Source of the DNA: a virus
Length of the DNA: 64,000 nt
IMG/VR virus record: IMGVR_UViG_3300045972_000071
Span: 1-64,000 of that record
Reading direction: 5' to 3' (one strand)
Part shown: positions 1-64,000 of the stretch, piece after piece
Position numbering within the stretch: position 1 is the stretch's first letter
How the letters are laid out: the number at the start of each line of letters is the position of its first letter
The notes under the pieces: model-generated
Databases searched by the model: none
What the model saw: the letters and a program-made list of their open reading frames with translations, nothing else
What the model was told of the DNA's origin: nothing
Position numbers and translations under genes: made by a program

Positions 1-496
1 CGCCGAGAACGATCTGTTGTTTCGGCCAGTTAAAGAATTTCCATAGTTGTATCAGACAAGCGACAAGTGACTTACCTTCTCCACGCATCCATGACAAGAT
101 AATTAGCTTGTATACGAATCGCCCGTTAACCATTCGCAATGCTTGACGCATGACGGTCTTTTGCTCTTGCCAGATATTATCGTAAGACTTGCCGGACTTC
201 GGATGTATGTCCGTTGACAAGTCTTTGATACGTGTCCAGATTGTAATATCTGAACCCTCTGGATATACGGGAATTGAAACCTTATCCTCGCACCATTTTA
301 TGAATCCCTCTGGACCATCTCTATAGTCTATCGGTTCATAAATCTCATAAGGTGCAAGTTTGTACGGGTCATATAATTCAGGATCATATACCTCTGCGGC
401 AGTGATAGTTGCAAGAGCATCATCGGGTGATTGTTCCTCTAAATCTTCTTCCTCTACAATGTCGGCTACTTTACGCCTTGCAATAATTGTTGCCAT
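1..496 (-). CDS. terL: Terminase large subunit, N-terminal part (runs off the window edge)
   Basis: My translation from the ATG at 496 reads MATIIARRK...GFIKWCEDKV...WQEQK...LIILSWMRGEGKSLVACLIQLW, a terminase-type Walker A (RGEGKS). It is missing from the ORF track because it is truncated. Confidence 0.85.
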   Translation of the reverse strand, partial: MATIIARRKVADIVEEEDLEEQSPDDALATITAAEVYDPELYDPYKLAPYEIYEPIDYRDGPEGFIKWCEDKVSIPVYPEGSDITIWTRIKDLSTDIHPKSGKSYDNIWQEQKTVMRQALRMVNGRFVYKLIILSWMRGEGKSLVACLIQLWKFFNWPKQQIVLG

Positions 497-534
497 AGTT
501 TTCTTTTCCTTTACATCCGAGGATGCGTAGCACG

Positions 535-642
535 TAAGATAGTAAAGAGCCTCTCCTTTACTATCTATTGTTTGCTTTTATCTTCTTATCTTTTACGTGA
601 CAGGTTTCAGTCGGTCTAGTGTGACTGGAATCAGTGCTACTG
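535..642 (-). repeat. Inverted ~110-bp copy of a segment (19616-19725) inside the replication initiator gene
   Basis: The reverse complement reads cagtagcactgattccagtc(ac)actagaccgactgaaacctgtcacgtaaaagata..., near-identical to 19616 onward. Confidence 0.9.
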
Positions 643-656
643 ATATCCGCTAAGAG

Positions 657-1232
657 TTATCGCACCACGTTGCGTTTCGTCTCAGAACCTTTACTGATTT
701 CCGTATAGTGAGACGGGTCACCGTAACCACCATGCTTGTGAATACTACTATCTCCACCGGGTAGATTCGGTACGGGCACACCGGTCATTCCAATCTCTTT
801 CCATATCACGGTAATGGTTTTCAGCGTCTCACGGATTTCCTTAAAGATAGGATGGATCAAAGTCCTCCCCTTATCATCTTCATAGGCCATCGAAGCAACG
901 GATTTTGCAATGATCTTCATCTGGCAAAGCTGACCATATAAAGGTACAAGATGCATACCAATCCTAAACATGTCAGCTTCATCCAAATACCGATAGGTGC
1001 GGAATATCGTCTCCACAAAGGACTGTAGATACTGCGATTGCAGATCACACTTACCAGTCACGCGGGAAGCATTCTTGTAAACGCAGTCGTGCCCGATAGG
1101 GCACGCCGCGGGTGAGCAGTCCTGTATGCAATCCCAGGCAACAAGCTGTTTCCCCTCTCGGACTTCCCCTTTCTGCAAGGTGTTCGCTTGTATATTTAAG
1201 GTCGGTACAAAATCTACTTCATCGTCACGCAT
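657..1232 (-). CDS. Putative terminase small subunit
   Basis: 191 aa, directly upstream of terL on the same strand, RBS GGAGG. Called by position only. Confidence 0.55.
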   Translation of the reverse strand: MRDDEVDFVPTLNIQANTLQKGEVREGKQLVAWDCIQDCSPAACPIGHDCVYKNASRVTGKCDLQSQYLQSFVETIFRTYRYLDEADMFRIGMHLVPLYGQLCQMKIIAKSVASMAYEDDKGRTLIHPIFKEIRETLKTITVIWKEIGMTGVPVPNLPGGDSSIHKHGGYGDPSHYTEISKGSETKRNVVR

Positions 1233-1910
1233 AGTATACCTCCGGGAGTTATATTGTCTAGTACACTATCGCTTGTTGGGTTACGATGTCAATATATTTG
1301 AGTGGTGACGGAATTTTCGGACGATATACGCCTACGGGGTGAGGGGGGAACGCCAGGTGTAATCGGGAAATGTCAGCCATGTATGATATACACTGTTGGT
1401 AGTCATAATTCATCGAGGTCATTGACCAACTTCCAGTTTTCTGGGAAAAATTGAGAACAGGACCTGTCAGATCGCATAAAAATTTTGCAGTTGAGATAAA
1501 AGTCGGGGGGCTAAGTGCTTGAAATCACTACGTTTTTTCTAAGTCAATACATAAAAATGATTAAAAATTATTAAAATGAATGATTCTTTTGAGCATATCA
1601 GCATTATTAATGAACATTAACATGCATTTGAGCGTCAATTTTACATAAAAATCACGTCAAAAAAGCGTGATTGCAATGCATAGAAACATGCTCTAAAACG
1701 CTCAAATATCGCTTGCAAACGATTTTTAGCATATAACGCTTATCACTGTATAGAGTGAGATATTGACACGCTGAAAACGCTTTAAAATTGATGATAATAA
1801 AACGCTTGCAATATGCATTTAGTTCACGTATAAAGTAATTACATTTAACTGCTCTTTTAAAACTTAATAGCTTTTTTTGATTGCACTCGAAACGCAATAT
1901 TAAAAAAGCA

Positions 1911-2577
1911 TCACTCAAAAGATTAATAAACGCTTTCTTTCTTGCAATTAAAAAAATTCAAGTAAAGCGAGCGTGACTACTATGAAAACTACAACATTAA
2001 AGTCAATGAATTTGAGCAAAGAAGCATTCGAAGTATTGTTTTATTATGCTACTCTTTCGAATGTTTTCTATAGTTATGCTGCTGAATTGACACAAGAAGA
2101 AGTAGAAAAATGTCATTTCTCTGCTAACACGATTAATTCAAAGTTAGCTTACAGAAAGCAGTTAAACAATAAAGAAAGAAATGTTTTGATTAGAATTGAG
2201 ACTCAAGACATTTCAAACGTAGTACAAAGAAGCAGAGACATCACTAAATCAGATAAACTTAATAGAGCGTTAGCAGAATTTAGAACGCTCAATCAGCATG
2301 TTAAGTATATAAACGCTTTAAATGCAGAGTATTACGACAAAAGAACAAAAGAATATACTTTGATTAATGTAGATAACGCTTATGTGTTAAGACATTGTAA
2401 ACATAATGATTCGAAATTGCGTCACTTGTTTACAAAAGAAGTTACAGAAAAAAATGAGTTCAGATATGTAGAAAAAAACGAAGTCTCAATGTTTAAAGCA
2501 GAATAGTTTCAAGTTCTGAACATGTCAGAACTATAACTGAACATGTGAAAGAAAGCGTTTATTAATCTTTTGAGTGA
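1911..2577. repeat. Perfect 31-bp inverted repeat (1911-1941 / 2547-2577) flanking one gene, plus an outer bulged arm (1843-1859 / 2591-2609)
   Basis: tcactcaaaagattaataaacgctttctttc vs gaaagaaagcgtttattaatcttttgagtga. Confidence 0.92.
1982..2506 (+). CDS. Hypothetical pre-early protein with no Gly, Pro or Trp
   Basis: Long ORF in AT-rich DNA with a GG-free SD-like AAAGCGAGCG upstream. Alternative start at 1973. Confidence 0.75.
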   Translation: MKTTTLKSMNLSKEAFEVLFYYATLSNVFYSYAAELTQEEVEKCHFSANTINSKLAYRKQLNNKERNVLIRIETQDISNVVQRSRDITKSDKLNRALAEFRTLNQHVKYINALNAEYYDKRTKEYTLINVDNAYVLRHCKHNDSKLRHLFTKEVTEKNEFRYVEKNEVSMFKAE

Positions 2578-2699
2578 ATGCAGAAAGAAGTAAAAGAAAG
2601 CAGTTAAATTTATTCAAGAAAAGGATATGCTATGAATACCGAAACGGGCAGAACCGAAGAAACTACACGTCAAGCTAATAACATGCGGAGGACTGTATA

Positions 2700-2825
2700 A
2701 TGTACAATCACCGACACTTCCATCCCCGTAAGAATCGTTTTAACCGTAAAGAGTCTATGCTAAAAACGCTAATTATGGCGGCATACACAACCTTTGTTAT
2801 ATTGCTTATCTACTGCACCCAGTAA
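2700..2825 (+). CDS. 41-aa basic peptide with a C-terminal hydrophobic helix
   Basis: GGAGG RBS; MYNHRHFHPRKNRFNRKESMLKTLIMAAYTTFVILLIYCTQ; followed by a terminator. Confidence 0.5.
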   Translation: MYNHRHFHPRKNRFNRKESMLKTLIMAAYTTFVILLIYCTQ

Positions 2826-2830
2826 GAATC

Positions 2831-2863
2831 AGCGCATCTGCTACGGTGGATGCGCTTTCCTTT
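2831..2863 (+). terminator. Intrinsic terminator
   Basis: agcgcatctg-ctac-ggtggatgcgct followed by ttccttt. Confidence 0.6.
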
Positions 2864-3178
2864 GCCATTAAATCCGTGTCTGGTTGTGCCACTGACCCAC
2901 CCACTATCTTCATGCTGGCACCGCTCTGCTGGACGTGTACATGACCCATCATATTCCCAAGACTACTACAACGTGGCATACGTACGGACAGAGAGCGGCT
3001 GGACCGTGGATATGTACACGTAAAGCCCCACGAACGGCCCATTGCTAACGACTACAAGAACCATCCACTAACCCACCCATCCCGTACTCAATGGCTAACT
3101 ATTTTGAACCACGATGTTACAAATCGAATAAACCATGATATAGTCTATCTGTAGTTAAATACAAATTGGAGGTGCAAT

Positions 3179-3514
3179 ATGAGTGTGAACTTTTCGGTGG
3201 TCGTGGTTTTGAACCAGAAGTATGAAGAACAAGATGGTACGGAGACCGAGAACTTTGAGGTCTTGTCCAGCAAACTCGATCTTGGCAACTTCCGTGCTAA
3301 CCGTTTCATCTGTCCAATCAACTCACATGGCAACATCGACGACTTCGGTGAGCGCACCCTCACAACTGACGAGGACATCAACTTCTACATGAATGGTCTT
3401 ATGAAGATTGACACCCTGCAGACCGAGATTGCTTACCGTTACATCACTGCTATTCAGATGCGAATCCTTGGATGCACTGGTTCATCACTTGAGTTACACG
3501 TCTGCTGGAGCTAA
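3179..3514 (+). CDS. Hypothetical early protein
   Basis: RBS GGAGGT, promoter unit upstream. Confidence 0.7.
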   Translation: MSVNFSVVVVLNQKYEEQDGTETENFEVLSSKLDLGNFRANRFICPINSHGNIDDFGERTLTTDEDINFYMNGLMKIDTLQTEIAYRYITAIQMRILGCTGSSLELHVCWS

Positions 3515-3557
3515 CGAACAGAACAAGTGCCCGCAGACGCGGTAGGAGATATCAGCC

Positions 3558-3872
3558 ATGGTAGAGAAAACTCACAACCCATTCTTCCTCAAAATTTACA
3601 AAGCGATGTTTATCAATGGTAACGGTGGACTGTGCCGTTGGGGTTCATCAGCTTGGAACACAGCCTTTGGATATCGACACAAACTTCCACTGACTACCGA
3701 AGACTGTGGCACATCCTGGGCATCAATCTACAATGAAGATGGAACCCTCTGTATTGAGGTGCAACTGCTACCCATAGGACCGAAGGGAACAAGAAAGCAC
3801 CGAGTGACCACGTTCTGCAATAAATGTAAGACCTTCATTCCAGCGGGTAGAATCCATCAGCATAAGTGTTAA
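3558..3872 (+). CDS. Hypothetical early protein with a C-terminal CxxC...HxxxC Zn motif
   Basis: RBS AGGAG; CNKC...HQHKC. Confidence 0.7.
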   Translation: MVEKTHNPFFLKIYKAMFINGNGGLCRWGSSAWNTAFGYRHKLPLTTEDCGTSWASIYNEDGTLCIEVQLLPIGPKGTRKHRVTTFCNKCKTFIPAGRIHQHKC

Positions 3873-3887
3873 TCACTGGGTAGATCA

Positions 3888-3923
3888 TGGGCTGTGGGTC
3901 TCGGGATTCACGGCCCTTTCTTT
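3888..3923 (+). terminator. Intrinsic terminator
   Basis: gggctgtgggtc-tcgg-gattcacggccc-tttcttt. Confidence 0.7.
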
Positions 3924-4252
3924 ATGTATTCCTCTGCCACGCCCAGTTCATAGTTATTACCAATGACGGACCATCTTGTACTACTAAGCTAGACGCTTTC
4001 GTGGTCATATTCTAGTGGATGCTGACAATCCATTGATTAGCCACATTCTCTGCCACGCTTTGATACAAAGTGCTTGTTCTAATATGTCTAAATGATTGCC
4101 ACAGCTTACGAATGATGTGTCCAGCGGTAGTAATGGGTATATAACACCGATGAAACTGCTATTCTACTGAGATAAGCCCGTTTGAGTCCTGATGTGGCTG
4201 ACTGCTGGCTGTGGAATGAGTGCGAGACCGTCTGAATGTGGTGGACGTGAAC

Positions 4253-4297
4253 TCCTGTCCTGTCCTGTCCTGTCCTGTCCTGTCCTGTCCTGTCTTG
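4253..4297 (+). repeat. (TCCTG)8 microsatellite plus one degenerate unit
   Basis: Directly visible tandem repeat. Confidence 0.95.
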
Positions 4298-4699
4298 CCA
4301 TCCTACTCCTTTTGTGTCCTTTCTTGTCCACACTTCTATATCCATACGCTTCCTATACATTACTGCTCCTTTTACGTCCACTATTACTACATCCAACGGT
4401 ACTACTTACAAAGGGTTTACTGGTACTATTGCTAGTGGGTTTGTATCCTTTTCTTTGGTTGGCTCCTTTGTTCCGTTTTTGTCTGAATTATTATTCGGCT
4501 GGGTTCATTTGTTTGATTTGCTTGGAATTATTTCCGCACTCGGCATGGTTTTCTATTTGCATTTCCATTGCTGGGGTTTGTGCGTCCTGCTTGCTCTTGG
4601 TTAATTATATTTGTAGGTGTGTTGTTAGTTCTTGCTGAGCCTTATTGACCACTGTATTCTATATTTAGTAGTTCATCTTGCTGTTTGCGGAGGTTTCAG

Positions 4700-4828
4700 A
4701 TGCATGTTATGGATCAGTTGGCAATGTGTTCGTTGTTGGTAGAGTTTCATCCTAGGTTTGCTGGGTATGTTGTGCGGGTTGCTGAGTTTGCTTCTGCCGC
4801 TGTTATTCTTGATTCCGAGAACTTCTAA
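4700..4828 (+). CDS. Small hypothetical protein (42 aa)
   Basis: GGAGG RBS after a promoter unit; below the ORF-track length cutoff. Confidence 0.5.
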   Translation: MHVMDQLAMCSLLVEFHPRFAGYVVRVAEFASAAVILDSENF

Positions 4829-4839
4829 AGGAGATTACC

Positions 4840-4995
4840 ATGTCCATGTCTGATTTGTTTAAAGAGTGTTTTGATGATTGCGGGTATTCTGAGGCTGTTG
4901 GCATCTTTGCTGACGATATAACCGAGGACTTTTCATCCCCTTTGTCCATCGGTATTAACTTCGTTGATGGATCTACATTTCGTTACTATATTTGA
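4840..4995 (+). CDS. Small acidic hypothetical protein (51 aa)
   Basis: AAGGAG RBS; MSMSDLFKECFDDCGYSEAVGIFADDITEDF... Confidence 0.6.
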   Translation: MSMSDLFKECFDDCGYSEAVGIFADDITEDFSSPLSIGINFVDGSTFRYYI

Positions 4996-5000
4996 GGAGG

Positions 5001-5210
5001 ATGGCTATGCTACCAAAGAGAATCGAGATTGTACCGTCTAAAACCTACGCTACTGAGGAGAATGCTGCCCGTGCTGTGATAAAGCTGATACCTGTGTGTC
5101 CTTGTCGCTACTTCATAATGAAGAATGAGAAAGGGCGGTACTTTCCAGTATTTATCGGTGTTGGGTGCCTTGACTACGGTATCCAGTTTCATTTCAACGT
5201 GATCGCATAA
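5001..5210 (+). CDS. Hypothetical early protein
   Basis: RBS GAGGAGG, operonic. Confidence 0.65.
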   Translation: MAMLPKRIEIVPSKTYATEENAARAVIKLIPVCPCRYFIMKNEKGRYFPVFIGVGCLDYGIQFHFNVIA

Positions 5211-5217
5211 AAGGAGA

Positions 5218-5427
5218 TTGGCCATGACTATTGATACCGTGCCATTTACTTTGGCAAAGCACTACGAATCCGCTGGACGTATTGACCGTGCTATACTCAC
5301 TGCCAATATTTATACGCTGACACGCCACGGAGTTATATCTGAGGCATTCTGCACCGACTGGGATGCAATGACAGATTGTGCCTTGACAGTTGAGGAGGTT
5401 GCCGCTAATGGTTATGACCGCACTTGA
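5218..5427 (+). CDS. Hypothetical early protein
   Basis: RBS AAGGAG, operonic. Confidence 0.6.
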   Translation: MAMTIDTVPFTLAKHYESAGRIDRAILTANIYTLTRHGVISEAFCTDWDAMTDCALTVEEVAANGYDRT

Positions 5428-5860
5428 TTGTATCTCACACGATGAACCATTGATGGACGGTACAGAAGAGTTCCCTATTCATGGTTCATTACTCACCTCT
5501 GCTGAGTCCATGTTGATACGGAAAAACATGAAGGGATTCCGCAGGCACTGGCATTGTCTTGAGAAAGCCCAGCGTGTTGTTTCTTTGCTCGGACGTGGAG
5601 TTGTTGTTATCGGGAGCCTGCATGTTATCAGCGGGGATGGCAAGAGTACCTACGGATATAATTTTAATCCACCGTATGAGTTTCATGCGTGGGTCCAGTT
5701 GAATGATGGAATCATTGATGTCGCTCTGCCAGGAGTTATTGATCGGGGATTGTCCGCTTGTGATGATTACGGTCCCTATCTAGTCCAGAGAACTCCGATT
5801 ATCCTAGCTGGCACACCGCTCTATTGGACTTACTATAAGCCCCATGAGATAATCTACTGA
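5408..5860 (+). CDS. Hypothetical protein, possible transglutaminase/papain-like fold
   Basis: Spacing of C (WHC), H (FHAWV) and D (IIDV) resembles a Cys-His-Asp triad. Confidence 0.5.
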   Translation: MVMTALDCISHDEPLMDGTEEFPIHGSLLTSAESMLIRKNMKGFRRHWHCLEKAQRVVSLLGRGVVVIGSLHVISGDGKSTYGYNFNPPYEFHAWVQLNDGIIDVALPGVIDRGLSACDDYGPYLVQRTPIILAGTPLYWTYYKPHEIIY

Positions 5861-5959
5861 TGGCAAGATTTGTTTGATGGTGTGCTGATACTGCTTGTAT
5901 TCCACATGTGTCCACACTATGCTGTATTTGTAGTTAAATACAGATAGTTGGAGTCCATC

Positions 5960-6316
5960 ATGTTAATTTGCAAAGAGTGTGGCGAACCGTTTGACCCAAA
6001 GCATCCGCATCATAGACGCGGACATTTCTCAGTGTGTGGCGATTGCGAGCCTAAGCATATAGTGGACGGCAATCGCTCCATTGCATTCTTTGACGTTACT
6101 GGCAAGAGTCAGTATCAGCTGGAGATAATTGTCAATCCAGCTGATGCAGAGAAAGCCATGGTAAAGCGAATGGGCCGTTGTGGTCCTAGTCACTGTCACA
6201 CTTCGCTGGGCCTTTGTAGCAACGGAGCAAACACACCCAAAGACAAAATTGATGCTGTTCATGCTTCATTATATGATGCGCCAGACTCAGATGTTGCGGC
6301 AAAGAAAGAGAGATAA
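5960..6316 (+). CDS. Zn-finger hypothetical protein
   Basis: CKEC...CGDC; promoter unit upstream. Confidence 0.65.
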   Translation: MLICKECGEPFDPKHPHHRRGHFSVCGDCEPKHIVDGNRSIAFFDVTGKSQYQLEIIVNPADAEKAMVKRMGRCGPSHCHTSLGLCSNGANTPKDKIDAVHASLYDAPDSDVAAKKER

Positions 6317-6491
6317 GGTAAGATACATGTCCAGCGTTCATGCTTATTGTAGTATCTGTTTGTGTGAACGCTGGCAATCCTGATCTTGTTTGATGGACAG
6401 AAATCTTATGTGGCGTGCATATTTATGTTGTGATCCTTATGTGTCCACGCTATTGTATATCAGAAGTTAAATTTAGTTGGAGGTGAGCATC

Positions 6492-6752
6492 ATGCCGAAG
6501 AAAGTGGTGAGACCAGCATCAATTCTGTTCAATGCGTGTACCGATCTTGAGAAGGACATACTCAATCAGGACACACGGGCTCAGGGTATTGAGAAAGCCA
6601 TCAAGATTCTCAAAGACAATGGATCAGCTTACGTTCCCATCCTTCTGTTGCAGAACGAATTGGACTTCACCAACGAGAATATTGAACTGCTTTCCCGTAG
6701 TCATACTGGAAATGTCCCACTGCTTATCAAGACTTACAGAGACTTGAAGTAG
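6492..6752 (+). CDS. Hypothetical early protein
   Basis: RBS GGAGGT, promoter unit upstream. Confidence 0.65.
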   Translation: MPKKVVRPASILFNACTDLEKDILNQDTRAQGIEKAIKILKDNGSAYVPILLLQNELDFTNENIELLSRSHTGNVPLLIKTYRDLK

Positions 6753-6855
6753 GCAAGAAAACTGCATTGGCTTGCATAATTATGTTGTGAGCCAGTGCAG
6801 TCCATGCGATAGTATACTTACATAGAAGTTAAACACAGTTTAGAAGGAGAATGTC

Positions 6856-7032
6856 ATGTCCGCAATAATTCAGATCACCGCATCAGGCAAGTATGTAGCC
6901 GTCACCGTAGACTCAAACGATCATCCCATTGATATCAGCCCGCAGTATCCTAATCTTAGTGGAGCAACCGACTTCTGCAACAGCAGTAACTTGCCGTGGG
7001 CATTGGGTTGGACTTTCGTGGAGGGATGCTAA
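6856..7032 (+). CDS. Hypothetical early protein (58 aa)
   Basis: RBS AAGGAG after a promoter unit. Confidence 0.6.
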   Translation: MSAIIQITASGKYVAVTVDSNDHPIDISPQYPNLSGATDFCNSSNLPWALGWTFVEGC

Positions 7033-7052
7033 TAAACCAAAGGAGAAGGAAA

Positions 7053-7274
7053 ATGACCAAGCGTGAATTTGACAAGGTGTGTCGTGGATGTAGAGAAGAT
7101 TTTGAAGCCGATGCCAACACTGATGGAAGTGAAATGACTATTCAGGATGTTGCCTACGACATGGCAGATTCGATGATGTATGACAAAGAAATGATGGACT
7201 ACTTGAAGAAAGCATATCCAGGCGTTGACAAACAAACTCTAAAGGAGATCCTAGCAGATAATCTGTGCGGGTAA
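7053..7274 (+). CDS. Small acidic hypothetical protein
   Basis: RBS AAGGAG; rich in D and E. Confidence 0.65.
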   Translation: MTKREFDKVCRGCREDFEADANTDGSEMTIQDVAYDMADSMMYDKEMMDYLKKAYPGVDKQTLKEILADNLCG

Positions 7275-7283
7275 TTGATTCAT

Positions 7284-7544
7284 ATGGCAAAATACGATCC
7301 GAAGAACACCGTAATTCAACTAGGGGAGAGGTATGTCCAGGGATATAGCCTCAAAACAGATAAGGTATACTGCACGGCATATACGAGTGATGCTAAACGA
7401 TTCACAGCAGAGGCCGCACAGGTATTCCTTAGAGAACACTGTGGGAAAGATAGAGGCATTGAATATAAGCATATTATATTGCACTTGATTAAACCAGGAC
7501 AGCCGTTTAGACCGTACGATGATGATGGCAATCTTTCTTCATAG
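7284..7544 (+). CDS. Hypothetical early protein
   Basis: Operonic ORF. Confidence 0.55.
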   Translation: MAKYDPKNTVIQLGERYVQGYSLKTDKVYCTAYTSDAKRFTAEAAQVFLREHCGKDRGIEYKHIILHLIKPGQPFRPYDDDGNLSS

Positions 7545-7734
7545 GCGTGTACATTTAGCTTGATCGCCTTATATGACCATGAGATTATGTCTCATAGAAG
7601 TTAAATTCAAGACACAGATTGGAGTCCAAAATGAGAAAGCCAGCCGACAAGCATGTATGTGAAAAATGTTATTGTAAGTTCAACTCGATGGTCTTCACAG
7701 TTCGCATCGTCAATGGCAAGTTCTACTGCGATAA

Positions 7735-7941
7735 GTGCGAGGTGGCAAAGTGAAATCGTCACTCTTTGATGTATGGGGAACTACGAACAGGCAACCACGA
7801 TATCTTGTTGCATCGTACGGCGATAAAGAACTTGCCAAAGCACATGCAAATCGACTACGCAAAACACTCACGAAGGGCGAGCGTTGGTACTACAAACTCA
7901 GTTACATCACAAAGAGGGGGACATCAAATGGCAACAATTAA
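7735..7941 (+). CDS. Hypothetical early protein
   Basis: Operonic ORF; start uncertain. Confidence 0.5.
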   Translation: MRGGKVKSSLFDVWGTTNRQPRYLVASYGDKELAKAHANRLRKTLTKGERWYYKLSYITKRGTSNGNN

Positions 7942-8203
7942 CAGAGAAGAACTGGCACAGTTTATCAAAGACACAGGTGGCAAGATATTCACTGCCACTT
8001 TTGTGAAGAAAGATAACTCTGTCCGCAACATGAATTGTCGCAAGGGAGTCCACGCATTCACACATGGTGGCACGAACAAAGCGGCAGAGTCTCACAAGAA
8101 CCTCAACATCGTATTTGACATGCAGGCACATGAATATCGCATGATAAACATGGAGACCGTAACCAAAATCAAATTTCAGAAAAAAGAATACGAGGTGGTG
8201 TAA
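7928..8203 (+). CDS. Conserved phage protein (SH3/WYL-like fold)
   Basis: GKIFTATFVKKDNSVRNMNCRKGV...VFDM...YRMIN pattern, common in phage proteins. Confidence 0.6.
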   Translation: MATINREELAQFIKDTGGKIFTATFVKKDNSVRNMNCRKGVHAFTHGGTNKAAESHKNLNIVFDMQAHEYRMINMETVTKIKFQKKEYEVV

Positions 8204-8562
8204 TGGGTGACTTCCACGACATGCTACACAGAAACATGGCGAAAGCCGAAGCTATCTATCCATCACTTAGACGAAAGTACCAGTGGCAACATGTTAAACT
8301 GATCTTCACCGAAGAAGAGAACGGGAAAGCCGGGCAAAGCTGGCAGTCCAGTTCTACAATCGAAGTGAACTTTCACTATGCTGATTCATACAAGGTCATT
8401 GAGTGGGTCATTGTCCACGAATTGTGTCACATCATTACTCCACTGATATACCCCAACGATCATCTTGTATGCTCCGACCGTGATCTGGATGAGAACCACT
8501 CAATCAACTGGGTCATTGTGATGCAAAATATGGGGTACGATCCCTCTACACACATTGGTTAA
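8203..8562 (+). CDS. SprT-like zinc metalloprotease
   Basis: HELCH (HExxH) plus a downstream H...W; AG motif. Confidence 0.7.
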   Translation: MGDFHDMLHRNMAKAEAIYPSLRRKYQWQHVKLIFTEEENGKAGQSWQSSSTIEVNFHYADSYKVIEWVIVHELCHIITPLIYPNDHLVCSDRDLDENHSINWVIVMQNMGYDPSTHIG

Positions 8563-8660
8563 AAATCTTAATTGGACTGCATATTTCTCTTGTAGTATAT
8601 GCAGTCCATGCTAGAGTACATGTACATAGAAGTTAAATTTAGTATGTAAAGGAGTTCAAG

Positions 8661-9371
8661 ATGGATGATGAAAAATTGGCGGCGATGAACAAGATTATGA
8701 AACTGCTGGAACTGGGCAAAGATGCAAACGGTGCTTACGGGCCGGAGCAAGAAGCCGCAAACACGATGGCCGCAAAGCTGATGGCCAAATGGGCAGTTGA
8801 CTTCACTGATCTGCGTGGGATGGACGCTAAGTCCAACGTCTTTGAAAAGCACAAGATTGACCCGCTGGACTGCGTGTACTGTGATTGGGAAGCCACACTG
8901 GCAAACGCCATCGGCACTGCGTTCGATGTACGTGTCATTAATGCACGTCAGCCGGTATGGTACTTGAACTTTCTTGGCACAAAGACTGACCTTGAAATTG
9001 CTATATTCTTCTATCGTCATTTGAGAAGAACGGTATGCCGCAAGTCTGAGACCGAGTTCAAGCGCAAAGCGGATCAGGAAACGTATGCATTCGGTATGGT
9101 TCGAACGATTGCATCCAGACTTACTGATTTGTACAAGCGCCGACAAGAAGTGATGGAGTCTGATTGTCGTGCAATGGTCATTGTCAAGCAAGACGGTCTG
9201 CAGGATTTTGTCAAAGATCAATTTCCCGTAATACGTCAGGGACGCTCCACAAAGCTGAAAGGGTCTAGCGCCGCATACGCTCAGGGACAAGCTGACGGGC
9301 ACAAAGTCGGTCTGAATCGTCCGATTGCTGGAAATGCTGATCTGAAACCTAGACTTTCTCGGGGACACTGA
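8661..9371 (+). CDS. DUF2786-family protein
   Basis: N-terminal KIMKLLELG...EQEAA..MAAKLMAKW; C-terminal AYAQGQADG. Confidence 0.75.
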   Translation: MDDEKLAAMNKIMKLLELGKDANGAYGPEQEAANTMAAKLMAKWAVDFTDLRGMDAKSNVFEKHKIDPLDCVYCDWEATLANAIGTAFDVRVINARQPVWYLNFLGTKTDLEIAIFFYRHLRRTVCRKSETEFKRKADQETYAFGMVRTIASRLTDLYKRRQEVMESDCRAMVIVKQDGLQDFVKDQFPVIRQGRSTKLKGSSAAYAQGQADGHKVGLNRPIAGNADLKPRLSRGH

Positions 9372-9473
9372 TAGCTTTGTGCCATGTGAGACTATGTAAA
9401 TGCATAGTCTCACTAGCATATCAGCTACAAATAGGCTCACATCGACGGACAGTTCGTTAAAAGGAAGGTATAA

Positions 9474-9806
9474 ATGATTCATCTTGAAGCAATGAAGACT
9501 GTAGCCAACAAACACAAAGTTGATCTGTATGAAATGACCAACGGTACTATGATCTTTGAATTGGAAACTATCAACGGCATTCGCCCAATAATTCTCACTG
9601 TCGATAACGGTGACGGTTGGTGTGTCGAAGCAATGGGAGCAGACGGACACATGTGGGGAGGGCATATATCAGTCCGCAGTAACACCCTAGAGAAAGAGAT
9701 ACGTGGAATGTTCTCTGATTTAGGATTAGGAAGACCAGACCAAATGCTTCAAATTGCCAAAGATTTACAGCATGAAATTGATGGCAAGAAAAATGCATCG
9801 GTGTGA
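9474..9806 (+). CDS. Hypothetical protein
   Basis: ORF with RBS. Confidence 0.6.
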   Translation: MIHLEAMKTVANKHKVDLYEMTNGTMIFELETINGIRPIILTVDNGDGWCVEAMGADGHMWGGHISVRSNTLEKEIRGMFSDLGLGRPDQMLQIAKDLQHEIDGKKNASV

Positions 9807-9886
9807 AAAAAACACTTGAAACGATGTTCAACCATGTTATAGTCGTACTCATAGAAGTTCAAATTTAGTTACAAAGGAGATTCACA

Positions 9887-10417
9887 ATGGCAAAGCGCAC
9901 ACAAGCACCCGAGGCAGTAGTTGCAACACCCGCAGTTGACACAACATCCGCAGACGCATCAGTCGGCGCAGATTCCACTGACAATACAGTGAAAGAGCCC
10001 GAGATACCCGAAGCTCAGAAAGAGCCCGAAACTGATGTCATTCCCGCAGAGGCTTGCGAAGTCTGGGGTTCTTGCGATCAGAACAGCAAGGCTTGTCGGT
10101 CGTGTCCAGTTCTCGATCTGTGCAAAGCAAAGACTATAACCCTCAAGGGAAGCAAGAAAGCATCTGGCACTTCTACTCCCCGTGTCAAGCGTGAACTGCA
10201 GGAAGGTCTGTCGAAGTTCAACCTTGCACGAATCGGAACACGTTCTTCGGATCTTGATGCCGCTCTTGAAGAGTTCAAGACATACGCAGAACTGGCAGCG
10301 ATCTTCACACTGTCAACCGTCAAAGCACACATCAAATGGTTGGAAGCTAAACGCTCTGACCGCTGTCACTTGGTGACTGATGCAGAAGGTAAAATCCGCT
10401 TTGAACTTAACGCTTAA
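9887..10417 (+). CDS. Hypothetical protein with acidic N-terminus, Cys cluster and C-terminal HTH-like domain
   Basis: C-terminus resembles that of the 25269 protein. Confidence 0.65.
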   Translation: MAKRTQAPEAVVATPAVDTTSADASVGADSTDNTVKEPEIPEAQKEPETDVIPAEACEVWGSCDQNSKACRSCPVLDLCKAKTITLKGSKKASGTSTPRVKRELQEGLSKFNLARIGTRSSDLDAALEEFKTYAELAAIFTLSTVKAHIKWLEAKRSDRCHLVTDAEGKIRFELNA

Positions 10418-10481
10418 TTCAATCACTCGGTGCGGGTATTATGAGTACCCGCACTCTACTTAATTATTAAGGAGATTCATA

Positions 10482-11345
10482 ATGCGAGAAAGAACCTTTG
10501 AAGAAATCCAAGAGATTCGTCAAGACGTGGCTTCACGTTATGCAGATGTCACGTTTCCAGATATAGTGCTTGAACCTGTGTGGTGGGGCAGACGCCCTGA
10601 GAATCGTGTCGATGAACACTATGCTATTGTTGACCAGAACACTAACAAAGTGTTCAACATCTGCACCGAGAAGTACAAACCCGTTTATCACGAACTTATC
10701 ATCCATAACGTGGAGCAAGCCGCTGTGGAAATGCCCCAGTTCGGTGTGCCCAAGATCAAAGTTGATATGATCGGTGATGGTGCAAAGATGCGAGTGAACG
10801 TCATGTTCCCCGAGGTTGACTACATGGTCAAATCCGGTGATATATTTCACCCAACTTCTGATATCAAAACATCATACGATCTGGGATGGAAGTATACTGT
10901 TGACTTCGGTGCGTATCGTCTGGTATGTTCTAACGGACTTAAAGTGGGTGAGGTATTTGAGTCATTCAAGAAACGTCACATGACAGGACTGGATCCAAAC
11001 ATTCTGTCGGAGACACTGAATGCTGGTATGCTTCGATTCGATGAACAGACCCAGCTTTGGCAGAAGTGGGCTGAGAAAGCAATTCCTCATGCAGACTATG
11101 AGACTATCTGGGAGGAACTCCCTTTCTCAAAACCTGAGCGTGAAAAGATTGAAGCAATCACCGGCGCTGGAAACAATCTGATTCTTGCCCAGGAGATCAA
11201 GAAAGATAACCAGATCACTCTGTGGGATATGTTTAATAACACCACACAATATGTTACACATAATATTAACAGTGTGCTGAGACGTGTGGAGATAGGTCCT
11301 GAGATAACCCGTGTATTTGAAAGAGCATTTCATTCCATAAAATAA
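10482..11345 (+). CDS. DUF932/DUF945-family protein
   Basis: KYKPVYHE...SYD...GAYRLVCSNGL...KRH...TLWDMFNNTTQYVTH. Confidence 0.8.
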   Translation: MRERTFEEIQEIRQDVASRYADVTFPDIVLEPVWWGRRPENRVDEHYAIVDQNTNKVFNICTEKYKPVYHELIIHNVEQAAVEMPQFGVPKIKVDMIGDGAKMRVNVMFPEVDYMVKSGDIFHPTSDIKTSYDLGWKYTVDFGAYRLVCSNGLKVGEVFESFKKRHMTGLDPNILSETLNAGMLRFDEQTQLWQKWAEKAIPHADYETIWEELPFSKPEREKIEAITGAGNNLILAQEIKKDNQITLWDMFNNTTQYVTHNINSVLRRVEIGPEITRVFERAFHSIK

Positions 11346-11406
11346 TTATGTTGACGATTATCCTTATTATGATTATAGTAAGGATAATCTGACATAAGGA
11401 GTTATT

Positions 11407-11523
11407 ATGGAACAATGTGAATGTTTGCGGTGCGGTCATAGTTGGTTACCCAGAGTAGAAAAACCCAAAGCGTGTCCTTGTTGTATGAGTTATAAATGGA
11501 ACGTACCAAGGAGGTCAAAATGA
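11407..11523 (+). CDS. 38-aa Zn-ribbon peptide translationally coupled to an HNH gene
   Basis: MEQCECLRCGHSWLPRVEKPKACPCC...; RBS TAAGGAG; ATGA overlap with the HNH start. Confidence 0.65.
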   Translation: MEQCECLRCGHSWLPRVEKPKACPCCMSYKWNVPRRSK

Positions 11524-11963
11524 GAACAGGAAGACCTAAAACTCATGGAATGACTGGTACCCCCATACATAATACATGGTTAGCAATGATTGATCGGTGT
11601 TTCGGAAAAGAGAAGTTTAACCCTTCTTATAAAAGAAGGGGCATAATTGTGTGTGAACGCTGGTTAAAATTTGAAAACTTCTTTGAAGATATGGGAGAAC
11701 GTCCATTTAAAAATGCACAAATAGAAAGAACCAATAATGATGGTAATTATGAACCAGGTAATTGTGAGTGGACCACCCAAAAACAAAATAGCCGAAATCG
11801 TATTAGTACAATAAGGGTTGAGTATAATGATAAAATAATGGCCCTATCTGAGGTCGCTGAAATTATAGGAATGAAACCCGGTACTCTATATGATAGACAC
11901 ATTAAACGTGGATGGTCATTACATGAGGCTATACATAAACCTCTACATAGGGTATTAGAATAG
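11520..11963 (+). CDS. HNH homing endonuclease
   Basis: HG...WxxMxxRC...RGIxVCERWLKFENFFEDMG...IERxNNDGNYEPGNCEW. Confidence 0.85.
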   Translation: MRTGRPKTHGMTGTPIHNTWLAMIDRCFGKEKFNPSYKRRGIIVCERWLKFENFFEDMGERPFKNAQIERTNNDGNYEPGNCEWTTQKQNSRNRISTIRVEYNDKIMALSEVAEIIGMKPGTLYDRHIKRGWSLHEAIHKPLHRVLE

Positions 11964-12007
11964 AGATTGGACCGGAGATAACCAAAGTCTTTGAACGTCA
12001 CGACTAA
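11957..12007 (+). pseudogene. Orphaned original 3' end of the DUF932 gene
   Basis: Reads RIEIGPEITKVFERHD* versus the current end RVEIGPEITRVFERAFHSIK*. Confidence 0.85.
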
Positions 12008-12016
12008 CTATCTGCC

Positions 12017-12070
12017 AGAGGGCATTATGAATGCATGAAACACTATGCAGACGTAATGCCCTCTTTTTAT
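12017..12070 (+). terminator. Intrinsic terminator
   Basis: agagggcatta...taatgccctct-tttt. Confidence 0.65.
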
Positions 12071-12199
12071 GCCAAGAATCTGATGTGGACGATCTGTGGC
12101 TAAAAATATTAGTAGGAGTGAAAATAATCGTTGCTGTCCTTATCTTACCATGAGATTCTATAATTACTAGAAGTTCAATTAAAAAGAGAAGGAGTTCAC

Positions 12200-13651
12200 A
12201 TGCAGTGGTCAGATCAACAAAACGCTATCTTTGATTGGTTCAAGGGGGGTTCTGGAAATCTTGTAGTAAGAGCCAGAGCGGGAACAGGCAAGACAACCAC
12301 GATAGTTCAAGCGATATCGTATGCACCAGAAAATTCTATTCTGCTTGGTGCATTCAACAAACGTATTGCTTCCGAACTCCAAACAAAACTCACTAATCCC
12401 AAAGCAGTTGCAAAGACGTTTCATGCACTGGGATACGGAATGATCTTAGGGAACTGGAAGGGTGCAGTTCTCGATCAGTACCGCTCAGACAGCATGGCAC
12501 GTGAACTTTTCCCAGATGTCCCGGATCCGATTATCACATCTATCAAGAAGCTAGCTTCCCTCGCTAAAAACATCTGCCCTTTCTTCTCCATAGAGAAACT
12601 AATTGATATCTGTTATGTACACGATATTGACGCCGACGAGCAAATGATTGATCTGGGGTGGAACATCTCCAAGATTGCTACTCATGCCGCAAAGCTACTC
12701 GACAAAGCCGCAGAACGCAATGGTACGTTTGACTTTGACGATATGCTTTATATCCCAATCAAGAACTCTTGGATACGCAAGCGTTATGATCTTGTCGTAA
12801 TTGACGAAGCCCAAGACATGAATGCTTCACAGCTTATCATGGCAAAGAAGTTGGGCAAAGCCCGCATTGTCGTTGTTGGTGACGACAAACAAGCGATATA
12901 TGCATTCCGAGGTGCTGATAGCAATTCGATTGACAGATTGAAGGGCGAGTTATCCGCTAAAGAACTTGGACTGACGATCACATATCGTTGCCCTAAGAAT
13001 GTCGTTCAGCACATCAAGTGGATTGTTCCTGACTTCATCGCCGCAGATGAAGCCCCTGATGGAGTCGTTCGATCACTTGCATACTCCGCAATGATTGCCG
13101 AAGCAGAACCTGGCGACTTCATTCTCAGCAGAATCAATGCGCCCTTAACCCGTACTTGCTTCAAACTGCTTGCACTGGACAAACGTGCTTGTGTTGAGGG
13201 GCGTGAAATAGGGCAGACACTCAAGAAGATTGTTAAAGGGCTGAAAGCAACCACTATTGAAGAGATGGTAGACAAGCTACAGACTTGGCATACAAATCAG
13301 ATTGAGCGTATCACTAAAACAGCGAGTCGATGCGCGGAGACCAAGATTGAGCATGTCAACGATCAAGTGGCTATGCTCAATGTCTTTGCTGAAAATGCTA
13401 CTACTGTTGACGACCTCTTAATCAAACTGGAGACAATGTTTCAGCACACTGACGGGGGAAAGCTGGATGTGATTGTCTGCTCTTCCGTACACAAAGCGAA
13501 GGGGTTGGAGCGCAACAGAGTTTACGGACTTTGTGACACTCTATACCCAGGGGGCAGTAAGAACTCCTCATGTGTTGAGGAACGTAATATTGAGTACGTC
13601 ATGGTAACACGTGCCAAGAGTGAGTTCATCTGCGTAACAGGGATTCACTAG
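12200..13651 (+). CDS. UvrD/Rep superfamily 1 helicase
   Basis: ARAGTGKTT, DEAQD, VGDDKQAIYAFRGA, TYRCP, SVHKAKGLE, YVMVTRAK. Confidence 0.92.
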   Translation: MQWSDQQNAIFDWFKGGSGNLVVRARAGTGKTTTIVQAISYAPENSILLGAFNKRIASELQTKLTNPKAVAKTFHALGYGMILGNWKGAVLDQYRSDSMARELFPDVPDPIITSIKKLASLAKNICPFFSIEKLIDICYVHDIDADEQMIDLGWNISKIATHAAKLLDKAAERNGTFDFDDMLYIPIKNSWIRKRYDLVVIDEAQDMNASQLIMAKKLGKARIVVVGDDKQAIYAFRGADSNSIDRLKGELSAKELGLTITYRCPKNVVQHIKWIVPDFIAADEAPDGVVRSLAYSAMIAEAEPGDFILSRINAPLTRTCFKLLALDKRACVEGREIGQTLKKIVKGLKATTIEEMVDKLQTWHTNQIERITKTASRCAETKIEHVNDQVAMLNVFAENATTVDDLLIKLETMFQHTDGGKLDVIVCSSVHKAKGLERNRVYGLCDTLYPGGSKNSSCVEERNIEYVMVTRAKSEFICVTGIH

Positions 13652-13848
13652 GCGGGAATAAATCTGCTGAGGGTGTCAATTAATGCTTGATGCCCTTAGC
13701 AGTCCATGCGATATTATAAACATGAAGTTCAATCTATTTACAAAGGAGATTCACAATGTCACAGAAAATGGAACAGTTGTTTAAGGTCATGGAGAGTATC
13801 GCACTGAGTCAGGTCATAATGCTTGACGAGAGTGTAAGATAGGAACAG

Positions 13849-14175
13849 ATGTACAAAATTGCAAGCACCAGAAAGCAGTTCTCGGAAGAATGTTGCCGCA
13901 GACTCACAGGAAGTGAAGCGGGCGAGTACATGGAGCGATTCGTCAACGTCATGTCACATGCAACGGAGGACAAAGACTTTGTTGAGTACATCGTACACCG
14001 CACCCATCGTACACTGAATCAGTCATTCATTGGGCTGATGCTCAAGGTTCTAGTCGAAGAAGCATCCTTGCACACTACGGGACGATTTGACGGCAGAAAC
14101 GAAGCGTCGGTCAAGACTTGCAAATCCATCGTTGAGAGAATGGATGGGGCAGATATGTATCTGCCATTCATATAA
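13849..14175 (+). CDS. Hypothetical protein
   Basis: HRTLNQ...DGRNEAS phage-type motif. Confidence 0.6.
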   Translation: MYKIASTRKQFSEECCRRLTGSEAGEYMERFVNVMSHATEDKDFVEYIVHRTHRTLNQSFIGLMLKVLVEEASLHTTGRFDGRNEASVKTCKSIVERMDGADMYLPFI

Positions 14176-14187
14176 AAGGAGACTACC

Positions 14188-14487
14188 GTGAAAGCGATCA
14201 AAACATATATACTACCTGCTACTGCTACATTGCCAAAAAGAATCAAAGCTGTTGGAAGTAAACGCTTAGGTCCAGTAATTATCTCATACGATCATCCCCA
14301 CTTCACTGATTTGTCCGATGATGAAATTCACGCATTCGCTGCAAGAGAGTTTGCCACATTACATAAATGGAACTGGCATTTCGTCAGCGGCTATCTGAAA
14401 ATGGATAAGTGTAGAGTGCATGTGTTCTTGCCGAATCGTATCACTACGCTACTTGAAATGGCAGGGGGGAAAACATGGGCACTATAA
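14188..14487 (+). CDS. Hypothetical protein
   Basis: RBS AAGGAG. Confidence 0.6.
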   Translation: MKAIKTYILPATATLPKRIKAVGSKRLGPVIISYDHPHFTDLSDDEIHAFAAREFATLHKWNWHFVSGYLKMDKCRVHVFLPNRITTLLEMAGGKTWAL

Positions 14488-14657
14488 TCGACTCTAAAAA
14501 GATGGCAAAGCGTGTATCAGCACGAAAATGGCAGGGGGACGATCAATATTCGTGGGCAGTCTTTATTGACGGTGCTCCATACATCTCAGGGCTTTCAAGA
14601 AGAGAAGTCCCCTTCTATAAACAGCAGGCGTTGAACCGCTTGATGAAGGGGGCATGA
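14475..14657 (+). CDS. Hypothetical protein
   Basis: Overlapping operonic ORF. Confidence 0.55.
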   Translation: MGTIIDSKKMAKRVSARKWQGDDQYSWAVFIDGAPYISGLSRREVPFYKQQALNRLMKGA

Positions 14658-14799
14658 TATGGACGGGGATACTTTCTGGGCAGTAATAATCATAATAATC
14701 ATCGTGTCCGTTATTTTTAACTAAAAGTGCTTGCACTGTGATTGATCCCAGCGTATATTAGTATACAGAAGTTCAATCACAGTACAGAGGAGAACAAGC

Positions 14800-15042
14800 A
14801 TGACAACTGAAATTAAGAAGCCAAGACATATCCCATGTGGGATGCCCAAAACAGATGAAGATTTGCCCTCTTGGTCAAAAGCACCGGTGTATGTCAGAAT
14901 GGATCCTCAACTTAAAATGAGACTTGTTGCCCAGTGTCGCAGACTGAATCTGTCACAAGCGGGGTTAGTGAAGATGGCAATGGTACGTTTTCTTGAGGAA
15001 GAAGAACAGGTTGAAGCCAACAGAGCATACAGGAGAACCTGA
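14800..15042 (+). CDS. Ribbon-helix-helix (CopG-like) DNA-binding protein
   Basis: VYVRMDPQLKMRL...LSQAGLVKMAMVRFL. Confidence 0.7.
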   Translation: MTTEIKKPRHIPCGMPKTDEDLPSWSKAPVYVRMDPQLKMRLVAQCRRLNLSQAGLVKMAMVRFLEEEEQVEANRAYRRT

Positions 15043-15044
15043 TA

Positions 15045-15440
15045 ATGTATTGTCGCTACTGCTCGGAGTTTGTTAATTCAGCACGTCGGTTAGAACCTAA
15101 GCTAGACGCTAACGGTGATAAACCGAAACGTGTACCTAATCGCAGATTGTGTGAAGCTAAAAAGATATGGGTTGAAGAAGATCACGAAATGTGCGAGGAG
15201 TTTGTAACCAATAACTCTTTCTGGTGTGATAGACTCAATCAGTGTCAGGACATTGATGCTTGCCGCAATCGTGTAGCAAAGAAGATGTCAAAGCATTGCA
15301 GAGCTAAATGTCCACAGTACAGAGACTTAACCGACGCTCTCCGCATGAGGGCAAGATCACGCAAGAAAGTAGAAGCTGAAACGATTGTTATCACTCCAGT
15401 TGCTACACCAACTATCATAAAAAGGAGGACTACCAAATGA
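15045..15440 (+). CDS. Cys-rich hypothetical protein
   Basis: Multiple Cys residues; operonic. Confidence 0.6.
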   Translation: MYCRYCSEFVNSARRLEPKLDANGDKPKRVPNRRLCEAKKIWVEEDHEMCEEFVTNNSFWCDRLNQCQDIDACRNRVAKKMSKHCRAKCPQYRDLTDALRMRARSRKKVEAETIVITPVATPTIIKRRTTK

Positions 15441-15751
15441 GAAGTGGACTACTGCAAGCATACGATGTATTACATGGTTCTTATGTTGACATTGCCGATA
15501 CCCCAATTCAAGCGGCAGATAACCCTGAAAATACTTTCATGTTCAAGGAACTGATCGAAAAGCTGTCCGATGAAGCAAAGCTGATGATGTCCGCTATTAT
15601 GAATCTGCCAGATGAAATGTACATGTCTACAGGTCAGATTCTACAGCAGGAAATCAACAGTTGGATGAAGCGCAGATATCATTGGAATGCCCGTAAGATC
15701 GACAGAACAAAACAGGAACTTCGTAAGACTCTGGGGGTGGTAATTCTATGA
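15437..15751 (+). CDS. Hypothetical protein, possibly a sigma region 4-like DNA-binding domain
   Basis: NPE..FMFKELIEKLSDEAK pattern. Confidence 0.45.
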   Translation: MRSGLLQAYDVLHGSYVDIADTPIQAADNPENTFMFKELIEKLSDEAKLMMSAIMNLPDEMYMSTGQILQQEINSWMKRRYHWNARKIDRTKQELRKTLGVVIL

Positions 15752-15951
15752 GTATATCCATGAAGATGATAAAAGAAGTTTCTATGCGTCTGGAGCAGGA
15801 ACGCATTGCGAAAGATGTACTCCTGAAAGGATGGGAGAAGTATAATAAAAATGGTGGTAGTGATTCTTACGAACGCTGGAAAGAGAATCTTCTTGTCCAC
15901 TATATCATTGGATCTATGGAACGTGATAACTTCAAAGGATCAGGGATATGA
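15748..15951 (+). CDS. Hypothetical protein
   Basis: Overlapping operonic ORF. Confidence 0.55.
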   Translation: MSISMKMIKEVSMRLEQERIAKDVLLKGWEKYNKNGGSDSYERWKENLLVHYIIGSMERDNFKGSGI

Positions 15952-17321
15952 AACCTGTTTATACAATAACAATACATAACCCAGTGGAAGCGTCTTGCAC
16001 TGCGGTTCTTGCGGGGCTGATAAAGCCCTGCATATCATTCCCTACATCATTCTGGGTGCAAGGACCATTCAAGAAGGTTCGCAAAGAGTCCACAAAGTCA
16101 ATGCTCACTAAAGGTAAAGGAAGCATGTATTACTTCTGGGCTGGACTGCTTGACAGAGTTCTGGAGCATTGTGCCGAGAATGGTATTGAGGTAGAAGTTG
16201 TTGATAAAGCGTATGAAGAGTTTAATATCTATGAACCCGAACTACCAGGAATTACCTTCCGTCCAGATCAGGCGTCACTTATCAACTCATTTCTTGATAA
16301 ACCTAGGGGCATTCTCGAATCGTTCACAGGCAGTGGTAAGACTGTGCTTGGTTTTGGCTGTCTGTCTGCATTTCCGGACTATAGAGCGTTATGGTTGTGC
16401 CACACTAAAGGACTAATGCAACAAGCCTATGACGAAGCATGTAAGTTCGGATTCAAAAGTGTGGGGCGTGTCGGGGATGGGCATTCAGAATATACCAAGG
16501 ATATCACTATTGCCACGCGGCAGAGTTTTAAACGACTTGCCGATGAGTTTGGTCATGAGTATGACATAGTTGTGGTGGATGAAGTACACCATGTTGCTGA
16601 TTTAAAGTCAGAATATGCCTATGTACTTGCCCGAGTACCTGCCCCCATTCGATTAGGACTGTCTGCTACTCTTCACAAAGAGGGCACAGAAGCATGGTAC
16701 ACGTCAGTAGGACTACTAGGTCCGATACTCCAATCATTGTCGATCAATGACGGTGCTGAACTTGGCATCTTAGCCACACCGACTATCAGAATTTTACGTT
16801 GTCCTAAAGATCACGAAGTATCAGCCATGAAGATGTATTCCCATGTATATTCTGCTGGGGTTGTAAATAACCTTTACATGAATAACCTGATAGCCGTAAC
16901 TGCTAAGAAACACTCCGATGCCAATGAAACCGTACTGATAATGATTAATCAGATTGAGCATGGGGAGAACATACAAAGATTGCTTGACGCTTTGCATGTA
17001 AAGAACATCTTTATACGAGGAGCCACGAAATCAGAAGTACGGGATGATACAAAACATGCTCTGAATCGTCACGAAATCAATGTTGTTATATGTTCCTCAG
17101 TATGGACAGAGGGAATAAACATTCCTACTCTCCAAGTTGTTATCAACGCAGCTGGTGGCAAAGATGAAAAGGCTGTATTGCAGAAAGTAGGGCGTGGTCT
17201 GAGAAAGACCGCAGAGAAAGACTCCGTAATTATTTATGACACGTTCAATGTATCACATAGGTATCTGATTGAACACTTCGGGGAGCGTCTATGTATTTAC
17301 CTAGATAATAATTGGCTATAA
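15948..17321 (+). CDS. Superfamily 2 (UvsW-like) DExH helicase
   Basis: TGSGKT, DEVHH, GLSAT, EGINIP, QKVGRGLR. Confidence 0.92.
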   Translation: MKPVYTITIHNPVEASCTAVLAGLIKPCISFPTSFWVQGPFKKVRKESTKSMLTKGKGSMYYFWAGLLDRVLEHCAENGIEVEVVDKAYEEFNIYEPELPGITFRPDQASLINSFLDKPRGILESFTGSGKTVLGFGCLSAFPDYRALWLCHTKGLMQQAYDEACKFGFKSVGRVGDGHSEYTKDITIATRQSFKRLADEFGHEYDIVVVDEVHHVADLKSEYAYVLARVPAPIRLGLSATLHKEGTEAWYTSVGLLGPILQSLSINDGAELGILATPTIRILRCPKDHEVSAMKMYSHVYSAGVVNNLYMNNLIAVTAKKHSDANETVLIMINQIEHGENIQRLLDALHVKNIFIRGATKSEVRDDTKHALNRHEINVVICSSVWTEGINIPTLQVVINAAGGKDEKAVLQKVGRGLRKTAEKDSVIIYDTFNVSHRYLIEHFGERLCIYLDNNWL

Positions 17322-17388
17322 ATCTAACTATTGACTTCTTATAATTTTATGATAATATACACATTAGATTAAATCATAAGGAGTGATT

Positions 17389-18012
17389 ATGAAAATTAAA
17401 AGGCGAATGATTGGTAAACGATTTGGCAGATGGATAATAGATTCATTACATAATCTAGCCCCAGGTAAAAAGTGGAACTGTATATGTGATTGTGGTACAG
17501 AGAAATCCGTTTACGAATATTCTCTTAAAAATGGTAGTTCCCAATCTTGTGGGTGTCTAACAAGGGATAGATCCATTGAAACTCATTCAACACATAATGG
17601 AACTTATAAACCAGAATACAGGGTGTGGGCGGCAATGAAGTCAAGATGTAGTAATCCAAAAGATTTATCCTTTCATAATTATGGAGGTAGAGGGATCAAA
17701 GTGTGTGAGTCATGGTTATCTTTTGAAAATTTCTATACAGATATGGGTCCATGTCCTAAAGGGCTTGAACTTGACAGGATTAATAATGACGGCAATTATG
17801 AACCTGGTAATTGTGAGTGGGTTACTAAATCAGCTAACGACAGGAACCGCAGAAATACACTTATGCTAACCTTAAATGGGGTAACTAAAGCGATGAAAAC
17901 TTGGTCTGAGGAATATGGTATTCCCCATCACACTGTTAGGTACAGAATAAAACGAGGATGGGAACCAAATCTAGCACTCACCATAAAAGTAGGTGAAAAG
18001 TATGAAGCATAA
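17389..18012 (+). CDS. HNH homing endonuclease
   Basis: CICDCG...SCGC...WAAMKSRC...YGGRGIKVC...LDRINNDGNYEPGNCEW. Confidence 0.88.
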   Translation: MKIKRRMIGKRFGRWIIDSLHNLAPGKKWNCICDCGTEKSVYEYSLKNGSSQSCGCLTRDRSIETHSTHNGTYKPEYRVWAAMKSRCSNPKDLSFHNYGGRGIKVCESWLSFENFYTDMGPCPKGLELDRINNDGNYEPGNCEWVTKSANDRNRRNTLMLTLNGVTKAMKTWSEEYGIPHHTVRYRIKRGWEPNLALTIKVGEKYEA

Positions 18013-18934
18013 AACCTCAGATATAGATTTGGATATGATTTCAGCGGTAGATTTCTTAGAGGATCGTGGTGTGGACTACATGACTGCCGGCAATAAGAAC
18101 ATCTCTGCAGGATGGATTGGTTTAAGTTGCCCCTGGTGTGGAGATCACAGTACACATTTAGGAATATCCTTAGAAACTAATTTAGTTAGTTGCTTTCGTT
18201 GTGGTAAGAAAGGTTCTGTAATCCACTTAATCCAACAAATAGATTCGTGTTCGATGTCAAAAGCCGAGTCCACTGCTCTTAAATTTGTATCAACGGACTT
18301 CTCCCATCTGATAAAGAAGGAAAGAAAACATGCAGAAACGACACTATACCCCACTGGTACTGGTGATACTTTTTTACCTATACATGATAATTTCCTTGCT
18401 AGGCGTAGATATGACCGAAAGTTTATACAGCAAAGGTATGATATTTTGGCTGTGGGGCCTACTTGTGATGACTGGAAGTTTCGTATTATTATACCGATCT
18501 TCCTCGACGGTGAATTAGTTTCTTATGTAGGTAGAGACTGTACCGACAAAGCTGATATCAAGTACAAGAATGTGCCAGCGGAACGATGCACACGCCAAGT
18601 CAAAGACTGTGTTTATGGTATTGACACTCTGAAACAAGGTGGGGTTGGTATCATCGTAGAAGGTGTATTTGATGCGTGGAGATTAGGGAAATATGCCTTG
18701 CCTACATTCGGAACCCAGTACACTACAAATCAGCTGGCCCTCGTTGCAAGAAAGAAGCTGTCAAAACTATACGTTTGTTTCGACCAAGACGCTCACACGA
18801 AAGGTGACGAGCTTGCACATACGGTTTCAAGTGTATGTAATGACGTAGAATTGATATTACTTGACGAGGGAGACCCCGACGACTTGACGGAAGACGAGGT
18901 TTGGGAACTACGTAGGGAGTTAAACCTAAAATGA
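18002..18934 (+). CDS. DNA primase (Zn finger plus TOPRIM)
   Basis: CPWC...CFRC, RIIIP, IVEGVFDA, CFDQD, DPDD. Confidence 0.88.
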   Translation: MKHKTSDIDLDMISAVDFLEDRGVDYMTAGNKNISAGWIGLSCPWCGDHSTHLGISLETNLVSCFRCGKKGSVIHLIQQIDSCSMSKAESTALKFVSTDFSHLIKKERKHAETTLYPTGTGDTFLPIHDNFLARRRYDRKFIQQRYDILAVGPTCDDWKFRIIIPIFLDGELVSYVGRDCTDKADIKYKNVPAERCTRQVKDCVYGIDTLKQGGVGIIVEGVFDAWRLGKYALPTFGTQYTTNQLALVARKKLSKLYVCFDQDAHTKGDELAHTVSSVCNDVELILLDEGDPDDLTEDEVWELRRELNLK

Positions 18935-19068
18935 TATATCAAACTAAGAAGAAAGTGTGGGCTCCCTGGATAGGGCGCATGTTAATTAATGAGTATAGGT
19001 GCAGTATTTGTGGGAACGTAATGGGTAAAAGGCCAGGAAATAACAAGTGTACCAGCTGTAAAAAATAA
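18931..19068 (+). CDS. 45-aa Zn-ribbon peptide
   Basis: CSIC...CTSC; ATGA overlap with primase. Confidence 0.5.
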   Translation: MIYQTKKKVWAPWIGRMLINEYRCSICGNVMGKRPGNNKCTSCKK

Positions 19069-19071
19069 TTA

Positions 19072-19247
19072 TTGACATCAATTTTATTAGCTGTTATCTT
19101 ATCACTAGAATTTACACCACATACAGAGTGGTTACATAAACAGAGTGTCTTGACGGAACACAATGTTATACAAGGATTCGGTGAGTGTGTCTGTGTCACC
19201 TCACGAAACGACCCCTTTAGACCGTCAATCTAAAGGGGTTTCTTTTT
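19072..19247 (+). promoter_or_regulatory. sigma70 promoter and attenuator-like leader of the initiator gene
   Basis: TTGACA-17-TATCTT; terminator stem 19211-19239 whose loop CCGTCAA is complementary to TTGACGG at 19150. Confidence 0.65.
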
Positions 19248-19262
19248 GGTTAAAAGGAGTGA

Positions 19263-20597
19263 GTGATGGACGATGCAATTCTATACAGATTATTTCTTCA
19301 AGAGGGGTGGTGGCAAACATCCCGATCGGTAGCCGAATTATATGATGATTTTGAAACTGCCGGGGTATTTGCAGAATTGGTCAGTACACGCCACTTATCT
19401 GAGAAGAAAGGCATTCTTGTAGATGATTGGTTTACAACCACATATACAGAGATGGCTAAAAGTACATTCATATCCGAAAATAAAATAGGACAATGTATAC
19501 GTGCTTTTATGAAAGATGAACTACTGGAAACAAAGCGTGTGGGTATTCCTTCTAAGTGTTTTTATCGCCTAAATATGCAAAATTTGATACGGGCATTAGA
19601 ATCAACAGCAAAACGCAGTAGCACTGATTCCAGTCGTACTAGACCGACTGAAACCTGTCACGTAAAAGATAAAGAAGAGAAAAGCAAAGAAGAAGATGAT
19701 AAAGGAAAAGACTCTTTATCATCTAAGGAACCCACTGACGTGGATTCCCCTAAGGTAGTAATAAAGAGAAGAACGGTACAACCTAGCTTGTTCCCTAATG
19801 ACAATGTGAAGAGGTTGTTCTTACATTGGAATAATCTAGGTTCCCACATTGCAAAGCATCTGCTAGACCCATCAACCAAAATATTTCATAGATCCGTTCT
19901 TGCAATCGAAAAAGCATTGCGACACAATACTCCAGATAATATAGCATCTGCTATGGATAATTACAGCAACCTTCTTGCAGATCAAAACACTACGATGTTC
20001 TGGCCTACTCAAAGTGGACGTCCAGGTCTCATTGTGAGTCTTGAGGAATTCTTCAAGTTTTCGGACTACACCGAAGAACGTATGCTGAAAGCAAAAGAGG
20101 TAAATATTCCTGACTCATGGTATAAGTGTTGCTTGCAGGATTATGACATCATTGCTACAGAGTACGGTAAGTATGACAGGGATGATAATCCAAAGATTAC
20201 CGAAGCTATAAAGAAGGCATATACATCAGCAGTTCCCGCGGCTAAAATAACAGTGACCGACACAAACTTTTTTATAAGGTCTGCAAAATTTGTGTTACAG
20301 TATCACATGACGAATAAAAACAAGATCAATTGGAATAGTTGTCTACTGGAAAAGAACAATCCTGCATTGTTTGCACATCGACTGATAGCCGCTATATTAG
20401 AAGATTGCCAAGACAGAACGATGATTACATCAAGTTGGTTGTTCTCCGATAGAACAAAAACTATTCGTCTACCTAAGTACATGAAAAAACACGGACTACT
20501 GACATCTGATGAAATCACGTATAAAGCACCCATCAGACCGTTACAAACTAAAAAGAAAGGATATGATCCAGGCTACAAAGACGGAGAAATCGAATAA
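19263..20597 (+). CDS. Putative replication initiator (N-terminal wHTH, charged linker)
   Basis: WFTTTYTEM...LLETKRVGIPSKCFYRLN, typical of phage initiator N-domains; lies between primase and the DnaB-like helicase. Confidence 0.65.
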   Translation: MMDDAILYRLFLQEGWWQTSRSVAELYDDFETAGVFAELVSTRHLSEKKGILVDDWFTTTYTEMAKSTFISENKIGQCIRAFMKDELLETKRVGIPSKCFYRLNMQNLIRALESTAKRSSTDSSRTRPTETCHVKDKEEKSKEEDDKGKDSLSSKEPTDVDSPKVVIKRRTVQPSLFPNDNVKRLFLHWNNLGSHIAKHLLDPSTKIFHRSVLAIEKALRHNTPDNIASAMDNYSNLLADQNTTMFWPTQSGRPGLIVSLEEFFKFSDYTEERMLKAKEVNIPDSWYKCCLQDYDIIATEYGKYDRDDNPKITEAIKKAYTSAVPAAKITVTDTNFFIRSAKFVLQYHMTNKNKINWNSCLLEKNNPALFAHRLIAAILEDCQDRTMITSSWLFSDRTKTIRLPKYMKKHGLLTSDEITYKAPIRPLQTKKKGYDPGYKDGEIE

Positions 20598-20615
20598 AAC
20601 AAACAAGGAGAGTAC

Positions 20616-21173
20616 ATGAAAAACATCGACACTTATAAAGACCGCTATCTCACAAAAGGGAAAAGACAAAATCGGTTGTGTATGACAGCAATCGCATTTG
20701 CCGTAACGATCTGCATAGGCGCAGTTAATTCGGTACATAACCAAGAAATTCAAGGAATACCAGATCATTCTCAACTACAAATGGAACAAAAACGATGCAC
20801 GGAGTGCCATGATAAGGAAATGGAGATGGCACAGTTTTTCAGTAAACACGGAAGTCCAGAACCTAAACGAATGGCACAAGCTGTGTTCGCTACCAAAAGA
20901 CCAAAGATCATGGCTAAAATTGCTGTGACAGAAACGAACGGCAATCCTCATAAAAGAGCATACGGGTTTAATAAAGCACACGATGGAGCGTTCGGCGTAA
21001 ACAGAAAAGACTGGGGCAAGGTGAGTAAGAATCCAACTGAGCAAGCACTGCAAGCGGAGTTGGCTCTTGATACCTTCTTGAAAGAAAAGAAGAACATGAA
21101 AACAGCCCTGAATGCATACGGTGGTGATGTATCGTTTCAAACGTATGCAGATAAAATCTTAGGTAAGGACTAA
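20616..21173 (+). CDS. Membrane-anchored SLT-like transglycosylase with a CxxCH motif
   Basis: N-terminal hydrophobic helix; CTECH; IAVTETNGNP...GAFGVN...ALNAYGG. Confidence 0.55.
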   Translation: MKNIDTYKDRYLTKGKRQNRLCMTAIAFAVTICIGAVNSVHNQEIQGIPDHSQLQMEQKRCTECHDKEMEMAQFFSKHGSPEPKRMAQAVFATKRPKIMAKIAVTETNGNPHKRAYGFNKAHDGAFGVNRKDWGKVSKNPTEQALQAELALDTFLKEKKNMKTALNAYGGDVSFQTYADKILGKD

Positions 21174-21177
21174 TCCC

Positions 21178-21417
21178 ATGATAGAACTGTTTGTATGGCT
21201 CATTGTTGGATTCATAATAGGTTTGGCTTCTTCTGCTGTAGTTTGGTTCAACATATACACAAAATGGAAAGCATCGGAAAGAGCCATTTATTATATTACC
21301 AAACGATACAATACAAGATCCATACAAGTAGCTGTTTTAAGAAATCAGTTGGAAAATAAAAAATTGCCCACTTCAAAGGATTCTTATGGCAAAGTTTGTT
21401 CGGAAGGATGTAAGTAA
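21178..21417 (+). CDS. Small membrane protein
   Basis: N-terminal TM helix. Confidence 0.55.
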   Translation: MIELFVWLIVGFIIGLASSAVVWFNIYTKWKASERAIYYITKRYNTRSIQVAVLRNQLENKKLPTSKDSYGKVCSEGCK

Positions 21418-22903
21418 CACCATTGAGAACAACATCATTACAGCGGCAATCATTTCGACAAACTTTATTGAGGAAATCTATCCTCTCTATACAAAACAGT
21501 ATATCAAGAATAAGTTCGGTCAGACACTACTAGGGTGGTGTATAGATTATTTTGATAAGTTCGGTGAAGCCCCCAGAAAGAATATCCAGACAATTTTTGA
21601 ATTAGAAAAAGAAACTCTGGATGAAGCCGATGCTGAAATCATCACAATCTTTCTCAAAACGCTCTCTAAAAACTATGTGGACGATCAAGGAATCAACGAG
21701 GAGTACGTTTTAGATCAAGCAATGCAATACTTTCGTAAGAGAGAAGTTGAAATGAGGGTAGAGAACGCCCAGAAACTTCTTGATGTGGGAAAGATTGAAG
21801 CCGCAGAAGATGAAATCTTCAAAATGAAGAAGGTAGTCCGTCTGACATCTAATTGGAGCAATCCAATGGATGACCATAAGATACATGAGGTGTTTGATGA
21901 TAGTAAGAAAGGCATACTACGTTTCCCGGGGGCTTTGGGCAGTCTACTCGGTGACCTCGAACGGGGATGGTTTATCGCATTTCTTGCTCCGTTTAAACGA
22001 GGAAAGACGTGGCTTCTACAAGAAGCAGTTGTTATTGCCGCCTTATCTAATCTCAAGGCAGTTTTCATTTCGCTGGAGATGCAAGACAAGAACATCAACG
22101 AACGATTGTACAAGAGGATTACCGCTTATGGAGATGAAGGTAAGACCGATCACGCAGTACCAGTCTTTGATTGTGTCCGAAATCAAACAGGAGTGTGCGA
22201 AAAGCCGATCAGGAAGAATAAGTTCATTCTATACGACGGTGAGGGTGATCTACCTGAGTTTGAAGCTGATATGGAATATCGTCCGTGTTGCGTATGCAAA
22301 GACATAAAGAAAGAACAAGAGGACTACGAACTTTCTACTTGGTTTGAACTGATGATTAAACCAGAGTTTACTGCTAGGAACGTAAACAAGAAACTTAAAT
22401 CCTTTAAACGCTTTTATGGTGACAACATACGGACAAAATGTTATCCTAGATTTTCTGCTACCGTAGCAGACATCAGGCGTGATCTGGATATACTTGAGCA
22501 GACAGAGGGATTCATTCCTGATGTTATCTCAATCGACTTTGCAGGCATTGTTAAACCCGATACACGTGGTGGGGATATTCGTAACGGCATTGATGATATC
22601 TGGAAATCATTAGCAGCACTTGCAATGGAACGTCACGCTGTTCTATTCTCAGCGTCCCAAGGAAACAGGGGTTCACTTTACAAAGACAACATGGATCAAG
22701 CCGATATTGCAGAATGGATTGGCATACTTGGTCATGTTGACGGGTTCGTATCTGTCAATCAGAGCGCAACAGAGAAGAAACGTGGTGTCATGCGTCTAGG
22801 TCTACTTGCCCATAGACACAAAGAGTTTCACGAGAAAGATCATACCATGATTTTACAAAACTTGTCACTCGGTCAAGTACATCTGGATTCACACCGTATG
22901 TGA
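21386..22903 (+). CDS. DnaB-like replicative helicase with a Cys-rich insertion
   Basis: APFKRGKT, FISLEM, IDF, ASQGNR. Confidence 0.8.
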   Translation: MAKFVRKDVSNTIENNIITAAIISTNFIEEIYPLYTKQYIKNKFGQTLLGWCIDYFDKFGEAPRKNIQTIFELEKETLDEADAEIITIFLKTLSKNYVDDQGINEEYVLDQAMQYFRKREVEMRVENAQKLLDVGKIEAAEDEIFKMKKVVRLTSNWSNPMDDHKIHEVFDDSKKGILRFPGALGSLLGDLERGWFIAFLAPFKRGKTWLLQEAVVIAALSNLKAVFISLEMQDKNINERLYKRITAYGDEGKTDHAVPVFDCVRNQTGVCEKPIRKNKFILYDGEGDLPEFEADMEYRPCCVCKDIKKEQEDYELSTWFELMIKPEFTARNVNKKLKSFKRFYGDNIRTKCYPRFSATVADIRRDLDILEQTEGFIPDVISIDFAGIVKPDTRGGDIRNGIDDIWKSLAALAMERHAVLFSASQGNRGSLYKDNMDQADIAEWIGILGHVDGFVSVNQSATEKKRGVMRLGLLAHRHKEFHEKDHTMILQNLSLGQVHLDSHRM

Positions 22904-23074
22904 CTTGTCAAGTTCTTTCTTGACAGTCATAATTATAGGAAGTGCGGGATTTCCTACTCTGAATGATGCTATTGAATATCTTCAAATCGGAAAGAACCTT
23001 AAATTTATAAATGACAAAGACCGTAAAGGTCTCATCCAAGCCCTACGTGGCGACTTTAATACAGGAGAATAACA

Positions 23075-23467
23075 ATGAGACTAAATGTATGTAAGGAATT
23101 CACCTTTGCTGCCGCACACTCACTACCTGGTTATGATGGACCGTGTGCTAATCTACACGGACATGAATGGAAACTGGAAGTTGAAGTTTCCGGCGTAGTC
23201 AATGAAGATACCGGCATGGTGCTCGATTTTGTGAAACTGAAAAAGATAGTCAACCAAGAACTTGTAGATAAACTGGATCATAAACACTTGAATGATATCT
23301 TCGTTGTAATACCCACTGCTGAAATGATGGTGGGTAACTTTGCCGATATCATCAATCATGTATTTAACAATGAGAAAAAAGGGTTAGGTGTAAAGTTAGA
23401 GCGCCTTCGTCTATATGAAACACCAACGTCATTCTGTGAGTGGAAACGATCCAGTTGTTCATGCTAA
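23075..23467 (+). CDS. queD: 6-carboxy-5,6,7,8-tetrahydropterin synthase
   Basis: FAAAHSL...CANLHGHEW...GMVLDF...LDHKHLND...PTAE...LYETP. Confidence 0.95.
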   Translation: MRLNVCKEFTFAAAHSLPGYDGPCANLHGHEWKLEVEVSGVVNEDTGMVLDFVKLKKIVNQELVDKLDHKHLNDIFVVIPTAEMMVGNFADIINHVFNNEKKGLGVKLERLRLYETPTSFCEWKRSSCSC

Positions 23468-23483
23468 TATAAGGAGAGGTATA

Positions 23484-24137
23484 ATGCCTAGAATTTATTC
23501 AATTTTTCAGAGTGTAGAAGGGGAAGTAAACGCACGTGGTATCGGTGCAATGACTGTGTTCATTCGATTTGCGGGTTGTCACGCCACATGTACATTCTGT
23601 GATACAACGTATGCAAAGGATCCTGCAAGCGGGCGTGTAATGTCAGTAAGTGAAGTTATGGAAGAGGTATCTAAGTATAACTGTCCGAACGTCACTATCA
23701 CTGGCGGTGAACCTATGGAGCAGTATGACGAACTTTGTAACCTGCTTCATGCTCTGGATGCAAATCAGTATAATGTGTCCGTAGAAACTAACGGACTGCA
23801 TTCTTTCTGGCGCAGAAATGCACCGATGATACATGCAACCTTTGTTGTGGATATCAAGAATGAAGGATTTATGGCATTATCCCGTATTGTAAACATGGGG
23901 CTTACATCTTCTGACATACTCAAAATGGTAGTGGGCAGTGAAGCTGACTTTGCTGTGGCGTGTACACGAAAGAGAGAATTGCAAGAACGTGGTGTTAAAG
24001 CCAGATTCGCATTTTCTCCAGAGTTCGGGAAAGTAGATCCAGACAGGATTCTTTCTTGGATGAAGAAATACGATCAAAATGATGCTATCCTTAATTTTCA
24101 GGCCCACAAAGTGCTTAATTTGACAGAGAATAATTAA
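23484..24137 (+). CDS. queE: 7-carboxy-7-deazaguanine synthase (radical SAM)
   Basis: IFQSVEGE, FIRFAGCHATCTFCDT, ITGGEP, VETNG, QAHK. Confidence 0.93.
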   Translation: MPRIYSIFQSVEGEVNARGIGAMTVFIRFAGCHATCTFCDTTYAKDPASGRVMSVSEVMEEVSKYNCPNVTITGGEPMEQYDELCNLLHALDANQYNVSVETNGLHSFWRRNAPMIHATFVVDIKNEGFMALSRIVNMGLTSSDILKMVVGSEADFAVACTRKRELQERGVKARFAFSPEFGKVDPDRILSWMKKYDQNDAILNFQAHKVLNLTENN

Positions 24138-24196
24138 ATCTTGCATAAACTTCCTAAGTTATAATACTGTAATAATTATAACTTAGGAGGTTACTT

Positions 24197-24817
24197 ATGG
24201 GATGCAGTGTATTGGGTTGTACAAACCATGAATTTAGTACAGGGCATGGGGACAGAAAGAAAAGAACAGGTAAATGTAGAAAACATCACTATAATTTACC
24301 TAGTAGACACTTGACCAGTGATCCAAATATATATGTGATAGATGGTCCTATATGCAGGATAACGTGCCATAAAAAAGATAACTCTATCGCAGGTTATGCC
24401 ATAATAGATACAGAAGATATGGAAAAATGTATTCCTTATAAATGGGGAATAACTTCGGATGGGTATGTAGTAAACGGTAAAAATCAAATTCGCCTGCATC
24501 ATCTAATTATGAATCATATTCCAGATAAAAATCACCCTATAGATCATAAAAATAGAATAAAATTGGATTGCAGAAAAGAGAATATGGAATTATCCACATA
24601 TTCTAAAAATAATGTGAATAGGGATTTAAAAAACAATACTTCCGGTCATAAATGTGTTTATTGGAATAAACACGCTAAATCTTGGGATGTAAGAATAACT
24701 AGGAATAAGATATGCACTCAATTAGGGTACTACAAAACTCTTGAGAAAGCCATAGAAGTTAGGGATACTTTTTATATCCAGCTTCATAAGGTATTGAACT
24801 TAACTGAGACTAACTAG
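24197..24817 (+). CDS. HNH-AP2 homing endonuclease whose tail is the original QueE C-terminus
   Basis: LHHLIM...IDHKNRIKLDCRKENM, AP2-like SGHKCVYW; ends QLHKVLNLTETN. Confidence 0.85.
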   Translation: MGCSVLGCTNHEFSTGHGDRKKRTGKCRKHHYNLPSRHLTSDPNIYVIDGPICRITCHKKDNSIAGYAIIDTEDMEKCIPYKWGITSDGYVVNGKNQIRLHHLIMNHIPDKNHPIDHKNRIKLDCRKENMELSTYSKNNVNRDLKNNTSGHKCVYWNKHAKSWDVRITRNKICTQLGYYKTLEKAIEVRDTFYIQLHKVLNLTETN

Positions 24818-24955
24818 CTGAAATTGCAGGTCCATTTATTTATTTCACTACCGAAGAAAATAAGTTGAACAGGGAATTAAATATGTGCTATATTTTAAAC
24901 ATCGAAGCACAAAACACGAACCCTACAGATTCATATCTTATGAAAGGAGAATCCA

Positions 24956-25231
24956 ATGACAAGAAGAGAACTGATTAGCGCCGTAGCTGAACAGACCAAA
25001 CTGACTAAATCTGATGTGGAGCGAGTATTGTACTCAACATTCGACAAGGTCATTTCGGGACAGCTTGCGGAAGGTAACACAGTGGCTATCAATGACTTCG
25101 GTAAGTTTGAGCCGAAATTGAAAGCCGCTCGCACTGGTCGCAATCCCGCAACGGGAGACACACTTGAAATTTCAGAAAAAATGGCACTGAGCTTTAAACC
25201 AGCATCAGCACTCAAAAACCTGATGAACTAG
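24956..25231 (+). CDS. hup: HU-family DNA-binding protein
   Basis: MTRRELISAVAE...FGKF...ARTGRNPATG...FKPASALK. Confidence 0.93.
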   Translation: MTRRELISAVAEQTKLTKSDVERVLYSTFDKVISGQLAEGNTVAINDFGKFEPKLKAARTGRNPATGDTLEISEKMALSFKPASALKNLMN

Positions 25232-25268
25232 GTTCATCACAACCCAATTTCCTAAGGGGGAAATAACA

Positions 25269-25844
25269 ATGATCGCATCCGCAAAGATTGACCTCACTGA
25301 ACTGAAAGCCGCTGTCAAAGACCTGAACTCTTCTGGTCTGATTGAAGCAACCATCAAAACTGTCGGCGTAAGCAAAGAAACCCTGGCTCAGGCATTTGTT
25401 GAAGCCTGCGACTCTCTGACCGATGATAACTTCAATACCGTAACTGTTGTTGACGATGTACCTACTGCTATCGGTGCAATGTACCAGACTCTCACAGCAG
25501 AAGAAGTTGCCGAGGAAGAAACTGTGAAAGAAGCCGCAAAAGCAAAAGCCGGTAAAGAGCCCAAAGCACCGAAAGAGCCCAAAGCACCGAAAGAGCCCAA
25601 AGCACCGAAAGAGCCGAAAGAGCCCAAAGAAAAGAAAGAAATCCCGAAAGATGCATTCGGCTCCGTACTCGGATCGAAATCTGCCGCAATGAACGCTCTG
25701 ATCGCCGCTGGTACTACAATCGAAGATATCATGGCAAAAGCCGGGGTCACCCGTACTTCTGCTCTGAATCACATCAAGTTCATCGAAAAAGAACGTGGTG
25801 TCGTTATTACCCGTGATGGTGATAACGTGTCCGGCAAGAAGTAA
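25269..25844 (+). CDS. Putative nucleoid-associated protein with KEPKAP repeats and a C-terminal HTH
   Basis: H1-like repeats; TIEDIMAKAGVTRTSALNHI. Confidence 0.6.
   Translation: MIASAKIDLTELKAAVKDLNSSGLIEATIKTVGVSKETLAQAFVEACDSLTDDNFNTVTVVDDVPTAIGAMYQTLTAEEVAEEETVKEAAKAKAGKEPKAPKEPKAPKEPKAPKEPKEPKEKKEIPKDAFGSVLGSKSAAMNALIAAGTTIEDIMAKAGVTRTSALNHIKFIEKERGVVITRDGDNVSGKK
25554..25631 (+). repeat. Coding 18-bp tandem repeat (aaagagcccaaagcaccg)x3 plus 9-bp half units
   Basis: Directly visible. Confidence 0.9.
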
Positions 25845-25909
25845 TCTGTTCACATATTAATCTAAACGGAGTCGGCATGTAATGTGCCGACTCCATTCGT
25901 GGAGACTCT

Positions 25910-26488
25910 ATGAACCTGAAACTAGCTGAAAAACATCTGAGAAACTTGCTGATCGAAGGTTTAGGTCTTGACCTTACTGATCCTAACTTAATGGATACAC
26001 CCTCCCGCATCGCTAAAATGTACACCAAAGAACTGTTTCACAATGTCGGGGAAGAATACCCGGCAGAAGAACTGCGTAGTTTTCCCAATGATAATAATTA
26101 TAATCAGATCGTAATGGTCGATAATATACACTTTGATTCCATGTGTTCACATCACTTTATGCCGTTCTCCGGTAAAGCATGGTTCTTATACATTCCCGAC
26201 AAAACTCTTGCAGGGGTGTCTAAATTACCACGTCTTGTTGAGCATTATTCTGCTCGTCCTCAGCTTCAAGAAAACTTGTGTCACGAAATACTCAACAGAT
26301 TTATTGATGTTGTTCAGCCGAAAGGTGCCATGCTTGTTATGCGGGCAATACACGGGTGCATGTCTTGTCGGGGTGTTCGTCAATACAATAACACTGGAAT
26401 GATATCATCTGCTTTGTATGGTTCTTTTGAACAACAATCTACCCGAGAAGAAGCAATGGGACTCATTGCACTATCCTCACATCAATAG
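25910..26488 (+). CDS. folE: GTP cyclohydrolase I
   Basis: DTPSRIAKMY, SMCSHHFMPF, GVSKLPR, RPQLQE, HGCMSCRGV. Confidence 0.96.
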   Translation: MNLKLAEKHLRNLLIEGLGLDLTDPNLMDTPSRIAKMYTKELFHNVGEEYPAEELRSFPNDNNYNQIVMVDNIHFDSMCSHHFMPFSGKAWFLYIPDKTLAGVSKLPRLVEHYSARPQLQENLCHEILNRFIDVVQPKGAMLVMRAIHGCMSCRGVRQYNNTGMISSALYGSFEQQSTREEAMGLIALSSHQ

Positions 26489-26496
26489 GAGATACA

Positions 26497-27108
26497 ATGG
26501 ATTCCCCTTACATTCTCAAACCTGCTGAGAATCGCACCGAAGCCGAAGTAAAGTATGGTAATCACTTTGAAAGAAATGTATACTTGAAGGGTGAGAAACT
26601 TGATGCCCGTGCCGCACTGCGTTATGCCATAGCTTCTGCTTACATAGAAGAAGGTATGAATGTTCTTGATATAGGATGTTCTAACGGATATGGTTCTGCT
26701 CTGTTGACCTCTAAAATAAATTATACAGGTATTGATTATGATGCTAATATAATTACATTAGCGAATGAACTGTTTGCCGATGATAATCATTCCTTTGTAT
26801 GTTGCAAAGCACAAGAGTTTCCAATGACAAAACGGTATGATGTAATCATAGCTTATGAGTTTTTGGAACATATTACAGATGGTGTTGCATTTGCCCAGGA
26901 GTTAAAGAAACACTGTAATCATTTATTTTGCTCTGTACCGTATAATGAGAAACCTGGGTTCTGGGGGGAGCATCACGTAATACACCGACTGATTGAAAAA
27001 GATTTCCCTGGATTCAGTTACAATTACATTTCATTTGAAGGTACATTGCTAGACGCACCGGAATATATTGATGGTTCAAATCTCATGTTATTACATTGGA
27101 GTAGATGA
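26497..27108 (+). CDS. Class I SAM-dependent methyltransferase
   Basis: VLDIGCSNGYG, YTGID, YDVIIAYEFLEH, SVP. Confidence 0.88.
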   Translation: MDSPYILKPAENRTEAEVKYGNHFERNVYLKGEKLDARAALRYAIASAYIEEGMNVLDIGCSNGYGSALLTSKINYTGIDYDANIITLANELFADDNHSFVCCKAQEFPMTKRYDVIIAYEFLEHITDGVAFAQELKKHCNHLFCSVPYNEKPGFWGEHHVIHRLIEKDFPGFSYNYISFEGTLLDAPEYIDGSNLMLLHWSR

Positions 27109-27124
27109 TGATTTATACCAATGT

Positions 27125-27205
27125 AAAGCGGCAAGAGAATTACATGGTGAATATGCTGTCCTAAACAAAATTCAGTTATTGAGGAGAAGTACATGCAAAA
27201 AATAA
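27125..27205 (+). pseudogene. 3' remnant of a deleted HNH-AP2 endonuclease gene
   Basis: Reads KAARELHGEYAVLNKIQLLRRS, matching the end of the 43761 HNH (AKELHGEFAVLNKIPLIRRR). Confidence 0.8.
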
Positions 27206-28326
27206 AAGTCGCATTGGTGGGGGTCGGCAACTGTGCATCCTCTCTTGTTCAAGGAGTCAGCTACTACTCAATGAAACAAGAATCCAATATACCTGGTATT
27301 ATGTTCCCTGATATTGGCGGATACAAACCTTGGGACATTGAGTTTGTTGCCGCATGGGACGTTGACTGTAGAAAAGTAGGAGAACAACTAAGGGACGCCA
27401 TCTTTGCTAGTCCTAACTGCTGTCGCTTCTTTCATTGGGAAATTGATGATAACTGCATTGTCAGAAAAGGTCCTGTTCTTGACGGCGTTGCACCTCACAT
27501 GCTTGACTACCATGAAAACATTCACTTTGAACTAGATGATAGTCCTAATGATGATCTGGAAGAAGTTAAATGCATTCTGCGGGAACGTGAAGTGGACGTT
27601 GTTCTCAACTACTTGCCAGTAGGAAGTAAACTCGCTACTGACTTCTGGGTAAGAGCCTGTGTGCAGGCGAGAGTACCGCTTGTGAACTGTATACCAGAGT
27701 TTATTGCTTCTGATCCAGTCTATGAGCGTATGTTCGTTGAAGCTGGTATTCCTATCATTGGGGATGATATGCGTTCACAAGTTGGTGCAAGCGTTCTATC
27801 CCAAGTATTGCAGGAACTTGCATTTGATCGCGGGTGTCATGTAAAGTTTCATCAGCAGATAAATGTTGGGGGTAATACCGACTTTGCAAATATGATGGAT
27901 AATAAGCGTATCCGATCAAAGAAGATATCCAAAGAGAATGTTATACGTTCTCAGAACGATATCAGGGGAATTGAAGCACCGAAAGATTCTATCTATGCCG
28001 GCCCTTCTTCATTCATTCCCTACTTGAAAGATAATAAAGTTGCATACATTCGCATGGAACTGGAGGGATTCGGTGGAGCACCTATTGAAATCGACTGTAA
28101 ATTATCTGTACAGGATTCTGAAAACTCTGCTGGTATTGTTATTGACGCCATTCGTTATCTTAAAGTGGCACATGAAATGGGAATATCCGGAGCGTTACGG
28201 GGACCTTCAGCATGGACACAAAAGACACCACCACAGCAGATGCAATATCGGGATGCTATGGAAGAATGCAAAGCCCTTGCGGAAAGGAGATATACCGAGT
28301 GTACGATAAATCAGGTAAAAAAGTAA
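27193..28326 (+). CDS. ino1: myo-inositol-1(3)-phosphate synthase
   Basis: VALVGVGNCASSLVQG, NYLPVGS, GDDMRSQVGA, NVGGNTDFANM, SKKISK, GPSSFIPYLKDNK, DSENSAGIVIDAIR. Confidence 0.95.
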   Translation: MQKIKVALVGVGNCASSLVQGVSYYSMKQESNIPGIMFPDIGGYKPWDIEFVAAWDVDCRKVGEQLRDAIFASPNCCRFFHWEIDDNCIVRKGPVLDGVAPHMLDYHENIHFELDDSPNDDLEEVKCILREREVDVVLNYLPVGSKLATDFWVRACVQARVPLVNCIPEFIASDPVYERMFVEAGIPIIGDDMRSQVGASVLSQVLQELAFDRGCHVKFHQQINVGGNTDFANMMDNKRIRSKKISKENVIRSQNDIRGIEAPKDSIYAGPSSFIPYLKDNKVAYIRMELEGFGGAPIEIDCKLSVQDSENSAGIVIDAIRYLKVAHEMGISGALRGPSAWTQKTPPQQMQYRDAMEECKALAERRYTECTINQVKK

Positions 28327-28721
28327 TTCAGTCCTTTGATCTTGACGGTGTGATCTTCATCAATGGAAATATACCCGGACTAAGACCTACTGTACATGAT
28401 ATTATTATCACTGGAAGATCCTTCGAAGAAGCAGAAGGAACTTACTGGGCATTAAAAAATGTAGGTATAGATAATCGGGTATATTTCAATCGTCTGCTGT
28501 TCGATGAAAAGACTAGAATCACATCGGGACAGCATAAGGGACGCACTCTCCGCACTCTCATAAGCGAAGGACATAACATCGTCTGTCACTATGATGATGA
28601 TGAAATTCAGATAGCGGAGATCAGCAAATATGTGTCAATACCAATCATTCACATTAAACATGAACTCACTGAGAAGGAGAACATTCGTCATGACCAAGAA
28701 AAAGATAGCAATCCTGTATAG
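28299..28721 (+). CDS. HAD-superfamily phosphatase
   Basis: FDLDGV, ITGR, K, HYDDD; GTG start after AAGGAG. Confidence 0.82.
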   Translation: MYDKSGKKVIQSFDLDGVIFINGNIPGLRPTVHDIIITGRSFEEAEGTYWALKNVGIDNRVYFNRLLFDEKTRITSGQHKGRTLRTLISEGHNIVCHYDDDEIQIAEISKYVSIPIIHIKHELTEKENIRHDQEKDSNPV

Positions 28722-29526
28722 CGGGGGATTAGACAGCTTCATCATGTACAATATGGCAAAGTTTTATCATCCGGGCGATGAAATTATTGCTGTATACTTC
28801 GATCACGGCGCTTCCTACTGTAAGCGGGAGATAGAAAAACTCCCCGACTTTGTGCAAGTACGCAAGCTCGACTGGCTCGATGAAACCCACACTACTGTTA
28901 CACAACCAGGTAGACGTGAAGGTGCAATTATGATACCGGGACGTAATCTGGTGTTTGCTACCGCACTCGTTTGTCAAGAACTACCTGACGAACTTTGGAT
29001 TGGTGCTCTACACGGTGAGACACATGAGAAGGGTACGGACAAGAACTACACGTTCCTTGCTAAGATGAATGAAACCCTTAATTATGTTGTCGGTCCTTTC
29101 CGAAACAAGGTTCCTATGTACTGTAAGTTCCCCCTTGCTGATTTGAAGTTGGATAAACTCGATTCAGTTAAGTGGGCACTCACTCATGGAATTAGTCGTG
29201 AACAACTGATGCGTACTCGCTCCTGTCATGATGGTAGTACAGATAAGTGTGGTGCTTGTATTCAGTGTGTTAAACGATGGGCTGTGTTCGGGGCATGTGG
29301 ATTCACCGAACTGTATGATACACATCCACTTGATTCGGAATTCGGTAAGAAATTCGTATCTGACCTGGTCAAGTGTGAACTTGGGGAAGATGATTACTAC
29401 GGAGAAGAGACAAGAGCGGAGATAATGCCACATCTACATTTCATGGCTAACACATTCCCTTCTCTCTTCGAGGAAGAAACACTTGCTGATATCCGTAGAC
29501 TACAAAATCTGAGTAGGGATTACTAA
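28690..29526 (+). CDS. queC: QueC-like ATP-dependent enzyme (divergent 7-cyano-7-deazaguanine synthase family)
   Basis: YSGGLDS PP-loop, IPGRN, TRSC...CGACIQC; the usual YPDC motif reads GTDK. Confidence 0.85.
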   Translation: MTKKKIAILYSGGLDSFIMYNMAKFYHPGDEIIAVYFDHGASYCKREIEKLPDFVQVRKLDWLDETHTTVTQPGRREGAIMIPGRNLVFATALVCQELPDELWIGALHGETHEKGTDKNYTFLAKMNETLNYVVGPFRNKVPMYCKFPLADLKLDKLDSVKWALTHGISREQLMRTRSCHDGSTDKCGACIQCVKRWAVFGACGFTELYDTHPLDSEFGKKFVSDLVKCELGEDDYYGEETRAEIMPHLHFMANTFPSLFEEETLADIRRLQNLSRDY

Positions 29527-29573
29527 TGGATAGTTCAATCTTTCTCGACTCTTTATTATTCTTGACTTTATAG
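29526..29573 (+). pseudogene. Orphaned original 5' end of the TGT/DpdA-like gene
   Basis: ATG GAT AGT TCA ATC TTT CTC GAC TCT = MDSSIFLDS, coupled to the queC stop codon (TAATG). Confidence 0.88.
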
Positions 29574-29620
29574 AATGCATGATATAATATCCTTCTAACA
29601 TAAATAATTAGGAGGATATT

Positions 29621-30403
29621 ATGTCAGAATGTATTTGGGAAGGTTGCACAGAGGATGGTAATAATAAAGGATACTGTAAAAAACATTATGATAAATGGTA
29701 TTACAAATTGTGTAGAGAGAAAGCCGGACTAGCCCAATATACAAATCAAAATCCCATAAGAAAACGGACAAAAATAACCGGTACATGCAATGTGGAGGGA
29801 TGTGACTCACAAATTCACTGTAAGGGTGTTTGCTACAGGCATTATCTACATCTACGAAATCATGGAGAAATTAGGGAGAGAACTAGAATAACTCCTAATG
29901 ATTTTATCATTGACGGCGACACCTGTAAAATAGGTTGTTATAACATCTACTGTGATCTAGTAGGTTATGCTTTAATTGATGCCGAAGATGTAGATAGATG
30001 CAAACCACATAAATGGTATTTTGAAGTAGATGGTTATGTGAGTAGTACAACAGCAGGAAGTTTGCACCATTTTATATTAGGCACTAAACCTAGAAGTGGT
30101 GTATTTCCAGATCATAAAAACAGAGTATGCCATGATAATAGGAAAGATAATTTAAGAATTGCAACCACATCACAAAATGCCTGTAATTCTAAAATAAACT
30201 CCCGTAATAAAACAGGATATAAGGGTGTTTACTTTAACGGAAAAGAGTTTGTAGTTTATATATGTTCAAACGGTAAAAACAATCTTGTGGGTAAGTACAA
30301 TACGAAGGAGGAAGCGGCTATGATTTACAACCAGAAAGCCAAAGAGCTTCACGGAGAGTTTGCATTTCAAAATACTCTCAAAGAGAGTGTGGTCATTGGA
30401 TAG
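29621..30403 (+). CDS. HNH-AP2 homing endonuclease
   Basis: C/H Zn motifs, LHHFIL...DHKNRVCHDNRKDNLR, TGYKGV...EEAA..YN..AKELHGEFA. Confidence 0.88.
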   Translation: MSECIWEGCTEDGNNKGYCKKHYDKWYYKLCREKAGLAQYTNQNPIRKRTKITGTCNVEGCDSQIHCKGVCYRHYLHLRNHGEIRERTRITPNDFIIDGDTCKIGCYNIYCDLVGYALIDAEDVDRCKPHKWYFEVDGYVSSTTAGSLHHFILGTKPRSGVFPDHKNRVCHDNRKDNLRIATTSQNACNSKINSRNKTGYKGVYFNGKEFVVYICSNGKNNLVGKYNTKEEAAMIYNQKAKELHGEFAFQNTLKESVVIG

Positions 30404-31262
30404 TTCAATATTCCTCGATAGTGGTGCTTTCTCCGCAATGACATCTGGACAGACCCTAGATGTGTATGCCTACATTGATTATGTCAATGAGCATAAGGAG
30501 TTCTTTGATCTGTATGCTAACCTTGACGTAATAGGTTCTGCTGAAGGTACATGGAAGAATCAAAGGATAATGGAGAAAGCGGGACTTAATCCATTACCTG
30601 TCTATCACATCAATGAAGATCCTAAGTTTCTTGCGATGGCAATGGAGTATGATTACTTTGCTGTTGGGGGAATGGCAAGATCGAGTTCCGCTTCATTGCA
30701 GTTCCAAGTAGATGAAATATTCTCTATCATCTGCCCGAAGAGCAACGACTATTTTCCTACTCATAAAATACATGGGTTCGGAACTACTAAACCAAGTATC
30801 ATGGTCAGCTACCCCTGGTACTCTGTTGACTCTTCTTCATGGGTTAAATATGGTCTGTACGGTATTGTGCTGATACCCCGATTCTTTCACGGTAAGCCTA
30901 CATACAATAAGCCACCTATGACTGTTGTTATGTCGAACAGATCAAAAGCAATCGGAGATCAACTCCACTTTGCAAACATTTCAGCAATGGAAAAGGAAGC
31001 TATCCTTAACTACTTTGCTGAGAAAGGTATCTCTATAGGAGAATCTTACATCGTCAATGTTGAAGCAGGGCACGAACTGCTGGACAATGAAGTCTGGATA
31101 AACAAAGAGAAGACGAAAGTGGAACAGATTTGTGAGTACGGTCTGATAAATAATCATGTAGCCCGTGACCATGCAAACTTGCTTTACTTTCTTGACCTTG
31201 AGAAGTTTCAGCAGAAGTGGCCATGGCAGTGGAAAAAGAAATCAGGGAGATTAGATATATGA
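30396..31262 (+). CDS. dpdA: TGT-fold DNA 7-deazaguanine transglycosylase (DpdA-like)
   Basis: FLDSGAF, LDVIG, PVYH, AVGG, KIHGFG, SVDSSSW; lies in the que cluster; TTG start inferred. Confidence 0.8.
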   Translation: MDSSIFLDSGAFSAMTSGQTLDVYAYIDYVNEHKEFFDLYANLDVIGSAEGTWKNQRIMEKAGLNPLPVYHINEDPKFLAMAMEYDYFAVGGMARSSSASLQFQVDEIFSIICPKSNDYFPTHKIHGFGTTKPSIMVSYPWYSVDSSSWVKYGLYGIVLIPRFFHGKPTYNKPPMTVVMSNRSKAIGDQLHFANISAMEKEAILNYFAEKGISIGESYIVNVEAGHELLDNEVWINKEKTKVEQICEYGLINNHVARDHANLLYFLDLEKFQQKWPWQWKKKSGRLDI

Positions 31263-31438
31263 GAATTTACTTAGCAGGGAACTTCCCGCAGTTATCGAAA
31301 AAAGAATCTGAAATGGTCATGGTGGAGAACATAAAGAAAGCGGACTCTGCTTATAACCGACTCATTACTTATTTCTTTCCTAAGTATTGCACCACTGTTA
31401 TCTCAATCAAAAAGGATATGATTGAGGGTAAAATTTAA
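31259..31438 (+). CDS. 59-aa protein, possibly the detached N-terminal segment of the TGT barrel
   Basis: MRIYLAG...NRLITYF; ATGA-coupled to the dpdA-like gene. Confidence 0.55.
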   Translation: MRIYLAGNFPQLSKKESEMVMVENIKKADSAYNRLITYFFPKYCTTVISIKKDMIEGKI

Positions 31439-31496
31439 TTAACAGGTACATGAATTTGTGATATAATCATTATGAATAAAATTAAAAGGAGATGTT

Positions 31497-32525
31497 ATGA
31501 AGATACAAAAGGATGTTCTGCTGTCTGCTCTTATGAAAGTTAAACCAGGTCTTGCAAAGAAGGAAATCATTGAGCAAGCCCAGCACTTCATCTTCTCTAA
31601 CGGAGAAGTAACTACATTCAATGACCAGGTATGTGTCATGCATCCTATCGAATGTGACTTTGACTTCTCTGTAAAAGGTGAAGAGTTTTACAAGATCATA
31701 AGCGGTATATCTGAAAAAGAAATTGACCTCACTATGAAAGAATCTACTCTCCATATCAAAGCGAAGGGCACAAACTGCAAGCTGTCCACACTGCTAGGAG
31801 ATGCTGGATTTGTTGCTCCGCTTGTGCAAGTGTTGCGTGACGCAATATCATCTGACGGGTTCTGGAAGAAACTTCCTACAGAATTTCTTGATGGACTTTA
31901 TCTGTGTGCGTTGTCTGCAAGTAAGGACTTGTCTACTGGTGTAAAGTCATGTGTTGCTATCAAAGGTGAGAACATTTACTCAACTGATGGATTACGTGCA
32001 TCCTTGTATGTTATGGATTCAAGTATCGAAGAGATAATGATTCCTGCCCGTGACGCTCTTGAACTTATCAAGTACAATGTCACGGAGTACGGTGCTTCTG
32101 AAAACTGGATGCACTTCCGCACTACTGATGGTACAGTGTTCAACTGCAAGTCAATGCGTGGTGATTATCCTTACGCTAAAGTTGACCGTCTGTTTGAAGA
32201 TGCTGAACCTACTATCATGTTTCCTGATACGATGAAAGAGTCAGTTTCTTCGGTTCTGATACTCGCTGAGGGAGATGTTGACATCAACAAGACTATAACC
32301 GTATCTGTGAAGAGCGGTAGCATCACGTGCCATGCGGAAAAAGAACGGGGCAGTATAGACAAAACTGTTGAATGTGATTACAGCGGAGACGCATTCTCCT
32401 TCGACATCAATCCGATATTCTTTGCTCAGATATTGTCACATGCCCCTGGTCTTGCTCTCTTTGACAATCGTGCCATGTTCTTGTCAGATAATTTCTGGCA
32501 CGTAATTGCATTACCGGCACAATAA
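31497..32525 (+). CDS. dnaN: Sliding clamp (DNA Pol III beta-like)
   Basis: MKIQKDVLLSAL, YSTDGLR, GDYP, INPIFF; 342 aa. Confidence 0.78.
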   Translation: MKIQKDVLLSALMKVKPGLAKKEIIEQAQHFIFSNGEVTTFNDQVCVMHPIECDFDFSVKGEEFYKIISGISEKEIDLTMKESTLHIKAKGTNCKLSTLLGDAGFVAPLVQVLRDAISSDGFWKKLPTEFLDGLYLCALSASKDLSTGVKSCVAIKGENIYSTDGLRASLYVMDSSIEEIMIPARDALELIKYNVTEYGASENWMHFRTTDGTVFNCKSMRGDYPYAKVDRLFEDAEPTIMFPDTMKESVSSVLILAEGDVDINKTITVSVKSGSITCHAEKERGSIDKTVECDYSGDAFSFDINPIFFAQILSHAPGLALFDNRAMFLSDNFWHVIALPAQ

Positions 32526-32710
32526 TGCTTGATTCTAATCCAAGATTGAAACTGATGCTCACAAAATTAAAAGAACAGGTCGACCGTAACTTCATCGACA
32601 ATGACTGGGCTTGTACTTTTGTGAATGATTGTCATTCCCGTGCTAGTAAAGGCGGGACTTTCACCGTTAAACAGATTGACAAACTTGAAGAATTATTTGA
32701 GAGGTACTAA
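32525..32710 (+). CDS. Hypothetical protein
   Basis: Operonic ORF. Confidence 0.55.
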   Translation: MLDSNPRLKLMLTKLKEQVDRNFIDNDWACTFVNDCHSRASKGGTFTVKQIDKLEELFERY

Positions 32711-32914
32711 ATGGAGCAGCCAGAGAACACCATGATAGAGCGTCCGCAACTGTTTGTTCCCGATGGAATGAAGTTCATTCATGTCCTTCGTAAAGCAATG
32801 CAAGAAGCACGTAAGCATGGTATTGATGAAGTAGCAATGGTAAGAGATATACAGAGTCATAATGACATCAAGGATAGAATGAATAAACTTCACATCTACT
32901 TTGAGGTGGTATAA
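32711..32914 (+). CDS. Hypothetical protein
   Basis: Operonic ORF. Confidence 0.55.
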   Translation: MEQPENTMIERPQLFVPDGMKFIHVLRKAMQEARKHGIDEVAMVRDIQSHNDIKDRMNKLHIYFEVV

Positions 32915-35547
32915 TGGCAAAGGTGAGAGCATTCTTCGATGATGATGAACTTGACTCCGTAGGTATAAACGGGGCTGGAAGCGGTGCATGTGAGAAGTGT
33001 GGTTTAGTTTCAGGATGCAAGACACCTATGATGGGCTATACAGGTGAGGGGAAGAAGAGAATCCTCATCGTTGCAGAAGCCCCAAGCGAAGCAGAAGATA
33101 GAAGCGGTAAGCCGTTCACAGGTGACACAGGTAAATGGTTTGCTGAAAAGTTACGCAATAAAGGTATTGACATTGATACTGATTGCTGGAAAACTAACTC
33201 TGTCGGCTGTCACCCCACTAATCAGAAGGATTGCAAACCCACAAAAGCACAAGTCAAGCATTGTCGTCCACGTGTTATGCGTACTATCGCAGAACTTAAA
33301 CCTAAGTATATATGGTTAATGGGTTCCGATGCCATCTATTCTTACTTCCATGAAAGAGAAAATAATACAAATGTTGATAGATGGAGAGGGCTGTGCATTC
33401 CTGATGTTGAAAAGAAAGCATGGATCATTCCATTGTATCATCCTGCTTATGCTTTAAAGTTAGAAAAAGACGACCATTTTCAATCTACATACGACAGGGA
33501 TTTATCTCATGCCATCCGATGCTCTAAATTTGCAGACCTCCCAGAAGAAATGTCCCTCAAAGGGGCAAAGATCCTCAAGACTTATGAAGAGACCGTTGCC
33601 GCACTCGAAAGAGTATTGGATGAACGTCCGGATAGGTTCGCTTTCGATTATGAGACCACGGGTCTCAAACCCTATCGCTCAGGCCACAGAATAGCTACGG
33701 CATCCTTCTGCTCTGATTATGATACCGCTTATGCATTCCCGTATCAGTATCGTAAGCATTGGGATAATAATCAGCTTACACGAATCGGTGATCTATGGTG
33801 TGATATCATGGAGCATCAAAAAATCAAGAAGATAATGCACAACCAGAAGTTTGAAGATATGTGGACACGTGAAATTATGGGTGTTGACATTGCAAACAAA
33901 TGGTGGTGCTCAATGAACACCGCACATATTCTTGATGGTAGAACAGAGTTCTCAGGTCTTAAATTCCAATCTTTAATTCGTTGGGGAATACCTGACTATG
34001 ATTCTGAGATTGAAAAGTATCTGAAATCCCCTGATAAAAGCACACCATACAACAGGGTCATGGAAGCACCGCTGAATGACTTATTGCTGTATAATGCCAT
34101 TGATAGTCTGCTTACATTCAGATTACAAGAGGAGCAAGAAGATGAACTGGTAAAACTACCTAGTCAAGACAAAGCACGAAACTTCTTTCAGGGAGGGTTG
34201 AACACCTTATGTAACTTGCAAGAGAACGGTATCCCTCTCAATCGTCAATACTACTTGGATCAAGATATTGAGATAGGTAGCAGAATATTGAAGGCAAAAG
34301 AGTCTTTGCACAACTTTGATGAAGCAAAGCGTTTTCTCCGTGATAAAGGACGTGTCATAAACTTCGGCTCCTCTGATGATCTTGTCGAACTGTTCTTCAA
34401 CGTCATGCAACTTCCGAAAGGGAAACTTACCCCGGGGGGTAAACCGTGTGTTGATGCAGGAGTGCTTGCTACGCTTAATACGCCCATTGCAAAAGAGATT
34501 ACCAAGATTTCAAAATTAGAGAAGATCAAGGGAACGTACCTGGGTCAGTTTAATCGGGAGATAGAAGATGATGGAAAACTTCATCCGTTTTTTGATTTGC
34601 ACACAACAAATACTTACCGTGGTTCTTCTTCTTCACCCAACTTTCAGAACATACCAGTGCGAGATTTTGAGGCGATGTCGATCACTCGGGGTGGGATTAT
34701 TCCTTCTTTGGGTAATCAATTGGTTGATTGGGATTACGGTTCTATGGAAGTTAGAATCATTGCCTGTGTTACGCAAGATCCTGTTTTAATGAGGTATATT
34801 GAAGATTCTACTTCTGATATGCATAGAGACCAAGCAAAAGATTGGTTCTCTTTCACTGATGCAGAATGGGCGACTATCGACAAGAAACTGGCAAAAGCTG
34901 TCCGATTTGAATCAAAGAATGGATTCGTCTTTGCTGAGTTTTACGGATCATACTACGGCTCTATTGCCCGAACTATGTTCCCTAAGCTGAAAGAACTTTC
35001 TATCGGTGAAACTAATCTGTTTGAACATCTACGCAGTAAGGGTGTAATTCGATCACTCAGCACTGCCGCTGATGATTTTGAGAATCACACCAAGAGAGTT
35101 GAGCAAAGATTCTGGAATAAGTTTAAAGCGGTAAAAAAGTGGCAAGAGAAAGCATTTGCATCCTATCTTGAAAAAGGATACATCGAACAGATGTTTGGAT
35201 TCCGATGCGGGGGTTGGTTATCTAAGAATGATATATGCAACTACCCCATTCAGGGAACAGCATTCCACTGTCTAGTATGGTCACTAGGACAACTTGACAA
35301 GCGAATGAAAGACGAACGTATGGACTCTTTGCTAATAGGGCAGATCCACGATTGCTGTCTTGGAGATATCACCGTAGATGAACACGATCATTGGTGCCAC
35401 ATGTCTCACAAGATAGCGACACAAGAGATTCGGGAAGCATTCAAGTGGATAATCGTACCTTTAGATATCGAATTTGAAGAGTCTGGAATCAATGAACCGT
35501 GGAGCGTGAAAAAAGAATTTATGCCAAAGTTTTTAAATCATAGGTAG
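32914..35547 (+). CDS. polA: Family A DNA polymerase with an N-terminal family-4 UDG-like domain and a 3'-5' exonuclease
   Basis: CEKC, AEAP, GKPFTG, HPAY (UDG); FDYETTG, HNQKFE, YNAID (exo); SSSPNFQNIP, DYGSMEVR, YG, NYPIQG, QIHD. Confidence 0.93.
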   Translation: MAKVRAFFDDDELDSVGINGAGSGACEKCGLVSGCKTPMMGYTGEGKKRILIVAEAPSEAEDRSGKPFTGDTGKWFAEKLRNKGIDIDTDCWKTNSVGCHPTNQKDCKPTKAQVKHCRPRVMRTIAELKPKYIWLMGSDAIYSYFHERENNTNVDRWRGLCIPDVEKKAWIIPLYHPAYALKLEKDDHFQSTYDRDLSHAIRCSKFADLPEEMSLKGAKILKTYEETVAALERVLDERPDRFAFDYETTGLKPYRSGHRIATASFCSDYDTAYAFPYQYRKHWDNNQLTRIGDLWCDIMEHQKIKKIMHNQKFEDMWTREIMGVDIANKWWCSMNTAHILDGRTEFSGLKFQSLIRWGIPDYDSEIEKYLKSPDKSTPYNRVMEAPLNDLLLYNAIDSLLTFRLQEEQEDELVKLPSQDKARNFFQGGLNTLCNLQENGIPLNRQYYLDQDIEIGSRILKAKESLHNFDEAKRFLRDKGRVINFGSSDDLVELFFNVMQLPKGKLTPGGKPCVDAGVLATLNTPIAKEITKISKLEKIKGTYLGQFNREIEDDGKLHPFFDLHTTNTYRGSSSSPNFQNIPVRDFEAMSITRGGIIPSLGNQLVDWDYGSMEVRIIACVTQDPVLMRYIEDSTSDMHRDQAKDWFSFTDAEWATIDKKLAKAVRFESKNGFVFAEFYGSYYGSIARTMFPKLKELSIGETNLFEHLRSKGVIRSLSTAADDFENHTKRVEQRFWNKFKAVKKWQEKAFASYLEKGYIEQMFGFRCGGWLSKNDICNYPIQGTAFHCLVWSLGQLDKRMKDERMDSLLIGQIHDCCLGDITVDEHDHWCHMSHKIATQEIREAFKWIIVPLDIEFEESGINEPWSVKKEFMPKFLNHR

Positions 35548-35605
35548 TCAAAACTGTGCTATTATCAAAGTAACAGAAGTGCAAATAAGAAAGTAAGGAG
35601 TTATT

Positions 35606-35863
35606 ATGACATCAAAGAAGGCACAAGCATTTCAAGCTGATCTTGAAGAACTGGTCAAGAAACATGACGTTTTCTTGAACGGTACATTTCAGATGAAGGG
35701 CGAAGATGAGGACGACATTGCCGTAGTGTCCATCGGACAAGCGTCTATTGGGGATGTTAAATCCAGTATGCATCATCTTCTGGAACAATCCTACAGTATC
35801 ATTGCAGAAATTCTGATCGAAAACATAACTTCGGGAGGGGACGCCAGTGCCACTACACATTGA
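35606..35863 (+). CDS. Hypothetical acidic protein
   Basis: RBS TAAGGAG. Confidence 0.6.
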   Translation: MTSKKAQAFQADLEELVKKHDVFLNGTFQMKGEDEDDIAVVSIGQASIGDVKSSMHHLLEQSYSIIAEILIENITSGGDASATTH

Positions 35864-36794
35864 CTGTCGCCCCTCGTCACTTGAAACAGTGATGGGGAAT
35901 GAGGGAGTTAAAGATGCCCTCAGAAATAAATTCACGAAAAACCCCGGCACTGTGTTTGATCCACCCCATTCAGTTCTGTTCGTAGGACCATCAGGGTGCG
36001 GTAAAACTACTCTCGCACGTATTACAGCTACAATGCTCGGATGTGCTCCAGAAGATGTTCAGGAATATAATTCCTCGAATAACAGGGGAATCGACACTAT
36101 CCGGGAGATTGCACAAAACTGTCTTTACTCTCCGACATTCGGCTCAGTGAAAGTTTACATTCTGGACGAAGTGCACCGCATGACAAAAGATGCCCAAAAC
36201 GCTCTGTTGAAACTGCTGGAAGATACACCGAAGCATGTTTTCTTTCTGCTTGCAACAACTGACCCGGAAATGCTGATTAAAGCAATACTCACCCGGTGCA
36301 TGAAATTTGAAGTGAAGTCATTGCCTAATCCACAAGTGATGAAACTTCTCTGTAATACCGTTCAAGATGCTGGCATTGCACTGACCGACTTCTCTGAAAA
36401 AGTGCTCCAACTCATTGTAAAGACAGCAGAAGGATGCCCTCGTCAAGCTCTCATTCTTCTTGACTCAGTAATTGATATAGAAGATGAAGAGAAAGCACTG
36501 GCAGCCGTATCAGAATCAACGGCAAGCAGTACGGAAAGTCTTGATCTTTGTCGCTTACTGCTTGAAACGAGAAAGAACAGATGGGATGATGCCCGATTCT
36601 TGTTGAAGGGATTGATGGATGATCCTGAGAAGATGCGTTATGGGATTCTCGGATACATGAATGCTGTTCTTATGTCGGACAACTGCAAAGACCCAGATCA
36701 TGTATCCGGTGTGATTGACATGTTCACAGAATCTTTCATGTACTCTGGCAAAGCAGGATTGTCCAATGCAGTATTTCAGGCTTGCAAACTGTGA
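35847..36794 (+). CDS. dnaX: Clamp loader ATPase (DnaX gamma/tau-like)
   Basis: RP, GPSGCGKTT, GIDTIRE, ILDEVH, AQNALLKLLE, ILTRC, GCPR. Confidence 0.88.
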   Translation: MPLHIDCRPSSLETVMGNEGVKDALRNKFTKNPGTVFDPPHSVLFVGPSGCGKTTLARITATMLGCAPEDVQEYNSSNNRGIDTIREIAQNCLYSPTFGSVKVYILDEVHRMTKDAQNALLKLLEDTPKHVFFLLATTDPEMLIKAILTRCMKFEVKSLPNPQVMKLLCNTVQDAGIALTDFSEKVLQLIVKTAEGCPRQALILLDSVIDIEDEEKALAAVSESTASSTESLDLCRLLLETRKNRWDDARFLLKGLMDDPEKMRYGILGYMNAVLMSDNCKDPDHVSGVIDMFTESFMYSGKAGLSNAVFQACKL

Positions 36795-37130
36795 TTGAGG
36801 GACTCTCAAGTACCGGTGGATTGGCGAATCTATCGACTGAGGACCTCCGTTGGTGAAGGAGTAGCGACCTCAGCAGTTTGCAATGATATAATACCCGGTG
36901 TCGGTAGAAGTCCGACTATCTGCATCAAGCTGATGCGGAGAATACCCTTAACAGGTGAAAGATTGACGCTATGCCGGGACACAAGGACTTGGGAGTAGAA
37001 CCCGCATCGGTAGCATGGCACCGACTCCCATATGATACCGTACTCTACATGCTGATTAGGCACGTGAATTTCGTGTCAGCTAAACAGAGTTCCTTAAACG
37101 GGTAAGGGGATATTGGTGACTCCCCACTAA
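36795..37130 (+). ncRNA. Candidate structured non-coding RNA A
   Basis: No credible ORF; many nested hairpins with G:U pairs and a T-loop-like GTCGG-TAGAAGT-CCGAC. Confidence 0.5.
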
Positions 37131-37173
37131 ATATTATAGGAGATAACATGGGTGAATTAATTAAAACAGAAGT

Positions 37174-37434
37174 GTGATTATCCGAAATCGTAAAAACCTA
37201 AGCGAACAGATCCAGATCATTATTGACTATGAAACACGCAAGATCGGTGTAGTTCATAATAGAGGAATGGAGATGATCGTGATTAGATCCGTTCTGTCTA
37301 ATGATGTTGCTGTGTCCTATATTGAAACGGAAACTGAAAAGGGCCCTATTCCAACTAAAGACCCTTTTGATCCTGCTAGAATTAAAGTCGGCAATGGAAT
37401 TCAAGATTGCACGTTCACAACTGATAAGCCATGA
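37174..37434 (+). CDS. Hypothetical protein (start preceded by a 9-codon leader ORF)
   Basis: GTGA overlap with the 37148-37177 mini-ORF. Confidence 0.5.
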   Translation: MIIRNRKNLSEQIQIIIDYETRKIGVVHNRGMEMIVIRSVLSNDVAVSYIETETEKGPIPTKDPFDPARIKVGNGIQDCTFTTDKP

Positions 37435-37676
37435 TACAACTACGTGTAAATACAGAGGTATTGGCTCCTTCCCTTGAAGAAGCTGAGTGGTTACGGGACT
37501 TGCTACAAAATCCTGTGTACGAAGACGAAACCCGCTCTGAAAAGAGAATGCGGGAAATATGGCACCCTGCTCTGGATGTGTACATAAAAACGCTGAAAGC
37601 ACCTATGCACCCACAATGTGGTACTTGTTTCAGAGATAAACCAGATCATGATTATGATGACGACATCCCCTTTTAA
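37431..37676 (+). CDS. Hypothetical protein ending DDDIPF
   Basis: SSB-like acidic tail. Confidence 0.55.
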   Translation: MIQLRVNTEVLAPSLEEAEWLRDLLQNPVYEDETRSEKRMREIWHPALDVYIKTLKAPMHPQCGTCFRDKPDHDYDDDIPF

Positions 37677-37685
37677 GGAGAAGGT

Positions 37686-38387
37686 ATGAGTGAAAACAAA
37701 GATGAAGTTTTAAAGATGCTTGGAATGATTAAACGCCCCGGGATGGATAAACTGATTGATTGGTTGTCAAATGAAACTGATTACTTCACGTCTCCGTCCT
37801 CTACGAAGTATCACGGCAACTACGAAGAGGGGTTAATTGACCACTGTCTGAACGTCTATGACTCACTCGCACTGCTCAATGCTGAATTTGGTGATAATGA
37901 GTATAGCGAGGAATCATTGATGGTCGTAGCCTTGCTCCATGACATGTGCAAATGCAATACATACATTCCGAATGATGATCCTGCTTCCGATGCTCAGATC
38001 AAATATGCCCAGAGTTTGTTAGATCAGAATGGGAGAGAACCTCTTCCGAAAGTCAAACTCACAAAATGGTATGTCAGTAAGGTCATAGATCATCTGAAAA
38101 GCGGTGAAGGTGAGTTCCCTGAATTTGCAGCCGCATATAAAGTGAAAGATAAGTTTCCAATGGGACACGGAGAGAAGTCTCTATACCTCATTCAGAAGTT
38201 TATCCGTCTTTCTGATGAAGAAGCACTGGCAATACGTTGGCATCTCGGTGCGTTCGATCCTGGCTTTCACTTCGGATACCCCACAGGTTTCGCCACTCAG
38301 CAAGCAGTACGGGAATGTCCTCTTGTTACAATGACGATTTCAGCAGACTTTCTGGCCACTTGGATGGTCGATATTACAGTAAAATAG
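37686..38387 (+). CDS. HD-domain phosphohydrolase
   Basis: YHG..EGLIDH, LLHDMCK, GHGEKS, AIRWH, AD. Confidence 0.85.
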   Translation: MSENKDEVLKMLGMIKRPGMDKLIDWLSNETDYFTSPSSTKYHGNYEEGLIDHCLNVYDSLALLNAEFGDNEYSEESLMVVALLHDMCKCNTYIPNDDPASDAQIKYAQSLLDQNGREPLPKVKLTKWYVSKVIDHLKSGEGEFPEFAAAYKVKDKFPMGHGEKSLYLIQKFIRLSDEEALAIRWHLGAFDPGFHFGYPTGFATQQAVRECPLVTMTISADFLATWMVDITVK

Positions 38388-38582
38388 GAGAACACATGTT
38401 TGAGCCGAAACTGAATGCACTGGTAGTTATCAAGAAGGGTAAATGTGATTGTGATGGATTATCTGCAGGGACTGTTGGATTTATAAAGTTCATTGAGCAT
38501 CCAGATGCGTTCATGGTACAAAAGCGTGATAGTGACAAGATACTGTGGCACTGTCGGGAATGTGTAACAGCATTCAAATAAT

Positions 38583-38870
38583 ATTAGCAGGGTTGGACAA
38601 TGCTGAATGATTTCTCCACTCATAAGCCCTGAAGGACACAACCGTTCATCGCTCCTGTTAGCTTCGCCGCTATAACGACAAGGTGACAAGTGTGTTGGTA
38701 TAAGGAGAAATTGAGAAATGTATGATACGTCATTCAGTCCCGGTGGGCGGGAAAACGTCAGGTGGGAGAGAAACCCATTGTAATGGTAGCCAATCCATTA
38801 CTTAGTGGCAATGAGACACTGCCACATGAAGAACAATACTCTATAAGAAAATGCGAGCCCACTAGCTAAT
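38583..38870 (+). ncRNA. Candidate structured non-coding RNA B
   Basis: Closed by attagc/gctaat; nested helices and three T-loop-like hairpins. Confidence 0.55.
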
Positions 38871-38938
38871 TTTATTAAAAGGTAGAATAAAGATGTGCTA
38901 TTATCATTATGTAAGAGATTGAATTGAAAGGAGAAATT

Positions 38939-39478
38939 ATGCCAGATGTAAGTTTTAAAGTTGAATTAGCCATTGATAAGAACAACCTCGATGTTTGTGC
39001 AATGCATCAACCTGAATTGTATGCTCAGTGGGCTTGTAATTGGGCTGATGCTGTCAATGATCGGGACAGAAGCAAAGACAGATTATCTTTGGTAAGGAGT
39101 GAATGTGACACAGAAATCAGATCAACTCCTAGTGAGTTCGGATGGACAAAAGTCGATAAGCCCCCTACGGAAGCATTTATTGCATCTGCTATTTGTGGAC
39201 ATCCAAACTTCGTTGAAGCAAATGAGGACTTCTTATCAGCCTGCCATGAGGTCAACATTCTGTCTGTCGCAAAGGAATCCTTCGAACAACGAAGAAAAAT
39301 GATTGAAGTTTTGGTTCAACTGTATGTATCCTCATACTATTCAGGCAATAAGGATTTTGATCGTGCTTATGAACCTGCGGTAACAAAGTTGGCTGCCGAA
39401 GCACATTCAGAGCATCTGGAACAGAATCCACGTCTTGCCCGTAGAAAGTTGAAAACCGATGATTCTTCTAACAGTTAA
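38939..39478 (+). CDS. UvsY-like recombination mediator
   Basis: IDKNNLD...QPELY helical protein upstream of the SSB and RecA genes. Confidence 0.6.
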   Translation: MPDVSFKVELAIDKNNLDVCAMHQPELYAQWACNWADAVNDRDRSKDRLSLVRSECDTEIRSTPSEFGWTKVDKPPTEAFIASAICGHPNFVEANEDFLSACHEVNILSVAKESFEQRRKMIEVLVQLYVSSYYSGNKDFDRAYEPAVTKLAAEAHSEHLEQNPRLARRKLKTDDSSNS

Positions 39479-39612
39479 GGTATTACTTGCTATTTTCTTG
39501 GCGCTCATTCTGGCATACTGCATAGGGCGTATGTTTGGCATGGGCTTTGGTAAGTCAATCACAACGATGTCGGCTAGCCTAAGAGGCACTACGACAAAAG
39601 GAGAGAAGAAAC

Positions 39613-40725
39613 ATGAAGCCCAGTGAACGCAGGAAACAGATGAAGAATGACATGGCGGACCGTCTGCAAGAATCGTACAACAGCAAAGATTCTTCCGGTA
39701 AGTTCAAAAGTATATTCCTGAAAGACAAGATCGGTAACGTCCAGAAATGGAAAGCGTCCGAAGATGAACACTTCCTGAACATCATCCCATTCATTGCCGG
39801 TAACAACATGCCTATCGTTGACGGTAAGAAACTCGCCGCTGGTAAAGTTGCTCACTGTCTTGATGTGTGGGTACACGGTAAAGTCGGCATCAACGAGGAC
39901 AGCTACATCTGTCTTGCTCGCTCTTACGGTGGTAAGTGTCCTATCTGCGAGGAGCAAGCCGAACTCCGCAAACAGGATGATTATGATGATAAGTATGTCA
40001 AGTCATTGAATCCTTCTCGCCGTGTTGTCTACAACATCGAGTGCCTTGATTCTGACAAAGAAGCAAAGAAAGGTTTGCAGTATTTTGAAGTATCACACTA
40101 CCTCTTTGAAAAAGAACTGACTGAAATCGCTAAGAAACCCCGCGGTGGTGGATTCATTACTTATCAGGATCCAGATGATGGCAAGATCGTTTTCTTCCGC
40201 AAGAGTGGCAGTGGGCCAACAAACACAAAATACTCAGCGTTCAAGTTCGAGGACAGAACTGAAATTGTCTCCGATGATATTCTTGATGCCGCTCTTGTTC
40301 TTGACGAATGCATTCACATTCCTTCTTATGAAGAAGTGAAAAACGCATTCTACGGTACAGAATCAGAAGTTGACCCTGAGGCTCTGGAAGAGCGCAAGAC
40401 CGAATCTGAAAGTACACGTAGACAATCAGCACCGCCTAAGTTCAAATGCCCTGGCGATCGTCCTACTGACTTCGGTGATCTGGAAGCATGTGATGATTGT
40501 CCAGATGTTGACGCTTGTGAGAAAGAATTGGAAGCTAAGGAAGAAGCCGACCTGGCTGCTAAAACTGCTCAAGAAGAGAAAGCAGAAGTGAAAGAAACCC
40601 CCTCGGCTACACGGCGTGTACGTTCTTCTGCATCTGAGGAAGCGTCTGTTGAGAAAGAGACCGTAGCTGAATCGACTACCGATCAGACTGAAGGTCGCAG
40701 ACTTCGCCGTAGACCAGGCGCTTAG
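39613..40725 (+). CDS. gp32-like single-stranded DNA-binding protein
   Basis: IIPF, H, CL...CPICE Zn site, DPDDG, TKY; acidic C-terminal region. Confidence 0.75.
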   Translation: MKPSERRKQMKNDMADRLQESYNSKDSSGKFKSIFLKDKIGNVQKWKASEDEHFLNIIPFIAGNNMPIVDGKKLAAGKVAHCLDVWVHGKVGINEDSYICLARSYGGKCPICEEQAELRKQDDYDDKYVKSLNPSRRVVYNIECLDSDKEAKKGLQYFEVSHYLFEKELTEIAKKPRGGGFITYQDPDDGKIVFFRKSGSGPTNTKYSAFKFEDRTEIVSDDILDAALVLDECIHIPSYEEVKNAFYGTESEVDPEALEERKTESESTRRQSAPPKFKCPGDRPTDFGDLEACDDCPDVDACEKELEAKEEADLAAKTAQEEKAEVKETPSATRRVRSSASEEASVEKETVAESTTDQTEGRRLRRRPGA

Positions 40726-40727
40726 TC

Positions 40728-41795
40728 ATGGCGGGCATAGTTCGCAGAAGTGTAGGCAACTCCGTAGCATCGGATATCAAAGAAAATAAATCCGATGAAT
40801 CAACAACACCCAGTGGGGCTAACGTCCCGACAAACTTTGCAACAACTGTATCCACTGGTTCTACACTTCTCGATCTTGCTATATCAGGAGGCCGTCTCGA
40901 AAGGGGCGGCATTCCTGGTGGCATTATCGTAGAGATATTTGGACCATCCGGTGCAGGAAAATCAGCATTACTCTCAGAACTATCAGCATCTACTCAGTCC
41001 CGTGGTGGCAAAGTCAAATTCTTGGATCCAGAGGCACGTCTTGACAAAGCGTACACTGAAATTTATGGTGTAAATATCAAAGAGGACTTTGAATATGCAC
41101 GTCCCGATACTGTATCCGGTATGTTTGTTGACGAAATATGGAACTGGGATACACCGAATAAAGATGTAATTAACATGATTGCCGCTGACTCACTCGCCGC
41201 ATTATCTACAAATATGGAGATGGACAATGACGACGGAGATAAAATGGGAATGCGGAGAGCGAAAGAGTTTTCTGAAGGACTGCGTAAAACTTGCCGTCTT
41301 ATCGCTCAAAACAACTGGCTTATTGCCATGTCTAACCAAATCAGAATGGGAGAAGGTGGGAAAGTCACGACACCCGGAGGACATGGCGTTCCATTTTATG
41401 CATCGTTGCGAATGCAGATTAAGCCCGGATACCCTACATCAAAGATTGTCAAGAAGAAGAAGATGGGCAAAACGGAGGTTTCTAAGGTACTGGGAATCTT
41501 ATCTGAGGTTACTATCGTTAAATCATCAGTCGATGATCCTTGGAGAACAGCACCTCTATCTATCATCTTTGGATATGGCATCGACACCATCCGTGACGAG
41601 TTGCAGTATTATAAGGATCTCACAGGGGAGACCACTTATAATTGCTTTGATAAAACGTATGCCGCAATGGACCCAGCTATCGCTTTCATCGAAGATAATG
41701 GATTCAAACGGAAACTCCAAGATCGAACAATCGGTCTTTGGAACGAAGTGCAAGACAAATTCAAAACTAACCGCAGAGTAAAGGACAGGAGATAA
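40728..41795 (+). CDS. recA: RecA/UvsX recombinase
   Basis: STGSTLLDLAISGG, EIFGPSGAGKS, DPE, DSLAAL, NQIR, TPGG...FYASLR. Confidence 0.92.
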   Translation: MAGIVRRSVGNSVASDIKENKSDESTTPSGANVPTNFATTVSTGSTLLDLAISGGRLERGGIPGGIIVEIFGPSGAGKSALLSELSASTQSRGGKVKFLDPEARLDKAYTEIYGVNIKEDFEYARPDTVSGMFVDEIWNWDTPNKDVINMIAADSLAALSTNMEMDNDDGDKMGMRRAKEFSEGLRKTCRLIAQNNWLIAMSNQIRMGEGGKVTTPGGHGVPFYASLRMQIKPGYPTSKIVKKKKMGKTEVSKVLGILSEVTIVKSSVDDPWRTAPLSIIFGYGIDTIRDELQYYKDLTGETTYNCFDKTYAAMDPAIAFIEDNGFKRKLQDRTIGLWNEVQDKFKTNRRVKDRR

Positions 41796-41796
41796 C

Positions 41797-42084
41797 ATGC
41801 AAGTTACGCTTATCAAAGTAGAAGGTATTTTGTTCGTTGGACAGACCGAAGAGGGTAGACCCTCACTCATTAAAAACCCCAGAATGGTATTTGCAAATCA
41901 TGAAACCGGAGAAGTCAGTGTGGCGAAGTGTATTGCTAATCCCAAAGAAATGATGGTACCTACTGCACCGACTTTCGTTTATACCAGCAATGATGCAGAA
42001 TTTGATAAGTTCTACCTTGATGCTATAGTAGAAGAAGGTGTAATTATAACCCCTCCTGTGAAGAACATCAAAATAGTTAAGTAA
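41797..42084 (+). CDS. Hypothetical protein
   Basis: Operonic ORF with RBS. Confidence 0.6.
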   Translation: MQVTLIKVEGILFVGQTEEGRPSLIKNPRMVFANHETGEVSVAKCIANPKEMMVPTAPTFVYTSNDAEFDKFYLDAIVEEGVIITPPVKNIKIVK

Positions 42085-42106
42085 AACATATGCATCATTG
42101 ACATTA

Positions 42107-42137
42107 AAGCACGGAGAACTCACTCTCCGTGCTTTTA
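42107..42137 (+). terminator. Intrinsic terminator
   Basis: aaagcacggaga-actcac-tctccgtgcttt-t. Confidence 0.75.
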
Positions 42138-42152
42138 AAGTGAGGTTTTATA

Positions 42153-43037
42153 ATGCTGAATGACGCAACAATCAACAAAGTGATTATCCTTGATTCAAAT
42201 GCCGTATGTCACAAAGCGAAACACTCAATGGAGAGTTTATCCTATGAGGAAAAGAAAGTAGGTATTATCTTCGGGTACTTTGTTCAGATGTTGAAGTTGG
42301 CAAAGGATCACAAATCGAATCAGTTTGCACATACTTGGGACAGTAAAAGTTCCAATCGACTAAAATTGTTTCCTGCTTATAAAGAGAAGCGCAGGATGGG
42401 AGTAGATAAGACCGAAGAAGAAATAGAGTACGATGGATTAGCCTATGAGCAGTTTGATATGATACGTGATGAAATCATTCCAGCCATGGGATTTAAAAAT
42501 AACTTTCACTATCCTGGTTTTGAGGGTGATGATCTGATTGCAAGCATCATCGACAACAGCGGGGAAGAGCAAGAACTTGTTATGGTGACCGGTGATGAAG
42601 ATATGTTTCAGTGTCTTTGTGATGGTGTTGTAATGCAAAGGAAGAAGGGTGTTTATACTCATAAAGACTTTATGAAAGAGTATGGAATACCTGCTTACAA
42701 GTGGGCAGAAGTCAAAGCAATAGCTGGTTGTTCTACTGATGAAGTGCCAGGTATTCGTGGTGTCGGTGAAAAGACAGCCATTAAGTACTTGCTGAACATG
42801 TTGAAACCTACTACCAAAGCGTTTACTGATATAACTTCACAAGCAGGAAAAGAAATCATTGCCCGTAATCGCAAGTTGGTCACTTTGCCATTTAAAAACA
42901 CGCCTGATTTAATCTTGCAGAAAGACACCAAACTATCACTGGATGCTTTCTGTGATGTCTGCAACAAATACTCATTCCAGCACCTTCTTAAAAAGGAGAA
43001 TCTTTCACAATGGAAACGATACCTAAACTTAAAGTAG
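42153..43037 (+). CDS. 5'-3' exonuclease / flap endonuclease
   Basis: ILDSN, YKEKR, EGDDLI, TGDEDMFQ, D.VPGIRGVGEKTA. Confidence 0.92.
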   Translation: MLNDATINKVIILDSNAVCHKAKHSMESLSYEEKKVGIIFGYFVQMLKLAKDHKSNQFAHTWDSKSSNRLKLFPAYKEKRRMGVDKTEEEIEYDGLAYEQFDMIRDEIIPAMGFKNNFHYPGFEGDDLIASIIDNSGEEQELVMVTGDEDMFQCLCDGVVMQRKKGVYTHKDFMKEYGIPAYKWAEVKAIAGCSTDEVPGIRGVGEKTAIKYLLNMLKPTTKAFTDITSQAGKEIIARNRKLVTLPFKNTPDLILQKDTKLSLDAFCDVCNKYSFQHLLKKENLSQWKRYLNLK

Positions 43038-43462
43038 CCGCAGTGCCTAGTTTTAGAGATATATGTGGATGCGGACATCCTTCATCAGATCACATGACGA
43101 AAACATCCTCTGATTATGTGAACACAGGTAAATGCACTACTGGCACATGCGATTGTGATGGATTTCACCGTCTTGTAGAACAGCCCGCAGTTGTGTCCAC
43201 GATCACTGTTAATCCTAAATCCGCAAAGATTATTAAATTGATGTTTGATGAACTGGAGAAGGCTGACAAGAAGTATCCTCACGATAAAATGTCACGTAAG
43301 GAACTGAAATGCTCCCTCGCCACCGTTAAATGTGAATTTGAAGAATTGAAGCGGGAAACAAAGCGCAAAAAGAGGGATATGAATCTTATGCAGAAAGAGG
43401 CTATCCAACTACTTGCAATGGCATTCAAATTCAATCGTGATGTTATCTTTGAGAGGGACTAA
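43010..43462 (+). CDS. Hypothetical protein (Cys/His N-terminus, MazG-like C-terminus)
   Basis: CGCGH..H..C..C.C; EFEEL...KEAIQLLAM. Confidence 0.55.
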   Translation: METIPKLKVAAVPSFRDICGCGHPSSDHMTKTSSDYVNTGKCTTGTCDCDGFHRLVEQPAVVSTITVNPKSAKIIKLMFDELEKADKKYPHDKMSRKELKCSLATVKCEFEELKRETKRKKRDMNLMQKEAIQLLAMAFKFNRDVIFERD

Positions 43463-43677
43463 TGGCGTTTCCACTGGGAAATAAAATGGGTGGCGGTGGT
43501 TATCATGCATACATCACCATACCTTTACTGAAAGAAAGAATGCAGGCCTTGAGAATATCCAGAGAAACAATGGAAGCTAGATCAGGTGTGTGCATGACTA
43601 CTATCCGCAGAGCAAGAGCAGGGTTTCGTATCAGAAAGCATTTAGCCGATTGTATTGTGGAGGTTCTCCGTGGATGA
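43462..43677 (+). CDS. XRE-type HTH protein
   Basis: LKERMQALRISRETMEARSGVCMTTIRRA. Confidence 0.65.
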   Translation: MAFPLGNKMGGGGYHAYITIPLLKERMQALRISRETMEARSGVCMTTIRRARAGFRIRKHLADCIVEVLRG

Positions 43678-43760
43678 AACACTGGTATACACAATGATGT
43701 CTGCTTGACAGTGTATGATTTATGATCTATCATGTACTTACTAAATAACTAGGAGGTACT

Positions 43761-44396
43761 ATGAGAGGTAAGAAAGTATGTAAAATTGAAGGATGTGGTG
43801 CTTACTGTTTTGGTAATGGTCTGTGTGGCAAGCATTATAGACAAATGCGGGATTACGGTAAAATATTTGCACGAACTATAAAAGACCCAAATGATTTTAT
43901 AATAGATGGTTCTATATGCAGAATAGGATGTTATGATTTGAAACATAATTTAAAAGGATATATAATAATAGATGCAGAGGACAGTGAAAAATGTAAACCG
44001 TTCAAATGGAATATGGGAACCGGTGGTCCTGTAGCTAAAGGAATAGTTTTGACTAATTTGATAATGAATAATGACCCAACTACAAAATTGGTAGTGGATC
44101 ACAAAGATAGGAATACTTGGGATAATAGGAAAGACAACCTCAGAATATGTACAGTTAAGGAAAACGCCAGAAATAGGGTTCATCCTAAAAATAAATCAGG
44201 TTACCGTGGAGTATCTTGGAGTAATAAAGAAAATAAATGGATTGCCACGATTCAACACGATAGTAAGCAAATGAGATTAGGATGTTTTACCGATATAATC
44301 GAAGCGGCAAAAATGTATAATATGATGGCAAAGGAGCTACACGGTGAGTTTGCGGTTCTGAATAAAATTCCACTTATTAGGAGAAGAAATGGTTGA
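43761..44396 (+). CDS. HNH-AP2 homing endonuclease
   Basis: VDHKDRNTWDNRKDNLR, SGYRGV, LGCF..IIEAAKMYN..AKELHGEFA. Confidence 0.88.
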   Translation: MRGKKVCKIEGCGAYCFGNGLCGKHYRQMRDYGKIFARTIKDPNDFIIDGSICRIGCYDLKHNLKGYIIIDAEDSEKCKPFKWNMGTGGPVAKGIVLTNLIMNNDPTTKLVVDHKDRNTWDNRKDNLRICTVKENARNRVHPKNKSGYRGVSWSNKENKWIATIQHDSKQMRLGCFTDIIEAAKMYNMMAKELHGEFAVLNKIPLIRRRNG

Positions 44397-44658
44397 CACC
44401 TATATGTTAATGACGCCGGAAGATACTTATGATATTACCCTTATATCCACTATAGAAGTCCTCTTGCAAAAGCTACGTGCAAGACAGAAAGACAAGAAAC
44501 GTCTGTACCGTCTTGAGCAGGTAAACAGCGCACTTGTGACATTTGAAAATATGTATGAGGGGTGCATTCCAGAAGAATATTCTCATAAGGCACAAGCATT
44601 CGATGATATAGTAAATTCAGCATTGAGAGACTTGCAAATCATTCGAGGTGATAAGTGA
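44389..44658 (+). CDS. Hypothetical protein
   Basis: Operonic ORF. Confidence 0.55.
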   Translation: MVDTYMLMTPEDTYDITLISTIEVLLQKLRARQKDKKRLYRLEQVNSALVTFENMYEGCIPEEYSHKAQAFDDIVNSALRDLQIIRGDK

Positions 44659-45314
44659 TAGTCATAGGAATTGACCAATCAAAACGATCTACTGCGGTGA
44701 CAGCCCTGGATGAATATGGTGATCTGTTTGGATTCTGTTTGATAAACCCCCCTCTGTACTATGACGGGGAAAAGCTGATAAATTATCAGTGGGAAAAACT
44801 GAGTTCATTCTTAGATAGTATGCCCAATGATGAAATAGTCATAGCCCTAGAGGGTGCGGCATTTGCCGCTGGTGGTGCTTCAAGTGATCTTCTGTGGGGT
44901 ATTCAGTGGTACATCAGAACACGCATACATGTTGAGTTTCCAGGGGTACCGATAGGTATTATAACTCCAGCTACTTGGCGTTCAAAGATTCTCCCTGCAT
45001 CTGAACAAAGAGAATGGAAAGCGAAGTGCGGGGGCAAGATTGGGCTGAAACACGGAGTAGTTGCAGTTACTCCGGAGTATATCAGATTACGATTTGAAGC
45101 ATATCTGGAAGGTATCAAAGCAATCATCCTGGTGGCAAAAGGGAAAGAACCCGACAGCAGAAGTAAAGTGTATAAGGAATGCCTGTTCGATCTTTGTGAT
45201 TCCTGGGGCATTGCTCAACACCGATTGTCACTTACGAAAAAGACAGCAAAGTTTGTTCCTGCACCGGCACCTAAAATGAGTAATATCAAAAGGAGATTCC
45301 CTAATGCTCAATGA
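44655..45314 (+). CDS. RuvC-like Holliday junction resolvase
   Basis: IGIDQS, IALEG, ITPATWR, DLCDSWGIA. Confidence 0.75.
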   Translation: MIVIGIDQSKRSTAVTALDEYGDLFGFCLINPPLYYDGEKLINYQWEKLSSFLDSMPNDEIVIALEGAAFAAGGASSDLLWGIQWYIRTRIHVEFPGVPIGIITPATWRSKILPASEQREWKAKCGGKIGLKHGVVAVTPEYIRLRFEAYLEGIKAIILVAKGKEPDSRSKVYKECLFDLCDSWGIAQHRLSLTKKTAKFVPAPAPKMSNIKRRFPNAQ

Positions 45315-46398
45315 ATTAGAGATAAGGAATTACCAATCTCATAAGCATACTTCTCTTTCATTTCATCCTGGAATGAATGTCATTACCGGAACATCTGATT
45401 CCGGTAAATCTGCCATTATGCGCTCCATGCTTTGGGCATTGAAGAACAGACCTGCAGGAGAATCTTTCAAGAACTGGGGTGCGAGCGCAACAGATGTCGT
45501 TGATGTGTCCATGGAATTTGATAATGACTATTTTACTAAGTCTCGTATAAAAGGGAAAAATAGTTATGAAACAGAAACGGACACTTATGAAGCACTACGG
45601 TCTGATGTACCTGACGCCATAAATGCCATTGCAAACATAACCGACTATAACATTCAGACACAATTTCAACCTTACTTCATGTTGCAAGATTCTGCCGGTG
45701 ATCGTGCTAAACAGTTAAACACACTTGTTGGTCTGGACATCATTGATTCTCTTTTTAAGAAACTGAATGGTAAGATTCAAGTCACAAAGACTTCGGTCAA
45801 AAGTTGTGAGGGATCCATTGTTAAAATCCAGGAACAGATTGACAGTGTTCAAGACCTGACTTCTATCGTGCAAACGACTGACAGAATGACTCTGACTATA
45901 GACAGCTATGAGAAAATGAAGGAGAGTGTGCGCTCCTTAAGCGAGAGCATCGGTAAATTAGTTGAGATTGACAGACAAATCACTGAAAAGTCCGAAATCC
46001 TAAAATCTGAACGCCCTCACCATCTGTTACAGAACAAAGTAGAATCACACCAGATTGATAAACTTCTTTGTGAAACATTAGCCGGGGATATTAAGAATCT
46101 GGTTAATACCAATGATAATTTAGATGATGATGTTGAGTGGTTGCAGATTGAGAAACCATATACCTCTCTTATAAATAAATGTAAAGAACGATCAGATTGG
46201 CAGTTTGACCTTAAGGACTTAAATGCAGATGTAAATGTTTTGTTGGATTTAACTAACAAAATTAGAAATGTAGGTACTGATTTAAGTGATATTATAAAGC
46301 TGTATACTGACAAACTTGCAGAAGAGAAGGTATGCCCTACATGCATGAGTAAGATAGGTTCTTTAACCTTAGAAAACATAAAAAGGAGTTTGGCATGA
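45304..46398 (+). CDS. sbcC: SbcC/Rad50 N-terminal half (Walker A to Zn hook)
   Basis: IRNYQSH, GTSDSGKS, Q-loop QTQF, coiled coil, CPTC at the C-terminus. Confidence 0.85.
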   Translation: MLNELEIRNYQSHKHTSLSFHPGMNVITGTSDSGKSAIMRSMLWALKNRPAGESFKNWGASATDVVDVSMEFDNDYFTKSRIKGKNSYETETDTYEALRSDVPDAINAIANITDYNIQTQFQPYFMLQDSAGDRAKQLNTLVGLDIIDSLFKKLNGKIQVTKTSVKSCEGSIVKIQEQIDSVQDLTSIVQTTDRMTLTIDSYEKMKESVRSLSESIGKLVEIDRQITEKSEILKSERPHHLLQNKVESHQIDKLLCETLAGDIKNLVNTNDNLDDDVEWLQIEKPYTSLINKCKERSDWQFDLKDLNADVNVLLDLTNKIRNVGTDLSDIIKLYTDKLAEEKVCPTCMSKIGSLTLENIKRSLA

Positions 46399-46604
46399 CA
46401 AAGGTAAAAGTAATCAGGAATTTAGATTTACCAACTAAAGCCCCACTATCATTGACTATATCTATTTGGTTGCTTCTGGATAGATTACAAGTAAGTCCTG
46501 TATGGATGGGTGTGTACTACACAATATTTACCGTTATATGGATTAGTATAATCACCTCCTTTGTTATGCAGGAATCTGTACCCGTCAAATTTGAGGAGAA
46601 ATAA
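46395..46604 (+). CDS. Small membrane protein
   Basis: Hydrophobic segments. Confidence 0.55.
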   Translation: MTKVKVIRNLDLPTKAPLSLTISIWLLLDRLQVSPVWMGVYYTIFTVIWISIITSFVMQESVPVKFEEK

Positions 46605-47119
46605 TGAGCCGACATCTTATCATAGTTAATGGTTATCCTAAGTCCGGCAAAGATGCCTTCGTTGACTACTGTTGCAGTGCGTTGGAAGATACACCGTACT
46701 GGACACGCAATGTATCAAGCGTTGATAACGTGAAGAAAGCGGCCTTGTTGTTAGGTTGGGACGGGGCTAAGGATGAATCTGGACGTAACTTCCTTTCAGA
46801 ACTGAAAGATTTAAGTACCCACACGTATGACGGTCCCATGCAATACATGCGGAGCGTGATTGAGTCTGTTCCAGAAACACACAATTTTGCTCTGTTCTTT
46901 CACATCCGAGAACCAGAAGAAATAGCAAAGTTTGTCACTTTGTATCCAAATACTATCACGGTGTGTGTTCACCGAATAGAATCAGAGAAAACATACATGA
47001 ACACTGGTGACCGGAATGTACTTGCTTATCCATATGATAAGCACATTGAAAACTATACCACTTTACGTGATCTGAAAGAGAAGGCTAACAAATTTGTGGA
47101 GGAATTAATATGCGAGTAG
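46604..47119 (+). CDS. dNMP kinase-like P-loop protein
   Basis: NGYPKSGKD, VDNVK, R.FL, HIREPEE. Confidence 0.7.
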   Translation: MSRHLIIVNGYPKSGKDAFVDYCCSALEDTPYWTRNVSSVDNVKKAALLLGWDGAKDESGRNFLSELKDLSTHTYDGPMQYMRSVIESVPETHNFALFFHIREPEEIAKFVTLYPNTITVCVHRIESEKTYMNTGDRNVLAYPYDKHIENYTTLRDLKEKANKFVEELICE

Positions 47120-47796
47120 TATTGATGGAACACACCCCTAATCCTGAGAAAGTAGTGGCACGTGCTGCCAAACAATGTTACTCTGCAGGATTCGTTGGTG
47201 ATGATTTTGTTGAAAATGCCGTTCATGATTGTACCGGTGCTGATATTAAACGCATTCGTGACGTATTTGCCAACGGTCACCTGTCCTGCTTTGAACACGC
47301 ATCATTCACTTTTGCTATTGAAGGTATTTCCAGAGCATGTTCCCACCAGCTTGTTCGTTTCCGTGTCGCTTCATTCAGTCAACAATCACAGCGGTACTGT
47401 CAGCTAGGTGAGAACTTTGCTTATGTTATCCCGCCATCCATTCAGAATAACCCAGAAGCGAAAAAACTGTTTGTTCGCACCATGCTTGAATTGAGCAAGA
47501 CCTATGAAATTCTTATCGCTAATGGAATACCTGCTGAGGATGCAAGGTTTGTCGCACCCAATGCCACAGAAACGAATATCGTAATGACCATGAATGCTAG
47601 GGAGTTACTCCACGCATTCAGTCTGCGGTGCTGTACACACGCTCAATGGGAAATTCGTGATATGTTCAATACGATGCTCCCAATGTGTAAAGAAGCGGCA
47701 CCACTTCTGTTTGAGAATGCGGGTGCGCCTTGTGATGTAAAGGGAACATGTCCTGAAGGTACTCGTTCATGTGGTAAAATTAACAATGCAGTTTAG
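47110..47796 (+). CDS. thyX: FAD-dependent thymidylate synthase
   Basis: GHLSCFEH, SRACSHQLVRFRVASFSQQSQRY, EDAR, NAREL, AQWEIR. Confidence 0.93.
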   Translation: MRVVLMEHTPNPEKVVARAAKQCYSAGFVGDDFVENAVHDCTGADIKRIRDVFANGHLSCFEHASFTFAIEGISRACSHQLVRFRVASFSQQSQRYCQLGENFAYVIPPSIQNNPEAKKLFVRTMLELSKTYEILIANGIPAEDARFVAPNATETNIVMTMNARELLHAFSLRCCTHAQWEIRDMFNTMLPMCKEAAPLLFENAGAPCDVKGTCPEGTRSCGKINNAV

Positions 47797-47986
47797 TATA
47801 AGGCATAAGTATCACAAAACTGGATCTGTATTTTCGGAAGAAGATGCCCCTGACTGGTTGACTGGAGTTAATACAGTCAGGGGTTCAACTATGGATTGCA
47901 GGTGGTTCTGGACAGACCATGTACTTACTCTTGAAGTAGGAAAGAGTGTTGACACTGATTTTCATACAATAACCAGACTAGTATAA
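47786..47986 (+). CDS. Hypothetical protein
   Basis: Operonic ORF. Confidence 0.5.
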   Translation: MQFSIRHKYHKTGSVFSEEDAPDWLTGVNTVRGSTMDCRWFWTDHVLTLEVGKSVDTDFHTITRLV

Positions 47987-47996
47987 GAGGTGCAAC

Positions 47997-48212
47997 ATGG
48001 CAGATGATAAAGTGGTCCAATTACCTGGTACACAACAGAAGATTCCATTTGTTCAGTTAGTTAAACAGATGGTTGAAGAACTTCCGGCACAAATTGAGTA
48101 TTACCGTTGTGTTGCTAAGATCAAGAAGTCATATCAGAAAGACTTGATTGCTGAGGGGTTTACCAAAGATGAAGCATTCACTCTAGTCAGAGATATTTTC
48201 ACAGGTAAATGA
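47997..48212 (+). CDS. Hypothetical protein
   Basis: RBS GAGGT. Confidence 0.6.
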   Translation: MADDKVVQLPGTQQKIPFVQLVKQMVEELPAQIEYYRCVAKIKKSYQKDLIAEGFTKDEAFTLVRDIFTGK

Positions 48213-48258
48213 AATACATGTTATTATCATAATAGATATTGAATTTAGTGAGGGTGTT

Positions 48259-49173
48259 ATGAAAATATTATGTGCGGGTGATCAGCACTGGACAACAACT
48301 AAACCCAAGAACAGAACTGATGATTACTACAAAACTGTTCTGGATAAACTCCAGCAAGAATGTGAGATTGCTGAGGAGTATTTCTGCAAAGCAATCATCT
48401 TCCCTGGTGATCTATTTGATTCGTTCAAAGAGAACCACGCAATAACACAGGACATTATCAATCTGTTCAAAGATGCCCATATACAGATATTCTGCGTTGC
48501 AGGCCAACACGACCAGAAGTTTCATAACAATGATCTTCGTGGTACTGCGTTAGGAACACTTATTGCCGCAGGGGTTGTCACACTTCTCAGTAGAAGTCCT
48601 TACTTTATAGACAGTGTGGCATTGTACGGTGCTTCTTGGAAAGAAGAGATACCTGAAATTACTGTACCTAATCAAGTAAACATCCTCGTTACCCACAGAA
48701 TGATTGTAGATGAAAAACTGTGGGCCCAACAAGAAGGACATGCTTGGGCAAACCATTTGCTTATCAAGAATAAGTTTGACCTGATTGTATCTGGTGATAA
48801 TCACAAAAGATTCTCTGCATCCAAAGGATCACAGCACTTGATTAACTGTGGTGCTATGCTCCGATCATCCATTGCCCAAGTAGAACACAAACCCGCTGTT
48901 GCTGTTTATGATACATGTAAAAACTCGTTTGAATGGGTTGAGTTGGTTATCAAACCCATAGATGAAGTAATGTGTATCGAAAAGGCAGAGAAGGAGAAGG
49001 AGAAGAATAAACAGCTTGAATCGTTTGTATTGTCTCTGAAAGATGCCGAGTTCGGACCGCACGGAGAAGTGCGTATAAAGCTGGATTTTGTTGATGCTCT
49101 GACAAAGTATATCGAAGCAAACGAAGTACCCGATGATGTGGCAGATATAATCTACGAATTACTGGAGAAATAA
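48259..49173 (+). CDS. sbcD: SbcD/Mre11 nuclease
   Basis: GDQH, GDLFD, GQHD, VTH, GDNH, NCGAMLR. Confidence 0.88.
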   Translation: MKILCAGDQHWTTTKPKNRTDDYYKTVLDKLQQECEIAEEYFCKAIIFPGDLFDSFKENHAITQDIINLFKDAHIQIFCVAGQHDQKFHNNDLRGTALGTLIAAGVVTLLSRSPYFIDSVALYGASWKEEIPEITVPNQVNILVTHRMIVDEKLWAQQEGHAWANHLLIKNKFDLIVSGDNHKRFSASKGSQHLINCGAMLRSSIAQVEHKPAVAVYDTCKNSFEWVELVIKPIDEVMCIEKAEKEKEKNKQLESFVLSLKDAEFGPHGEVRIKLDFVDALTKYIEANEVPDDVADIIYELLEK

Positions 49174-49174
49174 G

Positions 49175-49414
49175 ATGGCAACTATCCAAGAAGAATTGAA
49201 TAAACTTGGCAAGGAAATTGAAGCTGCCAAGCGTAGTGTCGCTCAACTTGAGGGACGTAAGTCCGAGATTATGGACGGACTCAAAAAGAACTTCAATGTA
49301 GATACCATAAGCGGAGCGGAGTCTCTTCTCAAGACAATGCAGGATAAAGTAACAGCTATGGATGAAGAAATTATGAATGAATTTGAAGCCCTGAAAAGAG
49401 ACTTCTCATGGTAA
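49175..49414 (+). CDS. Small coiled-coil protein
   Basis: Heptad pattern; lies between sbcD and the SbcC C-half. Confidence 0.6.
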   Translation: MATIQEELNKLGKEIEAAKRSVAQLEGRKSEIMDGLKKNFNVDTISGAESLLKTMQDKVTAMDEEIMNEFEALKRDFSW

Positions 49415-50031
49415 CTGGAAACTACGGATATGAACTGAATAAGGTCAAGACCAAGATTGACGAACTCCAACTGTATAAGAAGATGAAAACAGAGCAGTTG
49501 GAAGAAACAAAACTGGAACTATCCCAGCTAAATAAGACGCTCCTCTCTGCTGAAAAAGCCAGAGCAGTTGTGCAGGCGGTGGCTAATGACGTACAAAAGA
49601 GCCTTGAATACCGTATTACCAACATTGTTACTATGGCTCTTGCTTCTGTTTTTCCTGACCCATACGAGTTTAAAGTGGAGTTTGTCACCCGACGGAACCA
49701 AACTGAATGTGATATGTACTTTGTCCGTGATGGGAATGAGTGCGACCCAATGGACTCAACTGGGGGCGGGGCCATCGACATTGCATCTTTAGCATTACGT
49801 ATGGCTATCTGGTCAATAAAGAAAACCAGGGCAATTCAACTTCTTGATGAACCTGCAAAGTTTTTATCAAGAGACTTGCAAGAAAAGTGTTCGGAGATGC
49901 TCAAGGAACTGTCGGAGAAGCTCGGCATTCAGATGATAATAATATCTCATATCCCCGAAATGATAAGTGCGGCAGATCGTGTTTTTAACATAGAATTAAT
50001 CAATGGAGAATCCCATGTTAGAGTCATTTAG
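49408..50031 (+). CDS. sbcC: SbcC/Rad50 C-terminal half (signature, Walker B, H-loop)
   Basis: STGGG, LALR, LLDEP, IISH, ADRVF. Confidence 0.85.
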   Translation: MVTGNYGYELNKVKTKIDELQLYKKMKTEQLEETKLELSQLNKTLLSAEKARAVVQAVANDVQKSLEYRITNIVTMALASVFPDPYEFKVEFVTRRNQTECDMYFVRDGNECDPMDSTGGGAIDIASLALRMAIWSIKKTRAIQLLDEPAKFLSRDLQEKCSEMLKELSEKLGIQMIIISHIPEMISAADRVFNIELINGESHVRVI

Positions 50032-50233
50032 CGAGTTGCGACAGAAGAAAGTTGAACTGGAAATGGAACTATCCAATGTTATAACTCGGTCACTGAGGGA
50101 GTTCCATAGGGAAACGGGATTTATTCCTACTATCAGTGTGAGCGTAAGAGTGGATGTGTTGCACAACTTTTGCAGTGAACAGTCGGAATACCATCTACGG
50201 TGTGTAGAAGTAGAAGCTGACATACGATTATGA
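50003..50233 (+). CDS. Hypothetical protein
   Basis: Operonic ORF. Confidence 0.5.
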   Translation: MENPMLESFSELRQKKVELEMELSNVITRSLREFHRETGFIPTISVSVRVDVLHNFCSEQSEYHLRCVEVEADIRL

Positions 50234-50490
50234 GTTGGTACATAGTGACGGCAAATCTGGATAAACCTCACTATACAGCATATAAGGATATAAACTGTAA
50301 ACACCTATTACGTCTTGGGGATAATAGGTGCAAACTACCCAGACATATAACATTCCGTAAGGAATTAGGAGTTCATTCTCCGTGTTCGTATTGTGCCACA
50401 GAAGAGAAACTAGAGTGGTGGAAGAAAGATTCTGTATACTTCACAAATAACCCACATAAACTGTCTGGTTATCATAAGGTGAACAAATGA
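50230..50490 (+). CDS. Hypothetical protein
   Basis: Operonic ORF. Confidence 0.5.
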   Translation: MSWYIVTANLDKPHYTAYKDINCKHLLRLGDNRCKLPRHITFRKELGVHSPCSYCATEEKLEWWKKDSVYFTNNPHKLSGYHKVNK

Positions 50491-50807
50491 AATTAATACA
50501 GAAAATAGACTTAGTTAGAGGGCAGATGATTCCTGATGCGTTCATTTCTTTCGGTAACCATCATATAGGTGGAAAGTATCTCTGCATTAATTTTCCTCTG
50601 TACGTGCTTGATTGGATGTATGACGGTTCAAGTGACTCTTACATATTTGGATGGTACACACCATCTATACGTATTGTTACTGGGCTTCATCAATTTGTTG
50701 TTTCCTGGTATTACATGTTCCGAAGTAATTTTATGGGGGAAGAAAAGATTAGGAGAAATTCCCTATACGGGCTGCCCATTTATTGTAAACCTAGGAAAGA
50801 AAAATAA
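50487..50807 (+). CDS. Hypothetical protein
   Basis: Operonic ORF. Confidence 0.5.
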   Translation: MKLIQKIDLVRGQMIPDAFISFGNHHIGGKYLCINFPLYVLDWMYDGSSDSYIFGWYTPSIRIVTGLHQFVVSWYYMFRSNFMGEEKIRRNSLYGLPIYCKPRKEK

Positions 50808-51233
50808 ATGTTAGACTTCACTCCGGTAATGGATCGTGTATATACGATTCTAAAAGAATTTCCTGACGCCAGAAATGATGATAAGGTACTCAACTGCGAG
50901 TTCCTTTTATATTGGCATGGAATACACACATTCAGAGAATGTATCGGAAATCATGCTGTACCACAATGCAAGACCATTGAGCGTTGTCGCAGGGAAGTGC
51001 AAAGATACTGTAAGGATGTAGCGGCTGATCCTAAGATAACAGCGTTCCGCAGAAAGAACGAGCGTGACTTTTTTAAGGAATTAAAACGTCAAGGAATCGC
51101 TTGGGCCGTGAAAAGAAATCTACAGGTGTTCAAAAAATCTGATAAGATCATATCTAGAAAAGAAAGAACGCTAATTGAAAAAGATTGGAGGAGAGAATAT
51201 TATGGTCAAGCGCCCAATGAAGTTCCCAAGTGA
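50808..51233 (+). CDS. Hypothetical conserved phage protein
   Basis: ILKEFPDARNDD...TIERCRREVQ. Confidence 0.6.
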   Translation: MLDFTPVMDRVYTILKEFPDARNDDKVLNCEFLLYWHGIHTFRECIGNHAVPQCKTIERCRREVQRYCKDVAADPKITAFRRKNERDFFKELKRQGIAWAVKRNLQVFKKSDKIISRKERTLIEKDWRREYYGQAPNEVPK

Positions 51234-52143
51234 AAGTATCCCTGATGCAAGACTGGAAGAGATAGAATACCCAGTTGTTGTGTCACCCAAACTGGATGGG
51301 TATCGTTGTCTATGTGACGGTGATACTGCATTCTCTTCCTCCCTTAAACCAATCACTAACAGATACATCCAGAAGTGTCTGACAGGTGAGGATTACGAAG
51401 GACTTGACGGAGAGCTTATTGTTGGTTCTCCGTTTGCTTTGGATGAAGATGATGATGTTTTCAATCGCACTACTGGTCCTGTCCGCAGAGCAGACGGTGA
51501 GCCCGACTTCAAGTATTATGTTTTCGATGATTGGAGATTCCCTCTTGAAAACTATGGTAAGCGTTGGATTAAGCAAGTAGAGGAATGTGACGAAATCCAT
51601 ACTATTCCTTTTGTTGTAGTTATCGAACAACGCCTTTGCCGTAATGCAAAAGAGGTTCTTGCGGCGTTCAAAGAGTTTGAGGATATGGGATATGAAGGTG
51701 CAATCATCCGCAGACTTACTGCACCGTACAAAGAAGGACGCTGTACCTATCGTGAAGAGTTTGGTTTCAAGAAAGCGTCATGGGCTTATGATGAAGGTAT
51801 CATCACAGGATGCTATGAGCAGAATGAGAACCTCAACGAGAAAGTAACCAATGAACTTGGTCTATCTAAACGATCTTCTCACAAAGAGAACAAGAGTGGT
51901 AAAGGTACTCTTGGTGGATTTAACCTTAAATCAAAACTGTTTGAGGAAGATTTCTGCTGTGGTACGATCAAAGGTGCTACAATAGCTTGGCGTCAAGACA
52001 TCTGGGATAAGTGGATTGCAAATCCTGATTCTATTCGTGGATTACCATTTAAGTATAAATATAAAGTTGTAGGTACACTTGAGAAACCACGCCAACCTAT
52101 CGGTATTGGTTTCAGAGACCCAAATGATATGACAGATTACTGA
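51202..52143 (+). CDS. ATP-dependent DNA ligase
   Basis: SPKLDGYR, LDGEL, YYVFD, GYEGAIIR, GTLG, PRQP. Confidence 0.9.
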   Translation: MVKRPMKFPSESIPDARLEEIEYPVVVSPKLDGYRCLCDGDTAFSSSLKPITNRYIQKCLTGEDYEGLDGELIVGSPFALDEDDDVFNRTTGPVRRADGEPDFKYYVFDDWRFPLENYGKRWIKQVEECDEIHTIPFVVVIEQRLCRNAKEVLAAFKEFEDMGYEGAIIRRLTAPYKEGRCTYREEFGFKKASWAYDEGIITGCYEQNENLNEKVTNELGLSKRSSHKENKSGKGTLGGFNLKSKLFEEDFCCGTIKGATIAWRQDIWDKWIANPDSIRGLPFKYKYKVVGTLEKPRQPIGIGFRDPNDMTDY

Positions 52144-52258
52144 CTCTTTGAGCGTTTGAAACCGTATCACAGACGCTCAAATCCTGCTCTGTAAGCTGTT
52201 GCAATGTGTCAGTGCTTGTGCTTGTATGCTTTAAAATTTTAAACTTGGGGGAATCAAC

Positions 52259-52612
52259 GTGATAATTCAAAGGAGATCAGTGAGATATTGTAAAAACCCC
52301 AACTGTAACTGCTTACTTCGCCAACGTGAAGGTGAATCAATGGCTAAGTTCATCCTTCGTAAATATTGTACCCCTGAGTGTAGTAAAGGAATGAAAGGGG
52401 ATAATCGCAATGTTTGTTTCTGTGGTACACCCAGGGACTTGCAACACATACCGTTCTGTAGCTGGGATTGTCGATTGATAGCCATCAAGTGCAAGCGTTG
52501 GGGAATTGAACCAGATATGAAAGAGTATGCTAAGAAGGCGCAAGAGTTGTATAATAAGCAGAGGGAAATTGATATAAGGTGCAGACCAGATCAGAATGTT
52601 TATTTAGCGTAA
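52259..52612 (+). CDS. Cys-rich hypothetical protein
   Basis: YC..C, KYCTPEC, FCSWDC. Confidence 0.55.
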   Translation: MIIQRRSVRYCKNPNCNCLLRQREGESMAKFILRKYCTPECSKGMKGDNRNVCFCGTPRDLQHIPFCSWDCRLIAIKCKRWGIEPDMKEYAKKAQELYNKQREIDIRCRPDQNVYLA

Positions 52613-52616
52613 AGGT

Positions 52617-52647
52617 AAAGCCCGATGATTAGATCGGGCTTTCTTTT
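52617..52647. terminator. Bidirectional terminator between converging transcription units
   Basis: aaagcccgat-gattag-atcgggcttt-ctttt. Confidence 0.75.
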
Positions 52648-52658
52648 GGCTTTAATGT

Positions 52659-52733
52659 TTAGCAGGGTTTCTTTCCGCCTTTTCCGGGCATTGGCTTCCC
52701 TTTAGGGGCAGCTGGTTTCTTTGTTGATGCCAT
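52659..52733 (-). CDS. 24-aa Lys/Pro/Gly peptide
   Basis: RBS AAGGAG; MASTKKPAAPKGKPMPGKGGKKPC. Confidence 0.5.
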   Translation of the reverse strand: MASTKKPAAPKGKPMPGKGGKKPC

Positions 52734-52737
52734 GTGA

Positions 52738-53025
52738 TTACTCCTTTCCGACTCCCGTAGAAGTCAAGTTGTTGTACTCAAAAATAGACTGGTTACATTT
52801 ATCTAAAGCACCTTGGTACAACTGTAAATTTATCAGCATGACCTTTGTGTTCTGTTCGTCCAGCCCGCCCTCTTCATTACTTGATACTTCATACATAGGT
52901 GGGTTAGCGACAAGGAACATTGTTGGCTTAACGCACGGTGGGCAAGGGCACCCCGCCACGAATAATGACAGTACGCTTAGGAATAGTAGAAGCCTTAATC
53001 GTGCTGATATTAGTGAAGGTCGCAT
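52738..53025 (-). CDS. o-spanin (Rz1-like lipoprotein)
   Basis: Signal peptide with lipobox FVAGC, Pro-rich, overlaps the i-spanin. Confidence 0.75.
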   Translation of the reverse strand: MRPSLISARLRLLLFLSVLSLFVAGCPCPPCVKPTMFLVANPPMYEVSSNEEGGLDEQNTKVMLINLQLYQGALDKCNQSIFEYNNLTSTGVGKE

Positions 53026-53245
53026 TGTCTATCCTTTTGTTGTTTTTATTTATCTTATCTTGAAATGCTTGGAGTTCTTTGTATTGTGTAACCTGACGGG
53101 ACAATTCTGCTTTATCTTCCTCTAACCCGTCGATTACTTTAGGGTTATGAATGAAGAACCACCACAACAATAGTATTACAATTAAGATCAGAATGCAATC
53201 CCCAACCAGTTTCTTATTCGTCCACAGCAGATTTAACCACACCAT
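52928..53245 (-). CDS. i-spanin (Rz-like)
   Basis: N-terminal TM helix plus coiled coil, in the lysis cassette. Confidence 0.7.
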   Translation of the reverse strand: MVWLNLLWTNKKLVGDCILILIVILLLWWFFIHNPKVIDGLEEDKAELSRQVTQYKELQAFQDKINKNNKRIDNATFTNISTIKASTIPKRTVIIRGGVPLPTVR

Positions 53246-53489
53246 TTTTAGCCTCCTGTACAGCTTGGGTTGTTGATGATATTTTGTTGATGCCATAAAA
53301 TGTAAGCATTGCTAGTAACCAATTTGGTTGCAAGTCTGGTTGTATTCCATTAGTTGAGTGCGCCATGGCATGACCTGAGCAAAATACATTCCAGAGAAAG
53401 CAGAGAAAGCAGAGTATCCGTCCTTCTGACCAATCTTTTGTAATATCATCTTTGAACATATTTAGGATTGATAGATTTAATTTCCTCAT
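53214..53489 (-). CDS. Putative holin
   Basis: Two hydrophobic segments; lies between the endolysin and the spanins. Confidence 0.6.
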   Translation of the reverse strand: MRKLNLSILNMFKDDITKDWSEGRILCFLCFLWNVFCSGHAMAHSTNGIQPDLQPNWLLAMLTFYGINKISSTTQAVQEAKNGVVKSAVDE

Positions 53490-53581
53490 TTTTCATACTC
53501 CTCATTATGTCAACACCATATACGTTCCAATACATGACATTATACCTATGGAGAATATAACGTATATCATCGCTATTAAGA

Positions 53582-54043
53582 TTAGGCGATTTCAAGCCTT
53601 CCAGCTTTATATTCGACACGTAAATCCCTCCAACGAGGATCCTCTATATGAGGTGCATCGTACAGTTTCTTGAAGTTACCACCCCAAGTCAATCCTCTCG
53701 ATTCAGCGATCTTACCATAAATCGCCCAAATTTCTTTAGGAGCAGTCCACCATATCTCACCATCTTCCAAGAGAGGGGCGCAATCGCATGCCAGTTTAAA
53801 GTTATGAGGAGAATCCCCACTATCAGCATTAGTGACATGTTCATCAGACTCGTCAATATAACCATCCCCATCGTTGTCCACACCGTCGGATTGCTGGATA
53901 AAGAGACCATGTTGCTCCTTCATTGTTCTAGTTGCGGACACTACTGCCCATTCATAACCTGTTGCTTGCATAGCCGCTAAACGTACATCATCTACAACAA
54001 CGTGGAACATCGGATCAAGTGTGTCAATCTTTTTCGTGGACAT
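53582..54043 (-). CDS. Endolysin, M15-family (L-Ala-D-Glu) peptidase
   Basis: RT..EQ, SPHNF.LACD, LTWGG.F...DAPHIE. Confidence 0.88.
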   Translation of the reverse strand: MSTKKIDTLDPMFHVVVDDVRLAAMQATGYEWAVVSATRTMKEQHGLFIQQSDGVDNDGDGYIDESDEHVTNADSGDSPHNFKLACDCAPLLEDGEIWWTAPKEIWAIYGKIAESRGLTWGGNFKKLYDAPHIEDPRWRDLRVEYKAGRLEIA

Positions 54044-54051
54044 AGTACCTC

Positions 54052-54546
54052 CTATTTAATTTCAACACCATGATTAGTTAGGTGATGATCTTTAATGCGG
54101 ATTAGTGCTTCGTGATCTTTGAGGCGATCCTCATTGTCCTTCATTCTTTTAAGTTCAAATACATCCAATTCATCTTCGAGGATCTTAATCCATACACGCA
54201 ATGATTCGATGTCTTTCTGGATTGCTTCTTTAGTCGTTGCAACAAGAGCGTTGCGTTCAAAAACTAGATGCCCTAACTCTTTATTCACGTTCTCCGTGAT
54301 TTGTTTTATATCATGCTTCATCTCTCCTATGCTTTGTTTGTTCGATGCTATGTCAATGGCATTCTTGCTGAATGCCTCGGCTCCGTCGTCCAGCTGATCT
54401 TGTTGCCGCGAATCCGTCAACCGTAGCAGGGTGTATAGGGTCGTTATCATCGCAAGGATTATCCCAGCGGTATATTTTACAAGATTCGTCAGACCCGTTA
54501 TTATCTCTGGATGATAATCGTTTAGCGGCGGCGGTGGCACGGGCAT
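54052..54546 (-). CDS. Membrane-anchored coiled-coil protein
   Basis: Single TM helix plus heptads. Confidence 0.55.
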   Translation of the reverse strand: MPVPPPPLNDYHPEIITGLTNLVKYTAGIILAMITTLYTLLRLTDSRQQDQLDDGAEAFSKNAIDIASNKQSIGEMKHDIKQITENVNKELGHLVFERNALVATTKEAIQKDIESLRVWIKILEDELDVFELKRMKDNEDRLKDHEALIRIKDHHLTNHGVEIK

Positions 54547-54751
54547 CTCGGAGCTCCTTTTTATACTTTGCTTTCTTCTTATCTTTTTCGCAATCCCAGT
54601 ATGCTTTTAAACATAGCATTGTTGCAATAATAAACATTAGAGCTACGATGGTTCTAATAGACCAGATCAATTCTACATAGTCTATAGGAAAATCCTGTGT
54701 GCTGTTCATATCAGCCCCTTATGTGGTAATACATCCTAGGAATGGATTATG

Positions 54752-55033
54752 CTACTTCTCTAAATGGCTATCACAATGATTGGTCTCACCAGTTAAAATC
54801 TTGAATAAGAAGTTAATAGGTTTCTCTAACCAAGAGTTTCTTCGCCCAGCCCATGAGCTTACTGTTTCATTTCCCTGCCCCATAGCTACATTACCAAGAC
54901 GATCATAAGCCAGAACGATTGCTAGTGCCCTCTCAGTATTGAACAGAAGGGACACCACAAACCAGAAATGAACAGCAAGCTCAATTACCAGTATGAGCAT
55001 GTAGGCTATGAATAAAGCTACTCGGTATATCAT
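54752..55033 (-). CDS. Conserved phage membrane protein
   Basis: DRLGN...ETVSS.AG...HC. Confidence 0.6.
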   Translation of the reverse strand: MIYRVALFIAYMLILVIELAVHFWFVVSLLFNTERALAIVLAYDRLGNVAMGQGNETVSSWAGRRNSWLEKPINFLFKILTGETNHCDSHLEK

Positions 55034-55365
55034 GGCACTATTGCATCAGCAATAATTTTAGCATCCCGCTGATCTGCAAAGTAGCGGTATGCAGAGTAAA
55101 TAGCCACATGAGCCTCAGCAATAATCATCGTTCCGATCACTGAACCATCAACAGGATTGAGTTTGGGTATCTCAAGCATGAAGTCATTAAGTTCAGCAAA
55201 GAGGGGAATAGGAAGTTCCTGTCTTATTTGAACTGAACCCGATTCATTCAGAACAACAATCTCTTCACCAAACTCAACGTAGGGTGTAAGAGTTGCGGGG
55301 TTGCCAATGTGAATATCGTATGCCCTTTGTTTCGTGATGAATTTGTCCTGCTTGTAGTCTGACAT
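55030..55365 (-). CDS. Hypothetical tail-associated protein
   Basis: Position after the fibre genes. Confidence 0.5.
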   Translation of the reverse strand: MSDYKQDKFITKQRAYDIHIGNPATLTPYVEFGEEIVVLNESGSVQIRQELPIPLFAELNDFMLEIPKLNPVDGSVIGTMIIAEAHVAIYSAYRYFADQRDAKIIADAIVP

Positions 55366-55375
55366 TGTTATCTCC

Positions 55376-56353
55376 TTACCACCAAGTTATTATAATAGCA
55401 GATGGACCACCATCCCCACCAACAGACCTTCTCGTTGACCCCGTAAAAGCACCACCGCCACCGCCACCACCTGAACCAATCCCACCTTTTCCACCGTCTC
55501 CAGGAGTCCAAGCGCCTGTGAAAGTTGAAGTGGAACCTCCACCGCCTCCTCCTAAAGAACATAGCATTCCATTAGGTAAACTTATTCCATCCTCTCCATT
55601 AGTGCCACTACCTGCCCCCGCTGTACCACCCGCTGATGCAGTTGTAGCACTGGCATTAGACCCCACAACTGGACCTAACGCAGACACAGAACCTCCTGCA
55701 TTACCTGCTGTATTGGCTGCTACAGCACAACCGCCACCAGATGCACCTGCACAGCCAAAATTGTTAGTAGCCACTTGTGTTATGGATGCCGCACCCCCTG
55801 CGGCTGAACCAACAGCACCAACTTGACTCACAAAAACGGTAATAGCACCACCCCTATATGTATAAGGTACAGCGGCGTTACTTATTGCTGTTGCAATTAC
55901 TCCACCTGTGGCTGATGCACCATTACCTGCTCCCGTTGCACCCCCGCCACCGTTGTAACCGAATCCCAAGCATGAAGCCGCTGAAAGGGTAATAGCTCCA
56001 TATATAGCGGCACCAGTGGTGTTACCTAATCCAGGTAGTCCGTTAGCCGCTACACCCCCAGCACCACCACCATTCACGTAGAAAAATAACTGGTCTGGTA
56101 AAAATGCGGCTGGTATTAGCATCATAGTACCGCTACCAGAAGCTCCACCACCGCCACCACCAGAGTTTGTAACCAGACCAACAGAACTACCTGCACCCCC
56201 TCCGCCGCCACCACCTAGAGTTAGAATGTGAACCATGGTTGCATTTCTAGGTTTAGTCCATACTTGCAAAGCGGCGGCACCTGCAGAACCACTCCCTAGA
56301 GCAACGAACTGATCCCAAGGTTTTACAATGGCTGTATTTAACGCATGACGCAT
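55376..56353 (-). CDS. Glycine-rich tail fibre-type protein
   Basis: WTKP...GGGGGGG repeats...GGDG..IIITW. Confidence 0.75.
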   Translation of the reverse strand: MRHALNTAIVKPWDQFVALGSGSAGAAALQVWTKPRNATMVHILTLGGGGGGGAGSSVGLVTNSGGGGGGASGSGTMMLIPAAFLPDQLFFYVNGGGAGGVAANGLPGLGNTTGAAIYGAITLSAASCLGFGYNGGGGATGAGNGASATGGVIATAISNAAVPYTYRGGAITVFVSQVGAVGSAAGGAASITQVATNNFGCAGASGGGCAVAANTAGNAGGSVSALGPVVGSNASATTASAGGTAGAGSGTNGEDGISLPNGMLCSLGGGGGGSTSTFTGAWTPGDGGKGGIGSGGGGGGGAFTGSTRRSVGGDGGPSAIIITWW

Positions 56354-57102
56354 TAGTATATACCTCCAATGGCGCATACGTTCCAACCTGCGGCGGCTAT
56401 AGCACCTAGCCCAACATATACTTCATATCCAGGAGGTAGTGCAATGTTCATCATGTAATCAATATCCGGTGTTGCCGCCGTTGCAATGATAGTTGTACCT
56501 GGTAACGTAACCTCACCATATAACTGCATATTTCCAATAGCAGGATCTTTGTACTTGCCTAATTGCCAGTTAGTCGTAAGCTGAAAAGATGTTGCGGGTG
56601 CATTGATTTCAAAGAATCGTAATTGAGCACCAGTAGCATCAGCAACATAAAGCTCATAGGATACAGCACCAACTACCGCTGTCCAGTTGAAGGTGACGGT
56701 GTTTGTTGCAAGACCGTTAGCAGGGACAACCTGTGAAACCTCTGTACTTATCAACGAACGGGAACCACCTGGACCAATGGCAACAAGTTTTGCATAGTAA
56801 GTTCCTGGGGTTAAAGCTCCGGTTGTCGTAGTAGTTGATGAAGCACCCATAGTAGGTGCAGATGCTCCGAACTGTGTATTGATTCCGCCAGAGTTAATGT
56901 AAATCCTTGCTACTGTTTGGGAATTAGTACCAATAGCCTTGAAGCGCAATCGCTCAATAAACGCACCATTAGTATCCCCACCCGCAAAGACTTCTTTGGT
57001 GTTGACTGTGGTGCCTGTGTAATCATTGGCAGCGGTTTTAAGCTGAACGCCCTCACCTATTAATCCGTAAGCTGTAAAAATTGGTGCTGTATTAGCTGGC
57101 AT
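56353..57102 (-). CDS. Virion structural protein (FN3-like insert)
   Basis: MPANTAPIF...; WTAVVGAVSYELY; ends GGIY. Confidence 0.65.
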   Translation of the reverse strand: MPANTAPIFTAYGLIGEGVQLKTAANDYTGTTVNTKEVFAGGDTNGAFIERLRFKAIGTNSQTVARIYINSGGINTQFGASAPTMGASSTTTTTGALTPGTYYAKLVAIGPGGSRSLISTEVSQVVPANGLATNTVTFNWTAVVGAVSYELYVADATGAQLRFFEINAPATSFQLTTNWQLGKYKDPAIGNMQLYGEVTLPGTTIIATAATPDIDYMMNIALPPGYEVYVGLGAIAAAGWNVCAIGGIY

Positions 57103-57111
57103 GTTATCTCC

Positions 57112-59226
57112 TTAAAATCGTACTAATCCCATATTCATTGCAACAGATAATCCTAACGAACTGCCACCCCCTCCCCCTAAAGAAGCTAAGGCCCCATCAT
57201 ATTTGAATCCTACACTGCTCCCAGCAAAACATACGGGAGTAGATGTCTTAGGATCTGTTGAAAACTCTACCCAGCTATAGGCTTCACCATTCTGTCCTAG
57301 TGCGAATGCGTCAAATATAGTGTATGTATCAGGGGATGGTGTTTTCCACCCTGTCCCCTTATCTCCTATATTTGTACCATATATATAAAGTGTTCCCCCG
57401 ACTACCCCTTGTATTGCTTCTATACGCAAACGTCTGTTTATCATACTCCAGGGGGATACGTCAATGTATGCATCGGATTCCATATTAAATTTGATAACAT
57501 CATAATCATCACTATATGATACTCGGTACTGTTCAGGAACATATTCTTGGGATGGCCCAAGTAATGCACCGTTATTTGCAGATATTATTCCTTGTATATT
57601 CCCATTAGTTTCATCACTACCTATCATTATAATATAAAAACCATCTGGGGGCAATACAGTGGCTAAAGTAACAGCATCAGCGTGAGTAGCGGCATAATGG
57701 GTCACTTGTGCATTATAAACAATCGCTGGTATGGCTCTTGAGTATGCTCGGGAATCCAAAGTTATTTGCATACCTATTTTGTCAGTAGTTATACCTTTTA
57801 CTTTAAAGAAGTTTCCTAACTCAAAGGTCGTATTTGTCCCTACTGGAAGGACGGCAACATAATTACCTCTATAGTAACACGTACTATCCGAAGCTCCTAG
57901 AGGACCAGTGTTTATTCCTATAAAGGCTCTATCGTCTATCGTATCACGCAACTCATATTTAGAGTTAGGTTGTATCCTTTGTTTCTGCGGGGAACCTAAT
58001 CGTAGTCCTATACAATCTTCTGTTACTAATTCTCCGCCAGCATAAGTTCCTGGAACATAACCAAGTCCTATTTGTAAACCATTGACTGGCTGTGCCGTCA
58101 TAAATATGATACTTCCATCTAGTACCACATTCGTGCAATTATCAACAGTGTTCAGTGAGTAAAAAGTACCCCCAAGGTTTGAAGTAAAATTAGTAAAAGT
58201 TGTAAGTACCACAGTATTAGAACACTCACCTATAACTAACTGTTCCGTATTACCTAGAATAATCAAAGCATCACAAGCGGCACCTGTCCACACTTTCTGA
58301 ACAGTACCACCAAACACCAATGGGAGTGTATTATTATTTTGATTAGCAATGGTTATGTTCTTAATGGAGATTGTTCCTAATAGTTCATGCAAGAACATCG
58401 GAACCATTTTAGAATCTGTATATGTGCAAGAGTACCCTGGGGGCATATTTACATTAGGTGCCACCCAGTACATTTGGGTTGTCTCTTCTTTAAACACCCT
58501 TGTGTAATAGTTACGGAAATCATCATAGGCAATAATGTTAAACATAGGATCTTGCCTATATGTGATCTTACCTTTAGTGTATGCAGACACACCGTTATAT
58601 CGCTCAACTGATTCAATCCTATAATTTATCACATCATTTGGGTGAAGTTCAGACTCTGCCTCTTCTCCAATATAATCTGTAGTCATAGCAGTGACAATTA
58701 AAGGTTCATTTCTTCCTGTCCAGTTAATTGTGTGAGCACCACCTGCATCACCGACATAAGTAGTTGCAAAGTCTGTTATTCTATATCGTTGACCTATCTC
58801 AAGAGTTCCAGAAACAAAATTGCTTATTACACCTTGAGCGCCACTTGATACCCATCCACTCACACTTGAAAAGTGCAAACCTACGAAGCCTGTGAAGCCT
58901 GTTATGTTTTCACCAATGATGTCAGTGATAGTGAATGTACCATTATTGTTAGTGCCGGTGAAAGTAACAGAATCCCCAATATTATAAGGGTTCGGATTAT
59001 CAATGAAAACGCTGTCAAATATAGTACCATAACGCTTTGCAAATCCAAGTATGCTTCGTTTAGCTCCTGTGGAGTGCATGGCTTTGAGTTCGGAATAAGT
59101 CACATCCGTTATAGTTGTTGGTCCACTGCCCCCACCGCCGGCTACTGAATCTACATACTGCTTTGTAGCGGCATGTAGATTTGCAGTAGGATTTGACGGT
59201 AATATTATAGGAGTTAAACTCTTCAT
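57112..59226 (-). CDS. Tail fibre / receptor-binding protein
   Basis: PTANLHAATKQYVD fibre motif, YRITDF, beta-rich body. Confidence 0.7.
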   Translation of the reverse strand: MKSLTPIILPSNPTANLHAATKQYVDSVAGGGGSGPTTITDVTYSELKAMHSTGAKRSILGFAKRYGTIFDSVFIDNPNPYNIGDSVTFTGTNNNGTFTITDIIGENITGFTGFVGLHFSSVSGWVSSGAQGVISNFVSGTLEIGQRYRITDFATTYVGDAGGAHTINWTGRNEPLIVTAMTTDYIGEEAESELHPNDVINYRIESVERYNGVSAYTKGKITYRQDPMFNIIAYDDFRNYYTRVFKEETTQMYWVAPNVNMPPGYSCTYTDSKMVPMFLHELLGTISIKNITIANQNNNTLPLVFGGTVQKVWTGAACDALIILGNTEQLVIGECSNTVVLTTFTNFTSNLGGTFYSLNTVDNCTNVVLDGSIIFMTAQPVNGLQIGLGYVPGTYAGGELVTEDCIGLRLGSPQKQRIQPNSKYELRDTIDDRAFIGINTGPLGASDSTCYYRGNYVAVLPVGTNTTFELGNFFKVKGITTDKIGMQITLDSRAYSRAIPAIVYNAQVTHYAATHADAVTLATVLPPDGFYIIMIGSDETNGNIQGIISANNGALLGPSQEYVPEQYRVSYSDDYDVIKFNMESDAYIDVSPWSMINRRLRIEAIQGVVGGTLYIYGTNIGDKGTGWKTPSPDTYTIFDAFALGQNGEAYSWVEFSTDPKTSTPVCFAGSSVGFKYDGALASLGGGGGSSLGLSVAMNMGLVRF

Positions 59227-59235
59227 AATTTATCC

Positions 59236-60654
59236 TTATGCCATCACAACTACACGATACTGACCTGCTGTTGGGGCGACCGAGAAGTTCAGAGTTAATT
59301 GATTGACTGTATTAAGAACACAGTCAACGGCTACTTCTGCCCACGGAGTTGCGGTCTCATAAATCTTATATGTCAAATCTCTGGTATTCAAACTATGAGT
59401 TACCGGAATTGATGTAGTAGCACCATCTCCGATTGTAGCAGAGTATTTGACAACTGTACCAGTGTTTGTAGTTGCATTCGGGGTAATAGATAATGCTGTT
59501 TGCATCTCAGCAACGGTTAGTGCTTTTGCATCCGCTAACGCACCTGTATTATTACCTACAAATGTGTTCGCCGCTAACTGCTGAAATTTTGCAAAAGTTA
59601 CCGCATGTGATGCGATAGTTAATGCCGATGAACCTGTAACATCACCAGTATGGTTAGCGTTCTGATTCTGCAATGAGGCAATCGTCACACCACCATCTTT
59701 CAGCAGTTTACCTGTGGTACCGTTGTACACTGCAATGTAGTCCGTAGCACCAACAGAAGTCGGTCCAAGAACTACACCAGATAGATTACGCTCAATACTG
59801 TTCCATTGTGCGCCTACTGTGGCTTGATTACCAGATGCCGTACTATCCGTCTTACACATCAACATGTCGCCGGCGTCAACAGCTAGACCACCTGCACCAC
59901 CTATAAGACCAGCTACTGATACGACATACATATCACCAGCGCTGGCTGCGGGGTAGTTGGGGTTTGCAGAGCAGTCCAGTACCCCCTTATAAACCAATGC
60001 GTTGGCTGCGGCAATTAATGTATCTGCATACACCTTAACTGCGTTCTGTGTTGGGACAAGAACGTCACTTGTCCCTAATGCGGTGTTAGTTGAAAGATAG
60101 GAAGCTGGCATTGCTCCGATATCGGAAAGAACAGTAGCATGAGGTACACTGGTGATACCTGTTGATGTCCATTTTGCATATAGACCAGATGTTGCTGTTC
60201 CGTTGACTTGGACAGCATTCGTAGTGAGTATACCAAACGTCAAAGCAGACTGTTTCGTATCAGCATAAGTCTTAGTCGCTTTCGCAGATGGTACCGTATC
60301 GTCCGATGCACTGACCGATGTTAAATCATTATCAATCAGCAGTGTTGTGACATCTCCCGCAACACGACCGACAATGCTATTCACTGGGATCGTCAAGGCA
60401 TTAGGAACACCAGTAGTTGCCGCGGCAAACAAAATGGACTGGGGCGTGTACAAAGCCTTCATTACTGCGGTGGATAAATCAGGAGCACCGCCCGACCCAG
60501 CCCATAGTGTACCGTTCCAACAATAAAATGTTTTGTCAGAAGTGTTGAAATATATCTGGCCCTCACCAGGTGTGCCTGGTGCTGATGCACTTCCGTGAAC
60601 AACTGCATTCTTTAACTGATTTTTATTGAGGTCTATCTCTGTTAAAAATTTCAT
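59236..60654 (-). CDS. Tail fibre protein
   Basis: GQIYFNT, VPSAKA.KTYAD repeats, YKG...GDMYVVS, HSLNT. Confidence 0.75.
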   Translation of the reverse strand: MKFLTEIDLNKNQLKNAVVHGSASAPGTPGEGQIYFNTSDKTFYCWNGTLWAGSGGAPDLSTAVMKALYTPQSILFAAATTGVPNALTIPVNSIVGRVAGDVTTLLIDNDLTSVSASDDTVPSAKATKTYADTKQSALTFGILTTNAVQVNGTATSGLYAKWTSTGITSVPHATVLSDIGAMPASYLSTNTALGTSDVLVPTQNAVKVYADTLIAAANALVYKGVLDCSANPNYPAASAGDMYVVSVAGLIGGAGGLAVDAGDMLMCKTDSTASGNQATVGAQWNSIERNLSGVVLGPTSVGATDYIAVYNGTTGKLLKDGGVTIASLQNQNANHTGDVTGSSALTIASHAVTFAKFQQLAANTFVGNNTGALADAKALTVAEMQTALSITPNATTNTGTVVKYSATIGDGATTSIPVTHSLNTRDLTYKIYETATPWAEVAVDCVLNTVNQLTLNFSVAPTAGQYRVVVMA

Positions 60655-60664
60655 TGGTTACTCC

Positions 60665-61099
60665 TTATGATAAATATGCCATACCTGTAATAGATGCAGA
60701 GAACACAATAGTTAATTGGTTAGCTGAATTATATGTGATGTCCCCTATTGTTTGTTGCTGAACTGAATCAATCACAATGACATTAGGATACTTGTTCATG
60801 TTATGGGTGATAACCCACGTATTTGTCAGCACCACTTGAGTGTGATCGTATCTATCTAAAGAAGTCCAATTTGTATCAAGGATACCGCCAACAAGCTGGT
60901 AGTTCTTAGCATCTGCATTGCAATACACAGTCATACCTTCTCTGCGTCTTGCCGCTGGTATAGCATTTCGTGCTGTAGTGTCTGCAACTTCCCTATGACC
61001 GCCTTTTCCATAAATAGAATCATGGGTAGCATAAGTATCAGCAGTATCAGTAGGAGCAACAAATCCTGTTATAGTAACGCTTCCTGGAATAGAAGCCAT
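60665..61099 (-). CDS. Virion/tail protein
   Basis: RNAIP.ARRREGM.VY, WVITHNMNKYP. Confidence 0.65.
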   Translation of the reverse strand: MASIPGSVTITGFVAPTDTADTYATHDSIYGKGGHREVADTTARNAIPAARRREGMTVYCNADAKNYQLVGGILDTNWTSLDRYDHTQVVLTNTWVITHNMNKYPNVIVIDSVQQQTIGDITYNSANQLTIVFSASITGMAYLS

Positions 61100-61107
61100 A
61101 AAATCTC

Positions 61108-61962
61108 CTAGCTAGCCGTTATAGTAACAGCACCAGCTAAAGTGTTCGTTGTTCTATGAACATTATAGTTTGTGGTTACGCCGTTAACATTGGTAACACT
61201 CACAGTATACGGAGCTTCCATCGCAACATTTTGATTACCACCATCTTTGAAAGTAGTTGCTGTTCCAAGAGTAGATGGATAACAGATGTATTTATATCCA
61301 CCCCCGAGCATCGTATAAACAGCACCAAATCCGGTTTGTAAATTACCCACTCGCAATGCTTCTATATCTACTTCTGTCAGTGCTGTCAGTGCGGATTCAC
61401 CAGAGTATACTTTCCATCTCCATGTGACTGTTAAAGTGGAAGAGAAAGTCACGGCATTTGTATTGGTTCCTGTGACACTCCATTGATGCGTAGTTGCCGT
61501 ATTCTTTACAACAGATCCTATATTTTGAACGGATGAACCAGTGTTACCTAAACCTGTTGCAAGATTGACTGCATTAGTTACATCACGAATCTGTATTGTG
61601 TTTGCGGTTATATTTCCACTATTTGTAGTGCCCCACGTGAAAGTTTTACTACCTGATAGTGTAGTACCTACTTCAACGGTAGCAACATATCCTGTGTATG
61701 TGAAAGAGGAGAATGCTGGATTTTGATACGGATAAAGTAATGCATCGAACATCTGGGCAATGGTTTTAGCGACAAATGTAGAACCTGCGGCTATACCACC
61801 AAAGACACCTGCTGTTGGTGTGGCGTTTGAATATGTGGGAGCTGGGGTAACAATGGATGATACAGGTAACTGAACAGACACACCATTTTGAACGGCATAC
61901 ACTACCTCTGTACCTGTCAATGTACCAGCTAATGGTTTTTGAGATAGTTTTTGATCGCCCAT
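61108..61962 (-). CDS. Virion/tail protein
   Basis: Thr/Gly-rich beta protein; GGIAAG..F...MFDALLYPY. Confidence 0.65.
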   Translation of the reverse strand: MGDQKLSQKPLAGTLTGTEVVYAVQNGVSVQLPVSSIVTPAPTYSNATPTAGVFGGIAAGSTFVAKTIAQMFDALLYPYQNPAFSSFTYTGYVATVEVGTTLSGSKTFTWGTTNSGNITANTIQIRDVTNAVNLATGLGNTGSSVQNIGSVVKNTATTHQWSVTGTNTNAVTFSSTLTVTWRWKVYSGESALTALTEVDIEALRVGNLQTGFGAVYTMLGGGYKYICYPSTLGTATTFKDGGNQNVAMEAPYTVSVTNVNGVTTNYNVHRTTNTLAGAVTITAS

Positions 61963-61965
61963 TTT

Positions 61966-62232
61966 CTACTCCAACACTAGGTATGTACCATCTTCACAAA
62001 GCAGAAACGAATTATCTTCACAAAGAAGGATGAACCAATTCCTTATATCACTGATGAACTGTGTTACTATTTCAGAGTAGACAGCCCCAAATTGCGCTAT
62101 CACAGAGTAAAGGGAACCCGCAAATGACGCTGTTGAAAGAGAAATGCTACTACTGATATGCTCAGAATTTTTTGAAGCAGGCACCGAGCTTTCTGCTTGC
62201 TCACTTATTCTGATCTGTCCTTCATTTATCAC
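61966..62232 (-). CDS. Hypothetical virion protein
   Basis: LLCED repeats. Confidence 0.55.
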   Translation of the reverse strand: MINEGQIRISEQAESSVPASKNSEHISSSISLSTASFAGSLYSVIAQFGAVYSEIVTQFISDIRNWFILLCEDNSFLLCEDGTYLVLE

Positions 62233-62657
62233 CTTGTCACCTGCATAACCATTGTAACAGCACCGCTGAACGGCATAAATACGAATCCAGTAGTATCTTC
62301 AATCTCTACATCGTAGACATATGGACCTTTACCGATTGTATCGGTAGTTGCTGCCTCAAGAATAAGTAAAGCGTAGCACTTACCTACAGCATCAGTCTGC
62401 AATGCGGCTATTTGTGCTGTAGTTAAATGGCATCTTCCTGCCGTCATTGCGGCTAGAACACCAGTATTATTTAGAATGGAAACTGTGAATGATGTAATGA
62501 CATCAGCAGAGGATGTTTTCTTACGAATCTTGCCACGTACACCGGCTGTTCCACCAGTGTATGTAGTCATATTCAAAGGTAGTCCGTTGACATCCTTTAC
62601 TAGGATTAACCACTCAAACGTGGAACCTTGAATAATTTCTATATCTTGAATCGTCAC
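62229..62657 (-). CDS. Baseplate/tail-tip BppU-like protein
   Basis: IEIIQGSTF...YVYDVEI...VTR. Confidence 0.65.
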   Translation of the reverse strand: MTIQDIEIIQGSTFEWLILVKDVNGLPLNMTTYTGGTAGVRGKIRKKTSSADVITSFTVSILNNTGVLAAMTAGRCHLTTAQIAALQTDAVGKCYALLILEAATTDTIGKGPYVYDVEIEDTTGFVFMPFSGAVTMVMQVTR

Positions 62658-62740
62658 GGCGTCCTCCCAGATGTGTCACATTACGATAATTTTCATTTTA
62701 GTGCAAGAGTGAATATTGGTTTACATAGTAGGCCATTCCA

Positions 62741-63091
62741 TTAGAATAACCCACCTACATGTTTTGGCGTACCTAGAATGAATGAGAATGTAGTGGGCGG
62801 CGCCGGAAGTAGATTTACATTTATCCACTCATACTGATCTGTTCTGACTGTGACCATACCATCGTCAGTGGGCTTTGAATTAAGAACTCCTAGAAAACCC
62901 TCAATGTTGGGGCTTGCTGGGTTAGTCTCTATAGGTCTAGGAAATGAAGTACCTGGACTTGCAAGAGTGTTCAGAGCAACTACTTCTTGGGCCGCCATCT
63001 GTAATGCGGGTTTCCAATCATAGTAGTCCACACCGTTAGTAGTTGTTTTTACTGCATTCGCTTTATTCAATTCTATTACAAGGGTGGCCAT
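62741..63091 (-). CDS. Hypothetical structural protein
   Basis: ORF in the late operon. Confidence 0.55.
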   Translation of the reverse strand: MATLVIELNKANAVKTTTNGVDYYDWKPALQMAAQEVVALNTLASPGTSFPRPIETNPASPNIEGFLGVLNSKPTDDGMVTVRTDQYEWINVNLLPAPPTTFSFILGTPKHVGGLF

Positions 63092-63099
63092 ACTGTCTC

Positions 63100-64000
63100 C
63101 TATTTGGTTTTAAGTTTGAGTTGGATGTCACTTAATCCTTCACCATATATTGATACATTTTTTAAGAACCCAGACATATTATCACTACTAGGTGCGTTAT
63201 ACCAAGTGCTACCAAATTGAAAGAACTGAGCTTGGGCGCCTATAGTGTAGGATCTATCAGTTGTTCCTAATGTACCTTTAGACACCATATTACAATTATT
63301 GGTGAAACATCTAATACCCACTTTGACTTTTTCTATAAATGTTGTTGATGGGGCGGTGGGGGTTATCTCTGTTAGGTTTTCCCCGTACTGAGAAGCAACC
63401 GTATAATAGGCACCATTCTTATTGTAAATATTTATGGAATATTCATCCGCAGTGTTATTCGTAGTTGAATCAGATATATTAACCGCTATTTGTTGTATGT
63501 AGTTTGACTTTATTTGGCTGACTTCCATAAGAATTGAAAACCTATCCGCAATAATCACGTTATTATCATACAGAGACAAGCGGGAAGCCCCCCTCGTCAT
63601 AGTAGTTGCCTTTGTGGGTATATAAGATGTGGCTATGGGGGATTCCTCAACTTGAATACCCCACACACTATATTCCCCGCCATAACTATATCCTGTAAAT
63701 ACAACCGTTGATGCAACTGGTTCACTTGTTCCTATTATACTTTGACTTGCCAAAAACACTCTGTACCAACCGTTACCTACAGGTAACATCTCTCCATAAT
63801 GTAGACCTACGCCCCCAGCACCCACTGCTGTTATTACGGTACCCGCTAATGGATTCATCTGGATGTACATGTAGTCAGAGAAATCACTATTCCATTTGAA
63901 ATATGCAGTTATATTTGTAGCCGACAATGATTTAATATAAAAGGATAATGCTACCGTAGAATTATGAGCGGTATTCATTGTCTGTGTAAGGTCTGACCCT
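63100..64000 (-). CDS. Fibre/spike protein, C-terminal part (5' end outside the window)
   Basis: GNGWYR, WGIQVEE..ATSYIPT...R; reading frame open to the window edge. Confidence 0.7.
   Translation of the reverse strand, partial: GSDLTQTMNTAHNSTVALSFYIKSLSATNITAYFKWNSDFSDYMYIQMNPLAGTVITAVGAGGVGLHYGEMLPVGNGWYRVFLASQSIIGTSEPVASTVVFTGYSYGGEYSVWGIQVEESPIATSYIPTKATTMTRGASRLSLYDNNVIIADRFSILMEVSQIKSNYIQQIAVNISDSTTNNTADEYSINIYNKNGAYYTVASQYGENLTEITPTAPSTTFIEKVKVGIRCFTNNCNMVSKGTLGTTDRSYTIGAQAQFFQFGSTWYNAPSSDNMSGFLKNVSIYGEGLSDIQLKLKTK

What the first reader, a model, noticed from the sequence alone, without database searches (positions are those of the whole stretch)
1511..2622. 1.1-kb tract with zero GG/CC dinucleotides, encoding a Gly/Pro/Trp-free protein
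Seen: from the base after a G6 run (1505-1510) to 2622 there is no GG or CC, while GC and CG are common and GG/CC are ordinary on both sides. At roughly 29% GC (my estimate from sample lines) about 40-50 would be expected. The constraint overrides coding: the 174-aa ORF lacks Gly (GGN), Pro (CCN) and Trp (TGG), and its SD-like site is AAAGCGAGCG. The tract starts abruptly beside terS and heads the early region. Inference: this is the first-injected end, purged of a motif so that one protective gene is expressed first. Possible pressures: (a) a CC PAM (type I-F CRISPR) or NGG PAM (Cas9), making the protein an anti-CRISPR candidate; (b) the phage's own 7-deazaguanine modification sits in a GG context and this region must stay unmodified, for transcription or to evade a modification-dependent nuclease; (c) another host GG/CC-targeting defence.
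Basis: partly seen in the sequence, partly recalled or inferred. Interest (0 to 1): 0.93.

Follow-up and report, generated by a model that had tools for sequence, protein, structure and literature searches.

The report
GG/CC-free first gene cassette of phage
An uncultured 87-kb phage that carries genes for replacing guanine in its DNA keeps one 1.1-kb early gene unit beside its packaging genes free of the DNA steps GG and CC, while the rest of its genome never goes more than 68 bases without one, so this two-letter step is probably a word the phage itself marks and the cassette is its one unmarked piece.

Summary
Positions 1511-2622 hold no GG or CC (about 48 expected, Poisson 9e-22). The next longest gap in the 87.6-kb genome is 68 bases. 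The 174-aa ORF inside lacks Gly, Pro and Trp.

Four of four distinct relatives with 53-60% identical small-terminase-like genes carry a 1.05-1.25-kb tract. Each starts right after the same conserved G6/G7 run. The ORF belongs to a winged-helix-like family of 53 clusters, of which 27 are G/P/W-free and 26 are not. A normal paralogue sits 8 kb away in this genome. So the constraint acts on DNA, not on the protein.

New here: outside the tract, GG/CC is spaced far more evenly than chance. This holds against shuffles that only move synonymous codons. It holds in this genome and two relatives, but not in three other DpdA phages.

Best reading (about 0.45): GG/CC is the word of the phage's own 7-deazaguanine system, and the cassette, probably the first DNA to enter, stays unmodified. 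Host CRISPR PAM avoidance is less likely.

The physical genome end and the modification itself are untested. The scan has noted similar cassettes on other DNA.

The parts
657..1232 (-). putative small terminase gene, first gene of the minus-strand late operon; terL follows (2-496 and on across the record's ends)
   Evidence: The name rests on position only: PHROGs and Pfam gave no hit for it. The next ORF hits terminase large subunit phrog_9. Relatives at 53-60% identity were used to find related loci.
1233..1510 (.). spacer between the late operon and the tract; its last ~100 bp are conserved in relatives and end in the G6 run 1505-1510
   Evidence: The alignment of five phages shows conserved blocks: gggAAAAATT..GACAGGTC..GAGATA..GGGGGG. 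This is a candidate terminase recognition or cleavage site by inference.
1511..1531 (+). conserved 21-mer CTAAGTGCTTGAAATCACTAC directly after the G run, forming the left edge of the tract
   Evidence: Nearly invariant in the window, L001, L006 and L007, and more diverged in L002 (CTTAAGTCGTTGATTTCATTGC). The same word with its G run occurs in 3-4 unrelated higher-G+C phage contigs that have no tract.
1511..2622 (.). GG/CC-free tract (1112 nt, 29.5% G+C)
1771..1798 (+). sigma-70-like promoter match reading into the ORF; by eye a better one is TTGCAA (1804-1809), 17 nt, TATAAA (1827-1832)
   Evidence: One search lists 1771-1798. The second is my reading of the sequence, not a tool hit. The word AACGCT occurs 8 times on the + strand of the tract, out of 33 in the genome (0.4 expected).
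1911..1941 (+). 5' arm of a perfect 31-nt inverted repeat
   Evidence: duplex energy of the two flanks -61 kcal/mol, z -8.1 against 30 shuffles
1982..2506 (+). 174-aa ORF without Gly, Pro or Trp; N-terminal helical hairpin plus a winged-helix-like C-terminal domain
   Evidence: AlphaFold2 model with pLDDT 94; only weak matches, all to winged-helix DNA-binding domains
2547..2577 (+). 3' arm of the 31-nt inverted repeat, 41 nt after the stop codon
   Evidence: Logan unitigs of both runs break exactly at the two arms, as a 31-mer graph would.
2632..2856 (+). first DNA after the tract: Shine-Dalgarno GGA at 2623, two small ORFs (2632-2700, 2700-2825) and a terminator-like hairpin 2831-2856
9887..10417 (+). 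paralogue of the tract ORF outside the tract, with ordinary Gly/Pro/Trp content
   Evidence: Family profile hit at E 2e-14; translation.
23075..31262 (+). 7-deazaguanine gene cluster: QueD, QueE, FolE, a methyltransferase, inositol-1-phosphate synthase, QueC-like and a DpdA-like gene split from its start by an HNH gene
   Evidence: Pfam hits. The DpdA-like protein (30360-31259) matches 191 phage records at 30-39% identity, annotated as DpdA or queuine tRNA-ribosyltransferase. Pfam TGT itself did not match.

Best explanation
The tract is a self-contained immediate-early cassette. It holds promoters, one gene for a small winged-helix-like protein and an end structure. It lies on the early side of the probable terminase site, so it would be the last DNA packaged and the first to enter a cell. 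In this phage clade the duplex step GG/CC is a word that the phage itself uses. The most likely use is as the target context of its DpdA-type guanine-exchange (7-deazaguanine) system. Selection keeps that word no more than about 70 bp apart over the whole genome, so all of it carries the mark. Selection bans the word from this one cassette, so the cassette alone is ordinary unmodified DNA. Plain DNA at the leading end could be read at once by the host's unmodified transcription machinery. It would also offer nothing to modification-dependent nucleases while it is the only phage DNA in the cell. Shown: the ban, its conservation, its DNA-level nature, the even spacing elsewhere, and the presence of the gene set. 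Inferred: that GG is the modification word, that the cassette enters first, and why plain DNA is needed.
For: (1) Zero GG/CC in 1112 nt against 48.5 expected; the next longest gap is 68.
(2) Four of four distinct relatives with terS at 53-60% identity have 1054-1248-nt tracts that start right after the conserved G6/G7 run, with 0, 1, 0 and 2 GG/CC inside. A 48% relative (L011) has a relaxed tract.
(3) The constraint is on DNA. 27 of 53 family clusters lack G/P/W and 26 do not. A paralogue in the same genome is normal. At two alignment columns the 22 unconstrained rows have P (11 of 22) or G (14 of 22), where the 28 G/P/W-free rows have T/K/S/A or E/T/A/K.
(4) Outside the tract GG/CC is evenly spaced. 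The longest gap is 68 against 116 in Markov-1 simulations (minimum 87 of 40). Gaps over 40 number 130 against 264 +/- 14. Against Markov-2 simulations z is -8.4.
(5) Against shuffles of synonymous codons within 79 ORFs, gaps over 50 number 36 against 80 +/- 6, and the longest gap is 68 against 102 (minimum 82 of 60). The shuffles hold more GG/CC than the genome does.
(6) Only the duplex word is even; GG alone and CC alone are not.
(7) The same holds in relatives G001 (z -7.0) and G002 (z -4.9), where no other dinucleotide class falls below -2.8.
(8) Three other DpdA phages show no such GG/CC evenness: z +1.6, +1.0 and -1.5.
(9) The genome has QueD, QueE, FolE, QueC and a DpdA homologue. The complete relative G001 has the DpdA too, at 68% identity.
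(10) Phage DpdA enzymes have 2-3-nt words: GA in Iggy, GA and GGC in CAjan (PMC10484667, passages read).
(11) In cultured phage Iggy (word GA, terminal repeats of 1091 bp) the right-terminal window 60001-60600, which lies just upstream of the early genes, is the most GA/TC-poor window of the genome: 13 seen, 73.6 expected, O/E 0.18 against a genome mean of 0.80 (sd 0.15). CC/GG is enriched in that terminal region.
(12) A modification-dependent nuclease that restricts 7-deazaguanine phages exists: GrwAB, whose escapers map to dpdA (PMC12137116, passages read).
(13) In T5-like phages and murciaviruses, only sites in the first-entering DNA make the phage sensitive to restriction (PMC10644984 passages; PMC12455610 abstract).
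Against: No chemical or sequencing evidence shows that this phage's DNA is modified, or at which word. Known DpdA words are GA and GGC, not every GG, and GA is not avoided in the tract (76 seen, 70 expected). In Iggy and CAjan the known word GA/TC is not evenly spaced (z +2.3 and -0.6). CAjan and Rhizobium phage RHph_N17 have no word-free tract at all. So neither feature follows automatically from having DpdA, and the Iggy depletion is partial, non-coding and a single case. In the synonymous-shuffle control CA/TG also deviates (z -6.6). That ORF set was my own greedy list, not curated genes. The physical end is unknown: the assembly is circular, TerL has no relatives of known packaging type, and the contig depths are ambiguous. 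An unmarked 1.1 kb would itself be exposed to ordinary restriction. A later check recorded in the scan's notes on a similar claim in another phage priced the bold reading at only 26 in 100.
Confidence: 0.45

Rival explanations
1. A host defence reads GG/CC. This could be a CRISPR-Cas system with a CC (type I-F) or NGG (Cas9) PAM, or a nuclease with a two-letter word. If only the first-entering DNA is vulnerable, as in T5, every PAM there is an Achilles heel. Repeated escape by PAM mutation would then strip the leading 1.1 kb of all PAMs, and the encoded protein might switch off the defence.
For: The avoided word is exactly a dinucleotide on both strands, as for CC and NGG PAMs. [quoted passage not shown] Murciaviruses escape a type I RM system when the leading region lacks the motif (PMC12455610, abstract). 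The tract length is conserved regardless of gene borders: in L006 it ends inside an ORF.
Against: Outside the tract the phage keeps GG/CC evenly dense by synonymous-site selection. That is the opposite of avoiding a harmful word, unless those sites are masked by modification. GG/CC is not depleted genome-wide (O/E 0.94 and 1.03). In Iggy, whose host species often carries CC-PAM systems (my recollection), the terminal region is enriched in CC/GG and poor in GA/TC, its own DpdA word. The host is unknown, so no PAM can be checked. The ORF's model looks like a DNA-binding winged helix, not like a known inhibitor.
Confidence: 0.2
2. GG/CC is read by some other phage component than DpdA. Candidates are a different DNA mark, a DNA-coating or condensing protein that docks on this step at regular intervals, the replication or packaging machinery, or a phage nuclease that spares DNA carrying the word. 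The cassette must stay free of that component, for example because it is a terminal repeat, an origin, or the region that must stay accessible.
For: The even spacing concerns the duplex step irrespective of strand, which fits any double-strand reader. The tract adjoins the probable packaging site and has a conserved length of 1.05-1.25 kb, close to the 1091-bp terminal repeat reported for Iggy (PMC10484667). Depth of the Logan unitigs over 591-4243 is 21-29 against 13-16 on either side in run X1. The word AACGCT is 20-fold enriched in the tract, as iterons or operators would be.
Against: No candidate protein was identified. The depth bump extends 1.6 kb beyond the tract and rests on unitig means only. 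The tape-measure idea failed. It proposed that tract length equals tail length, since 2546 aa x 1.5 A is about 1112 bp x 3.4 A. G001 has a 2127-aa homologue but a 1067-bp tract.
Confidence: 0.2
3. The tract is the product of a mutation process rather than selection, for example a CC-specific cytosine deaminase acting on both strands of DNA that is single-stranded or exposed at the genome end. This would drive CC and GG to TC/CT and AG/GA and make the region A+T-rich.
For: The tract is A+T-rich (29.5% against 42% G+C). It has sharp borders at a place that may be a DNA end.
Against: The ORF stays open and conserved as a family, with a confident fold. The G6 run at the very border survives in all five phages. 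Tracts in phages with only 53-60% identical neighbours all reach zero to two sites. The even spacing elsewhere needs selection.
Confidence: 0.03

Closest known systems
First-step-transfer (pre-early) region of phage T5 and BF23
   Same: A terminal block of first-expressed genes. The phage is hit by restriction or CRISPR only if the recognition sites lie in that block, so the block is kept free of them (PMC10644984, passages read). As in T5, a non-coding, repeat-bearing stretch follows the block (window 2857-3178).
   Different: The T5 block is about 10 kb, lies in a long terminal repeat, and lacks particular 4-8-bp sites of particular hosts. Here 1.1 kb lacks a whole dinucleotide at the cost of three amino acids, and the same word is kept evenly dense elsewhere. 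Two-step entry is not shown here.
Leading-region motif loss in Autographiviridae (Murciavirus against the Mme2I type I RM system)
   Same: Only motifs in the first-injected region decide sensitivity, and natural isolates and escape mutants lack them there (PMC12455610, abstract read).
   Different: There a single host-specific bipartite motif is lost, with no coding constraint and no link to the phage's own DNA modification.
Motif-specific 7-deazaguanine insertion by phage DpdA (Iggy: GA; CAjan: GA and GGC)
   Same: This phage has the same gene set (FolE, QueD, QueE, QueC, DpdA homologue) beside the clamp and polymerase genes. Short 2-3-nt words are modified at nearly all sites in those phages (PMC10484667 passages). 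Iggy's terminal early-control region is depleted 4-5-fold in its own word.
   Different: No paper that I found reports a word-free cassette or even spacing of the word. The word implied here (any GG) is not a known DpdA word. This DpdA-like protein is only 30-39% identical to named ones and misses the Pfam TGT model. The cluster has extra inositol-phosphate synthase and methyltransferase genes.
CRISPR PAM depletion and restriction-site avoidance in phage genomes
   Same: A short word is under-represented because something cuts next to it.
   Different: Known cases are weak, genome-wide statistical depletions. Here the absence is absolute, local and sharply bounded, and the genome-wide trend runs the other way.

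Membership tests
T5-type first-step-transfer region | lies at the physical DNA end that enters the cell first | not testable with these tools
   Circular assembly and only contigs of public runs. Its position next to the probable terminase site is suggestive only.
T5-type first-step-transfer region | entry pauses after the region until its genes are expressed | not testable with these tools
   This needs infection experiments. The indirect hints are a conserved length of 1054-1248 nt and terminator-like hairpins at the tract end in L001 and L002.
T5-type first-step-transfer region | region lacks the recognition words of nucleases that it would meet | tested here: met
   Zero GG/CC in 1112 nt. 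Which nuclease, if any, reads the word is unknown.
Phage DpdA / 7-deazaguanine DNA modification system | DpdA (TGT-family DNA transglycosylase) gene | tested here: met
   tblastn of window 30360-31259 gives 191 phage records at E down to 1e-33 and 30-39% identity, annotated as DpdA or queuine tRNA-ribosyltransferase. The Pfam TGT model gives no hit, so this is a divergent member.
Phage DpdA / 7-deazaguanine DNA modification system | preQ0 pathway genes FolE, QueD, QueE, QueC | tested here: met
   Pfam GTP_cyclohydroI 1e-48, PTPS 5e-33, Radical_SAM 1e-10, QueC 4e-12.
Phage DpdA / 7-deazaguanine DNA modification system | modified guanine present in virion DNA at a defined short word | not testable with these tools
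   No raw long reads and no chemistry. GG as the word is inferred.
CRISPR PAM avoidance | host carries a CRISPR-Cas system whose PAM is the avoided word | not testable with these tools
   The host is unknown: no tRNA genes, and no relative or boundary word in 185,579 species genomes.
CRISPR PAM avoidance | the word is depleted wherever targeting would hurt, and neutral or depleted elsewhere | tested here: not met
   The tract is free of it, but elsewhere the word is at O/E 0.94-1.03 and long word-free stretches are selected against.
Winged-helix DNA-binding regulators (for the 174-aa protein) | winged-helix fold with a recognition helix | tested here: inconclusive
   Confident model (pLDDT 94). 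The best matches are all winged-helix domains but weak: Foldseek E 0.3 or more, VIA-align Z 5.7 or less. No Pfam or PHROG family.

The most novel reading that the evidence does not exclude
This phage clade runs its genome under a two-regime rule for one dinucleotide. Every stretch of DNA must carry a GG/CC step at least every ~70 bp, so that the phage's own guanine-replacing enzyme can mark it. One 1.1-kb 'ignition' cassette at the first-entering end is instead written entirely without the step, protein included. The cassette thus enters the cell as the only plain DNA. It is readable by the naive host and invisible to modification-dependent nucleases, and it makes a DNA-binding protein that opens the next stage of infection.
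Probability: 0.3. Interest if true: 0.9.

Novelty: new variant of a known kind. Interest (0 to 1): 0.82.

Why it matters
If the reading holds, three things follow.

- **The target word could be read from sequence alone.** A phage DNA-modifying enzyme's word would show as the word banned from the first cassette and evenly spread elsewhere. That would allow prediction of modification specificities for uncultured phages.

- **It would show a cost of hypermodified DNA.** Some part of the genome has to stay plain. It would also show a way round modification-dependent defences such as GrwAB.

- **It extends the 'leading region' idea.** That idea would move from loss of single restriction sites to a rewrite of a whole gene without three amino acids.

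The cassette is also a natural example of a functional protein family (27 clusters) built from 17 amino acids.

Tried and rejected
**Relatives in named phages.** Megablast, blastn and tblastn of the tract and its ORF against 50,697 phage records found nothing. TerL also found nothing, so its packaging type could not be classed.

**Protein family of the ORF.** PHROGs and Pfam gave no family for the ORF or the terS-like protein. The PDB sequence profile search gave only E 0.19 or worse. The Atlas look-alikes (Aq_aa04, score 0.95, 164-167 shared features) fall below the tool's own bar and were not used.

**RNA features.** Rfam gave one sub-threshold match only. No tRNA genes were found.

**Tail-length idea.** The tract (1112 bp x 3.4 A) is about as long as a tail set by the 2546-aa protein (x 1.5 A). 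I rejected this because G001 has a 2127-aa homologue but a 1067-bp tract. That is two genomes only, and the protein has no family hit.

**Terminal repeat from depth.** Logan unitig depths rise over 591-4243 in X1 and about 1336-4272 in X2. They are means per unitig and extend beyond the tract, so I draw no conclusion.

**End pairing of the message as a family rule.** It is strong for the window's ORF (z -8.1) and for a 66-aa ORF in L002 (z -7.5). It is weak or absent in the other four units (z -2.7, -2.1, -0.8, -0.3), so it is not general here.

**The boundary word as a sigma-54 or sigma-70 promoter.** By eye it fits neither well, and I dropped it.

**Boundary word elsewhere.** It occurs in four other IMG/VR contigs without a tract. 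These lack terS and family relatives. It has zero hits in species genomes.

**Word-free tracts in other DpdA phages.** CAjan has none (minimum GA/TC O/E 0.48) and RHph_N17 has none.

**Literature.** Four searches found no report of a dinucleotide-free cassette or of even spacing of a modification word. One search returned nothing relevant.

**Protein-protein prediction.** Not attempted.
Full report
**What is there.** The window is the first 64 kb of an 87,617-nt IMG/VR phage record. The record's last 124 nt or so repeat its first ones, so it is a circular assembly of about 87.5 kb cut inside an intact terL. Genes on the + strand run from about 1.97 kb to 53 kb. They include helicases, family A polymerase, a recombinase and a deazaguanine cluster. 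Genes on the - strand run from 53.5 kb round to 1232. They include tail, capsid, portal-side genes and terL, plus a 191-aa terS-like gene by position. The finding sits at the divergent junction of these two blocks.

**The observation.** Between the GG at 1509-1510 and the GG at 2623-2624 there is no GG or CC. That is 1112 nt of 29.5% G+C, where 48.5 are expected (Poisson 9e-22). The next longest gap in the whole genome is 68 nt, and no other dinucleotide class shows anything comparable. The tract holds the following:
- about 470 nt of non-coding DNA with sigma-70-like promoters (and my own reading);
- eight + strand copies of AACGCT (0.4 expected);
- one ORF (1982-2506, 174 aa) without Gly, Pro or Trp (P 1.7e-10 from the genome's own usage);
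- a perfect 31-nt inverted repeat whose arms bracket the ORF.

The first GG after the tract is the Shine-Dalgarno of the next small gene.

**Conservation.** Searches with the terS-like protein found four distinct relatives in IMG/VR (53-60% identity) and six weaker ones in metagenomes. All four closer relatives have a tract of 1054, 1248, 1144 and 1067 nt. Each starts directly after a conserved G6 or G7 run, and they hold 0, 1, 0 and 2 GG/CC.

The weaker relatives vary:
- L011 (48% over a partial match) has a relaxed tract, with about five sites in 1.4 kb.
- L012 (33%) starts with 429 free nt at its contig end.
- L009 and L014 (34-39%) have none.
- L010 and L013 have too little upstream DNA to judge.

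About 100 bp to the left of the G run are conserved in all five phages. A 21-mer to its right is nearly invariant in four of them and more diverged in L002. The right border is not conserved in sequence. It need not coincide with a gene border, since in L006 it falls inside an ORF. In L001 and L002 it follows a terminator-like hairpin. The conserved quantity is therefore the length from the G run.

**The protein.** Each tract encodes a weakly related ORF (18-28% identity).
- A profile search of 1.84 billion representatives found 53 clusters. Of these, 27 have no G, P or W and 26 have 1.4-12%.
- The window's genome has a second member at 9887-10417 with ordinary composition. G001 has two members and G005 three.
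- At two alignment columns the unconstrained members prefer Pro (11 of 22) or Gly (14 of 22), and the 28 constrained rows use T/K/S/A or E/T/A/K.
Homologues do when they lie outside a tract and do not when inside, which places the constraint on DNA.
- The AlphaFold2 model is confident (pLDDT 94): two long N-terminal helices and a C-terminal helix-turn-helix with a beta wing.
- Structural matches are weak (Foldseek E 0.3 or more; Z 5.7 or less), but all of them are winged-helix DNA-binding domains.
- I read the protein as a probable DNA-binding regulator, not as a mimic-type inhibitor. That is an inference.

**The new result: the rest of the genome.** I removed the tract and asked how GG/CC is spaced in the other 86.4 kb.
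- The longest gap is 68 nt against 116 in Markov-1 simulations (minimum 87 of 40). Gaps over 40 nt number 130 against 264 +/- 14.
- Against trinucleotide-preserving simulations the deficit of long gaps is z -8.4, the largest of the ten dinucleotide classes.
- It concerns only the duplex word. GG alone and CC alone are spaced as expected, so each fills the holes of the other.
- I then shuffled synonymous codons within each of 79 ORFs, which keeps proteins and codon usage. That gives 202 +/- 9 gaps over 40 nt, 80 +/- 6 over 50 and 31 +/- 4 over 60. The observed counts are 130, 36 and 9.
- The shuffled longest gap is 102 (minimum 82 of 60), although the shuffles contain more GG/CC than the real genome.
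- In the class control CC/GG is the extreme (z -9.4). CA/TG also deviates (z -6.6), and the rest lie between -2.7 and +3.1.
- The complete relative G001 (z -7.0) and the 54-kb relative G002 (z -4.9) show the same, with no other class below -2.8.
- Three other DpdA phages do not: Iggy +1.6, CAjan +1.0, RHph_N17 -1.5.

So in this clade one dinucleotide step is banned from 1.1 kb and elsewhere kept no more than about 70 bp apart, partly through synonymous sites.

**What reads GG/CC.** The genome carries FolE, QueD, QueE and a QueC-like gene. It also carries a DpdA homologue, a methyltransferase and an inositol-1-phosphate synthase. G001 has the DpdA too.

Published phage DpdA enzymes exchange guanine at nearly every copy of a 2-3-nt word: GA in Iggy, GA and GGC in CAjan (PMC10484667, passages read). 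A protective mark that the phage wants everywhere explains the even spacing. A stretch that must not be marked explains the ban. A host PAM or host nuclease word explains the ban but not the spacing.

As a test in a phage whose word is known, I scanned Iggy.
- In its right-terminal window 60001-60600, just upstream of the early genes, GA/TC is at 13 against 73.6 expected. That is O/E 0.18 against a genome mean of 0.80 (sd 0.15).
- This is the lowest window for any dinucleotide class in that genome, while CC/GG is enriched in the same terminal region.
- It is a partial, non-coding, single case.
- CAjan and RHph_N17 show no such region.
- In Iggy and CAjan GA/TC is not evenly spaced.
- I count these results against any claim that the pattern is general to DpdA phages.

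**Why plain DNA, and why there.** The conserved element and G run lie between the terS-like gene and the tract, where cos or pac sites usually lie. This is my knowledge of lambda-like arrangements, not a test. If packaging starts there and runs into the late genes, the tract is packaged last and leaves first.

Two papers show that what matters for restriction is the first-entering DNA. T5-like phages are sensitive only through sites in the first-step-transfer region (PMC10644984, passages). Murciaviruses are sensitive only through motifs in the leading region (PMC12455610, abstract). A nuclease that restricts 7-deazaguanine phages, and is escaped by dpdA mutations, is known: GrwAB (PMC12137116, passages).

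The chain 'leading end, staged entry, unmarked so as to escape modification-dependent attack or to be readable by the host' is coherent, but each link is inferred. From memory only: about 850 bp of T7 DNA enter before transcription pulls in the rest, a similar length scale.

**What stays open.**
- The physical ends.
- The host.
- The chemistry.
- The role of the 31-nt inverted repeat.
- The meaning of the boundary word. It also occurs, with its G run, in a group of unrelated 56-59% G+C phage contigs that have no tract and no relatives of terS or of the family.

**Relation to earlier notes of this scan.** Notes on other genomes, including the relative G001, describe word-free first cassettes in deazaguanine phages with various banned words: GG/CC, GA/TC, GA+GG and GGM. 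One notes a ruler-like recurrence of its word. I used these as leads only. A recorded later check priced a similar bold reading at 26 in 100.

**Verdict.** The best-supported explanation is self-word management by the phage's guanine-modification system, with one unmarked immediate-early cassette at the probable leading end (confidence about 0.45). I found no description of such a rule in four literature searches.

Noticed in passing
window 1911-1941 and 2547-2577: A perfect 31-nt inverted repeat brackets the GG/CC-free ORF, so the 5' and 3' untranslated ends of its message could form a 31-bp duplex, or the DNA segment could invert. Logan unitigs of both runs break exactly at the arms. A 39-nt pair brackets a 66-aa ORF in L002, but the other four units in relatives lack strong pairing.
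   Followed up: partly
whole genome outside 1505-2622; also G001 and G002: GG/CC steps are never more than 68 nt apart (73 and 75 in the relatives). Long gaps are 2-5 times rarer than in Markov-2 or synonymous-codon shuffles. Only the strand-independent word shows this.
   Followed up: yes
L034 5071-5097, L037 599-625, L036 (contig end), L039: The boundary word (G6, TTAAGT, TTGAAATCATTA) also occurs in unrelated phage contigs of 49-59% G+C, in L034 between head and tail genes. These contigs have no GG/CC-free tract and no terS or family relatives. The 22-base version is too long for chance in the L034 group, and its function is unknown.
   Followed up: partly
L041/L042 (Pseudomonas phage Iggy, MN029011) 59901-60628 and 1-1000: The right-terminal ~700 bp of Iggy is the most GA/TC-poor part of its genome (13 against 73 expected), and GA is its published DpdA word. 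The region also holds two G9 runs and a C6 run. The first 1000 nt are about 2-fold depleted.
   Followed up: partly
window 1511-2622: AACGCT (usually AAACGCTT) occurs 8 times on the + strand of the tract, out of 33 in the genome. AAACGCTT is the commonest 8-mer across the five tracts (12 copies), often next to a TTGCAA or TTGACA hexamer. It could be an operator, an UP-like element or an iteron.
   Followed up: partly
window 1-615 and 591-4243; record ends: Unitig depth in run X1 is 21-29 over 591-4243 against 13-16 on both sides, and X2 shows a similar rise. This could be a terminal repeat, an origin, or strains sharing this region. The record's two ends overlap by about 124 nt with at least one mismatch, so IMG/VR's 'linear' label hides a circular assembly and terL is intact.
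   Followed up: partly
window 1301-1400, 2857-3178 and 4244-4306; L007 just beyond its tract: The DNA flanking the tract is unusually rich in GG or CC: 18 per 100 nt at 1301-1400 and at 3001-3100 against a mean of 8.6, and 25-28 per 100 nt in L007. A C-rich non-coding stretch with ACCCACCCA-like repeats follows the first terminator, and a short tandem repeat lies at 4244-4306.
   Followed up: no
L003 4095-11732 (genome 68092-75732, minus strand): A 2546-aa late protein with no PHROG family has a 2127-aa counterpart in G001 (25-45% identity in pieces). It could be a tape measure or another giant virion protein.
   Followed up: no

Follow-up and report, generated by a model that had tools for sequence, protein, structure and literature searches.

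How can a nuclease gene settle in the coding sequence of another gene, with no intron or intein to remove it, and leave that gene whole? Homing endonucleases borne by introns or inteins invade coding DNA without loss of the host gene, and their target site is interrupted by the insertion. Free-standing homing endonucleases such as those of the seg and mob families of T4-like phages spread by 'intronless homing' (Edgell et al. 2010, PMC2988022). The main text of that review places them between genes, or within a gene that is split into two polypeptides, as for mobE in nrdA of Aeh1 and mobA in gene 60. A further layout is described from fungal mitochondria, where mobile ORFs (mORFs) make gene hybrids in atp6 of Allomyces macrogynus and in atp6, atp9, cox2 and nad3 of Glomus sp. 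(Beaudet et al. 2013, PMC3630166): a foreign C-terminal is inserted and the native C-terminal is left stranded. Here, we describe a phage locus in which the 3' end of a DUF932-family gene occurs twice, once in the intact gene and once behind a small cassette that encodes an HNH-like protein. The source record is an 87,617-bp IMG/VR phage from pond metagenomes, rated complete by CheckV, and "the window" is the stretch analysed, its first 64 kb. The features of the locus are as follows.

10482–11345, + strand: intact DUF932-family gene, 287 aa (Pfam PF06067, E 3.8e-12)
11244–11345, + strand: working tail of this gene (copy 1 of the duplicate at 11283–11324), probably imported with the cassette, as judged from GC3 and identity to relatives; its left limit is uncertain and lies at about 11200–11280
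11351–11389, + strand: promoter-like site TTGACG-17-TATAGT (11351–11379) with an overlapping 15-nt inverted repeat; consensus match only
11407–11523, + strand: 38-aa zinc-ribbon ORF, the first cassette gene (CxxC..CxxC pattern)
11520–11963, + strand: 147-aa HNH-like ORF (PHROG 3377, structure model), its stop TAG 5–7 bases inside the stranded tail
11957–12007, + strand: stranded copy, comprising the last 16 codons and the stop, without a start codon and out of the HNH frame (frame translation)
12017–12070, + strand: intrinsic terminator, probably the gene's original one (hairpin 12017–12064, then UUUUUA)

Results

The DUF932 gene reads to its own stop codon through the C-terminus RVEIGPEITRVFERAFHSIK (also given as LRRVEIGPEITRVFERAFHSIK), and the tail positions that are conserved in an alignment of homologues, P273, I275, F279 and E280, are all present in its product. 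Behind the cassette, the stranded copy reads RIEIGPEITKVFERHD up to a stop codon in another frame; a TAG at 11948–11950 stands just ahead of it, and this frame offers no ATG, GTG or TTG to open translation. Compared with 11283–11324, the stranded copy is identical at 12 of 14 residues and at 29 of 42 bases, with different codons at six of the twelve identical residues. Both the second gene end behind the cassette (10482–11345 and 11957–12007) and the mainly synonymous character of its differences are therefore present as the preliminary description had reported them. When the 64-kb window was shuffled 20 times, matches to the 14-residue tail peptide in six-frame translation reached at most 9/14, while in the real window only two matches exceed 6/14, the gene's own (14/14) and the stranded copy (12/14). 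The tail-motif pattern occurs twice in the window and once in each of three related loci (L003, L004 and L005). The remnant is homologous to the gene from codon 268 onward, without the invariant Arg267, so that the right junction, and with it probably the break, falls at about 11956–11957.

The material between the two copies differs in composition from its surroundings, with a GC content of 0.33–0.38 in the cassette against 0.43–0.50 in both flanks, and the HNH-like ORF itself has a GC of 0.36 and a GC3 of 0.25. Its start overlaps the stop of the zinc-ribbon ORF in ATGA. A Pfam search with the zinc-ribbon ORF returned no match; its neighbours according to a protein language model are small rubredoxin-like proteins. 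By this low GC content, and by the relatives of its genes described below, the cassette looks foreign and mobile, which agrees with the earlier proposal that a mobile nuclease cassette lies within the coding 3' end of the DUF932 gene. The promoter that had been placed at its head stands in part: a site matching the consensus at 10 of 12 positions is present, and the number of such sites in the region (six) shows no excess over shuffled sequence (4.7 +/- 2.2). The arms of the inverted repeat (11356–11370 and 11375–11389) are 93% complementary, lie 4 nt apart and cover the -10 element; the repeat at 11356–11389 may act as an operator or fold into a hairpin in the RNA.

Ten bases past the stranded copy, the terminator hairpin at 12017–12064 has a folding energy of -28.8 kcal/mol (z -5.45) and is followed by a U run, so that the terminator named in the preliminary description is real, although a simple consensus scan did not pick it up. 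The stranded copy, as read earlier, is a dead remnant beside this terminator. An intron was considered and rejected: an Rfam search of 11000–12300 found zero intron families at E <= 1, stop codons separate the parts, and the ORFs have starts of their own. Nothing speaks in favour of a fusion of the HNH-like protein to the stranded tail by frameshifting or read-through. With the second tail copy keeping the gene whole, the earlier view that it was rescued without splicing is borne out.

The assignment of the 147-aa protein is less direct. Searched against PHROG it matches families 3377 (2.6e-42) and 374 (6.8e-38), both named 'HNH endonuclease', and it has no match in Pfam, NCBIfam or PDB sequences; the Pfam model HNH_3 detects three other HNH genes of the genome and misses this one. 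An AlphaFold model built with an alignment of 46 family members (pLDDT 92) contains a predicted beta-beta-alpha unit at residues 67–92, with strands at 67–70 and 82–85 and a helix at 87–92. Foldseek returned nothing for this model at E <= 0.001 and placed I-HmuI in its top row (E 0.7), and the best fold match in VIA-align is the HNH nuclease PacI with Z 6.9, where Z 8 marks a clear match (rmsd 3.6 over 79 residues). The C-terminal part, small and helical, resembles DNA-binding domains only weakly (Z 2.3–2.6), among them those of I-TevI and I-HmuI. The canonical catalytic histidine at the end of the first strand is not there: all 46 aligned members carry an arginine at this position (Arg70). 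Asn81 is invariant among them and Asn93 nearly so. Because the label thus depends on a PHROG name and a middling fold match, with arginine at the histidine position throughout the family, we regard the protein as a probable nuclease, whose activity would require another general base. His9 and Cys27 are nearly invariant and Cys45 and Cys82 invariant in the same 46 members; these four residues may make up a structural zinc site.

We then asked how the locus compares with its relatives. There are 41 homologues of the DUF932 protein, of 241–303 aa and at most 66% identical to it. A search for loci with the single protein found nothing; with the alignment, it returned 8 and 24 loci, the nearest 58% identical. 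From these 32 loci, 23 were tested, after nine had been dropped (two identical copies, four without the gene's 3' end, two with fewer than 200 bases downstream, and one weak N-terminal match); the 23 were counted as distinct, yet some are near-identical to one another. The preliminary description had tied the duplicated gene end to the HNH gene, and the relatives agree: none of the 23 carries an HNH gene of this family downstream of DUF932, and in none is the gene's tail repeated in the 2 kb that follow it (best 6/12, against 11/12 in the window). Since the relatives with DNA context are at most 58% identical, the empty site cannot be reconstructed from them, and no cassette-free allele was present among the contigs of two pond runs, contigs being prone to drop rare variants. 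By blastn against GenBank phages, 126 records match just 100–140 bases of the HNH gene at 72–78% identity, and none covers the DUF932 gene.

The cassette has relatives of its own. IMG/VR holds 103 relatives of the HNH protein, and a paralogue with 45% identity is encoded in the same genome at 17383–18012. In L004, a 37-aa homologue of the zinc-ribbon protein (52% identity, E 5e-9) precedes an HNH gene with the same ATGA overlap. As this homologous pair lies at another site, the zinc-ribbon and HNH genes appear to form a mobile unit that can occupy different sites. The L004 cassette (3247–3998 of IMGVR_UViG_3300023301_000017; zinc-ribbon 37 aa, HNH 213 aa) has a TTGACT-17-TATTAT site of its own and sits in the intergenic gap ahead of the DUF932 gene, behind the terminator of the preceding gene; its HNH stop overlaps the DUF932 start. 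A zinc-ribbon partner is not a general trait of the HNH family: a small ORF with a CxxC..CxxC pattern lies within 500 bases upstream in only 2 of 80 loci, and these are unrelated by eye. The cassette is therefore sporadic among relatives, has a homologue elsewhere and lies outside any detected intron or intein, as known for free-standing homing endonucleases.

The surroundings of the DUF932 gene also vary. In the window, a UvrD-like helicase gene (12200–13651, Pfam 4.6e-29) sits between it and the gene at 13849; L003 lacks the UvrD-like gene and has the homologue of the 13849 gene directly after DUF932. L003 also encodes, at 7344–8831, a homologue of the window's helicase at 15948–17321 with a long insertion after ..VDE, running from CFAKGT.. 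to ..VHNC and followed by HHVAD.., where the window's copy reads ..VDEVHHVAD.. without the insertion. From its sequence, this L003 insertion looks like an intein.

Five HNH genes were found in the genome, and the layout recurs at some of them. A genome-wide scan for duplicates, defined as nearby peptides with at least 9 of 12 identical residues spaced 150–1500 bases apart, returned nine pairs; ten shuffled genomes gave zero pairs in nine cases and one in the tenth. Three of the nine pairs straddle HNH genes, those at the DUF932 gene, at a QueE C-terminus and at a DpdA-like N-terminus, which are three of the genome's five. The QueE gene ends with QAHKVLNLTENN and its stop (24093–24137), and a counterpart QLHKVLNLTETN with its stop (24773–24817) forms the in-frame end of the HNH ORF at 24197–24817. 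Ten of twelve residues are identical in this pair, and eight of those ten are spelled differently. At the third site, the start MDSSIFLDS (29526–29552), coupled to the stop of a queC-like gene, runs into a stop before the HNH ORF at 29621–30403, behind which the DpdA-like ORF restarts with LDSSIFLDS (30396–30422), an N-terminal mirror image of the DUF932 case. The HNH genes at 17383–18012 and 43761–44396 have no flanking duplicate at the 9/12 level. The other six pairs straddle no inserted gene and were put down to repeated DNA or paralogous motifs. Among them, the pair 6459/6816 lies on the minus strand with plausible genes on the plus strand and was taken as repeated DNA, the pair 55534/56838 falls within two adjacent minus-strand genes, and the pairs 69155/69371 and 77574/77799 are spaced by about 220 bases.

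Outside this genome the layout is rare. IMG/VR provides 67 distinct loci of this HNH family with sufficient flanking DNA, and of these only L099 and L106 show the layout, both on phage contigs that are unrelated to the present one and carry the same nuclease family; a further locus at 8/12, L111, was left out of the count owing to low complexity. In L099 (2860–3884 of the 268-kb IMGVR_UViG_3300049217_000071), a 525-aa gene ends in FIELGNNKDLWVKTIEAVDIS and its stop, and a stranded FVELGNNKDLWIKTIESVDL with its stop lies behind a same-family HNH gene and a 73-aa ORF. This C-terminal duplicate is identical at 11 of 12 residues; over 25 codons, 18 residues are common, 13 of them spelled differently. 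The GC content is 0.38 in the HNH gene and 0.51 in the 525-aa gene. In L106 (2740–3400 of IMGVR_UViG_3300045988_173900), a stub starting MREILFKAKRLSDG precedes the HNH gene and a 131-aa gene behind it starts with MREILFKGKSLLSG; the stranded N-terminal copy matches at 8/12, against a maximum of 7 in a reverse-complement control. In the context of L106, HNH genes of about equal length (183–184 aa) that match the query with the same identity are present in L103 and L107–L109.

What do the differences between the copies say about their origin? When the base changes of the DUF932 pair were redistributed randomly in their observed number, 1 of 100,000 trials retained identity at 12 of 14 residues. 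The same test gave 0 of 100,000 for the QueE pair, 29 of 100,000 for the DpdA pair and 0 of 100,000 for the three pooled, a test that is biased toward conserved pairs, because the pairs were found by protein similarity. An untranslated copy whose differences from its partner are nevertheless almost entirely synonymous suggests tails that diverged within working genes of two lineages and came together only recently. The preliminary description had spoken of a recoded replacement C-terminus and of a cut site destroyed by the element; on the recoding we depart from it, since synonymous differences in a copy that has lost its translation fit tails diverged in two phage lineages, as with the fungal mobile ORFs, better than deliberate recoding, and a destroyed cut site is no more than conceivable.

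Of the two copies, the working one in front is likely the import, because it is joined to the cassette. Its composition and relatedness are weak indications that agree in direction. GC3 drops from 0.48 in codons 1–240 to 0.34 in codons 241–287 (Fisher p 0.08), with the best change point after codon 254; a GC3 as low as that of the working tail occurs in 13% of the 47-codon windows of neighbouring genes. Identity to the nearest homologue is 70% in the body and 42% in the tail, where 140 control pairs of similar body identity average 63 +/- 9%. Finally, a 349-nt contig from a pond relative aligns to 11106–11153 and then to the stranded copy at 11961–11997, not to the working copy. A tree of the copies' origin is precluded by the shortness of the tails and the distance of the relatives.

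Discussion

We consider it probable that homing, or repair of a DNA break, brought a donor tail together with the cassette into the DUF932 gene and stranded the resident tail. In this scenario, a free-standing homing cassette consisting of a promoter-like site, a zinc-ribbon ORF and an HNH-like ORF would enter the last ~20 codons of the gene through break repair. Repair would copy the donor phage's own DUF932 tail, its stop codon and then the cassette, and the resident tail from about codon 268 would stay behind the cassette, untranslated, beside the gene's terminator. Because the donor tail is copied in front, the gene would remain whole without splicing, and the insertion would also split the former target. 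That the two tails differ mostly at synonymous positions would follow from their divergence inside working genes of two lineages. The first event was likely one-sided, with homologous recombination toward the gene and an illegitimate join where the DNA was broken; the downstream neighbourhood, which varies among relatives, makes such an entry with an illegitimate right join plausible. One-sided events with illegitimate break repair are the T4 route into new sites in the main text of the seg/mob review (PMC2988022). During later spread, the gene body and the stranded tail with its terminator may serve as two homology arms.

The most serious competitor, which we nevertheless think unlikely, is an ordinary scar of illegitimate recombination, by which a module ending in DUF932 and the cassette was joined to another module starting in a DUF932 tail, the nuclease being uninvolved. 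The variable region downstream, exemplified by the UvrD-like gene missing from L003, and the near-synonymous differences suit any origin from two lineages, this one included. What it leaves to chance is that three of the genome's five HNH genes lie between such duplicates while the remaining six pairs enclose no inserted gene, and that the layout is found again at the HNH genes of L099 and L106. A duplication of the target site in place, with the working copy subsequently recoded by selection against recombination with the remnant and against re-cutting, would also produce differences that are almost all synonymous, and a homing element needs immunity to the enzyme that it encodes. The 13 changes in 42 bases would, however, need a long time, yet the remnant has not decayed, with its frame open to the stop and 12 of 14 residues retained. 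Moreover, the unusual divergence from the nearest relatives of the body extends over the entire last part of the gene, beyond the duplicated codons, and the fungal precedents show a foreign origin of the inserted end (PMC3630166). We therefore hold in-place recoding to be improbable, and more so than a recombination scar.

An assembly artefact, in which the contig is a chimera of two strains, is the least credible of the alternatives and in our judgement very nearly negligible. The record is indeed a metagenome assembly, and the run that spans the stretch in full may be the one from which the record was made. A single contig covers 9400–13800 at a depth of 13 with zero differences; a run from a second study contains identical pieces, including 11407–11557 inside the cassette; and the layout is present three times in the genome and again in other contigs. 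A donor tail introduced with the cassette thus remains the reading that we prefer.

The layout as such is known from fungal mitochondria, and a phage HNH-like cassette with a spare gene end would, by analogy, be a further case of it. As in the mORF hybrids, an in-frame C-terminal is followed by an endonuclease ORF in the 3' end of the gene and by a stranded C-terminal, which in the fungal cases is the native one and lies ~1 kb downstream (PMC3630166). The copies also resemble the fungal ones in combining low DNA with high protein identity, at 63.5%/91% for Glomus atp6 (PMC3630166) and 69%/86% here. The enzymes differ, since the fungal mORFs in this source encode organellar LAGLIDADG or GIY-YIG proteins and the present cassette encodes an HNH-like protein, with a separate zinc-ribbon gene, in a tailed phage. 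Compared with the mORFs described there, the duplicate is much shorter (14–16 codons), and the same genome holds an N-terminal mirror image. With seg and mob genes, as presented in the main text of PMC2988022, the cassette shares a free-standing nuclease gene that is sporadic among relatives and copied with flanking DNA, but those genes lie between genes or split their host; the word stem 'duplicat' is absent from the text of that review. From intron- and intein-borne systems it is set apart by the splicing element, present there; here, no Rfam intron family matches and stop codons separate the parts. The literature searched, including main text of PMC2988022, PMC10448857, PMC8351571 and PMC2248197, gave no description from a phage of a gene end duplicated beside a homing nuclease; one may exist elsewhere.

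Tentatively, and at slightly less than even confidence, we propose that, next to introns and inteins, bringing a spare gene end is a third general means by which phage homing nucleases can reside in coding DNA. The donor end would travel as part of the mobile unit, the right junction would mark the cut, and the stranded end would act as a homology arm; the strategy would be used in this phage at C- and N-termini, by two HNH families and at three of five nuclease genes.

At the DUF932 locus, a selfish nuclease gene would thus have settled in phage coding sequence without an intron, an intein or harm to the gene, and the stranded remnant would be a natural footprint of the probable cut site (about codons 267–268) and of the repair route. 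In genome annotation, short orphan duplicates of a gene end that lie beside nuclease genes may mark recent invasions and chimeric tails, and such chimeric tails can mislead gene phylogenies.

What the first reader, a model, noticed from the sequence alone, without database searches (positions are those of the whole stretch)
11283..44420. System view: splicing-free, self-repairing intragenic homing endonuclease cassettes
Seen: at least three of five HNH insertions (DUF932 3' end, queE 3' end, dpdA-like 5' end; possibly a fourth at 43670) are flanked by a duplicated peptide with diverged codons. Two of them hit conserved motifs (QxHK, DSG). Two different HNH families do this, and no intron or intein sequence is present. 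Established: homing endonucleases normally occupy conserved coding sites via group I introns or inteins, or sit free-standing between genes. Inference: a recurrent third strategy in which the element targets near a gene terminus and carries a recoded spare terminus, which is both repair patch and immunity allele.
Basis: partly seen in the sequence, partly recalled or inferred. Interest (0 to 1): 0.82.

Follow-up and report, generated by a model that had tools for sequence, protein, structure and literature searches.

The report
Phage homing endonucleases replacing gene ends
In this uncultured 88-kb phage, three of five selfish HNH nuclease genes sit at the very end or start of a working gene, between a working copy of that gene end and a differently spelled leftover copy, a layout known from yeast and fungal mitochondria.

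Summary
The suggested fourth case near 43670 does not hold. Each pair of copies keeps its peptide but differs in codons: pooled, 31 of 35 residues are identical despite 32 of 105 base differences. So both copies evolved as parts of working genes; the outer copy is not a decayed local duplicate. No intron family matched even at E<=10, and the working copies end in normal stops. The pattern recurs in relatives. Six of 13 HNH loci in seven related phage records have such flanks, against 15 of 558 other ORFs. One relative carries a homologous HNH at the same dpdA start. A near-identical pair of relatives that differs by one HNH gene drops from 98% identity to 70-84% right beside it. Best reading: homing imported the nuclease gene together with a foreign gene end, and the resident end was left behind as a relic. 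This "third strategy" is already in print for eukaryotes: WHO elements in yeast and mORF gene hybrids in fungal mitochondria. My limited searches found no description of it for phages. This scan has found it before on other phage DNA. Immunity and unit mobility remain inferred.

The parts
10482..11345 (+). DUF932 gene (287 aa). Its last 21 codons (11283-11345) are the working, probably imported, 3' terminus.
   Evidence: Pfam DUF932 at E 3.8e-12. 41 homologues are 241-303 aa long with varied natural tails. Codon alignment.
11351..11523 (+). Leader of the HNH1 cassette: a promoter-like site (11351-11379), a Shine-Dalgarno sequence, and a 38-codon zinc-ribbon ORF (11407-11523) that overlaps the HNH1 start.
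   Evidence: Promoter consensus match TTGACG-17-TATAGT (a consensus match only). The ORF is shown. A homologous small ORF sits before the related HNH in G003.
11496..11963 (+). HNH1, a free-standing HNH homing endonuclease gene (155 aa).
   Evidence: phrog_3377 at E 3e-42. It is absent at this site in relative G001.
11957..12007 (+). Relic of a DUF932 3' terminus (RIEIGPEITKVFERHD*). It has no start codon, is out of frame with HNH1, and overlaps the HNH1 stop codon.
   Evidence: One lower-depth contig of run X1 joins 11153 to 11961.
17383..18012 (+). HNH2, a free-standing HNH gene between the helicase and primase genes. It has no flanking duplication.
   Evidence: phrog_374 at E 4e-64. Best flank score 26.
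23415..24137 (+). queE (240 aa). Its last 13 codons (24099-24137, QAHKVLNLTENN*) are the working 3' terminus.
   Evidence: Radical_SAM and phrog_2076 QueE-like. C-terminal QxHK motif in 12 of 15 homologues.
24197..24817 (+). HNH3 (206 aa). Its last 13 codons (24779-24817, QLHKVLNLTETN*) are the queE relic, read in frame, which supplies its stop codon.
   Evidence: HNH_3 at E 2e-6 and phrog_99. Codon alignment. In one search the usual AP2 tail KELHGEFAVLN is replaced from 'LH' onward. Both junctions lie in identical contigs of a second run, X2.
27122..27205 (+). Decayed remnant of a sixth HNH-AP2 gene (..KAARELHGEYAVLNKIQLLRR..) between the methyltransferase gene and the inositol-phosphate-synthase-like gene.
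   Evidence: It aligns with the C-termini of HNH4, HNH5 and the L013 HNH.
29526..29573 (+). Relic of the dpdA 5' end: ATG plus 8 matching codons, then 6 unrelated codons and a stop (MDSSIFLDSLLFLTL*). Its ATG overlaps the queC stop codon (TAATG).
   Evidence: queC is annotated.
29621..30403 (+). HNH4 (260 aa), with its own promoter-like site and AGGAGG directly upstream. Its stop codon lies inside codons 2-3 of the working dpdA.
   Evidence: HNH_3 and phrog_99. Leader sequence. A homologue 47% identical sits at the same site in G004.
30396..31262 (+). Working dpdA-like gene (288 aa if it starts at TTG 30396, the codon aligned with the relic's ATG).
   Evidence: phrog_887 at E 2e-42. N-termini of 38 homologues. 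68.5% identical to the G004 DpdA.
43761..44396 (+). HNH5 (211 aa, HNH_3 plus AP2). It is intergenic and has no flanking duplication.

Best explanation
These are free-standing HNH homing endonuclease genes, each with its own promoter-like site and ribosome-binding site. They arrived by homing-associated gene conversion together with the adjacent end of a foreign allele of the neighbouring gene. The imported end now completes the host gene: the 3' ends of DUF932 and queE, and the 5' end of dpdA. The resident end, from about the break point outward, was not replaced. It stays on the far side of the nuclease gene as an untranslated or hitch-hiking relic. Such a relic is expected when repair finds homology on only one side of the break and the other junction forms illegitimately. 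What is shown: the anatomy, the absence of a splicing element, the allele-like divergence of the copies, the recurrence, and the replacement of flanks beside a related HNH gene in relatives. What is inferred: that the nuclease cuts the relic-type sequence in naive genomes, that the differently spelled working end resists cutting, and that nuclease gene plus end move on as one unit.
For: (1) Six copy pairs, three in the window and three in relatives, keep the peptide while differing at 17-38% of bases, mostly at third codon positions. With random substitutions, equal peptide identity was reached in 0 of 20,000 trials for four pairs, P=0.00035 for the window dpdA pair and P=0.017 for the G001 primase pair. 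For the three window pairs pooled it was 0 of 50,000. (2) Both DUF932 tails fall within the natural range seen in 41 homologues. (3) Relative G001 has empty sites at all three places, with normal termini. (4) The dpdA relic keeps a TAATG stop/start overlap with queC, as expected of the resident start. (5) Six of 13 HNH loci have flank scores of 41 or more, against 15 of 558 non-HNH ORFs; Fisher P=1.7e-6. (6) An HNH4 homologue sits at the same dpdA start in G004, with a 15-codon duplication and a different upstream gene. (7) L015 and L014 are 98% identical, but identity falls to 84% and 70-80% on either side of the one HNH gene present only in L015. This shows that foreign flanks come in with this HNH family. 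(8) One lower-depth contig of run X1 joins DUF932 position 11153 to 11961, 4 nt from the start of the relic. (9) In 6 of 6 cases the HNH reading frame ends 5-39 nt inside the downstream copy.
Against: No close HNH-free relative of this phage was found, so I could not show by sequence which copy is resident and which is foreign. G001 is only 41-58% identical in the host proteins, and peptide comparison did not discriminate. The X1 joint rests on one contig with a 37-letter side, laid at 80% likeness; the 130 bases before the duplicated stretch are unaccounted for, and X1 is probably the source sample. The score threshold of 41 was chosen after seeing the data, and the boundaries of each pair were set by peptide similarity, which inflates the synonymous signal. 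The queE locus has the same downstream gene (HU-like) in G001, so one-sided homology is not evident there. The working dpdA would have to start at a rare TTG. Cleavage, immunity and mobility were not tested. Two of the five HNH genes here, and 7 of 13 overall, have no duplication, so this is not an obligatory feature of these elements.
Confidence: 0.72

Rival explanations
1. Local duplication at insertion, such as a target-site or slippage duplication, followed by divergence in place. On this view the outer copy is simply a decaying duplicate.
For: Direct repeats flanking an insert are the classic mark of insertion. The G001 primase pair is the least diverged, at 8 of 48 nt.
Against: An untranslated copy should collect changes without regard to the code. 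Yet 31 of 35 residues are kept with 32 of 105 base differences, and 0 of 50,000 simulations reached that. HNH homing endonucleases are not known to make target-site duplications (recalled, not tested).
Confidence: 0.05
2. The nuclease genes lie in unrecognised introns or inteins, or are bypassed during translation, so that the gene body is joined to the distal copy.
For: Homing endonucleases at conserved motifs usually ride in introns or inteins. A relative (G001) does carry an intein in its helicase gene.
Against: No intron family matched at gathering scores or at E<=10. The spacers are only 59-150 nt. The working copies end in in-frame stops at normal protein lengths. The HNH proteins have no Hint domain. 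A complete second terminus would be needless if splicing occurred.
Confidence: 0.03
3. The resident genes are untouched and the relic is the import. On this view the nuclease gene landed just outside an intact gene and dragged along a scrap of its previous host's gene end.
For: Peptide comparison with relatives does not tell which copy is resident. The donor could already have had the same layout.
Against: The dpdA relic sits in the native TAATG overlap with queC. One X1 contig attaches a relic-like end to the DUF932 body. In L015 and L014 the genes beside the HNH gene are themselves the diverged part.
Confidence: 0.12
4. Chance similarity or a mis-assembly of two strains.
For: The repeats are short, at 8-14 codons. 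The genome comes from a metagenome.
Against: The flank scores lie at or above the 95th to 99th percentile of 558 control ORFs. A 14-kb contig spans the HNH1 and HNH2 loci, and identical small contigs from a second study span both HNH3 junctions. The same layout occurs in four independent records.
Confidence: 0.02

Closest known systems
WHO elements at the FBA1 aldolase gene of Torulaspora and Lachancea yeasts (Coughlan et al. 2020, PMC7282813, abstract seen; Osborne et al. 2026 preprint, abstract and passages seen)
   Same: An endonuclease gene lies beside an essential or conserved gene. On integration the host gene's end is replaced by an allelic variant, with no RNA or protein splicing. The element is described as a third category beside introns and inteins, and the target and the replacement end differ in sequence.
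   Different: WHO nucleases are LAGLIDADG/zinc-finger proteins of a eukaryotic nucleus, replace half a gene, and always act at the 3' side. Here the nucleases are HNH proteins of a phage, only 8-27 codons are duplicated, and both 3' and 5' ends are replaced. Allele-specific cleavage is shown for WHO and untested here.
Mobile endonuclease ORFs (mORFs) that make gene hybrids in fungal mitochondria: Allomyces atp6; Glomus atp6, atp9, cox2 and nad3; Rhizopus atp9; Mortierella cox2 (PMC3630166, passages seen); also cob and atp6 C-terminal duplications beside endonuclease ORFs in Endoconidiophora (PMC6279837, section 11 seen)
   Same: The order is inserted foreign C-terminus, then endonuclease ORF, then native C-terminus left downstream. 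The copies are similar as peptides and diverged as DNA. In one case the ORF runs in phase into the native end, as HNH3 does here.
   Different: mORFs are LAGLIDADG or GIY-YIG nucleases in organelles. There the native copy was identified by near-identity to a sister species, a test I could not make here. No 5'-end cases are reported in the passages I read.
Free-standing homing endonucleases of T4-type phages ('intronless homing': Seg and Mob proteins) and one-sided homing with illegitimate break repair (review PMC2988022, passages seen)
   Same: These are phage HNH or GIY-YIG genes between genes. They spread by break repair with co-conversion of flanks. The review says that repair with homology on one side only gives junctions at microhomology.
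   Different: The word 'duplicat' does not occur in that review. The known ways of sitting in a gene are introns, inteins or splitting the gene in two (Aeh1 nrdA, T4 genes 39/60), not a spare terminus.
Nuclease genes at boundaries of genetic exchange in ICP1 phages (Barth et al. 2023, PMC10448857, passages seen)
   Same: HNH-AP2 and other nuclease genes mark the edges of diverged tracts between close phages. The L015/L014 pair shows the same thing here.
   Different: The passages found with the terms duplicat, truncat, remnant and C-terminal do not mention duplicated host-gene termini.
Engineered 'recoded rescue' homing gene drives (recalled from memory, not looked up)
   Same: The drive cuts an essential gene and carries a recoded copy of the rest of that gene, which both restores function and resists cutting.
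   Different: These are synthetic and Cas9-based. I mention them only as a functional analogy.

Membership tests
Free-standing HNH homing endonuclease genes of phages | An HNH (beta-beta-alpha-metal) nuclease domain | tested here: met
   Pfam HNH_3 scores above its cut-off for HNH3, HNH4 and HNH5. PHROG HNH families match all five at E 3e-27 to 4e-64. The DH..N motifs align.
Free-standing HNH homing endonuclease genes of phages | An ORF of its own outside any intron or intein, with its own expression signals | tested here: met
   Stop codons separate it from the host genes. No intron family matched. Each has a promoter-like hexamer pair and AGGAGG upstream. The consensus scan confirms these for HNH1 and HNH2 only, and such matches are common (71 found against 51 expected).
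Free-standing HNH homing endonuclease genes of phages | Presence or absence among related genomes at the same site | tested here: met
   G001 lacks an HNH gene at the DUF932, queE and dpdA sites. L015 has an HNH gene that the 98%-identical L014 lacks.
Free-standing HNH homing endonuclease genes of phages | Cuts the allele that lacks it and is copied in by repair | not testable with these tools
   This needs enzyme assays or co-infection. There is indirect support only: the diverged flanks in L015/L014.
Terminus-replacing homing elements (WHO elements, mitochondrial mORF gene hybrids), as a kind of organisation | The host gene is completed by an alternative end next to the nuclease gene, and the displaced end persists beyond it | tested here: met
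   Three loci in the window and three in relatives.
Terminus-replacing homing elements (WHO elements, mitochondrial mORF gene hybrids), as a kind of organisation | The two ends are alleles diverged under selection, not a decayed duplicate | tested here: met
   31 of 35 residues kept with 32 of 105 base changes; 0 of 50,000 simulations reached that.
Terminus-replacing homing elements (WHO elements, mitochondrial mORF gene hybrids), as a kind of organisation | The displaced end matches the allele of nuclease-free close relatives better than the working end does | tested here: inconclusive
   Only distant relatives were available and the peptides do not discriminate. One X1 contig points that way.
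Terminus-replacing homing elements (WHO elements, mitochondrial mORF gene hybrids), as a kind of organisation | The nuclease is homologous to WHO/HO or to mitochondrial LAGLIDADG or GIY-YIG mORFs | tested here: not met
   The proteins are HNH, not LAGLIDADG or GIY-YIG. They work like that kind of element but are not members of those protein families.
Group I intron carrying a homing endonuclease | A ribozyme core flanking the ORF, with the exons joined | tested here: not met
   No intron family matched in 10000-45000 at E<=10 or at gathering scores in the whole window. Spacers are 59-150 nt.
Intein | An in-frame Hint domain within the host protein | tested here: not met
   The host ORFs stop before the HNH genes, and the HNH proteins have no Hint domain. 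As a positive contrast, the G001 helicase does have Hint and Intein_splicing hits.

The most novel reading that the evidence does not exclude
Phage HNH homing endonucleases include a widespread prokaryotic-virus counterpart of the yeast WHO 'third category'. These would be units made of a nuclease gene plus a differently spelled gene end. They would home into conserved motifs at either end of essential or auxiliary genes, protect their carrier because the new end is not cut, and in the 5' form put the host gene's translation directly behind the nuclease gene. Repeated rounds would drive turnover and arms-race diversification of gene termini in phages.
Probability: 0.4. Interest if true: 0.7.

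Novelty: new variant of a known kind. Interest (0 to 1): 0.55.

Why it matters
The finding shows that homing without splicing, by swapping in a spare gene end, is not confined to yeast nuclei and fungal mitochondria. The 2026 WHO preprint calls that route unique to WHO elements and 'considerably more rare' than inteins and homing introns. Here it occurs repeatedly in uncultured phages, with a different nuclease family and at gene starts as well as gene ends. For annotation, it explains short orphan peptide repeats and odd start codons next to HNH genes. It also marks places where a gene end may be of foreign origin. For phage evolution, it offers concrete testable substrates, working end against relic, for defining target sites and immunity of uncharacterised HNH enzymes. 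It links nuclease genes to allele replacement in a DNA-modification (7-deazaguanine) gene cluster.

Tried and rejected
Fourth duplication: for HNH5 and HNH2 I scanned 300-450 nt on each side in all frame pairs. The best scores, 30 and 26, were within background, so this was rejected.

Close relatives:
- megablast of 20 kb against named phages found nothing.
- tblastn of QueE found at best 31% identity.
- tblastn of HNH4 found one distant hit.
- Scans of viral contigs with QueE alone found nothing.
- An exact 36-nt scan for the DUF932 relic found nothing.
- The nearest HNH3 relative among 5.8 billion proteins is 44% identical. So I could not test whether HNH3 travels with a queE end.

Resident versus foreign copy: peptide comparison with 15 QueE, 38 DpdA and 41 DUF932 homologues did not discriminate.

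A borderline flank match at the G003 HNH gene (score 31) turned out to be an out-of-frame hit inside a small zinc-ribbon ORF. It was rejected.

Sequencing runs: no RNA holder was listed, so nothing can be said on expression or splicing from reads. Parts of the stretch without contig cover in X1 or X2 are not interpreted. The joints 11721>17771 (an HNH1/HNH2 paralogue cross-match) and 23170>23406/23597 were not pursued.

Literature:
- Searches (phage terms) listed no paper on duplicated host-gene termini beside phage homing endonucleases.
- Passages with the searched terms in PMC10448857, PMC12724721, PMC2988022, PMC8351571 and PMC2248197 did not mention it.
- These are limited searches of an open-access library, not proof of absence.
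The alignments and identity tables of PMC3630166 (S1-S4) were not seen.
- Paquin et al. 1994 (Allomyces) and Parker et al. 1999 are known to me only as cited in PMC3630166 and PMC2988022.

No structure, complex or Atlas job was run; none would bear on the claim.

Full report
What the window is. The window is the first 64 kb of a complete 87,617-bp virus record. The finding's span covers replication genes and a 7-deazaguanine DNA-modification cluster: QueD, QueE, FolE, QueC and a DpdA-like transglycosylase. Five HNH endonuclease genes lie on the + strand. HNH1 (11496-11963) and HNH2 (17383-18012) belong to phrog_3377/374. HNH3 (24197-24817), HNH4 (29621-30403) and HNH5 (43761-44396) belong to Pfam HNH_3/phrog_99, and HNH5 has a weak AP2 hit. 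A sixth, decayed HNH-AP2 tail lies at 27122-27205.

The observation. Three-frame translation and codon alignment confirm three flanking duplications.
- DUF932 ends ..RVEIGPEITRVFERAFHSIK*. Directly at the stop codon of HNH1 a second, start-less copy reads RIEIGPEITKVFERHD* (11957-12007).
- queE ends ..QAHKVLNLTENN*. HNH3 runs in frame into QLHKVLNLTETN*, which supplies its stop codon.
- Directly after queC, overlapping its stop as TAATG, there is ATG-DSSIFLDS followed by six unrelated codons and a stop. After HNH4 the working dpdA begins TTG-DSSIFLDSGAFS.

In a scan of all 113 non-overlapping ORFs of the genome for peptide similarity between the two flanks, these three rank 2nd, 4th and 7th, with scores 66, 54 and 41 against a median of 27. 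The motifs hit are conserved. QxHK is found in the last 34 residues of 12 of 15 QueE homologues. DSG is found just after the start in 35 of 38 DpdA homologues.

No splicing and no decay in place. No Rfam family reaches its gathering score in the window. At E<=10 the region 10000-45000 gives only five weak snoRNA or microRNA matches and no intron family. The spacers before the HNH genes are 59-150 nt and hold a TTGAC-type hexamer pair and AGGAGG. The consensus scan confirms a promoter-like site for HNH1 and HNH2 only, and such matches are common. The host ORFs stop before the HNH genes and have normal lengths. The copies differ at 32 of 105 aligned bases, yet 31 of 35 residues are identical and 19 codons are synonymous variants. 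Random substitutions reached at most 23 identical residues in 50,000 trials. So both copies evolved as parts of working genes in separate lineages. The outer one was orphaned too recently to have decayed. One caveat: the boundaries were set by peptide similarity, which favours this result.

Relatives.
- G001, a 37-kb viral contig whose polymerase is 71% identical, has empty sites at all three places. Its QueE ends ..QLHKVCELDEAN*, its DpdA starts MESKLMVDSGAHS, and its DUF932 ends ..ITKAFEKI*.
- G001 has its own HNH gene of the HNH1/2 family after the primase gene, flanked by TEDEVFELKRDLFIK* and TEDEVWELKRDLFHE*.
- A metagenome scan with a DpdA alignment gave 46 loci. Among them, L013 has an HNH gene of the HNH3-5 family at the start of the sliding-clamp gene, between two copies of its first 27 codons (score 106).
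- A viral-contig scan with a DUF932 alignment gave four more phage records holding five more HNH loci. In G004, whose DpdA is 68.5% identical to the window's, an HNH 47% identical to HNH4 sits at the same dpdA start. It lies between MNHSIFLDSGAYSTF(L*) and MNKSIFLDSGAYSSW.., with a different gene upstream.
- All six pairs show the same mostly synonymous divergence.
- In all six, the HNH reading frame ends 5-39 nt inside the downstream copy.

Is it more frequent at HNH genes? Of 13 HNH loci in seven records, 6 have a flank score of 41 or more. Of 558 other ORFs in the same 48 sequences, 15 do; Fisher P=1.7e-6. At the controls' 99th percentile the counts are 5 of 13 against 6 of 558. The threshold of 41 was chosen after the fact. 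The L015 HNH gene was dropped by the ORF selection and was scored separately (28). The highest controls are a repeat region at 5.8-6.8 kb of the window and paralogous small genes on both sides of dpdA in some loci.

Mechanism. L015 and L014 are 98% identical over more than 9 kb. Around the one HNH gene that only L015 has, between folE and a radical-SAM gene, identity drops to 84% on the left over 626 nt and to 70-80% on the right over about 1.8 kb. So in this phage group the arrival of such a gene goes with replacement of the neighbouring genes by foreign alleles. This is the co-conversion known from T4-type homing and from ICP1 phages (PMC2988022 and PMC10448857, passages). There, homology on both sides gave a clean swap. 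Where only the gene-body side is homologous, the T4 review describes one-sided repair with illegitimate junctions at microhomology. That would leave the resident end, from the break outward, beyond the insert. Several observations fit this:
- The upstream neighbour of dpdA differs in the window (queC), G004 (a HAD-like gene) and G001 (a glycosyltransferase-like gene).
- The region downstream of DUF932 differs from that in G001 and four other relatives. A UvrD-like helicase gene is present only here.
- The dpdA relic keeps its native overlap with queC.
- HNH3 loses the usual AP2 tail KELHGEFAVLN exactly at an 'LH' shared with the queE relic QLHKVLNL. This last point is an inference.
- One contig of the probable source run, at depth 4.3 against 13, joins DUF932 position 11153 to 11961, 4 nt from the relic's start. 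This hints at an HNH-free allele that ends with the relic sequence. It is a single contig with a 37-letter side and is not independent of the assembly.

Identical contigs from a second study span both HNH3 junctions. That argues against mis-assembly.

What remains inferred. It is not shown that each nuclease cuts the relic-type sequence, that the working end is resistant, or that nuclease gene and end then spread as one unit. I could not show which copy is resident by DNA identity to a close relative, the test used for Allomyces and Glomus. Peptide comparisons with 15, 38 and 41 homologues are uninformative.

Comparison with what is known. The layout matches mitochondrial mORF 'gene hybrids': inserted foreign C-terminus, then endonuclease ORF, then native C-terminus. 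[quoted passage not shown] It also matches WHO elements of yeast, which 'replace the 3' end' of FBA1 without protein splicing and are called a third category of homing element. The present elements are not members of those protein families, because they are HNH proteins. They also differ in host (a phage), in the short length of the replaced piece, and in replacing gene starts as well as ends. In the 5' form the host gene's start codon lies within the last codons of the nuclease gene. I did not find this described for phages (searches; passages in five phage papers). This is a limited search.

Earlier notes of this scan report the same layout in several other phage genomes, so the scan has found it before on other DNA. 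I reached the mORF parallel independently. One note gave me the WHO lead, which I then checked in the papers.

Verdict. Its novelty is overstated, because the strategy is in print for eukaryotes. The mechanism is well supported as to anatomy and origin, and untested as to cleavage and immunity. I rate it a new variant of a known kind, with interest 0.55.

Noticed in passing
window 11407-11523; L067 (G003), reverse strand, just before its HNH gene: A 38-codon zinc-ribbon ORF (CxxC...CPxC) directly precedes and overlaps HNH1. A homologous small ORF (52% identity over 33 residues) precedes the related HNH gene in G003. This HNH family may therefore travel as a two-gene cassette, or as a split N-terminal DNA-binding domain.
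   Followed up: partly
window 27122-27205: An orphan C-terminal tail of an HNH-AP2 gene lies between the methyltransferase gene and the myo-inositol-1-phosphate-synthase-like gene, and ends over the next gene's start. It is a decayed sixth nuclease insertion.
   Followed up: partly
window 5866-5926, 6399-6459, 6756-6816: Three copies of a 61-nt direct repeat (64-72% identical to the middle copy), spaced 533 and 357 nt apart, in a region of small ORFs. They produce the highest non-HNH flank scores. Their function is unknown.
   Followed up: partly
L004:5766-7742 (-), record G001: The G001 orthologue of the window's helicase gene (15948-17321) is 658 aa against 457 aa and has Hint and Intein_splicing hits at residues 212-414. 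This is an intein that the window's gene lacks.
   Followed up: partly
window 12200-13651: A UvrD-like helicase gene follows the DUF932 relic. It is not next to DUF932 in any of the five related records examined (within 4 kb on either side), so it may have come in with or beside the HNH1 insertion.
   Followed up: partly
L015 5240-9400 against L014 3481-5825: Two metagenome phages are 98% identical but drop to 70-84% identity across folE, a radical-SAM gene and a queC-like gene, exactly around an HNH gene present only in L015. L015 also has about 1 kb of extra small ORFs (8331-9385).
   Followed up: partly
window 24155-24185: A perfect 10-bp inverted repeat (AAGTTATAAT ... ATTATAACTT) sits between the queE stop codon and the ribosome-binding site of HNH3. 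It could be a hairpin or an operator.
   Followed up: no
L014 1120-2751 and L015 2879-4510: The QueE homologue in these relatives is a 543-aa ORF, about twice the usual length, which suggests a fusion with another domain.
   Followed up: no

Follow-up and report, generated by a model that had tools for sequence, protein, structure and literature searches.

Within the first codons of a phage dpdA gene there is very probably a free-standing homing endonuclease that carries with it a substitute dpdA start. The locus lies in the window, the 64,000-nucleotide stretch of DNA analysed here (positions 1 to 64,000 of IMG/VR virus record IMGVR_UViG_3300045972_000071), and its features are all on the + strand. 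It opens with a queC-like gene (28630-29526; Pfam QueC E 3.9e-12, phrog_1550), the TAA stop of which (29524-29526) overlaps the ATG at 29526 of the old dpdA start. As read from the sequence, nine codons follow from this ATG, ATG GAT AGT TCA ATC TTT CTC GAC TCT (MDSSIFLDS, 29526-29552), then TTA TTA TTC TTG ACT TTA and a TAG stop at 29571-29573; the result is an orphan ORF of 15 codons (29526-29573) composed of the displaced dpdA start, six cassette codons and the stop. Between this left copy and the GGT of dpdA lies an insert of 870 bases (29553-30422) comprising, in order, a promoter-like site, an AGGAGG, an HNH-AP2 ORF of 260 aa and a repeat of the nine codons, with only 87 non-coding bases (68 + 19) outside the HNH ORF. 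The second copy, the substitute dpdA start (30396-30422), begins with TTG, contains the TAG stop of the HNH gene (30401-30403) and reads TTG GAT AGT TCA ATA TTC CTC GAT AGT GGT from 30396 into a frame that is open to 31262. Because the flanks are repeats, the limits of the insert are ambiguous and it may equally be written as 29526-30395, and to place it between S and G is to name the point where similarity to the left copy ends rather than a mapped cut. Two proposals of the earlier note, that MDSSIFLDS is coupled to the queC stop before running into a stop codon and that the copy behind the HNH gene restores a full-length DpdA while the old start keeps its queC coupling, are both borne out by the sequence and the list of ORFs.

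The two copies are identical at 21 of their 27 bases and differ in five codons, every difference being synonymous if TTG is counted as initiator methionine; one is a switch between TCT and AGT for serine, and three of the six base differences fall in the two codons adjoining the break. A repeat search paired 29527-29548 with 30397-30418 (20/22 identical, spacing 870), and when the 996 upstream bases were shuffled 2000 times (mononucleotide shuffling), no best match reached 21, the largest being 19. It is by position, with a queC stop/start overlap like that of the insert-free relative L018, and by position alone, that the copy at 29526 is taken as the probable native one. The re-spelling that had been described as recoding by the element is real, but it is most simply read as a donor allele and not as designed repair, since differences that are all synonymous fit two copies diverging inside working genes and not the drift of a dead remnant. 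At 73% identity the nearest insert-free relative is too distant for a comparison of 27 bases, and in a 40-residue sliding comparison of dpdA with seven relatives the nearest relative was unchanged near the 5' end, which is uninformative at such divergence.

Related loci occur both empty and occupied. L018, with a DpdA 73% identical to that of the window, has the same long type of queC and an ATGA overlap between queC and dpdA without an HNH gene, and the position of its dpdA start relative to the queC stop is that of the orphan ORF in the window. In L004 (DpdA 69% identical) a related HNH gene, 47% identical over 174 residues, directly precedes dpdA, and a remnant of 13 codons is present that matches in 26 of 39 bases and 12 of 13 residues, a level reached in 0/2000 shuffles; the two L004 copies differ in nine codons and one residue. 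The left junction and the upstream gene of L004 are different from those of the window, and its dpdA start is an ATG behind AGGAG. The presence of HNH at this site is therefore variable (present in the window and L004, absent in L018), and these relatives support an insertion at the 5' end of dpdA beside the catalytic motif, as had been proposed. Among 43 loci compared, HNH matches were found in the window loci and L004/L007 only, and among 80 IMG/VR dpdA loci one was occupied, the remnant being detected in the L004 contig alone. A megablast search of 28600-31300 against cultured phages found no near-identical DNA. Reads from two runs yielded four short contig pieces with one good match of 151 bases (31029-31179, within dpdA); they contained no joints and left the junctions uncovered.

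The gene behind the insert (30396-31262, 288 codons, intact) is dpdA-like, encoding a predicted DNA 7-deazaguanine transglycosylase (phrog_887, E 3.4e-42) that is 33-39% identical to phage DpdA by tblastn and has closer relatives at 68-70% identity (P0003-P0006). No Pfam model matches the protein, and a PDB sequence search with the DpdA profile gave chance-level matches only (E 0.68 and above). Across 19 homologs D8, S9, G10, D44 and D145 do not vary, and at all 36 columns invariant across the 19 sequences the protein has the same residues as the other 18. An AF2 model (pLDDT 88.2) submitted to VIA-align returned TGT or DpdA in 50 of the 50 rows shown (Z 12.1-12.6); with 7ui4 the alignment had Z 12.3 and rmsd 3.5 over 214 aligned residues, model residues 1-274 lying on 88-409 of the chain. 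Residue 1 of the model aligns with residue 88 of 7ui4, which places D8 on Asp95, a match made by offset that assumes no gap in the first eight aligned residues; from their order alone, D44 and D145 would correspond to Asp130 and Asp256 of the solved DpdA. Guanine exchange by the solved enzyme is reported to be abolished by D95A (PMC10164549). On this structural model the insert would sit one codon past the codon for the predicted catalytic aspartate D8. Around dpdA, the remainder of the 7-deazaguanine pathway is intact.

The inserted gene (29621-30403, 260 aa; Pfam HNH_3, phrog_99) encodes a protein with two Cys/His-rich repeats in its N-terminal part, an HNH_3 core and, at the C-terminus, an AP2-like domain. 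The core scores 25.7 bits with HNH_3 (PF13392; cut-off 24.8, E 9e-6), and the protein matches phrog_99, 'HNH endonuclease', with E 7.9e-31; the C-terminal match to AP2 (PF00847; E 1.2e-5, 26.0 bits) is below the cut-off of 33.3, and in a PDB sequence search an AP2-domain protein was matched weakly (E 0.5). Residues D164, H165, K166, N177 and N186, to which we presumptively assign catalytic roles, are invariant in an alignment of four HNH paralogs and relatives. Two paralogs of the gene are found in the same genome. None of the four inner branches was supported in a tree of seven HNH proteins, so that one old insertion and two separate ones are not distinguishable in it. HNH-AP2 proteins are a recognised family of homing endonucleases in protists, cyanobacteria and phages (PMC10448857), and the gene in the window is predicted to be a free-standing member with its own promoter-like site and a strong ribosome-binding site.

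The promoter-like site (29562-29590: TTGACT, 17 bases, TAATAT) came from a consensus scan with 9/12 matches and includes TGATATAAT at 29580-29588. Sites of that grade numbered 17 in the region against 11.5 expected, and the promoter word TGNTATAAT has four sites in the window against 3.5 expected and is not enriched; similar -35/-10 pairs, read by eye, precede the paralogous cassettes. The proposed addition of a promoter by the element has consensus matches as its basis, and the extended -10 word shows no enrichment. The AGGAGG ribosome-binding site of the HNH gene (29610-29615) pairs with a generic anti-SD sequence at -10.2 kcal/mol, against a weak -5.3 kcal/mol for the TTG of dpdA. The HNH stop codon TAG begins five bases downstream of the position at which the dpdA start codon opens, exactly as in L004, and an 8-base overlap like that of HNH and dpdA recurs in L004 and at the paralog at 43761. 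The earlier note saw here the loss of a coupled ATG in favour of a weak TTG; the letters and the weak SD pairing agree with it, but the coupling appears to have been re-targeted to the HNH stop rather than lost. With the HNH stop codon overlapping the TTG, the translational coupling of dpdA is now probably with the endonuclease gene and no longer with queC, and the TTG and the weak SD pairing leave room for poor expression of DpdA.

It is possible to account for the two copies without any foreign allele, if the start was duplicated in place when the endonuclease landed, by target-site duplication or a slip of repair, and the copies diverged later. The identity of the two peptides means that no foreign residue marks either, and no donor genome is known. 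An unused remnant, however, should gather mostly non-synonymous changes, and all five differing codons are synonymous; the TCT/AGT serine switch takes two or more steps, and the mostly synonymous pattern is repeated in L004 and at queE, all of which leaves duplication in place unlikely. A different question is whether dpdA is effectively dead, with the TTG copy unused and at best a protein truncated to Met15 without the catalytic aspartate. The TTG start with its pairing of -5.3 kcal/mol would fit such an outcome, as would the public gene call of this DpdA (P0001, 274 aa), which begins at Met15; against it, the reading frame runs open through 288 codons with all 36 invariant columns kept, D8, S9 and G10 among them, the model is a confident one, L004, with an ATG start behind AGGAG, shares the start/stop overlap with HNH, and the surrounding pathway is otherwise intact. 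We consider a dead dpdA decidedly unlikely.

Far less probable than either is that the endonuclease ORF belongs to a self-splicing intron or an intein, in which case the first copy would be joined to GAFS and the sequence beyond. Removal of 29553-30422 does leave the reading frame intact, and HNH genes are reported from phage group I introns (PMC3428280), but a second nine-codon copy would be superfluous in either kind of element, and an Rfam search of 29000-31000 on both strands, with E up to 1, matched no family, with only 68 + 19 bases available outside the ORF. An intein is ruled out by an HNH ORF that does not share the frame of dpdA and has its own ribosome-binding site, start and stop, and a group I intron was rejected on the lack of a ribozyme core in the Rfam covariance search and on the 87 non-coding bases.

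An endonuclease that carries a replacement gene end has parallels outside phages. The mORF 'gene hybrids' of fungal mitochondria, described for atp6 of Allomyces macrogynus and for atp6, atp9, cox2 and nad3 of Glomus (PMC3630166), are like the dpdA element in that an endonuclease ORF lies inside a coding region without intron or intein, the substitute end being in frame and the native end displaced beyond it; there too the copies differ mostly at synonymous sites, from which the mORF authors infer a foreign origin (PMC3630166). The mORFs described in that source replace the 3' end, encode LAGLIDADG or GIY-YIG enzymes and belong to organelles (PMC3630166), whereas here the 5' end is replaced, by an HNH-AP2 element in a phage. 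In the WHO elements of yeast FBA1 the functional unit is likewise the endonuclease gene plus the adjoining gene end, homing replaces the gene end without splicing, and the old end is pushed outward as a fragment (Coughlan et al. 2020, PMC7282813). According to the same source, the gene end beside the endonuclease confers resistance, cleavage and allele resistance having been demonstrated for WHO6, and the displaced fragment acts as a homology arm (PMC7282813). WHO proteins are intein-like LAGLIDADG-zinc finger fusions of a eukaryotic nucleus, and the portion of FBA1 that they replace is a long 3' one, starting at base 668 (PMC7282813), in contrast to the HNH-AP2 gene of a phage and the 27 bases at a 5' end seen here. 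The dpdA element is best read as the 5' mirror image of both the mORF gene hybrids and the WHO elements. As it is the 5' and not the 3' end that is replaced, the element has to bring a start codon and the means of initiating translation as well.

The Seg and Mob families of T4 are free-standing phage homing endonucleases with intronless homing. Their genes, and mobE, occupy intergenic positions or divide a gene into two functional parts. They resemble the dpdA element in being free-standing, with expression signals of their own, beside or inside a conserved phage gene, and in varying in presence among relatives; to our knowledge a duplicated, re-spelled gene end has not been described for any of them. 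The mobE gene splits nrdA of phage Aeh1 (Friedrich 2007, cited in PMC8351571). The 'N-terminal duplications' described for Tremella lie within genes, at the beginning of the next exon, and do not involve the start codon of a gene (PMC7315562). In the literature searched, PMC10448857, PMC8351571 and PMC7315562 included, no description of the same layout in phages was found. Gene-end replacement by an endonuclease is known from fungal mitochondria and yeast; here it is seen at the start of a gene, and in a phage.

In the reading we prefer, in which the endonuclease brings its own dpdA start, the mobile unit would consist of the endonuclease gene and the dpdA start directly behind it. On entry, the resident's first nine codons would have been pushed upstream, where they would persist as the dead, queC-coupled ORF of 15 codons, and the copy travelling with the endonuclease would now open the working dpdA. 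The synonymous differences would represent normal divergence between donor and recipient alleles, and the re-spelled codons would probably make the occupied allele uncuttable. By analogy with what is proposed for the WHO elements, spread may occur when an unoccupied dpdA is cleaved by the enzyme where the conserved LDSGA codons lie and the break is repaired from an occupied genome, with the upstream genes plus the remnant as one homology arm and the body of dpdA as the other. It is a more doubtful suggestion, offered tentatively, that phage homing endonucleases have in the replacement of first codons a general, hitherto undescribed alternative to introns and inteins by which to occupy the codons of catalytic motifs, and that here the initiation of DpdA has been taken over as well; if so, the level of DNA hypermodification would depend on a selfish gene, and the element could be lost by exact excision only.

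A selfish nuclease would on these grounds be able to sit one codon from a catalytic aspartate without intron, intein or loss of the gene, which widens the places in phage genomes where homing endonucleases may be sought. The public call of this DpdA from Met15 is without the catalytic residue and the orphan ORF of 15 codons would be annotated as a hypothetical gene, so that surveys of phage DNA-modification genes could misjudge such loci.

A sister case is found at queE in the same genome (24096-24817, + strand), where the queE tail FQAHKVLNLTENN and its stop codon are followed by a cassette with a paralogous HNH gene (24197-24817) that ends in 13 codons repeating the queE tail in another spelling, IQLHKVLNLTETN and stop. 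The two tails agree in 26 of 42 bases and, when the stop is counted with the 13 residues, at 11 of 14 positions, a match reached by 3/2000 shuffles; 12 codons differ, the two stops counted, and three residues. The third HNH paralog (43761-44396) has no duplicated gene end, its best match of 19/36 bases being equalled by 859/2000 shuffles, and the gene downstream of it has no match in G001 or G002. If the recoded codons protect the allele, the dpdA and queE loci provide pairs of sensitive and resistant targets for mapping the specificity of HNH-AP2 enzymes. In a bolder form of the proposal, this HNH family would aim at the motif codons of 7-deazaguanine genes (the QxHK tail of queE, the DSG of dpdA), and the DNA protection of a co-infecting rival would then be disabled while the element copies itself in. 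In G002 queE is paired with an HNH gene but no remnant is present, which looks like a donor arrangement, and in L045 there is a weaker case of a duplicated gene end, before a small gene.

The 64-kb window opens an IMG/VR virus record that is 87.6 kb long in all. At the dpdA locus of the window a gene resembling queC (28630..29526; E 3.9e-12 for Pfam QueC) stops at a TAA that overlaps an ATG at 29526. The nine codons that begin there, ATG GAT AGT TCA ATC TTT CTC GAC TCT (MDSSIFLDS), are the displaced start of dpdA, and are followed by six unrelated codons and a TAG at 29571-29573. A promoter-like site at 29562-29590 (TTGACT / 17 bases / TAATAT, 9/12 consensus matches), which also contains TGATATAAT, and an AGGAGG at 29610 precede the inserted HNH ORF of 260 codons (29621..30403). 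The dpdA frame opens with the TTG at position 30396, which still lies inside the HNH ORF, eight bases short of its end. This frame continues to 31262 (288 codons), and its working start is spelled TTG GAT AGT TCA ATA TTC CTC GAT AGT GGT GCT TTC. Between the two copies of the nine codons 21 of 27 bases are identical, a match reached in none of 2000 shuffles of the 996 upstream bases (largest 19), and the five codons that differ are all synonymous, including one TCT/AGT serine switch. The earlier note had described this start as one peptide encoded on both sides of an 870-base insert, and both the repeat and the size are borne out, with the flanking repeat allowing the insert to be drawn at either end. 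It is clear that dpdA has been subject to an insertion, present in some relatives and absent in others, that leaves an intact dpdA downstream and a displaced start, or remnant, still coupled to queC.

Pfam recognises nothing in the interrupted gene, which is identified by phrog_887 'queuine tRNA-ribosyltransferase' (E 3.4e-42) and by 221 phage records, the best at 33-39% identity, whose annotation is either queuine tRNA-ribosyltransferase or '7-deazaguanosine inserting enzyme'. Among 19 distinct full-length homologs drawn from the loci examined, the (L/A)DSG motif has its Asp between residues 6 and 13, and D8, S9 and G10 are invariant. An AlphaFold model of the window DpdA built on the alignment of these homologs (pLDDT 88.2) recovered solely TGT and DpdA structures among the 50 matches listed (Z 12.1-12.6), with residue 1 of the model aligned to residue 88 of Salmonella DpdA 7ui4. 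By offset, and presuming that the first eight residues are gap-free, D8 would correspond to Asp95 of 7ui4, which would place the break one codon past the catalytic aspartate codon; PMC10164549 describes Asp95 as the general acid/base and reports that D95A abolishes guanine exchange. The public record of the window protein, P0001, is 274 aa long and starts at Met15 (window 30438), so that D8, S9 and G10, including the catalytic Asp, are missing from the product. We read this start as an annotation artefact, and the TTG behind the HNH ORF seems to have been missed by gene callers.

The state of the locus before insertion is represented by L018, a metagenome contig of 1383 bases that encodes a DpdA with 73% identity to that of the window. 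Its queC is of the long type found in the window and ends in a TGA that overlaps the dpdA ATG (MKTSLFLDSGAFSAMTSG...), with no HNH between the two genes; on this gene order it is an empty site, and the overlap of stop and start that couples its two genes is also preserved at the remnant in the window. A second occupied site is found in L004, on a 93-kb viral contig (DpdA 69% identical to the window's), where a 183-aa HNH, 47% identical to the window HNH over 174 residues, lies directly ahead of dpdA. Upstream of this HNH the remnant reads MNHSIFLDSGAYS, then three other codons and a stop, whereas the dpdA frame in use begins with MNKSIFLDSGAYSSWTSG; these copies agree at 26/39 bases and 12/13 residues, which was reached in 0/2000 shuffles. 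The left junction falls after codon 13 in L004 and after codon 9 in the window, and the upstream gene in L004 is a 134-aa gene rather than queC, whereas the right junction is the same in both, the first base of the HNH stop lying five bases past that of the dpdA start codon. L004 has neither the promoter-like site nor the N-terminal Cys-rich repeats of the window HNH. The HNH-plus-remnant arrangement at dpdA is rare: among 43 loci, HNH matches were confined to the window loci and L004/L007, and among 80 IMG/VR dpdA loci (75 with one DSG motif, four with two, one with DCG) the second DSG motif is a remnant only in the L004 contig, being part of a second full paralog in L079 and a chance word in L072 and L085. 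Two neighbouring dpdA-like genes, probably paralogs, occur in each of two viral or metagenome contigs, L079 (1145, 3335) and L028 (830-1690, 2134-2604). The DCG locus, L086 (2839-3828), encodes a relative with WLDCGSPS in place of the FLDSGA(Y/F)S found elsewhere, Cys replacing the invariant Ser beside the catalytic Asp. A further HNH in L004 (776-1407), now two ORFs (776..1048; 1072..1407) that do not share a frame, is probably decaying.

Pfam HNH_3 (25.7 bits; cut-off 24.8) and phrog_99 (E 7.9e-31) identify the inserted ORF as encoding an HNH endonuclease, with an AP2-like C-terminal domain that falls under the Pfam cut-off (E 1.2e-5). The combination of HNH and AP2 domains is established among the homing endonucleases of protists, cyanobacteria and phages, according to PMC10448857. 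Readings of the insert as a group I intron or an intein fail. Two paralogs of this ORF lie elsewhere in the genome, one with 44% identity at 43761..44396 and one with 37% at 24197..24817. The former, also HNH-AP2, is accompanied by a TTGACA / 17 bases / TATCAT site and an AGGAGG, and its right junction has the geometry seen at dpdA, with the stop 5 bases after the start of its own downstream gene; no duplicated gene end was found there, the best match being equalled in 859/2000 shuffles.

The most likely explanation is that the endonuclease carries the 30396 dpdA start along when it moves, and that this start originated in a donor allele, because the codons that differ between copies are mostly silent (5/5 at the window dpdA, 8/9 in L004, 9/12 at queE) and an idle remnant would gather mainly non-synonymous changes. 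The same pattern disfavours duplication of the nine codons in place followed by divergence; a silent-difference argument for foreign origin is also made for the Allomyces and Glomus mORF hybrids in PMC3630166. Death of dpdA upon insertion is likewise disfavoured by the intact frame, the retention of the invariant residues and the conserved HNH/dpdA overlap geometry.

With donor origin of the downstream start as the preferred reading, the known homing scheme for 3' ends would be mirrored to the 5' end. Three of the six base differences between the nine-codon copies fall in the two codons beside the break, and are the likeliest cause of a putative resistance to the element's own enzyme. DpdA would now be translated from a TTG whose SD pairing is weak (-5.3 kcal/mol; remnant -5.7, HNH -10.2, L004 ATG start -7.3), probably in coupling with termination at the end of the HNH ORF. 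From 28000 to 32000 the + strand has no terminator-like site, so read-through from the queC operon is likely, besides any cassette promoter. In fungal mitochondrial endonuclease elements and the elements of yeast FBA1 a substitute gene end is known for 3' ends, whereas here it is the 5' end that is replaced, and the literature searched, in its available text, holds no description of an endonuclease-plus-substitute-end layout in phages or at a gene 5' end. The dpdA case is a clean example, and gains some interest from where the break falls, a single codon away from a catalytic residue in a DNA-hypermodification enzyme, as well as from a sister case at queE, in the same pathway.

At queE (24096-24817) QueE ends in FQAHKVLNLTENN and the next HNH, the 24197..24817 paralog, ends in IQLHKVLNLTETN. 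These tails, stop codons included, differ in the spelling of 12 of 14 codons, and their DNA match was reached in 3/2000 shuffles. In the paralog alignment this HNH departs from the family pattern exactly at ...ELH|GEFA..., which places the join to the old QueE tail at the shared Leu-His and suggests joining at a short shared word. In the relative genome G002 (L056, minus strand), a promoter-like site and a whole HNH that keeps the normal EFGEFACLNFSQ end come after queE, with no remnant at this pair, as would be expected of a donor arrangement. Another type of nuclease is encoded by a cassette at the 3' end of a DUF932 gene (window 11283-12007); the gene ends in EIGPEITRVFERAFHSIK and has a re-spelled copy, EIGPEITKVFERHD, beyond the cassette, both copies being read in the sequence.

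Another HNH in G002 (L045, 2016..2660) lies ahead of a homolog of the small window gene 31259..31438 (E 3e-8). A possible 7-codon remnant of the small-gene start (1922-1945 vs 2657-2680) overlaps the upstream gene's stop; including the SD, similar in both copies, it matches at 21/31 bases (reached in 6/2000 shuffles), and excluding it at 15/21 (62/2000), making this candidate weaker than the other cases. The small gene belongs to a conserved ORF of 59-65 aa with no Pfam or PHROG match (window 31259-31438; L004 4878-5060; L005, a further dpdA locus, 1333-1515; L045 2657-2854) and the pattern ..L(A/S)GNFPxLS....(Y/F)(H/N)RL(I/L/V)T(Y/F).., which adjoins the dpdA 3' end in the window, L004 and L005, its start in the window forming an ATGA overlap.
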